Shown here: positions 1-32,000 of the stretch, in pieces
Numbering within the stretch: position 1 is the first letter of the stretch
Layout: each line of letters begins with the position of its first letter
From: Wolbachia endosymbiont of Onchocerca ochengi
Lineage (GTDB): Bacteria > Pseudomonadota > Alphaproteobacteria > Rickettsiales > Anaplasmataceae
Assembly (NCBI RefSeq): GCF_000306885.1
Contig: NC_018267.1
Coordinates: forward strand, 750,001-782,000
Length of the DNA stretch: 32,000 nt
Direction of reading: 5' to 3'
Program-made: the position numbers and the translations under genes
Notes under the pieces: generated by a model
What the model was told of the DNA's origin: nothing
The model's input: the letters and a program-made list of their open reading frames with translations, nothing else
The model's database searches: none

Positions 1-1383
1 TTTTTCTAAGTACTCCGTTACAACTTGTGATCCTGGGGCAAGAGAAGTTTTAACCCAAGGTTTTGATTTTATTCCAAGTTTGACTGCATTACGTGCTACA
101 AGACCAGCAGCAATCATCGTGCTTGGATTTGAGGTATTGGTGCAGCTGGTTATTGCAGCAATAACCACACTTCCGTCTTGAAGTTTATCGCTTTTCTCTA
201 GTTTACTAACTGGAAACGATTGAGAAAAAGATTCTGAAATTTGTGGAAGAAAAACTTTATCTTGTGGTCTTTTAGGACCGGCCATTACTGGTTTTACACT
301 TGATAAATCAAGCTCCAACATGTCAAAAAACGCTAACTCGTTACTGTTTCGCAACAATCCTTGTTCTTTTGCATAGACTTCAACTAATTTGATTAACTCC
401 TCTGGCCTTCCAGTTAAATTTAAATAATCTAGTGTTTTTTGATCAATTGGGAAAAAGCCACAAGTTGCACCATACTCTGGAGCCATATTAGCTATGGTTG
501 CTCTGTCTTCTATAGATAAATGATCCAACCCACTACCATAAAATTCTACAAACTTACCAACAACACTTTTTTTTCTCAAGATATTTGTAATTGTCAGTAC
601 TAGATCAGTTGCAGTTACTCCTTCTGAGAGTTTTCCAGTTAATTTAAATCCCACTACCTCTGGGATCATCATGCTAATTGGTTGATCAAGCATTACAGAT
701 TCAGCTTCTATTCCACCAACACCCCAACCAAGAATTGATAAACTATTAACCATAGTAGTGTGGCTATCTGTGCCGACTACAGTATCAGGGTACACAACCC
801 CATTTTTGTTACACACAACTTGTGCCAAATACTCGATATTTACTTGGTGACAAATTCCTGTTCCAGGTGGCACTACTCTAAAATTTTTGAAGGATGACTC
901 TCCCCACTTCAAAAGCTTATACCTCTCCAAATTTCTTTTTACTTCCAATTCAACATTTTTATTAAACGCAGAAATGCTTCCATAACTGTCTACTTGAACA
1001 GAATGGTCAATTACAAGATCAACAGGTACGGATAGATTTATTTTACTTGGGTCACCTCCACTTTTTTTTATATAACTACGCATTGAGGCTAAATCAACAA
1101 TAGCAGGAACTCCTGTAAAATCTTGCATCAACACTCTTGCCGGTTTGTAGCTAATTTCATGATTAACGTGTTTTTCCACACAACTTGCTAGTATTTTTAT
1201 GTCATCAAATCTTACATTCACTCCATCTTCGTTACGTAATAAATTCTCAAGTAAGACCTTTAGTGAGCAAGGTAGTTTAGTTAGGTCTATTCCTAAAAAT
1301 TCACCAGCAGCACTGAGGCTAAAGTAGCTATACAACTTTTTGTTGATGTTTAAAACTGTTTTTGAGTTTAAAGAATTATTCAT
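1..1383 (-). CDS. acnA: aconitate hydratase, N-terminal 461 codons (3' part runs off the left window edge)
   Basis: Absent from the ORF track because it is open at the window edge. Reverse-strand translation from ATG (1383..1381) gives [54 protein letters not shown]...[23 protein letters not shown]. The frame is still open at base 1 (...[20 protein letters not shown]). Both stretches are classic aconitase/IRP motifs. Confidence 0.9.
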
Positions 1384-2260
1384 CTCGTATAGCCATTATT
1401 TAAATGAAAAGAACCACAATCTTGATATCGCTATAAAATGGTATAAATTTCTCTATATTGTAGTAAAATAAGTATGATCACCAATTTATATTATGCAGTC
1501 GGTGTTTAATAAGCTATTATTTGCTGCAAAAACTTTAGGAACAAATATCATGATTGTCAATAATAGACTGAGGTAAACCTTTCTAAAATAGGCATCATTT
1601 TATGTGAAGCTTGGTAAAGAAAAATTTTCATTAGCAGGATAGCATGGAAGTGTATTAGCTACGAAAGCTGCTTAGTGAGTTTTATTGCTTCTTTCACCAT
1701 AAGGTTGGAATTATTTACTTATTTTTATAATTTTGTAGTAAATTAGTGACAAAAAACTTAATGTATTTGATGTATGTTATGTTTAATTTTTTGCATTGTG
1801 TACGTCTTATATCTTTTAAAACACTAGACTTTTGCAAGTTGAAACATACTTGTATAGTATTTTTGGACAGCAAAGACATTAAATAGATATAAATGAGAAT
1901 TAGAGTACTAGTTGTTTTGTTTTAGGTCCATTCTGTTTTTTTTGCTTAGTAAGCTCCTTAATATCTATAATTTAGCTAGTTGCATTTAAAATGTAGTTAA
2001 ATATAGCGCTTAGAACAAGGACGCCAATATTTTGAAGTTAATAAATAATTATCTGCCTATGATTTTTTTTGCCTTTTTTTGTCTGGTAAATTTTTTAAAA
2101 GCAATTCATCAACGAATATTTGTTCTTATAATAAATAGTTATCTTTATGGTAACAATATTTAGCAGTTAGATTTTGTATTCGAGACAAAATTATGTCTTG
2201 AAAAAGTTAAGTTTTAGTGTTATAAAGTATAGATTCCGCACTCAAATTTTTATAATAACT

Positions 2261-3508
2261 ATGAATGTAAAGGATGAGAAAACACACAATATTGAAGTAA
2301 AGTTACCGATATTTCTTGATTACCAATCTACTACTAAAGTAGATCCTCGTGTCTTAGAGGTGATGATACCTTATTTTGGTGAATTTAGTAATGCACATTC
2401 CCGTAGTCATTCGTTCGGTTGGATTGCTGAAGAAGCAGTGGGAAAAGCAAGGAAGTATATTGCGGATCTAGTGAACGCAAATAGTAAGGAAATTGTCTTT
2501 ACCTCAGGTGCAACTGAGTCAAACAATATGGCGATTAAAGGTGTTGCTCACTTTTATAAAAATAAAGGGGATCATATAATAACTGTCTGCACAGAGCATA
2601 AGTGCGTTTTGGATTCTTGTCGGCACTTGGAAAGTGAAGGCTTTAAAGTTACATATTTACCTGTTAAGCAAAATGGAATTATCGATTTATCGAAGCTAAA
2701 AAAAGCAATTACTAACAGAACAATTCTGGTTTCAGTGATGATGGTAAACAATGAAATTGGAGTAGTGCAACCTGTTAAAGAAATTGGTGCGATATGCAGA
2801 AAGCATAATATATTTTTTCACACAGATGCTGCCCAAAGCTTTGGAAAAGTGCCAATTGATGTTAATGAAATGAACATTGATCTCATGAGCCTTTCTAGCC
2901 ATAAAATTTATGGACCTATGGGAATAGGTGCATTATATGTTCGTAGAAAAAATCCTCGTGTTAGGTTAACACCATTGATTAGTGGTGGTGGGCAGGAAAG
3001 AGGTATGCGTTCTGGAACAGTTCCAACTCCTCTTTCGGTCGGTTTTGGTGAAGCAGCGCGTATTGCTAAAGAAGAAATGGAAATAGAAGCAATCAAGTTG
3101 GAAGAACTAAGAGATATTTTGTATAACAAGATAAAAGAAGCATTTCCTGATGTTGTTTTAAATGGCGATTATAAAAATAGAATTCCTGGCAATTTAAACT
3201 TAAGTTTCCCCTATGTTGAAGGTGAATCTCTCATCATGGCAATCAAGGATTTAGCGGTAAGTTCTGGTTCTGCATGTACATCTGCATCTCTTGAGCCTTC
3301 TTACGTTATACGATCACTAAATAATGGTCATGACCTTGAACATTCATCAATTAGATTTGGTCTTGGCCGATTTACAACTAAAGATGAAATTTTATACGCG
3401 GCGGATCTTGTTGCTAAGAATGTTGGGCGGCTAAGAGAAATGAGCCCGCTTTGGGAAATGGTGCAAGAAGGGGTAGATTTAAGCACAGTAAAATGGGACT
3501 TTCATTAA
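2261..3508 (+). CDS. iscS: cysteine desulfurase IscS (PLP-dependent, class V aminotransferase fold)
   Basis: ORF 2174..3508. Close to E. coli IscS along its length: [68 protein letters not shown], and C-terminus [21 protein letters not shown]. The track start at 2174 is a TTG with a 29-aa non-homologous leader. ATG at 2261 (MNVKDEK...) gives the usual length of about 415 aa. Confidence 0.9.
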
Positions 3509-3959
3509 AACTCTATTTAGCAGAATAGCAAAATAGAGAAAATAAGAAATCTAATAGTAAAAAAGGTTGATTCTTTTTTTAAGGAACGAAAGTGATAAAA
3601 GTTCAAGAAACTTGGCTTAGGATAAAAAATGAGGGGGAGGAGTAGTTTTTAAAGTATTGCTCTTAGCAGAGTAGTGAGATAGGTGTGTAAAAGCAAGTTA
3701 TGGGATTCTGTAGAAATTTAGAACAAAAATGAAGGTAAATAAAGGTTTAATGACATTGGGAAGTATTAAAAATATGCTGTATAGGATTAATCTTTAAAAA
3801 AAAATCTTCAATATGAGAAAAATAAGAATATTCTCACCTACCCTATTTTTCAAAACGACATCCTAGACTTCATTAATGTTAAATTAACACAAAAAGTTGA
3901 ATTCCCACAGCACCATTATAAATCCTAAAATCGCTTCTGTGATGAGCAGAGTATTGTTA

Positions 3960-4380
3960 ATATTTTTTGCAAGGTGGTTTTCACGAAAAACAGATAAATT
4001 GTGGAGCGCAGCTCTATGGGAATAAGAGCTTTGAAGACGTGCTTAACTTTACGCTGCTAAAGCTTATTCAAGACAGTCTGGTAATCACATTGGTCAAAAA
4101 GGTTTTTCTTTAATGAATATTATTTAAAGAACTTTTTATTTGTTTTTATTGAGTTGCCTAAATTTACAAAAAGTCGAGTAGAGTAATTAAAAAGCTTGAT
4201 GAAGAGGTAATTAGACAAGTTTTATTGATGAGAAGAATCAGTAACATATAAAGGTTAATGGAAGATAAGAATAGGTTAAAATAGTTGTGGCTAAAAACTT
4301 ACTTAAGGCCAGTGTCTCTGTAAATATTGTTACTAAAATTACTGGCGTTCAGTAGATGAAATAAAAAAATTGCATGAAAT
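3960..4380 (+). pseudogene. decayed C-terminal two-thirds of a PD-(D/E)XK (PDDEXK_2 / Rpn-like) putative transposase gene
   Basis: Plus-strand fragments occur in native order but in three different frames with stops. They are RRA*LYAAKAYSRQ (4035-4076), IELPKFTKS (4148-4174), VVAKNLLKASVSVNIVTKITGVQ* (4284-4355), then after a shift SVDEIKKLHE (4349-4378). From memory these match the family hallmarks R..YY.SKLY..Q, FIELPKF.K and the tail IAKNLL..G.s.e.I...TGLS.EEI..L. Confidence 0.5.
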
Positions 4381-4410
4381 GGGAATGTATTATTGATATA
4401 AACGGACAAA

Positions 4411-4430
4411 TTATATACTCCTTTTTCATA
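4411..4430. repeat. copy 1 of a 20-nt exact repeat TTATATACTCCTTTTTCATA (second copy at 15255..15274)
   Basis: Read directly from the sequence. Similarity extends upstream (GGACAAA vs GGACTAAA, with a 5-nt indel). The reverse complement reads TATGAAAAAGGAGTATATAA, i.e. an AAGGAG Shine-Dalgarno-like core or an ATG-AAA-AAG-GAG-TAT-ATA (MKKEYI) start. Confidence 0.8.
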
Positions 4431-4503
4431 AGAATAAAATTTGAAGAGAAACTATAGAAATGCTATAGATACTTACTTTTGTTAAGACAATCTTAGAGAA
4501 GGT

Positions 4504-5511
4504 ATGATGTTTAATTTTCCGAACACACGTTTAAGGCGTAGGCGCTCAAGTAAATGGATTCGCAATTTAACGAGTGAAAGCATTTTATCAGTAAATGATT
4601 TGATTTTCCCTCTTTTTGTTCATGACAAAAAAGAAACAACTGAATCAATTCCAGGTTTACCCGGCATGAAATGTTATTCAATAGATGAATTGGTTTCTGT
4701 AGCTCAAAAAGCTGAGGATTTGGGGATCAATGCTATTGCGGTTTTTCCTGTAGTTGACAGTAAATTAAAATCTAAAAATGCTGAGGAAGCATATAATCAA
4801 GACAATTTAATCTGCAAAGCAATTTATGCTGTAAAATTAAAGGTACCTGGTATTGGTATTATTGCAGACGTTGCGCTAGATCCATATACTACTCATGGTC
4901 ATGATGGCCTTTTAAAAGGGGATCTGATAGATGTGGAAAACGATGAAACTGTGTCAGTATTATGTAAGCAAGCGCTCGCTTTAGCAAAAGCAGGATGTAA
5001 TATAGTGGCTCCTTCTGATATGATGGATGGTAGAATAGGAAAAATAAGAAGGACATTGGATGATAATAACTTTCAAGATGTGTTGATATTGTCTTATGCA
5101 GTAAAATACTGTTCAAGTTTCTATGCACCATTTAGACAAATTGTTGGTTCATGTATACCATCAAATTTTATCGACAAAAGTAGTTATCAAATGGACTATA
5201 GAAATGCAAAAGAGACAATTTGTGAAATTGAAATGGATATAAACGAAGGTGCAGATCTTATTATGATAAAACCAGGTATGCCATACTTAGATATAATTAA
5301 AACAGCAAGTGATAAGTTTAATTTTCCGATTTTTGCTTATCAAGTAAGTGGTGAATATGCAATGATAAAAGCTGCAACAAATAACGGCTGGCTGAATTAT
5401 GATAAAGTAATTTATGAGTCTTTAGTTGGTTTTAAGCGTGCTGGTGCAAGCGCAATAATTACCTATGCAGCGCTTGATGTTGTAAAAATTTTAATGACAC
5501 AAAAGACCTAA
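4504..5511 (+). CDS. hemB: porphobilinogen synthase (delta-aminolevulinate dehydratase)
   Basis: 335-aa ORF with the typical ALAD N-terminus RLRRRRSSKWIRNLTSESILSVNDLIFPLFV. It also has the active-site region SDMMDGRIGKIR, SYAVKYCSSFYAPFR and the KPGMPYLDII Schiff-base lysine motif. Confidence 0.92.
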   Translation: MMFNFPNTRLRRRRSSKWIRNLTSESILSVNDLIFPLFVHDKKETTESIPGLPGMKCYSIDELVSVAQKAEDLGINAIAVFPVVDSKLKSKNAEEAYNQDNLICKAIYAVKLKVPGIGIIADVALDPYTTHGHDGLLKGDLIDVENDETVSVLCKQALALAKAGCNIVAPSDMMDGRIGKIRRTLDDNNFQDVLILSYAVKYCSSFYAPFRQIVGSCIPSNFIDKSSYQMDYRNAKETICEIEMDINEGADLIMIKPGMPYLDIIKTASDKFNFPIFAYQVSGEYAMIKAATNNGWLNYDKVIYESLVGFKRAGASAIITYAALDVVKILMTQKT

Positions 5512-6187
5512 TGTGAACTGTGTTTGCTGTAATAAATTAAGTAGACTTCTTATGTAGTTTTTGGCAGTACACTAGGTCTATATTTAAATAGAAACAAAAA
5601 ACTACTTGATAAACGTTCGTTTTAGCTTCTTTACCTCAAACTAAGGTTATTTAGTTATTTTCAATTTATGCAAGTTAAAGTAATAAGAATATTGCGTAGT
5701 TGATATATCTGATGTTTAATTCTTTACACTATATATGCTTAATATCTTTGTTAATTTCACTTAGATTTCTAGGTTTTTATTATATGAGTTAAAGTGCACT
5801 TATAAAACATTTAAGGCAGTGTAGAATGCTAGTTTTTTAAGCAGGTATTAATCAGGTTTTACCTTATCTTTTTTTCATTTGGTAAGCTTTTAAAGTGTTT
5901 GTAGCTAAAGCAATTTAAAAAGCTCCGTAAAAAAATGTCATTTCACAGTGTTCACCATTTAAATGACATTTATGAAGATTTTTTAAGTTATCAATAAACC
6001 TAAGTTTCGGTTCAGCTGAAGATTAGATATATCCGTTAGTTTAGGACATCAGAGCTGTACAGACTATAGCGTGTTGAAAACTAATTAAAGAACCTTAATT
6101 GTATGATTGACATTGGCTACAGAATTATGTAATAATAAAAGGGTTATCGTTTTTGATTAAAAAAGGCTTAAGTTGTTGCTTTTGTTT

Positions 6188-7135
6188 TTAGTTGTTAATT
6201 AATTTTTTCCATTTGGAAACCATTACATTGGCTTGCCTTAGTGCTTCAATAGAAGATAAGTCTTCTGTGCTGAGTGGTAGGCGGACAGTTTTGTGCTTTA
6301 TGATCCCAATATCATGCAAGAGTGCTTTAGTGGGTATTGGATTACTAGTAATACACAGTGTTTTACAGACTTGCTGCCAGATACTTGTTGAACTTTTTAC
6401 TTCATTTTCTATTACTTTAGTAGTTGCTTCCTTTTTAGATTCCAGCGCATAACGCTGGAATAACAGTAAGCATTGCTTAACATACTTATGTACTATACAT
6501 GGCCAAAGATTAGAAGCAACAGAAACTAAGCCATCTGCACCATAAGCGGCCATATCAAGTATCATATTATCATCACCACAAAAAACTTTAATATTTGGTG
6601 CAACTTTTTTGTACTTGATTAAAGTATCAATAGTTCCACTTGAATCTTTAATAGCCCAAAACTTTTCGTGGCTAGACAAATTACGTACAGTTTCTACATG
6701 AAGACTTACTCCTGCTCTTGATGGAATATTATAAAGCATAGCTGGTACATGTGCTTTTTCGAGTAGCTTTTCAAACCATAAAGTCTGCCCCATAATTCCA
6801 GGCTTTGTATAAATTGGGGTGGTTATTAAATAGCCGTAAATGGGCATGCCTTTGCAAAAATCAAGCCATTCAAGAGTTTGATATAAATTCACTCCTGGTA
6901 CACCAATTATGATTTTCGTACTTAATTTCAGTCCACATAGAAAGTTAACTAATGTACGCCTTTCATGATCAGTAAGTGACAAACTTTCACCAGTGCTACC
7001 TAATAACACCACACCGTTTTCGGCTTCAGCTTGCATTGTAAGTAAAAGCTGTAAACTGCTATAATCTATACTATCTCCTTTATCATTAAAAGGAGTAACA
7101 CAGGCAGTCCATAGAAATGGAGATAGTAATTTCAA
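6188..7135 (-). CDS. dapA: 4-hydroxy-tetrahydrodipicolinate synthase
   Basis: 315-aa ORF with VTPF, GSTGES, YNIPSRAG, AIKDSSG and SNPIPTKALL motifs of DapA. It has a TTG start 9 nt after the ssb stop. It is about 16 aa longer than E. coli DapA between the SNL and NPIP motifs (see finding). Confidence 0.85.
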   Translation of the reverse strand: MKLLSPFLWTACVTPFNDKGDSIDYSSLQLLLTMQAEAENGVVLLGSTGESLSLTDHERRTLVNFLCGLKLSTKIIIGVPGVNLYQTLEWLDFCKGMPIYGYLITTPIYTKPGIMGQTLWFEKLLEKAHVPAMLYNIPSRAGVSLHVETVRNLSSHEKFWAIKDSSGTIDTLIKYKKVAPNIKVFCGDDNMILDMAAYGADGLVSVASNLWPCIVHKYVKQCLLLFQRYALESKKEATTKVIENEVKSSTSIWQQVCKTLCITSNPIPTKALLHDIGIIKHKTVRLPLSTEDLSSIEALRQANVMVSKWKKLINN

Positions 7136-7144
7136 TTGAAGTTA

Positions 7145-7621
7145 TTAAAATGGTATTTCATCATCAATTAGCTCTTCCTTTATTTCACTGTCAAAAAAAT
7201 CTCTATGCTGATTTTTTTGTTCTACTTCACGTTGCTTATATTCGTTTGATTTACAATCAGAATTTGACCGTGAATCTAAAACTGCAAGAGTGCTGTTAAA
7301 ATTCTGCAACATTACCTCTGTGGTATATCTTTCACTCCCATTTTGGTCAGTATATTTTCTAGTTCTTAAAGAACCTTCAATGTAAACTTTACTACCTTTA
7401 CGTACGAGATCTTTGATGATTTTTACTAATCCTTCACTAAACACTACAATATTATGCCACTCCGTTTTTTCAGAGCGTATACCAGAAAACTTATCGGTCC
7501 AATTTTCAGATGTAGCTATTGAAAAACTTGCCATTTCTTTCCCACTCTGCATAGTTCTAATTTCAGGATCTTTTCCTAAATTACCAACTAATATAACTTT
7601 GTTTACTGTACCAGCGGACAT
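7145..7621 (-). CDS. ssb: single-stranded DNA-binding protein
   Basis: 158-aa ORF with an OB-fold N-terminus (NKVILVGNLGKDPEIR...TEWHNIVVF) and the acidic C-terminal tail DDEIPF typical of bacterial SSB. Confidence 0.92.
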   Translation of the reverse strand: MSAGTVNKVILVGNLGKDPEIRTMQSGKEMASFSIATSENWTDKFSGIRSEKTEWHNIVVFSEGLVKIIKDLVRKGSKVYIEGSLRTRKYTDQNGSERYTTEVMLQNFNSTLAVLDSRSNSDCKSNEYKQREVEQKNQHRDFFDSEIKEELIDDEIPF

Positions 7622-7690
7622 AATTGTACTTTAAAATAAACTCCCTATATTATCTTATGTTAAAATACAATTGTCAAATCTGATAGGAAA

Positions 7691-7764
7691 TGCGCTTGGA
7701 GGGATTCGAACCCTCTACCTTTGCCTCCGGAGGGCAACGCTCTCTCCAACTGAACTACAAGCGC
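7691..7764 (-). tRNA. tRNA-Arg (anticodon CCG)
   Basis: Reverse complement: GCGCTTG TA GTTC AGTTGGAGA GAGC G TTGCC CTCCGGA GGCAA AGGTA GAGGG TTCGAAT CCCTC CAAGCGC A. This is a full cloverleaf with a 7-bp acceptor stem, a GTTCGAAT T-loop and the anticodon loop CT-CCG-GA. No CCA is encoded. Confidence 0.9.
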
Positions 7765-8799
7765 ACATATATTAAATTACCTAGTAGATAAGCTAACTAA
7801 GTTAAATTTTAGATTCGGATAAATCACAAACATAGCATTTTCATGCTGTCAATACACATATCTTTTGAATTACTTGTTTGGTTTTCATCATGTTCTGATC
7901 TACAGTCCACATAAAAATTATGTAGTTTCCGGTTATTAAGTGACTTTTTAAGTCCTTAATGCCTGTAAACAGTTTCCCATTTTACTCACATTTTCAGTGT
8001 ATTAGAAAAAAATATAAAATTTAACTAAACTCACTATCTTATGATTGAAATCATCTAATATCATTTCTCTTGAAGAACATAAGTAAAACTTTTCCATTTT
8101 GCTGACTATCTTACTGACTAATTTCTCATTAAAAGAATACTTTTTATATTATAATATTGTGATAAAACATCAAAATCACTCTCTACTGCTTCCCTTATTA
8201 TCTCATTCTGATTTATATGACTCTATACATACCTTTATCTTTCGGATGCTTATAAAGAAACATTCCTTTGCAAGTAAATTTCGTATATATCAGTAAAATT
8301 ATCGATTTCTTGATTGTTAATTTTGAAAATACTTTCGAAATATTTTTTTTATCATCACTCCTGCTTAGAGTAATAATATAAACTATTTCGTCATTATCTT
8401 GTTTTTCTAATATACATACAAACCTCTACTATTTAATTATAGCATTCTATGCTAGATGAGGTCTTCATCATTAATAGTATATTACCGACAGGCATATTTT
8501 TTACAAGTTTCTATATTTTCTAGACTGCTTTTACAGTCGCAATACGCATTGACCTTGAAAAATAGTATAGTAAAAACAAAAGATAGCTCTTTTACCTTCA
8601 TTATTTCATCTACTTCATTATAGCGTGCCAGTTGAGAACTATATTAGCTCTCACTATTTTACCATATTACCGTCCAAAATCTAATTCATAGTTACAGTAT
8701 CAATATTCCTCTCTTTTTTCAGAAATAAGAGGTTTAATCATGACATAACCAGGCAAACTTAGACAGATTGTAAAGATAAAAAATATGTTTATTTCTAGT

Positions 8800-9560
8800 T
8801 GAACTAAAACTTAGGTAATTTCACTTTTTTATTGCTTTTGTGTGTTTACTTTTACTGTGTAATCTTACTTTCTCAGGTGTAGAAATCGACACTTCAGTTT
8901 CAAGCATGTAGTATCTTTTATGCAACTTACTGAGCTCAAAACTGAAATTTGCAATGTATCCACTGCTGTGTAAACTTGAAGAAAAAATTTTTCTACAAAT
9001 TTAGGCTTTTACTTAAAATAACTTCCTTTTTTTTGAACCTCAGTAATTTGTAAATTTATAGAATGTATCTCATCAATAGAATTTTGATTTTTACTATAGA
9101 CTTTCTTGTTATAAACAACAACATGGACTAAAAAACTATTAACCCAATGAGCAAATAACAAGCAAAATACAAACCAAATTGTAGCTCTTCCTTTTAATCA
9201 GAAAATGGTTGTTGCTTACGTAGTCTCTCTATTTGAACATCAATAAATATATTTTGCTCTTTAATGACAGGTAAACCGGAAATATCAATGTCATAGTATG
9301 AAAATTATTGCTTAATTTTTCTGCAGTTCTTGTCTTAATAAGAAACATCTTTATTAGGTTAAAAATTGAACTTTAAAGCTGTAGTAATATAATCTTTTGC
9401 CTCATTATAATTTTACTTAAATGAGCAAAATTCTGCACTACAACCTGGTACTTTCAATTTTTCTACATATCTAACTTATATAAGAAGAAGACATTCTACC
9501 TTAAACAAAATGCTTTTAATATTAATAAAATCATAAATTCATCTATTTTTTACATTATGG
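8800..9560 (-). pseudogene. decayed PD-(D/E)XK (PDDEXK_2 / Rpn-like) gene copy, middle of a head-to-tail series
   Basis: Minus-strand fragments: YYDIDISGLPVIKEQNIFIDVQIERLRKQQPFSD*KEEL (core 9197-9253), resembling the catalytic ..D+....G..fIvEmQ......F.DR block. Then HSSGYIANFSFELSKLHKR (8914-8955), resembling l.i.FIELpKF.K. The two lie about 103 codons apart, close to the native spacing. Many stops and frameshifts. Confidence 0.35.
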
Positions 9561-9639
9561 CTTTGGTTGTACTTTATTGATTAATTTTTAAGGTTTACTT
9601 TTTTACTGATAAGTTATCAGCAACATTAAGATTTAAATG

Positions 9640-10556
9640 TAAATTCAATAGACAAATGATGTTGATTACAATAAGAGTTAAAGTAAAGCATAGAAAGATT
9701 TAGGGAGAGTTTGAATAAAGATAATTCAACAGATAAAATTCTTTAGTTTCTTTTATGTTGAAAATAGCTGCTGTTTACTTTTAAAGCTGTGAAATAGAGT
9801 TATGTGATCTCACAGAGAAACTGTCTTTTTCACCCACATTTAATTCTCATTCTAGTAATTTGCTTAACTCATGTGAAGTTAATATTTTAATATTTTTCTT
9901 TAGAAATTTTTAATTAATAAAACTAGCCTTAATTTCTGGTAGATTATTATTAATAAACTACACTAAACGCATGGATGCCAACTTTATTCTCTTTAAAAAC
10001 CATCTGCCTGTGCTTTTAGTCTTTTAATTATAACAACTATGACTTTCCAATTATCATAGTTCTGAGATAGAAAACCTTTTTTACTGTATTACTTATTTTT
10101 ATAGAAAATATTAATACTTACTTAAAGTTAGAGGCAATATATTCAACAAGTGCTTTGCTTTTGATCAAATAAGGAGAAATAATACCAGTTCTGATTGATT
10201 TTGCTTGATCCTTAACTAAGAAAATTGAGCTTATATTATTTTGCAAGCAAAATGCTTCATCTTTGCTTTTCTGATAAATAGGAGCTGATTCTATTTATTC
10301 TTGAAATGGACTGTAGCAAGTAATTCTGATCTGTATGATTGAGTATTAGATGTAAAGGTACTTTCTTATTTGACATAAGGCATGAACTTAATTCAGATAC
10401 TGTTTTATTGTTTTTGTCCTAACAAAATGTCTTTTATTTAAAACATTATTCTTGAAATATAGTGACATTGTACTTCTTTCTTCAATAGAAATCACGAGCT
10501 TACTTTTAGATTTCGAATTAAACATATTAACAGAACTTGTATTCATCTATAACTAA
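9640..10556 (-). pseudogene. decayed PD-(D/E)XK (PDDEXK_2 / Rpn-like) gene copy, upstream-most of the series
   Basis: Minus-strand fragments: an open 52-codon head from ATG 10556 (MNTSSVNMFNSKSKSKLVISIEERSTMSLYFKNNVLNK...). Then KDEAFCLQNNISSIFLVKDQAKS (10202-10252 core), aligning to fIvEMQN......yFKDRA. Then FY*LKISKEKY (about 9889-9920), aligning to FIELpKF.Ke. Motif spacings of about 105 and 103 codons are near native. Confidence 0.4.
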
Positions 10557-11820
10557 AAAGCAATTTATTGGAATTCATTAAACATTGTAGGAAGTATTGT
10601 TATAAATTTCCACAGCTATGCTATTCATAGTATGATTTTTTGATGAATTTAGTGCAGTATTAGCATACTTATATAATGTAAACAAGAAAATTTATTTTAC
10701 AATTTTAATTGACATGGAACATTAACCTAGTTACTATTAGCATAGTATTAATATGTAAGGTAAAATTGGTTCTTTTACAATCTCACCCTCGTTAAAGCAT
10801 TTAATTATTACTTTTTTGCTATGTGCATTTGTTCTCACAAGAGGGGTATTTATTTATCCTATGAGTCTAGCAATTTGTAGTACTACTATAGCACCAACGC
10901 TTCATGTGGTAATTACCTCTATTTTCGTAGTTGTTGTTGCATTGAGCTCAGTAATATATCTTTCTAAGACGACTTTTTATGCAATAAATAATAAAAAGCA
11001 GAGGTCATATGTAATCTTCTTGAAAAAAGATTAAATGGTAATGGCGTTAGCACACAAATGCCAGCAGTAACAGCTATATCTTCGTCTTTATCTGCTTTAT
11101 GTTTAAAAGAGTCTACTATAACCAGTGTACCAATCTCTACTCCATTGTTATTTTCTACAGTTACATTACTTCAGTCTTCTCAGTTGGCACACTGCTTACA
11201 CCTTTCTCTTTCCTTCTTTTGCCACAAGTAAAAATGCGAGTGTAACGCTTATATCATCCTTCTTATTTACTAAGTCAAAGCGTGAATTTACCACCACCGT
11301 CACCTCTTCTCCTAAGCGGAAAACCTCTTAGTAGCAATGTACTAAAAAATTCCTCTATTACTAAACTCAAAAGCCACAATAAAAGTTTTTTTCAGAAGTA
11401 GTTGAAAGAAAGGTTGCAGAAGATAAAGGAAAAGATATAGCAAAAGTAAGCAGATATGAAATCCTATGAAAGAATTGGGATGTGAAAACTAAAAAGGTGA
11501 TAATAGCAATACCAAAAACGGAGGATACAAAATCAGAGTAACTAATAATTCTGTTTGTTATGTAATTTTAGAAGGTATCCATGAGAGTTGGTAATTAACG
11601 TAAAAAAAGAAGGAAATAGTAACATTCTTCTTATTTAGATAATATTAGCATATTCGATCCTCATAATTAACTAGCACAACAATTGCTAATAAACCTCTTG
11701 TAGTAGAAAGTAGTAACGTGATTCCAGTGGGGGAATAGTGAATCGAAAAAGCTTATTTTCTTTTTAAAGGGTAATCAAAAAACACCTGAGTGCGTTAATA
11801 AATAAAAGAGATTATAAGGT

Positions 11821-11852
11821 AAAGGGAAAGTACTACACTTTCCTTTTTTTTT
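11821..11852. terminator. bidirectional intrinsic terminator (A-tract / 7-bp stem / T9)
   Basis: AAAG GGAAAGT ACTAC ACTTTCC TTTTTTTTT. The perfect stem pairs 11825-11831 with 11837-11843, with a 5-nt loop and a 9-T run on the + strand (11844-11852). The T-run overlaps the TAA stop of the minus-strand ABC gene. On the minus strand the hairpin directly follows that stop and is followed by CTTTACCTT. Confidence 0.5.
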
Positions 11853-13620
11853 AGCCATTTGCTGAAGACTGTTCACTTTCTGTAGTGTTGTTTGACGATG
11901 AAGCAACTAATTTGCTTAAAATCTCGTCTTTTGGCCCCATACTATAAATAGTACCATCTGACATAAGAATAACTTTATCAACCACGGATAATAACAGTAG
12001 CTTATGAGTTATAATTATAGTAGTGGTGTTTTGCTTTTTTGCAGCGTTGATCGCTTTAATTAAGCATGCTTCTCCATTACTGTCTAAGTTAGCATTTGGC
12101 TCATCAAGTACTAAAAGTTTCGTATTACCATAAAAAGCTCTTGCAAGACCAAGTAGCTGTTTCTGTCCACCAGAAAGTGTCACTCCAAAGCTTCCTATTG
12201 TTGTATCATATCCGTTTGGTAAACTTAGTATTAATTCATGTATTCCTGTAATTTTTGCTGCTTTAATTATTTCCTCAGGATTTGGATTTGGTCTCATACG
12301 TGCAATATTAGCTTTAACGCTGGTGTTGAATAGTTCAATATCTTGAGGTAAATAGCCAACATAGTTACCAAAATTTTCTCGGTTCCAAGTATATACATCA
12401 GCACCATCCAGCTTTACTACACCAGATATAGGTTTCCATATACCAACAGTTAATTTTGCGATGGTTGATTTACCAGAGGCACTTGTACCGATAACACCAA
12501 CTATATCTCCTGGTTCTATTACAAACGATATACCCTTTATCGTTGGTTTATTGCTCCCATAAGGAGTAAAAAATACTCTATCAAATTCTAATTTTCCTTT
12601 AGGCTCTGGTAGAGACAGAGTCTGTTCCCTTTTTGGCGATGTTAATATAAGTCTTTGCAGCCTATCATAAGATATTATGGCTTGATTTAAAAACTTCCAA
12701 GTATGGACTGCTGCATCAAATGGAGCTAATACCCTGCCCATTAAAATGGAGGCAGCAATGATGCTACCAGCAGTCTTATGAGATGTAATTGCGAGTAGCG
12801 CGCCTGTTCCAATTACTGATATTTGTAGAGTTGAGCGTAAAAACTTAGTAATTCCAGTAATTACATTAGAACGATTCTGTGCTTTGATTTGCATCATGCG
12901 GGTTTGATCATTCCGTTTACACCAATCAGAAACTATGAATTCTGACATACCCATAGCTTCAACTACTTCTGCATTTCTTGTTGCAACATCTATAGCATTG
13001 ATATTCCGTATAGTTTCTTCGTTGGTTTCTTGCAATATGCGTTTAGTAGCGAGTTCATTCCACATTGCCATGGAGATCAATATAACGATTCCAGCAATAG
13101 CTATAAATCCCGTAGAGGTATGTATCATAAAGATCACACCAAGGTAAATCAATGACCATGGAGTATCAAATAACGAAAATATACCATTTCCTACAATAAA
13201 ATTCTTTATCACCCCAAGATCCCGTATTGCTTCACCGCTGGAAGTCAAGCTCTGCACTGATGTTAGCCTGATTGATCTTATTATTAGATCTGGTGTTGCA
13301 GTTCTATCAATCCAATCACCGATTTTTGCCATAGCTAAGCATCGACAGATTTCAAGCATTGCAGAACAGGCAAATGCAGATAAGGTAATAATTGTTAACA
13401 TAACTAGCGTCGATACGCTTCCGCTTGATATTACCCGATCAAGCACTTGAGAGGTATAAAGTGGCAAGAATAGCATTAACAAGTTAATTCCTGAACTAAA
13501 CCAAAAAATAAACCAAAATGCACTCTTGCACTTTTCTAGGCAAATATATAGAGTACTTTGCTTCAATTCTTTTTTTATTGATGGGGTGATTTCCACAGTC
13601 TTTCTTTTAATTACATGCAC
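11851..13620 (-). CDS. type I secretion system permease/ATPase (PrtD/HlyB-type ABC exporter, no C39 peptidase domain)
   Basis: 589-aa ORF with a GTG start. N-terminal 6-TM domain with LPLYTSQVLDRVISSGS, typical of T1SS ABC proteins. It has Walker A GTSASGKST, signature LSGGQKQ and Walker B LLVLDEPNANLD. Confidence 0.88.
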   Translation of the reverse strand: MHVIKRKTVEITPSIKKELKQSTLYICLEKCKSAFWFIFWFSSGINLLMLFLPLYTSQVLDRVISSGSVSTLVMLTIITLSAFACSAMLEICRCLAMAKIGDWIDRTATPDLIIRSIRLTSVQSLTSSGEAIRDLGVIKNFIVGNGIFSLFDTPWSLIYLGVIFMIHTSTGFIAIAGIVILISMAMWNELATKRILQETNEETIRNINAIDVATRNAEVVEAMGMSEFIVSDWCKRNDQTRMMQIKAQNRSNVITGITKFLRSTLQISVIGTGALLAITSHKTAGSIIAASILMGRVLAPFDAAVHTWKFLNQAIISYDRLQRLILTSPKREQTLSLPEPKGKLEFDRVFFTPYGSNKPTIKGISFVIEPGDIVGVIGTSASGKSTIAKLTVGIWKPISGVVKLDGADVYTWNRENFGNYVGYLPQDIELFNTSVKANIARMRPNPNPEEIIKAAKITGIHELILSLPNGYDTTIGSFGVTLSGGQKQLLGLARAFYGNTKLLVLDEPNANLDSNGEACLIKAINAAKKQNTTTIIITHKLLLLSVVDKVILMSDGTIYSMGPKDEILSKLVASSSNNTTESEQSSANG

Positions 13621-13768
13621 CGCATATATAGTTTTTATTGCAAAAATATTAACAGAAGTTGGTTAACTTTAAGTTAATAAAATATTAATATACATAAATA
13701 AAAAATATAAACAACAGTAATCAAAAGAGATAGATTTTTTTTATTGCCTAATCTAGAGCTGAAGACTT

Positions 13769-14776
13769 TCAATAATTTTCCAATTCCCATTTTGGCCTTG
13801 GCGCAAAATTGAGCGGATCTATATAGTTCCTCTTCAATCTTTCAATTCCTGCCCATCCAACCATTATTGCATTGTCTGTACATAGATTACTTGGGGGGGA
13901 AAATATGTTTAAGTTTATGTATTTTTTTAATTTTCCTTTTAGAAAGTTATTTGCTGCAACCCCACCAGTAATTACAAGATCTTTGATTTTAATATTTAAA
14001 GATGCAGCCATAATAATCGCATTTTTGACTCTATCAAGTAGTATATCACTAATACACTCTTGAAACGAAGCACATACATCATACGCGTCTTGCTCGTCCA
14101 TCTTAAGCTTCTGCACTAAGTTTTTTACTGATGTCTTGATTCCAGAAAAAGAAAAATTACATCCAGAACGTTTTATCATTGCCCTTGGAAGCTTAAATCT
14201 TGTACTATCACCTTTCTTAGCTAATTTTTCTATCAATGGTCCTCCCGGATAGTTTAAGTTTAGCATCTTGGCAACTTTATCAAACGCTTCACCTAACGAA
14301 TCATCTAATGTTTCTCCGAGTTTAATATATTTACCTACATCTTGCGCGATTAAAAGTTGACAGTGACCACCTGATATTAACAAAACCAAAAATGGAAATT
14401 CGACCTCATAAAGTAACCTAATAACCAATGCATGTGCTTCTAAGTGATTAACAGCAATGAACGGTTTTTGTGTTACATGCGCAATCGCTTTAGTCATCAT
14501 TGTACCGACTATTAATCCACCTATGAGTCCTGGTCCTGATGTCGCCGCAACTGCATCCAAATCGCAAAAGTTAATGTTAGACTTGTTTATAGCACTTTTT
14601 ATTAGATCACTTAAATGTTCCATATGAGCACGTGACGCTATTTCAGGGATTATTCCACCACGCTCTTTATGCTCTGTTTGAGAAAGAATTTGATGAGTGA
14701 GGACTTGCTTAGCACTATTTATGATTACTACTGCGGTTTCATCGCAGCTTGTTTCAACAGCTAAAATGGTCTTCAT
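13769..14776 (-). CDS. tsaD: tRNA N6-adenosine threonylcarbamoyltransferase TsaD (Gcp/Kae1 family)
   Basis: 335-aa ORF: MKTILAVETSCDETA, SRAHMEHL, AATSGPGLIGGLIVG, VNHLEAH and ISGGHCQL are the canonical TsaD motifs. Confidence 0.93.
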   Translation of the reverse strand: MKTILAVETSCDETAVVIINSAKQVLTHQILSQTEHKERGGIIPEIASRAHMEHLSDLIKSAINKSNINFCDLDAVAATSGPGLIGGLIVGTMMTKAIAHVTQKPFIAVNHLEAHALVIRLLYEVEFPFLVLLISGGHCQLLIAQDVGKYIKLGETLDDSLGEAFDKVAKMLNLNYPGGPLIEKLAKKGDSTRFKLPRAMIKRSGCNFSFSGIKTSVKNLVQKLKMDEQDAYDVCASFQECISDILLDRVKNAIIMAASLNIKIKDLVITGGVAANNFLKGKLKKYINLNIFSPPSNLCTDNAIMVGWAGIERLKRNYIDPLNFAPRPKWELENY

Positions 14777-15254
14777 TTGTGTTTGGTTACTGTATTACTA
14801 AACTATACTTTGAAATGCCTTAAAAGTTAACTGCATTCTGATAAATTAATCATCATTTTCAAATATAGGGCTAATTTTTTATTTCCAGGAAAAAAAAGTT
14901 TACTAGTTCAGCTGCTTTGCACTTTAGCTACATCTTTAACGTTAATTTGGTACTATATTTATTTACTTCATTACCTATAATATTTACTCTTAGATAATTT
15001 ATGTGCACGTGATTTTGCAGTTTGATAGGCTTATATTCCCTTTAATATGGCTTAATCAGCAATTATTCGTGCAGGAGAACATCTACTACTTGTTTCAGGT
15101 TTTGCTCGATCCTTAATAAACTTTATTGAGAAAACTCTTGCTCCAGGTTAAGTTAAACTTGTTTTCAACCATATATAAAAGTTTATATACTGTAGTATGG
15201 ATTTATTTTTCTCAGAACAAGAATATATCTATCTACACTAAGGACTAAATTGTC

Positions 15255-15274
15255 TTATATACTCCTTTTTCATA
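15255..15274. repeat. copy 2 of the 20-nt exact repeat TTATATACTCCTTTTTCATA (first copy at 4411..4430)
   Basis: Read directly from the sequence. It lies in the tsaD-hlyD spacer. Confidence 0.8.
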
Positions 15275-15632
15275 TTCGCTAGTCTTTTTCAAGATACACT
15301 TCAAGCGAGAGTCTATTTGGCCTTATTAAAGGAGATAAGGTGAGGCTTAATGTGCTTTAAATTTCTTAAATTAGTAAAGATACTCAGTATATTGCACTGC
15401 ATTCTCACTATTTTCTACTCAAGTTACCTATTTTATTACTAAATTAAATATTTTTCACACTTAGGAATTGATCCATTATAAAGAGTTTTCAGAAGAGTTA
15501 TTATAGATGTAGTTGAAATACTAAACATAATTTGATTCTATGAACATAGACCTATAAGAAGGCTATTATCAAAATAGCTAAGCGGTACTTAAATATTATT
15601 ACGAAAAAAGTCTATTTACTCTAACGAGTTAT

Positions 15633-17072
15633 CTACCTTTCTATAAAAGATCTATCAACTGTTGCAATTATAGGTGCAAATAAGAATGATAAAAGAGTGC
15701 GGGATTGGGTAACTATATATACTTCTGCTGGCATACCAGGATATAGATATACATTCTTAAATTGAGCAAGCTCTGATTTTGGTATCACTACACGTACTGA
15801 GTAATAACGTCCTAATTTTGGGTCATCAAGAGCATCAGGAGAAATATGGCTTACTATACCATTAATTAAACTTAAACGACGCGCACTGTAAGCACTCAGC
15901 CTTACTTTGACTTTTAACCCTTCTAATCCGTCAATGGAGATTATATTGGTACCTTTTTTTTGTGCTGATATTATTTCCTCTATATTTCTAGTCTGAATTT
16001 TAGTATCTATTATTAAATCATCATTAGACGGCACTACGCTCATAACTGGAACTCCAGATTGTATAACACCGCCTTCAGTATGGTATCTTATGTCTGTAAC
16101 TATTCCATCTTGAGGCGATCTAATTACTGTGCGCGCTAACGTGTCTTCTGCAACCATTAACCTCTCTCTTAAGTCAGCGATAGATGTACTGATTTCCTTA
16201 AGTTCGGTGTTTGCTTTTTCTTGAGAATCGTTTCTTACGTTTACGATCTCTAATTCATTTTCTCCGATTTTTTGCTGTGCTCGAGATATTGCAGCGCGGT
16301 AATGACCGACTCTACCTTCAATTTCAGCAAGCTGTTTTTTCAAAGCGAAGATATGCGACTTGCCTATATAGCCATTGCTAAGAAGCTGTTTATTTATTTC
16401 CAGTTCCTCAGCTATTAAGCTGTATTGTTTAAGAGCTGCATCTAGTTGATAATTCAGTCCTACTAATTCGTCATGTAGCTGTTTTATGCGTTGTTGCAGT
16501 ACACCAGTTTTTCCTAATTCACTCTTGCGCTGAGAATAAAATAATTCTATCTGATTTTTTACCACTCTGTTTACAAGCTCACTGTTAGACAACTTTTTAA
16601 CTTCATCAGGAAACTCAATTTTGTCTAATCCTGCCCTAATAGCAATCAATCTTGCTTCAGTTGTCAAAAGCGATAAGAGCTTCTCTTTAGCTATACTTAA
16701 ATTTGCCTTCTCATTAACATCGTTTAGTAAAACTAAAGGCTCATTTTTTTTGACTGCTTGACCCTCTTTGACTAAAATTTTGCTTATTATTCCTCCTCCT
16801 AAATGCTGAACTACTTTTCTGCTTGAAGATACAATAACTTCTCCGCTTGCACGTACTGCTCCATCAATTGGAGCTACAGCTGACCAAATGCCTCCTACTC
16901 CAAAAAAGATGAATATTACCACCAAGCCAAAAAATAGCGGTCCCCATGTTATTCTCAGGACTTCATTTACGTTATTTCCCTTACGTTTTAAAATAAAAGT
17001 TGTCATCATATCAATTAATATGAAAGTTCTATCTAAAAACTTTGGATTTTTTTTCTTTCTTATCTCTTGCAT
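15633..17072 (-). CDS. HlyD-family type I secretion periplasmic adaptor (membrane fusion protein)
   Basis: ORF 15633..17108. It has a single N-terminal TM segment (WGPLFFGLVVIFIFFGVGGIW), then IDGAVRASGEVIVSS, a long coiled-coil, and the C-terminal barrel GMPAEVYI. The track start at 17108 is TTG. The in-frame ATG at 17072 (MQEIRKKK...) is preferred. Confidence 0.88.
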   Translation of the reverse strand: MQEIRKKKNPKFLDRTFILIDMMTTFILKRKGNNVNEVLRITWGPLFFGLVVIFIFFGVGGIWSAVAPIDGAVRASGEVIVSSSRKVVQHLGGGIISKILVKEGQAVKKNEPLVLLNDVNEKANLSIAKEKLLSLLTTEARLIAIRAGLDKIEFPDEVKKLSNSELVNRVVKNQIELFYSQRKSELGKTGVLQQRIKQLHDELVGLNYQLDAALKQYSLIAEELEINKQLLSNGYIGKSHIFALKKQLAEIEGRVGHYRAAISRAQQKIGENELEIVNVRNDSQEKANTELKEISTSIADLRERLMVAEDTLARTVIRSPQDGIVTDIRYHTEGGVIQSGVPVMSVVPSNDDLIIDTKIQTRNIEEIISAQKKGTNIISIDGLEGLKVKVRLSAYSARRLSLINGIVSHISPDALDDPKLGRYYSVRVVIPKSELAQFKNVYLYPGMPAEVYIVTQSRTLLSFLFAPIIATVDRSFIER

Positions 17073-17379
17073 ATTTATATTATCACTATGGCCAAGGAAC
17101 CCTGTCAAAGAAAATCCAGTGCTCAGTTTTTTTTAACTTACTTATTATACATTACTGTGGGCTTATATTAGTACTAAGGTAATATGCAAAAACTAAGAAA
17201 TTCATGACTTAAGCATCTAATTTAGACTGGAGCATCAGAATCAATCGTTTAATAACAACAATTTTGCTATATTTTATCTAAACTAAGACTTTTAGTGAGT
17301 ACCAAAGCTGTTTATGTATATAAGAAACCCATTGCTAACTAAACAATGTTCTGCTAGTAATCAGAAAAATGAAGTCATT

Positions 17380-18114
17380 ATGTTTCAATTGGAAAGTAGA
17401 AAGTTTCTTGTTACTGGTGCTTCAGGTGGGATAGGTCGAGCAATTGTAGAAGTTATGCATAAAGCCGGAGCAATTTTATGTATCTCTGGTACAAAAAGAG
17501 AGATTCTCGAAGGAATTGCTAAGCAGTATAAAAAGAACATGCATGTACTTCCTTGTAACTTATCAAATGCTGAGGAAGTAAATCAACTAGTAAACAAAGC
17601 AAGCGAGTTGATGGCAGGTTTTGATGGGCTTGTATGCAATGCAGGTATTACACGGGATGGTCTGCTATTGAGAATGACAGACGAAGCATGGCAAAAAGTA
17701 ATTGATATTAACCTAAACTCCACGTTTAAGTTGAGTAGAGAAGCGTGTAGGAAACTAATTAAAAATAACTGGGGAAGGATTATAAATATTTCTTCAATAG
17801 TAGGATTAACAGGGAATGTTGGACAAGCAAATTATGCAGCGTCAAAAGCTGGAATAATAGCTATGAGCAAATCTATAGCGAAAGAGGTTGCAAGTCGGAA
17901 TATAACAGTTAATTGTGTTGCTCCTGGGTTTATAGTCACTAAGATGACTGAAGTTTTAACTAAAGAACAAAAGAAAAAAATATTAGATAATATTCCAATG
18001 AAAAAAATGGGAACAGTAGAAGAAGTAGCAGCAGGGGTTCTATTTTTAGCAAGTGATGAGGCAAAATATATTACAGGACATGTGCTAAATATTAATGGCG
18101 GTTTATTTATGTAG
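17380..18114 (+). CDS. fabG: 3-oxoacyl-[ACP] reductase (SDR family)
   Basis: ORF 17314..18114. It has TGASGGIGRAI (the NAD(P) site), NAGITRD, the catalytic YAASKAG and the C-terminus ITGHVLNINGGLFM. ATG at 17380 (MFQLESRKFLVTGASGG) gives the usual length of about 244 aa. Confidence 0.9.
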   Translation: MFQLESRKFLVTGASGGIGRAIVEVMHKAGAILCISGTKREILEGIAKQYKKNMHVLPCNLSNAEEVNQLVNKASELMAGFDGLVCNAGITRDGLLLRMTDEAWQKVIDINLNSTFKLSREACRKLIKNNWGRIINISSIVGLTGNVGQANYAASKAGIIAMSKSIAKEVASRNITVNCVAPGFIVTKMTEVLTKEQKKKILDNIPMKKMGTVEEVAAGVLFLASDEAKYITGHVLNINGGLFM

Positions 18115-18215
18115 TAAAATCTTACTTATGGACAAGCTATAGACTTTACTTTAAAATAAGTATGCATAAACTAAAATTAGTTTTACTACATTAGTTTATT
18201 ATCAAAGGCAAAAAA

Positions 18216-18563
18216 ATGGGCTCTATAATAAGAAAATTTTTAAATATCTTATATGTGATATTGCTTTTCTTAGGTTATCCAACTACTTCTGGTGGTGGAG
18301 GTACTGATATAGATGATACAACTGCTCAAGTGATATGTAACATTATTGGTTATATTTGGGGGATAGGTGGTCCACTGATGACCGTGGTAATAATCGGTGC
18401 ATCCTTGCTTGCAATATTTGGGAGAATGCCTTGGCCAGCTCTCTTTGCTTTAGGCGTGTTTTGTGGTGTTTTTTTTGGTGCTAAGACAATCATAATGAAG
18501 GTTATACCTAATATGAATGATAGTGTAAAAGTTATGCTGGAAAACTGTGGAACGAAAAAATAG
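18216..18563 (+). CDS. virB2: TrbC/VirB2-family type IV secretion pilin-like protein
   Basis: 115-aa ORF with a signal-like N-terminus, then AQVICNIIGYIWGIGGPLMTVVIIGASLLAIFGRMPWPALFALGVFCGVFFGAKTII. That is two hydrophobic helices around a FGR..WP turn, the pattern I recall for Anaplasmataceae/Rickettsiales VirB2 paralogs. The call rests on pattern and memory only. Confidence 0.6.
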   Translation: MGSIIRKFLNILYVILLFLGYPTTSGGGGTDIDDTTAQVICNIIGYIWGIGGPLMTVVIIGASLLAIFGRMPWPALFALGVFCGVFFGAKTIIMKVIPNMNDSVKVMLENCGTKK

Positions 18564-18591
18564 TAAAATTGATAATGTATTAAAATACTTA

Positions 18592-19872
18592 TTATTTATT
18601 AAATTGTCTCATATCTTCAATTTGTAATAAGTAGGGACTGGCTTTTGGTAAAGTTTTAATAGCTAACTTAGCATATTTTATGAATTGTTCTAAATTACCT
18701 TCAATATAAGCTTTTTTTGTTAAAGCAAAATAATGCATTGCTATATCAGCATTACGTTTGTATGCAATACTTAAATACTTCCAAATAAAGGTGTTACTCG
18801 GTTCTGTACTTGCGATTTGCTCTAGGTAAAAAATTGCCCTCTTTACATCTCCGTATAATAGTAGAGTATGAGATAATGCAAGTTTCACCAGATAGCTGTT
18901 CCTCTCAGATAAATACTTTAGTGATTCTTCATAAGTTTTTATTGCTTCACTTAGATTTCCAGCCTTATACAACATTTCTGCTTTTAATTCATATAGATAT
19001 GGGTCACTATGTGACTTCTGAGCTAACGAATCAATTATAGCAATGGCCTCTTTTATCTTTCCTTGCCTGTAGTGAACTATAGCATTTACGCATTCAGAAT
19101 TATCTTCATATTTATCAGATAATACATGGATAGGAGAAAAGAAAGAATCTAGCTTTGCGACTATATGCTTAAATTTTAATAATTTATCTGCGAGAATTGG
19201 CTTTACATCGTTTTTAACCTTATAATTCTGTACAGCAATTATGCGCTTATCACTAAGTGGATGAGTGCGAAAGTACCCTTTGGTATTTTCGTGCTCAACA
19301 CTCTTTAAGTAGCCAAAAATCTTTTTCATACCTGAATTATCATAACCGGATTTATCAAGGTACCTTAACGCATACCTATCTGCTGCACTTTCTTGCTCTT
19401 GAGAATATTTAAAAAACAATCTTGAGCCGAGTGCTATACCACTTAGCAAAATTGTATTAGTAACCTGAGGATTAATAATAATAGTCGAAACCAGTCCCAT
19501 CATACAGCCAATCATTGCTATTGATTGTAAATGACTTACAGTAACACTCATCTGTAATATATGACCAGCAGATATATGAGCGATCTCATGTGCTAATATG
19601 CCAAGCAAAACGTATGGTTCAGTTGAGTATCGTAAAAGTCCTAAGTGAATGAAAATATTATTATTATCAATAATAAAAGCATTAATTGAATTGTCATTAA
19701 CTATGAAAACTCTTACCTGGTCACCATCAATACCCGCAGCAGAAAATAGTGGCTGTGCTAGTTCTTTCACCATTGCTTCTACTTCACTGTCTTCTATAAT
19801 ATTAACAGAGTAAACATTATCGTAACATGCAAAAAAAAATAATAAGGTAAAAACTTTGATAATTTTAAACAT
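18592..19872 (-). CDS. M48-family zinc metallopeptidase with C-terminal TPR repeats (BepA-like), secreted/periplasmic
   Basis: 426-aa ORF with a signal peptide (MFKIIKVFTLLFFFACYDNVYS), the HEXXH site LAHEIAHISAGH and a downstream ESAADRYAL. The C-terminal half is TPR-like (AEMLYKAGNLSEAIKTYEESL...). Confidence 0.8.
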   Translation of the reverse strand: MFKIIKVFTLLFFFACYDNVYSVNIIEDSEVEAMVKELAQPLFSAAGIDGDQVRVFIVNDNSINAFIIDNNNIFIHLGLLRYSTEPYVLLGILAHEIAHISAGHILQMSVTVSHLQSIAMIGCMMGLVSTIIINPQVTNTILLSGIALGSRLFFKYSQEQESAADRYALRYLDKSGYDNSGMKKIFGYLKSVEHENTKGYFRTHPLSDKRIIAVQNYKVKNDVKPILADKLLKFKHIVAKLDSFFSPIHVLSDKYEDNSECVNAIVHYRQGKIKEAIAIIDSLAQKSHSDPYLYELKAEMLYKAGNLSEAIKTYEESLKYLSERNSYLVKLALSHTLLLYGDVKRAIFYLEQIASTEPSNTFIWKYLSIAYKRNADIAMHYFALTKKAYIEGNLEQFIKYAKLAIKTLPKASPYLLQIEDMRQFNK

Positions 19873-19943
19873 AAGAATTCTGTATTTGCATAATTTTTAT
19901 GGGTTTTACATCTTAACACTTAAATTATATGAATTTATAAACG

Positions 19944-20601
19944 TTAGCTTAACTTTTTGACGTAGTTAACAAGTTTGTCAATAGTAGTTAACTTAATCTT
20001 ATGTTGTTCAGCAAATTCAAGCAACTGAGGTAGACGCATCATAGAGCCATCATCATTCACTAGCTCACACCCTACAGCTGCATGATTAAGGTCAACTAGC
20101 TTTGCTATCTCAACACTTGCTTCAGTATGACCATTGCATGCTAAAACTCCTCTATTGTTTGCAATAATAGGAAAAACATGACCAGGAGTGATAATGTCAT
20201 CCTTAGTACTCTTTTCATCAATGGCAATAAGTATTGTATGCGTTCTATCATTAGCAGAAACACCTGTTGTAATATCATGACGTGCATCAATTGATGTAGT
20301 AAATGCAGTGTGATAAGTAAGCTTTTTATCTACATTACTTCTTTTCATAAACTCAAGACCTAGTCTATTTATTCATATGAAGCTTTGTCATAGCTAAAAA
20401 TACGATGCCAGTTCCATATCTAATCATAAAGACTACGTGTTTTGGCTTTAGCTTTTCAGCTAAGATAATTAAATCACCTTCATTTTCCCTATTTTCGTTA
20501 TCAACTAAAATAAACAATTTACCAGACTAAGCATCTTCAAATATACCTTCAACAGGAGAAATACAGGATAGGTTAATCGATGCATAAGTGGCCTGTACCA
20601 T
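19944..20601 (-). pseudogene. ribB: 3,4-dihydroxy-2-butanone-4-phosphate synthase, disrupted (2 in-frame TAG stops + 1 frameshift)
   Basis: The track ORF 19944..20348 (…TTGVSANDR…PGHVFPI…GHTEASVEIAKL…CELVNDDGSMMRL…) is only the C-terminal two-thirds of RibB. The missing N-terminus lies immediately upstream: ATG 20601 then MVQATYASINLSCISPVEGIFEDA-TAG(20529..20527)-SGKLFILVDNENRENEGDLIILAEKLKPKHVVFMIRYGTGIVFLAMTKLHMNK-TAG(20367..20365). The frame then changes (…INRLGLEF-MKRSNVD). Total span is 658 nt (3n+1). Confidence 0.8.
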
Positions 20602-20604
20602 AGT

Positions 20605-21099
20605 TTATTTAAATTCAATCTTAACTATTTTATATAATTTCTCTCCACTTGGTACTATTACTTCCACACATTCGCCAATTTTTTTGCCGATTAAAGCACT
20701 ACCCAAAGGTGAACTAGTAGATATTAACTGTTTTGAAACGTCAGCTTCGTACTCACCTACAATTTTATAAATATATTCTACTTCACTACCATCATCATTT
20801 AACATGCTTAATGTTACGGTTGCACCAAACATTACCGAATCGCCAGACAAGCTTTTCACTTCTATTACTTCTGCATGCGAAAGCTTGCTTTCTAGCTCCA
20901 TTATACGACCTTCGATGAAACCTAATCTTTCTCGTGCAATGTGATATTCTGCACTCTCAGATAAATCACCTTGATCACGGGCATCAGAAATGGCCTGTAT
21001 AATGGAAGGTTTCTCTTCTTTTAATTTCTCAAGCTCAGCTTGCATGCATCCAAAACCTTCTTTTGTTATAGGAAACTTCTTAACGACGGATGAAGCCAT
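20605..21099 (-). CDS. greA: transcription elongation factor GreA
   Basis: ORF 20605..21108 with a coiled-coil N-terminus (…LEKLKEEKPSIIQAISDARDQGDLSESAEYHIARE…) and a C-terminal FKBP-like domain (ISTSSPLGSALIGKKIGECVEV). The track start is a GTG abutting the atpA stop. ATG at 21099 (MASSVVKK) gives 164 aa. Confidence 0.9.
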   Translation of the reverse strand: MASSVVKKFPITKEGFGCMQAELEKLKEEKPSIIQAISDARDQGDLSESAEYHIARERLGFIEGRIMELESKLSHAEVIEVKSLSGDSVMFGATVTLSMLNDDGSEVEYIYKIVGEYEADVSKQLISTSSPLGSALIGKKIGECVEVIVPSGEKLYKIVKIEFK

Positions 21100-21108
21100 A
21101 ATCACCAC

Positions 21109-22650
21109 CTACACGCAATTAAATTGAGTAATAAAATTACTCACGATACTTAAAATATCGTTTTTTATACCATTATTCATGTTGTTTGACAACTTTTTTA
21201 AAATTTCAGGGTATGCATTATGGAAATAATTGATAAGATCATATTCAAATTTATTGATGTTGTTTATTTGTATCTTACTTAACTGATCATACAAATTAGA
21301 GAAGATATACATCAGTATTAACTGTTCTTCTATTGGCATAGGTGAGTGCTGTTTTTGCTTTAACAGTTCAATAAGATATCTACCCTTGTTTAAGGACGAT
21401 TGAACACTGGCATCAAGGTCAGAACTAAATTTTGCAAAGTCTTCTAATTCTCTATATTGAGCTAAACTTAACTTTATAGAGCCAGCAACTTTTTTCACAG
21501 ACTTTAATTGTGCGGCAGAACCAATCCGCGAAACTGATAAACCTATATTTACTGCAGGACGAAATCCTTTGTGAAATAATTCAGACTCAAGGAAAATCTG
21601 TCCATCAGTAATTGAAATTACATTAGTTGGGACATACGCAGATACATCACCGGCTTGAGTTTCAATAATTGGCAAAGCAGTTAAAGACCCTTGTCCTTTT
21701 CCATCAGACATCTTAGCAGCTCTCTCAAGCAAACGAGAATGTACATAGAATATATCTCCAGGATAAGCTTCGCGGCCAGGAGGACGTCTTAGCAGTAAGG
21801 ACATTTGCCTATATGCTACAGCATGTTTAGACAAATCATCGTACACGACTAAGCAATGCATTCCATTATTACGAAAAAATTCTCCAATAGTGCAACCAGC
21901 ATAAGGTGCTAAAAATTGCATAGGTGCACATTCAGATGCACTAGCAACAACTACAGTTGTATACTTTAATGCTCCACTTTCTTTTAGCTTATTTACCACT
22001 TTTGCTACTACTGAAATTTTTTGCCCGATAGCAACATAAACACAGTAAACTTTTTGATCTTCATTTACTTCATCATTAATCTTCCTCTGATTTATGATAG
22101 TATCAAGTGCAATAGTAGTTTTTCCGGTTTGCCTATCACCAATAATTAACTCACGCTGTCCTCTGCCTATCGGAATTAATAAATCTATAATCTTAATTCC
22201 AGTCTGTAGAGGTTCATGTACAGATTTGCGGTCAATAATGCCTGGCGCCTTAGATTCTATGTCCATTCTACTCTTGGCTCTAATTTCTCCACCTTTGTCT
22301 ATAGGATAGCCCAGTGCGTTTACAACCCTTCCAAGGGATTCGTGTCCTACAGGTATCTGTACAACGTCACCACTGCATCTTACAATATCTCCTTCTTTTA
22401 CATCACGGTCATTACCAAGCACCACTATTCCAGCTATATCATGGTCTAAATCAAGAACTATTCCTTCTACACCACTTGCAAAAAATACCTTTTCACCGAA
22501 CTTTGCTTCTTCAAGCCCATAAACTAGTGCAATACCATCAGTTACTGAAGTTACTTCACCTATATTTTCTCGTTTTATAGGGTTATCAAATGCCTCAATT
22601 TTTTTCCGTATTATGTTTACTACCTCAGAAGCATTTATACTATTTTTCAT
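21109..22650 (-). CDS. atpA: F0F1 ATP synthase subunit alpha
   Basis: 513-aa ORF with Walker A GDRQTGKT, the conserved [23 protein letters not shown], and [13 protein letters not shown]. Confidence 0.95.
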
Positions 22651-23206
22651 TACAGTTTCCTATTTTTAATATTTCCATTTTGCTCAAACTAACCAGTCTA
22701 TCTAAGTAACTTTTCAGCGAAGCATCGATTAAATTAAAACCGTACTTTACTATAAAACCACCTAGTATGGAAGGGTCAACCACATTATCTACTTTTACTA
22801 TCTTACCAAGAAAGCTTAAAGATTCAGTAATTATTTTTATATCGGTTTTCTTTAAAGCCTTTGCTGATTTTATAGTAACTTCTAATTCATTTTCATTTTC
22901 TCTTATAAGATTCAAAAATTTTTCTAATATAAGGAGTAATAAACTAGAGCGCCTGTTTGCAAATGTCACCATAATAAATTTCACCAAGTTTCTACTCAAA
23001 TCTTCATTTATACAAAATATTACTTCTTTCTTATGTGAGAGAGAGATCATAGGACTGGACAGATACATAAAAACGTCACGTTGATTTTTTAAAAAAGTCA
23101 ATAGAAACTTTACTTCTTTTCTTATAGTACTTGACTTACTTTTTGAGACGTAAAACAGCGCCTTAGCATAAGATAAAATTAAATTATTGTATTGGGTCCT
23201 TTTCAC
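22640..23206 (-). CDS. atpH: F0F1 ATP synthase subunit delta (OSCP)
   Basis: 188-aa ORF with a GTG start, overlapping atpA by 11 nt. OSCP-like features: [11 protein letters not shown]… at the N-terminus and …[29 protein letters not shown] at the C-terminus. Confidence 0.8.
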
Positions 23207-24394
23207 ATTAAATTACCTAATATATAGAGTTAAACATCTTTAAGCCTAACCAATAAGGGTCTAGCCTAGAAAGGCTTAGATCTCAGAGAGTATAGCAACT
23301 AAAACTCATAATTATTGACAAAATTCATTACAAAACAGCTGTTAACTGTGAAAGAAAAACGTGTCAGAAAATGAGAACTAGTAGTTAAAGTAATTATAAT
23401 AGATTTCTTAGAGAAAGGAAATACTTTCTATTTATCTTTGCCTTTTATTAGGCAGGAAGTATGTTATCTAAACAGCTGGTATATAGCTGTACAAGCATTT
23501 TGATTTAAATCTATTCTAAGAGAATATTATTCAAGCAACTTAAATAGCGGACACTATGATCTAAAAACATCTTGATGGTTTTACTTTCTCTTTAAATTTA
23601 AGGCTAACTTTTCCATCAATACCTGCTTATCCCTTTTCTCTTTGCTTTAAATTTTTGAATAAAGAACATAGATCAGGAGAGAAGGTTATACAGAAATATA
23701 TATTTAATACTTATGAAAAATACGCTCCTTCTTTGTAAGGGTTATCTTTATGTCCTATCTCCATAATAATTACTTGCGTTCTGATTGATTTACTTTGTAA
23801 ACTATACAAATATAGTTACTTATTTAGCCTTTTGCATTTTTTTACTCTATAATATATAGGAGCGAGTTCACCAAACTTCTCTATCAAAATAAGGCGCGTT
23901 CTTTTATGGCTTTTAAAACTCTTAACTTTATTTTTCTTAGGAGAGTAAGTAAATTCCTTTTGGTAAAATTCCTTTAAAAAATTAATCTTATTCTGCTCTA
24001 ATCCTGCTTAACACAACTTTAAACATCACGCTCATCAGAAATTTTAGATACCAAAAAACTCTTTATTTCAAGCTAACTACTTCTTTGAATAGCTCTTTTC
24101 TACTTGTTCTTGAATTATGCTACTTCATAAAGCTAGATAATTCAGTAGGATACTTTGAAGTTTTTCTATCAAGAACTATATTGATTCCTGAATCTATAAA
24201 AGTTTTACTGACGTTCACTATTATAGCTATAGTATAACATTTCTTAAATTTTTGATAAAGTAGTTCATATGTTGCTAACACTTAATTAAGAAGAATTCTT
24301 GCTTATTTAAAGAAAGAATTTCAATTGTACTCGAATTGACTTAACTTATAATAAATGACAAAAAATTGCATGCTATATAACAATCGCAAAGGAA

Positions 24395-25093
24395 ATGGAT
24401 AAATCACAATTAATTAAGGAGGTATTTGATTCCGTAGCAGGTCACTACGACATCATGAATGATATAATGAGCTTTGGGATACATAGGCTATGGAAGAACA
24501 AGATGATAAATATTACGCATTTTACAAAAGACTCTAAGGTTTTGGACATTGCTGGAGGAACCGGCGATATAGCAATAAGAATAGCAAGGAGAGAACCAAG
24601 CATTCAAGTTACAGTATGCGATATAAATCAAAACATGCTAAGCAGGGGAATTGATAAAGCTATAAATTCAAACCAACTTAATTTCAATTGGGTGTGCGCA
24701 AATGCAGAAAATTTGCCATTTGAAGACTCTACATTTGATTATTGTACAATAGCTTTCGGTATTCGAAACGTTTCTGATCGCAAAAAGGCTTTAAGTGAGG
24801 CGTATAGAGTATTGAAACTAAATGGGAAATTCATCTGCTTAGAGTTTGCTCCTATGCATTACCAAAATGAGGTATTTACTAAATTCTATAACTTATATTC
24901 ATTTAAAGTAATTCCCAAAATCGGCAGCATAGTTGCTAAAGATAAAAACTCTTATAAATATTTAGTAAGAAGCATCAGAGAGTTTCCAACTCAGGCTGAG
25001 TTTCAAATGGAAATTGAAGAGATAGGCTTTCATAATGTTGAATTTCATGATATGAGCTATGGAATAGTAACATTACATATTGGAACAAAATGA
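24395..25093 (+). CDS. ubiE: demethylmenaquinone / 2-methoxy-6-polyprenyl-1,4-benzoquinol methyltransferase
   Basis: 232-aa ORF: [24 protein letters not shown], the SAM motif [16 protein letters not shown] and [10 protein letters not shown] are all UbiE/MenG hallmarks. AAAGGA lies upstream of the ATG. Confidence 0.9.
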
Positions 25094-26012
25094 ACATCAA
25101 ACCCTAGTATAGAGTACTAAACATTATTTCGTTATTTTAGTAAGTTTCTTCTTCACTCAACAAGTTTTACAATTACACAGCGTCTTTTTTCTTTGTCACA
25201 AGAATTATTTTATATAATATTATATTACTTATGTAATTCTATTGTTGATTACTTTAGTAACATTAGTAACATTCTCTTTTATCAATATAAAAAATATACT
25301 TAATCTTTTATTTATAAGTAAGTTAATATTTTTTATTTTAATGGTGGCTGCAATAATACTTAGCATGGGAAAAAAGGTGCAAACGATCGATTTTCGCATT
25401 ATTACTTTTGCAGCCTAATTTAGTATATCCATGCTTTCAACGTATTCTTTTATTGGTCAAATGTTCATAGTGAATACCGCTTCTGTACTTTCCGTGTATA
25501 GCAGAAATAGTTATGCTGGAATCACGACAGTTACTTGTTCTTTACACATAAACAAAAAATTTGCAATTTTCTTTTTTTTGTGCAGCACGACACTTTTCAA
25601 GTCATGAGATTATTAAAAATATTCAAAGTAGGTTAACTAATTGGAGATGTACTAAATAAAAAAGTAGCACAAAAACCTTTAGTGTTGTTTAGTACCATTA
25701 CCGCTCTTTTGCTTTATGTTTTACGTATATAGAGTAAATTATTTAACTTATTGGCGATTTTTGATATTTCAATTCAATTTATTACACAATTTATAAATAA
25801 ACATAGGAGTGACGTTGAGCATTTCTCACACTATCGGTATAACTCTATCATTGCTTAGTTATGCGGTTCCTCTCCTTTATCTTCTAGTATTGCCATTGAC
25901 ATAATATTGCCTTTTAAATTCAAATTAGAAACTATTAGTTGAGTAACAGTTAGTAACTCAATTGCTTAGGTGATATAAAAATGAGTAGTTAACCAAAAAG
26001 ATCACAGAGACA

Positions 26013-26690
26013 TTAGATTATTCCTTCTTGGAGTTGCTTTACCTCAACTTTAGGGAATCTTTAGTTATTTGAGAAATAGCTTCACTAGGAGTACTAGTTG
26101 AATAGATTTTTTGCACTTCGATTTTTTTCTTTTTTATCTTTATCTCCTTCTTTTTTAGTAGCATCATCAAGTTCTTGAGCAAGAGTAAATTCTATTTTCA
26201 TCATAAATCCGCTTCACTTTGTGTTCGTAGGCAATAAATTCTTTTTTGACTAATTGAGTCTATTTGCTCTTTACATGATCTTTTAATCATTAAACAACTT
26301 CTTAATGATCTTTCCTCCTAATTTTTCTTTACTTGTTTCGTTAGCGTACCCAAGAAAATACATCCACTTCTCAGCTGTATTTGAGAGTTGATTTTTCTTC
26401 GTTTTCAAAAATTTTGGTAATTATAAATACAAAATAAAAATCCTTCTAATCATGTTCATTGATATTCTTTTATCTTGGATAGTATGTCTTGATTTGTACT
26501 CAGATTTATCAGGAAATAGCATGCCTATTCTGTACAAATATTCAACCTTCTTTATATTTGAGTCCTCTATGAAGCACTATAAACTAACTTATCACCATTT
26601 TAGTAAGGTTGTTCTGATCTCGCAAACTATATCTTTTTCCTCTTTTTCCTGAAACTAAAATCCATATACTTAATTTTAGAAACTTTGAAA
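26013..26690 (-). pseudogene. decayed PD-(D/E)XK (PDDEXK_2 / Rpn-like) putative transposase gene, 5' end missing (abuts the msbA-like start)
   Basis: Minus-strand fragments in native order. GKRYSLRDQNNLTKMVIS* (about 26600-26650) resembles the EMQ block. LPKFLKTKKNQLSNTAEKWMYFLGYANETSKEKLGGKIIKKLFND* (26420 downwards) matches ELPKF.K....L....EKW.YFL. KKEFIAYEHKVKRIYDENRI (shifted frame) matches LS.EE..AYE. TLAQELDDATKKEGDKDKKEKNRSAKNLFN*YS**SYFSNN*RFPKVEVKQLQEG (to about 26020) matches the tail IAKNLL…EEIKQL. Confidence 0.6.
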
Positions 26691-26694
26691 TAAA

Positions 26695-28401
26695 ATGCGA
26701 TCCGGTATTAGGCAATTATTTTACTATATAAAACCTAATCTACATTATTTTATTATAGCTTTTATTGCAGTTCTATCTTCCTCTTTAATGATTCTCCTTT
26801 TTGGTAGAGGTTTGAGTAGCATAATTGACTCTAGTGCAGGGCATAATTTTACTATTAAATTAGTAGTGACTATATTTATAGTTTTAGCCATCTCTCTTGC
26901 TGCATTTGTTAAACTGTATTTTATGGGAATTGGTAGTGAGAAAGTTATTGCGAGAATCAGATATGACTTATATAGCAATATTACTGATTTACAACCAAGT
27001 TTTTTTGAGAATACTGGCGTACAAGATGTTATCTCAGCGTTAATTACTGATACCTCTGTGCTACAATCAATAATAAATAGCAGCTTACTCACCATATTGC
27101 GAAATTTTGTAATACTGATTGGCAGTATTACCATGTTATTATATACAAATCTACACTTAACCACGTATACAGCCGCAATAGTACCAATATTATTGATCAT
27201 TATGACATCACTTGGAAAAAAGGTGCGCAGTTATGCACGTTTTGCTCAGAGTAAACTGAGTGAACTTGCATCATTTAGTGAGGAAAATTTCAGATCTATA
27301 GCAACTATTAAATCATTCGTGTTGGAAGGAAATGAGAAAGCACGTTTTAAGGAGTACCTAAACTCAGTATCGAAATCATACGTAAGGTTAGTGCTCTTAC
27401 GTGCTATTTTAGTAACTTTGATTATCTCATGTGTAATAGGTTCGTTAGTTGTTTTGCTCTTTTTTGGTATCAAGGAGGTCTTAAGCAGTAATATGACTAT
27501 TGGAGAGCTTTCCTCATTTGTGTTCTATTCAGCGCTTGCAGCAGGAGCTGTAAATAATTTGAGTGATAATATCAGTGATTTACAACGAGGTCTTGGGGTG
27601 ATAGAGCGTTTACTTGAACTTAAAGATATGAAAAGCTCTATAGTGGATGCTAGCAACCCTATAAAAATTCATAGTGTTCAAAAAGAAATTGCATTTAATG
27701 ATGTAACGTTTTTTTATGAATCTCAGCTTGATAGACCAGCATTAAACAATGTGTCCTTTTCTATAAAGGTAGGTCAATCTGTCTCAATTGTTGGACCATC
27801 TGGTAGTGGTAAAAGTACTATTTTAAAACTTCTGCTTCGCTTTCATGATCCAAACAAAGGCAGCATTACCATTGATGGGCACAACATTAAGTTAATCGCA
27901 TTAAGTAACCTTAGATTGTTATTTGGTTTAGTACCACAAGATCATACGATATTTTCCTGCTCAATAATGGAAAATATACTATACGGTAAACCAGGTGCTA
28001 AGTATGAGGAAGTGAGACAAGCAGCTATCAGTGCTTATGCGATGGAGTTTATTGATAAGTTACCTAATAAATTCGATACATTTGTAGGGAAAAGAGGATT
28101 AAAGCTCTCTGAAGGGCAAAAACAACGTATTATAATAGCAAGAGCTATACTCAAAAATCCTCAGATTTTAATATTGGATGAAGCAACTTCCGCTCTTGAC
28201 TATAAAAGTGAGAACCTTGTGCAAAAAGCACTGAATGAATTAATGCAAAACAGAACAACGATTATGATTACACACAGACTGTCATCTATACTCAAAACCG
28301 ATAAGATCGTAGTAATTAATCATGGAGAAATAGAAGAAGTAGGAACTCACGATTCCCTTATAAATAAGAATGGACTGTATGCAAAATTAGCGAAAATATA
28401 G
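26695..28401 (+). CDS. ABC exporter, fused permease/ATPase (MsbA/ABCB-like)
   Basis: 568-aa ORF with a 6-TM N-terminal domain, Walker A GPSGSGKST, Q-loop VPQD, signature LSEGQKQR, Walker B ILILDEATSALD and an H-loop ITHRL. Confidence 0.88.
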   Translation: MRSGIRQLFYYIKPNLHYFIIAFIAVLSSSLMILLFGRGLSSIIDSSAGHNFTIKLVVTIFIVLAISLAAFVKLYFMGIGSEKVIARIRYDLYSNITDLQPSFFENTGVQDVISALITDTSVLQSIINSSLLTILRNFVILIGSITMLLYTNLHLTTYTAAIVPILLIIMTSLGKKVRSYARFAQSKLSELASFSEENFRSIATIKSFVLEGNEKARFKEYLNSVSKSYVRLVLLRAILVTLIISCVIGSLVVLLFFGIKEVLSSNMTIGELSSFVFYSALAAGAVNNLSDNISDLQRGLGVIERLLELKDMKSSIVDASNPIKIHSVQKEIAFNDVTFFYESQLDRPALNNVSFSIKVGQSVSIVGPSGSGKSTILKLLLRFHDPNKGSITIDGHNIKLIALSNLRLLFGLVPQDHTIFSCSIMENILYGKPGAKYEEVRQAAISAYAMEFIDKLPNKFDTFVGKRGLKLSEGQKQRIIIARAILKNPQILILDEATSALDYKSENLVQKALNELMQNRTTIMITHRLSSILKTDKIVVINHGEIEEVGTHDSLINKNGLYAKLAKI

Positions 28402-28471
28402 CGGATATAGTTTACTGAAATATAATATAAATTTAAAAAATTTAAATCATACTGTTACAAGTCAGATTGAC

Positions 28472-28487
28472 ACCCTAAATTTAGGGT
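28472..28487. repeat. perfect 16-bp palindrome ACCCTAAATTTAGGGT, 70 nt after the msbA-like stop (possible terminator hairpin or protein-binding site)
   Basis: Read directly from the sequence. As RNA it gives a 6-bp stem (ACCCTA/TAGGGT) with an AATT loop. It is followed by TAAATTATTTAATTCTT, which is only moderately T-rich. Confidence 0.3.
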
Positions 28488-28741
28488 TAAATTATTTAAT
28501 TCTTAAATATTTTAACTTACAATAAACCAACATTCCTTTTTAAGGATTACTATGATTTACGCTCATGTTTTTTACCATGCCAACAATATGTAATTGCCTA
28601 TTATCAGCACTAATTTTATCAATGTACACTTTTTATATGTCTACATATATACCTTATGTTGTTAATTTGTATTATAGTCACTTTAACTCATGTTATTACC
28701 TGCTTAACGTAAATCAAAATCATCGTAATGCACTAGCTCTA

Positions 28742-29068
28742 TTTATTAGAAAATTATTTAAAATAATTTATATATGTACATAGTATTGCTTTAAGCGTAG
28801 CCTTATGTCTTTCTGAGAGCATATGGGCATTATTTAAACAATACTACGCACTTTACACTTTGCTTAATAAAGAAAGTTCATAAGCAAATAGCTTACTACT
28901 TATTACCTACATAGCAGTTTTATACTATCAATAACACAACTAATTTAACTATATCTATAGCTCTCTTTTGAAATTTTATCATCTTTTGATCGTAGTAAAA
29001 CCTCTGAACTCTAATAATTTTGTGTAATAGCTGCTTACCCATACACAGCATAATAAATCTGCCAGCCA
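28742..29068 (-). pseudogene. decayed core of a PD-(D/E)XK (PDDEXK_2 / Rpn-like) gene copy
   Basis: Minus-strand fragments in native order. WLADLLCCVWVSSYYTKLLEFRGFTTIKR (29068-28982) resembles R.lYYWSKLYt.QL.eGe.Yt.LK. QKRAIDIVKLVVLLIV (28970-28923) resembles k.vIsI.iLdF.lf. HMLSERHKATLKAILCTYINYFK*FSNK (28825-28742) resembles H..F.L.E....L.d.l.I.FIELpKF.K. Confidence 0.4.
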
Positions 29069-30199
29069 TAGAAGTAAGTTTGTTAAGCATAATTATTTTA
29101 ATTGCATTACTATTGAAGTTGTATTTTAAAATGCATTATAGATTCAGGATTCAAGATATGCTAATTTTAATCTCTATATTATAAAATAACTGATCAATTT
29201 TACCTTATAATAATCTAATAGTTATTTTAAAAAGGATCTTTATAGCTTGTTATTCTCAATTTCATAACTACACAATGTCTATTTTCATAATATAGATGAA
29301 CCTTATTTCTCAGATTGTAAACCCGTGATACATATCTGATAAATTTGATAACAGGATCTATTAAAATAAGACCTTCATAACTGAATAAAAATTTTCCTAT
29401 AGGCAATGATTACTGTATTTCTAAGTTTCTCGAGCGTCGCTATATTTCATCTTTTAAGTATTATTACAATTTATGTTCTAATAATGTAGCATATTGTCAT
29501 ATTCATAAATCTAGTACATAGTGATGCTGAAATATACTAGCATATTGGACTGGAAGTTAAAAAAACAGACCTAGAGCAACAGAAATTGCAGAAACTAAAA
29601 TAGTACAAGATCATGCAGAGGCTGTTTCTACTGCTGGAATAGTTCAAAGATAATAGAACTTTATAAGCTAATTTATAGCGAAGGTGATGAAAAATATAAA
29701 AGATGTGTAGATGATCGAGAGTAGTGATTTAATATATTAAATATAATATAACATACATCACGTGCCTGTGTCGTTGGCTTATAATCTTGATAGCTTATTT
29801 GATTGTGTGACTTTTCTTTCCTTTTTTACTATACTATTAATCTGAAATAATGTCAAGTTTTATATTTTTGTAGTGGGCTGGGAAAGTAAAATGCAACTCC
29901 TGTATATGAATATCCATGTTACAGTGGTTACTACAACTGCATGTTATTATACCTATGATTCTAGAAATACAGTAGTTAATGCTTTATGGTTGGAAAGGTA
30001 GGTTACTTATAGTAAAAATTAGAGGTCATATAAAACTCTTTGATTTATATAAGCCTGTACTAATATATATGACCAAGGTTACGATGTTTTTAATTGTTAT
30101 TATAGGTACAAAAGGCTGTTTAAACTCAATAAACTTGTGTAAAAGAGAGGGTAAAGAGGGTTAACTTTATAACCTACAGGATTTATAACTTTTTGATTG

Positions 30200-31906
30200 A
30201 TGAACATTTTTAAACGAATTTCCTCGCTAATTCTTAGTAAATTAGATGAGTTAAAGCAAAGGAGCGTCATAAATGCTAATGTAGAAAATTTTATCTTAGA
30301 ACCTCCAAGTAATAAAGCACATGGGGATGTTTATACAAATATTGCTATGGTGCTCGCAAGGCATGAAAGAAAAAATTCCGTTGAGATTGCAGAGATGTTA
30401 GCAGAAGAATTTAAGCTTTTTGATGAAATCGCAAAAATAGAAGTAGCTGGCCCTGGCTTCATTAACATGCACTTTAAAATAGAAGTATGGCACAAGCTTC
30501 TCAAGCAAATAAATGAACTTAAAACAGAGTTTGGTACTCTAAACATTGGGAATAACCAGGCCGTTAATGTTGAATTTGTATCTGCAAATCCAACTGGTCC
30601 ATTACATATTGGTCATGCAAGAGGAGCAGTATTCGGTGACGTTTTAGCAAATTTGTTAAAAAAAGTTGGTTATCAAGCCACTAAGGAGTATTATATTAAT
30701 GATGCTGGAACACAGATAGATACACTAATTCGGTCAGTATATTTGCGATATAAGGAAGCTCTTGGAGAAAAGATTAGTATTGAAAAAGGTTTATATCCAG
30801 GCGAATATTTAAAAAAAATAGGAAAAGAGCTAGCCAAAAAATATGGTAAAGGTCTTCTAGAAAAGCAAGATTATCAAATAATTAGAGATTATGCTTTAAG
30901 TTCTATCTTAGAACTCATAAAAGAAGATATGCACTTACTTGGAGTAAATCATGATATTTTTACTTCAGAATATGAGTTGCAAAAAAGTGGCAAAATTGAG
31001 GAGAGCATAAAGATATTGTCTAACAAAGGTTTAATATATGAAGGATATCTAGGAAAACCAAAGGGTAAAGAAAGTGAAAATTGGACCTCTAGAAAGGAGA
31101 TGTTGTTTTGCTCAACAAAATTTGGTGATGATGTTGATCGTGCACTTAAAAAAGAAGACGGTAGCTGGACTTATTTTGCATCAGACGTAGCCTATCATTT
31201 TGATAAGATATCACGCGGCTTTAACAATATAATAGTAGAACTTGGTAGTGATCATAGTGGTTATATCAAAAGGCTTAAAGCAGTTGTTTCTGCGCTCAGT
31301 GATAATAAAGCGAAGATAGAAGTAAAACTGCATAATATTGTGAATTTCTTCGAAAACGGAAAACCTGTTAAGATGTCTAAAAGGTCAGGAAATTTTCTGA
31401 CAGTAAAAGATGTAGTTGAGAAAGTTGGTAGAGATATTACCCGTTTTATGATGTTAACACAAAGAAATGACGTGGTTCTCGATTTTGATTTTGCTAAAGT
31501 GAAGGAACAGTCAAAAGGCAATCCTATTTTTTATGTGCAATATGCATATGCCCGTGCTCATTCGTTGATGCGTAACGCTCCAAAAGGACTTCCAAATGCA
31601 GATACTTCACTTTTAAAGACCGATGGAGAACTATTACTTATAAAAATCTTAGCAAAGTGGCCAAGTGTGGTAGAAATAGCGGCAAGGCTTTATGAGCCAC
31701 ACAGAATTACTTTTTACTTACTTGAAGTTGCAGAAGCATTCCATACTTTATGGGGATATGGTAAAAACGACTTGAGCATGCGGTTTATACTAAAAGATAA
31801 TTTAGATCTTACTGCTGCAAGGATATTCCTTGTCCGGGCCTTAGCACATATCATTGCTTCTGGGCTTTCTGTTTTTAACATAGAGCCATTAGAAGAGATG
31901 AAATAA
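30200..31906 (+). CDS. argS: arginine--tRNA ligase
   Basis: ORF 30197..31906. Class I signature [15 protein letters not shown], the KMSKRSG loop and the anticodon-binding C-terminus (…[14 protein letters not shown]…). The TTG at 30197 is followed immediately by ATG at 30200, which I prefer. Confidence 0.93.
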
Positions 31907-32000
31907 GTAAAAAGATATGGAAATAAGAGAAACTCCAATCTTCCTGTACATTAAGTTACAGTAGCATGACCCTTTTCTTTCCTGCTGTTGATAATTATTT

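Follow-up and report, generated by a model that had tools for sequence, protein, structure and literature searches.

Large non-coding fractions in Rickettsia prowazekii and Mycobacterium leprae consist of degraded remnants of diverse genes, produced by AT-biased erosion and slow deletion, and the low coding density of Ehrlichia ruminantium has been attributed largely to tandem-repeat-driven changes in intergenic length. Darby et al. (2012, Genome Res, PMC3514676) call the genome of the Wolbachia endosymbiont of Onchocerca ochengi (wOo) "highly degraded" and give it the lowest G+C and gene density of any Wolbachia. They count 88 genes that wOo alone has lost or pseudogenised, 29 of these hypothetical, and report pseudogenised riboflavin genes, just six IS copies, and a lineage without the prophage-related genes of insect strains. 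Rpn proteins have been described as toxin-antitoxin anti-phage systems (bioRxiv 10.1101/2023.05.02.539157).

We analysed a 32,000-nt stretch of wOo DNA (hereafter the window) that a sequence-only reading had framed as an Ehrlichia-type genome in which mass decay of one multicopy Rpn/PDDEXK_2 family explained the low coding density. The frame was wrong: window DNA is 99.9% identical to the CACRCK/CACRCJ assemblies (L001, L003, L004) and 99.46% to HG810405 (wOv), and its ABC protein is 99% identical to that of "Wolbachia endosymbiont of Onchocerca volvulus", which places it in the supergroup C filarial lineage wOv/wOo with wDimm and wCtub as the next nearest genomes, whereas Ehrlichia ssb is merely 62-67% identical. 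The spacer measurements were confirmed. By ORF listing and tRNA scan, eight ORF-free stretches (S0 to S7, in order 877, 995, 676, 4229, 856, 1188, 1601 and 1795 bp, with S3 falling to 4085 bp when counted after tRNA-Arg 7690-7765) sum to 12,217 bp or 38.2% of the window, against an earlier estimate of about 40%. Spacer GC is 28.1% compared to 34.5% for the rest, and at three depths the divergence of the pooled spacers is 2.4-3.3 times that of genes (0.76% versus 0.23% to wOv, 8.2% versus 3.3% to L007, and about 28% versus 11% to wDimm), demonstrating relaxed constraint on the spacers relative to neighbouring genes.

From 120 intact Wolbachia Rpn proteins we then built a local HMM and scored the window with it, using 200 dinucleotide shuffles per region as the null, and found matches at the two Rpn loci of Table 1 and nowhere else. 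S1 scored 22.7 bits for its best domain and 73.3 summed, and S6 scored 89.9 and 118.4 (85 bits for its relic in the window scan), each above 200 of 200 shuffles, whose top score across both regions was 4.9. The motif series that had been called good at these two places is therefore real, with FIELPKF, EKW.YF, KEFIAYE and VAKNLLKA...ITG visible in the HMM alignments. The S1 relic spans HMM positions 11-300 in four fragments and two reading frames with at least eight in-frame stops, and is nearest the L089/L087 type of Wolbachia Rpn (tblastn to L089 Rpn, E 2e-10, with 6+2 stops within HSPs; blastp of the stitched protein to intact Rpn, E 8.5e-23; 68% DNA identity over 344 nt to the intact L089 gene). 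The S6 relic covers HMM positions 127-256 with at least four stops in two frames and is nearest the wMel type (tblastn to intact Wolbachia Rpn, E 5.6e-25; stitched protein to Wolbachia Rpn P0001, E 1.3e-25; 72.5% DNA identity over 397 nt to the wMel gene). A deletion has removed its N-terminal nuclease core (about 126 positions), and the ABC promoter and gene occupy that place. S1 retains positions 11-108, interrupted by stops and a shift of frame, and its E-x-Q block reads IVERS, so that the PD-(D/E)XK core is intact in neither relic; no ORF of 80 aa or more, and hence no open translatable gene, lies inside either.

Stitched S6 passed PF12784 at 36.0 bits (gathering cut-off 27.4; E 7.9e-9) and did not pass TIGR01784, while stitched S1 matched neither profile, so its membership in the family rests on homology to intact Wolbachia members. 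These intact partners match TIGR01784 at E 5e-51 and 2.5e-43 and PF12784 at E 1e-48, and by sequence homology both relics are related to genuine Rpn members; PADLOC returned no match for Rpn. Intact Rpn occupies the S6-equivalent site in L087 (8908-9801) and L089 (8320-9183). For S1, a HemB metagenome scan of other strains found Rpn beside hemB in none of seven loci, and the ancestral intact state of this site was thus not found. Both relics sit at the same sites in wDimm, where the S1 counterpart lies at L008 13362-13882, indicating that they predate the split within supergroup C and were inherited vertically as relics.

The five loci previously read as moderate or weak members of the family (7.9-8.5, 8.8-9.56, 9.64-10.56, 23.2-24.1 and 28.7-29.1 kb) scored 0-0.8 with the Rpn HMM, within shuffle range, and whole spacers S0, S2, S3, S4, S5 and S7 scored 0. 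With 122 intact Rpn queries, the best tblastn matches were E 7.5 (S3), 6.7 (S5) and 2.1 (S7), all poorer than a chance match inside greA (E 0.001). In simulation the HMM is blind to relics past about 0.5 neutral substitutions per site, so very old relics of any family are possible. Three of the five loci are relics of other genes, of 488, 208 and 275 aa, which lie intact and in the same order between an ABC transporter and ssb in arthropod Wolbachia (tsaD-ABC-488-208-275-ssb-dapA in L012). The 488-aa relic aligns to L012 6950-8413 in three tblastn HSPs (residues 3-484, E 5e-39 to 9e-23) with 20 stops and two frame changes, and its gene is intact and syntenic in L012-L019. The 208-aa relic (tblastn E 4e-23, 59% identity over residues 78-151) has blastx matches in six arthropod-Wolbachia loci, and the 275-aa relic matches over residues 1-275 (tblastn E 2e-28) with 23 stops, its gene lying directly upstream of ssb in L012-L018. 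This three-gene operon has no match in PADLOC, Pfam or NCBIfam. The same spacer holds a copy of a gene of about 215 aa, matching L008 6437-7126 in three frames (tblastn E 2.5e-44); wDimm and wCtub (L008, L009) have this gene undamaged, and their proteins are 60% identical over 217 aa. Because this 4.2-kb spacer holds gene relics of such different sizes, the pattern of 0.9-kb multiples noted in the spacer lengths is not meaningful. Frame-hopping motif reading had picked out true pseudogene tracts on the right strand, with the wrong family for most.

Table 1. Relics, repeats and unassigned spacer DNA in the window (window coordinates).
Feature	Coordinates	Strand	Location or basis
Dispersed non-coding Wolbachia intergenic repeat of about 450 bp, decayed	1712..2099		S0; blastn
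Rpn/PDDEXK_2 pseudogene	3782..4370	+	S1, between iscS and hemB; HMM and tblastn
Second decayed copy of the repeat of about 450 bp	5600..5819		S2; blastn to L089, L012 and L018 copies
275-aa Wolbachia secreted or hypothetical protein pseudogene	7780..8613	-	S3; the 7.9-8.5 kb locus
208-aa Wolbachia hypothetical protein pseudogene	8616..9209	-	S3; remainder of the 8.8-9.56 kb locus
488-aa Wolbachia hypothetical protein pseudogene	9230..10546	-	S3; the 9.64-10.56 kb locus and part of 8.8-9.56 kb
Gene for protein of about 215 aa, frameshifted copy	10762..11416	+	S3; two transmembrane segments and a proline-rich region
WD_0702-family HEXXH putative metalloprotease pseudogene	14995..15439	-	versus L012 2630-3367
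ribB (DHBP synthase) split pseudogene	19947..20601	-	outside the listed spacers
S5, no assigned ancestor	23207..24394		between atpH and ubiE
FtsW/RodA (SEDS family) pseudogene	25051..25918	+	left half of S6, directly after ubiE
Rpn/PDDEXK_2 pseudogene	26127..26522	-	S6, directly upstream of and divergent from the ABC transporter gene
C-terminus of 272-aa hypothetical gene, weak relic	29899..30089	+	S7

Further relics lie elsewhere. The FtsW/RodA relic matches L089 6795-7946 (blastx E 9.8e-28; tblastn HSPs in three frames, 15 stops), and the intact orthologue matches TIGR02614 ftsW at E 7.6e-89; the gene order is ubiE-ftsW-Rpn-ABC-argS in L089, ubiE-ftsW-ABC in L101 and Rpn-ABC in L087. The WD_0702 relic (blastx/tblastn E 1.5e-9) carries up to 10 stops in a single HSP, its three HSPs overlapping, and its orthologue matches NF049849 at E 6.6e-110. 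The ribB relic aligns to wDimm RibB by tblastn over residues 2-79 and 77-218 in different frames with one stop, and its Pfam match is limited to profile positions 73-191; this split pseudogene belongs to the same decay as the spacers. Intact syntenic orthologues were found in L012 for the 488-, 208- and 275-aa genes and WD_0702, in L089/L101 for ftsW, in L087/L089 for Rpn, in L008/L009 for the 215-aa gene and in L088 for ribB. The S0 repeat copy is 64.5% identical over 417 nt to L089 15000-15500 (blastn), and the S2 copy is 70% identical to the S0 copy (self-blastn, 5619-5749 versus 1679-1816); the repeat occurs in two to three copies per 20-kb locus in L010, L011, L012, L018 and L089.

S7 DNA at 28404-30149 aligns to Ca. 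Wolbachia massiliensis (L099 7701-9977) at 63-73% identity, and its protein matches are weak and confined to L099 genes, the 272-aa relic matching L099 9107-9931, between ABC and argS, at blastx E 3e-6. The ABC-argS genes of 223 to 281 aa in L087, L090 and L101 gave no significant protein match to S7 and were rejected as its ancestors, and inverted repeats in S7 were AT-rich chance pairs only. S5 aligns to the wDimm spacer only, at 63-70% identity. Two candidate ancestors of S5 were rejected, Rpn (HMM score 0) and the MFS transporter beside ubiE in supergroups B/D (tblastn and HMM at shuffle level, HMM score 0). A Pfam scan of stop-masked three-frame spacer concatenates, run on S0, S2, S3(-), S5 and S7, found nothing in them, but is uninformative and not evidence because the positive controls S1+ and S6- also gave no PF12784.

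With a probability of about 90%, we read the long spacers as the decay remains of many unrelated genes in a shrinking supergroup C genome. Homology, synteny, gene disruption and faster spacer divergence were all observed, the relics, which match at E 1e-9 to 1e-44, carrying numerous stops and frame changes within a conserved gene order. On this reading, the DNA belongs to an obligate mutualist whose genome is shrinking, and the spacers would be neutral wreckage. Dispensable genes would have gathered stop codons, frameshifts and partial deletions, with AT-biased mutation eroding relics faster than deletion clears them; their ancestors would be genes that arthropod Wolbachia still carry undamaged and in matching order (two Rpn/PD-(D/E)XK paralogues, FtsW/RodA, WD_0702, the three-gene ssb operon, the membrane protein and ribB), and the dispersed non-coding repeat copies would be part of the same wreckage. 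Relaxed selection under the mutualist lifestyle is the probable cause, and the Rpn genes may have become dispensable without phage pressure, in a lineage without insect-strain prophage genes. Decayed genes or repeats occupy at least six of the eight spacers (repeat copies, not genes, in two of those six), so that the proposal of decayed genes rather than intergenic expansion stood, and its one-family origin fell. Rpn relics account for about 985 of the 12,217 spacer bp (8%) and relics of other genes for about 40%; about 46% has no assigned ancestor, including S5 in its entirety, a large share of S7 and portions of S0, S1, S2 and S4.

The unassigned DNA (S5, most of S7 and the S0/S2 flanks) could instead have a non-coding function, for example as promoters, small RNAs or structural repeats, and be kept by selection. 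The S0/S2 repeat recurs widely between genes across many Wolbachia, and 70 bp just upstream of the ABC gene (26623-26693) is 83-87% identical to arthropod strains, the sole spacer segment standing out as conserved; according to the methods of Darby et al. (PMC3514676), proteins from expressed intergenic regions were sought in wOo. Some spacers may hold candidate promoters or small RNAs. However, the pooled spacers diverge faster than genes at all three depths, S5 and S7 are 63-70% identical to wDimm, equal to proven pseudogene regions, and Rfam gave no match at E <= 1 in 1297-6187 (S0-S2) and only tRNA at the gathering threshold across the window, which together make functional DNA a very unlikely account of this fraction. 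Decay of a single multicopy Rpn family as the source of most oversized spacers is extremely improbable and, within this window, refuted: although there are two genuine Rpn relics, each in its own spacer, and arthropod Wolbachia carry Rpn as a multicopy family in accessory contexts, scores stay at shuffle level for six of eight spacers and for every one of the five weaker loci, three claimed loci are assigned elsewhere (E 1e-19 to 1e-39), the L099/L101 DNA homologous to the 28.7-29.1 kb locus holds no Rpn, and the Rpn share of spacer DNA is small.

The suggestion that the family was selfish or mobile likewise found no footing in the window, where no TIRs, target-site duplications, identical copies or other mobility features were seen. 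S1 and S6 show no similarity to each other at the DNA level and represent different paralogue lineages. Among the top 120 matches several Rpn copies share a contig (for example four in a 1,654,827-bp genome), and other copies adjoin IS fragments, ankyrin genes and Wmk-like HTH genes. The site just upstream of the ABC gene is occupied in several lineages of Wolbachia by an Rpn gene or its relic, of differing paralogue types (a wMel-type relic in supergroup C, an intact gene of another type in wCfe and a group A strain, and none in other strains), often beside the dispersed repeat. That Rpn genes repeatedly insert, or are converted, at this preferred site is an unlikely interpretation; if true, it would count among the few lines of evidence for actual movement, or targeted recombination, of this "putative transposase" family in Wolbachia.

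Decay of many unrelated genes, our preferred reading, is the phenomenon of reductive decay already described for wOo/wOv, in the same genome lineage (PMC3514676). Its heavy pseudogenisation, and a gene density below that of all other Wolbachia, have been on record since 2012, so the explanation is not novel as had been supposed, and what is new here is the local relic map; the accessible parts of Darby et al. (PMC3514676) itemise none of these relics (two Rpn, ftsW/rodA, WD_0702, three-gene ssb operon). The map records loss of a SEDS-family ftsW/rodA paralogue, a metalloprotease, ribB, two putative defence nucleases and an uncharacterised three-gene operon, and could aid pseudogene curation in wOv/wOo, drug-target genomes for river blindness. 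Its importance beyond such housekeeping is small: organism and family assignments are corrected and a local loss map is added.

Compared with E. coli RpnA-E, which are chromosomal nucleases and toxin-antitoxin defence genes and not demonstrated transposases, the window relics are homologous to intact Wolbachia family members and retain FIELPKF, EKW.YF and C-terminal HTH motifs, but both copies are dead. Ehrlichia ruminantium and the window are both AT-rich Anaplasmataceae DNA of roughly 60-65% coding density, yet tandem repeats in the window are negligible (four tiny arrays). In its pseudogene-rich non-coding DNA the window would resemble R. prowazekii and M. leprae, which are different lineages.

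The eight long ORF-free spacers of the window (S0-S7, left to right) have the sizes first reported for them, as an ORF listing confirmed, and together take up 12,217 bp, which is 38.2% of its length. Between them lie iscS, hemB, dapA, ssb, two ABC transporters, tsaD, an HlyD-type protein, fabG, virB2, an M48/TPR protease, greA, atpA, atpH, ubiE and argS; all non-shadow ORFs of at least 115 aa are ordinary housekeeping genes. We found that the spacers have a GC content of 28.1% compared to 34.5% in the rest of the window, and that sequence change in them outpaces that of the genes beside them by a factor of 2.4-3.3 in comparisons at three depths (0.76% versus 0.23% to wOv, the symbiont of Onchocerca volvulus; 8.2% versus 3.3% to homologous locus L007; and about 28% versus 11% to wDimm, the symbiont of Dirofilaria immitis). 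The fast divergence and AT-richness of the spacers, taken with their stop codons, frameshifts, partial losses of sequence and preserved gene order, show dispensable genes that are eroding neutrally while deletion is slow.

The sequence-only reading had proposed a single multicopy family, Rpn/PDDEXK_2, as the source of the large spacers. We found instead that Rpn relics make up about 985 bp (8%) of the spacer sequence as against about 4,860 bp (40%) for relics of other protein genes, with a further 600 bp or so (5%) from a dispersed repeat, 76 bp (<1%) from a tRNA and the remaining 46% having no assigned ancestor (coordinates in the table).

Relics and other features of the spacers and their surroundings (window coordinates)
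Feature	Spacer	Position	Strand	Details
~450-bp repeat, decayed copy	S0	1712-2099		
Rpn relic	S1	3782-4370	+	HMM positions 11-300 in four pieces, at least 8 stops
~450-bp repeat, decayed copy	S2	5600-5819		
tRNA-Arg		7690-7765		single tRNA of the window
275-aa gene relic	S3	7780-8613	-	E 2e-28, 23 stops
208-aa gene relic	S3	8616-9209	-	E 4e-23
488-aa gene relic	S3	9230-10546	-	residues 3-484, E down to 5e-39, 20 stops, 2 frame changes
~215-aa protein gene, frameshifted	S3	10762-11416	+	intact in wDimm (L008 6437-7126) and wCtub (L009 6905-7540)
WD_0702-family HEXXH metalloprotease relic	S4	14995-15439	-	
ribB pseudogene, split		19947-20601	-	one frameshift and one stop
Whole spacer	S5	23207-24394		1188 bp, between divergent atpH and ubiE
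ftsW/rodA (SEDS) relic	S6	25051-25918	+	adjoins ubiE
Rpn relic	S6	26127-26522	-	HMM positions 127-256
272-aa gene relic, weak	S7	29899-30089		

An Rpn HMM made from 120 intact Wolbachia homologues and run on the six frames of the window matched only the S1 and S6 loci. The best domain scored 22.7 bits in S1 and 89.9 bits in S6, where the maxima of 200 dinucleotide-preserving shuffles per spacer and per claimed locus were about 5. Scores were 0-0.8 for the remaining six spacers and for the loci rated moderate or weak, so that two of the seven Rpn loci originally claimed, the pair rated good, stand far above every shuffle and the other five fall away. Searches by tblastn with 122 intact Rpn queries agreed, with E-values of 2e-10 (S1) and 5.6e-25 (S6); those in S3, S5 and S7 (7.5, 6.7 and 2.1) were poorer than a chance match within greA. 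When stitched and searched against protein databases, the frame-hopped translation of 26.0-26.7 kb (-) matched Wolbachia 'Rpn family recombination-promoting nuclease/putative transposase' (E 1.3e-25, 45% identity). In a decay simulation the HMM kept finding Rpn relics until they carried about 0.4 neutral substitutions per site, and was blind at 0.6 or more, which means that the HMM test rules out Rpn relics as young as the visible two, not arbitrarily old ones.

The S6 relic has lost its N-terminal nuclease core, in whose place sit the ABC promoter and gene, but once stitched it scores above the Pfam PF12784 cut-off (36.0 versus 27.4 bits). The stitched S1 relic gave no passing match to the curated profiles PF12784 and TIGR01784; it nevertheless shares 68% DNA identity with an intact Rpn gene of Wolbachia, and its stitched protein gave a blastp E-value of 8.5e-23. 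The S1 relic is nearest to an Rpn of the type found in a group A strain (L089) and the S6 relic to a wMel-type Rpn (72.5% DNA identity); the two are of different paralogue lineages. Both occur at matching sites in wDimm and were therefore dead by the time the symbionts of Onchocerca and Dirofilaria diverged. Arthropod strains have several copies of the family, and the neighbours of these include IS fragments, ankyrin genes and Wmk-like HTH genes. Wolbachia Rpn proteins end in an HTH that fits the NCBIfam model for Wmk, the male-killing protein of WO (E 1e-7 for residues 201-287 of retrieved protein P0002; 4e-4 for residues 149-179 of stitched S1). Adjacent genes in L104 (4420-5034, 7509-7667) also end in this module, which thus looks like a DNA-binding unit that is shared and shuffled between genes.

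We compared the window with the ORFs of syntenic ssb loci from 80 genomes and of ABC-orthologue loci from several Wolbachia. Arthropod Wolbachia such as L012 have the order tsaD, ABC, 488-aa gene, 208-aa gene, 275-aa gene, ssb, dapA, and the alignments show that S3 (4.2 kb) is the wreck of the 488-, 208- and 275-aa genes. The minus-strand loci at 9.64-10.56, 8.8-9.56 and 7.9-8.5 kb had thus been correctly recognised as coding relics but assigned to the wrong family, being these three genes and not Rpn. Their proteins matched no family in Pfam, NCBIfam or PADLOC. The operon, which encodes membrane or secreted proteins (L012 6950-9846), is kept by arthropod strains and by supergroup F, and its three relics lie in order in the window; the ABC-ssb interval of wDimm and wCtub (of Cruorifilaria) holds no intact ORF for any of them. 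The ~215-aa protein has two transmembrane segments, a PPPPPPLPP tract and a charged C-terminal helix, and its gene is absent from the corresponding interval of L012, the arthropod strain that was compared.

The ftsW/rodA and Rpn relics of S6 match the order ubiE-ftsW-Rpn-ABC of the group A strain. Next to ubiE, ftsW/rodA is intact in L089 and L101; a spacer of the supergroup D strain wLs (L091 9148-9868), where no ftsW is called, has 61% DNA identity to the relic. S7 aligns almost end to end with the ABC-argS interval of Ca. Wolbachia massiliensis (L099), and the homologous DNA there contains no Rpn. S5 showed no recognisable ancestor and aligns only to the equivalent wDimm spacer (63-70% identity), and its candidacy as an MFS-transporter relic was rejected. 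The gene ribB (3,4-dihydroxy-2-butanone-4-phosphate synthase) is intact in wDimm (217 aa), and its split state in the window agrees with reports that wOo and wOv have lost riboflavin synthesis.

The ~450-bp repeat is non-coding and scattered between the genes of many Wolbachia (L089 9424-9856, 15000-15500 and 17378-17656; L012 1898-2353 and 19161-19624; L099 5416-5874); in several arthropod strains a 20-kb stretch has 2-3 copies. It contains an internal ~150-bp sub-repeat and has no Rfam match; it may relate to known Wolbachia VNTR or palindromic elements.

The site just upstream of the ABC gene, which holds the S6 relic, carries an intact Rpn in L087 (wCfe, 8908-9801) and L089 (8320-9183), and none in L090, L099, L100 or L101. 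DNA identity of the relic to the L087 and L089 genes is 61%, lower than to the wMel type; the comparison also included L102 6001-6912. The site seems to have been occupied repeatedly or to be subject to gene conversion; we consider it improbable that the different paralogues found there across lineages reflect targeted insertion or gene conversion.

The spacers were rightly read as dead genes, but neither as one family nor as belonging to an Ehrlichia-type genome. The window ssb is only 62-67% identical to that of Ehrlichia, whereas the window DNA is 99.9% identical to L001, L003 and L004 and 99.46% to HG810405 (wOv; about 387.8-419.8 kb). That HG810405 is wOv follows from papers that cite the accession, from PMC8116671, and from an ABC protein, 99% identical to that of the window, whose named source is the Onchocerca volvulus symbiont; wOo and wOv share 99% ANI. 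An identical HemB is encoded on HG810405.1 (960,618 bp) and several CACR... assemblies, and the next nearest genomes after the Onchocerca symbionts are the Wolbachia of Dirofilaria immitis and of Cruorifilaria. By sequence identity, then, the window is that of a supergroup C filarial Wolbachia.

The erosion probably results from selection having been relaxed in an obligate mutualist. Rpn proteins in E. coli are toxin-antitoxin anti-phage nucleases (bioRxiv 10.1101/2023.05.02.539157), and such genes may have become useless in a lineage with only six IS copies and without the prophage-related genes of insect strains, as the wOo genome paper describes it (Darby et al. 2012, PMC3514676). That paper calls the genome 'highly degraded', places it lowest among Wolbachia in both G+C and gene density, annotates its pseudogenes genome-wide, and counts 88 genes, 29 of them hypothetical, as uniquely lost or turned into pseudogenes; riboflavin genes are pseudogenised too. 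The phenomenon was therefore already known, and the present analysis contributes only a map of the local relics and a refutation of descent from one family, the one mildly unusual point being that different Rpn paralogues lie at the same ABC-upstream site in different lineages.
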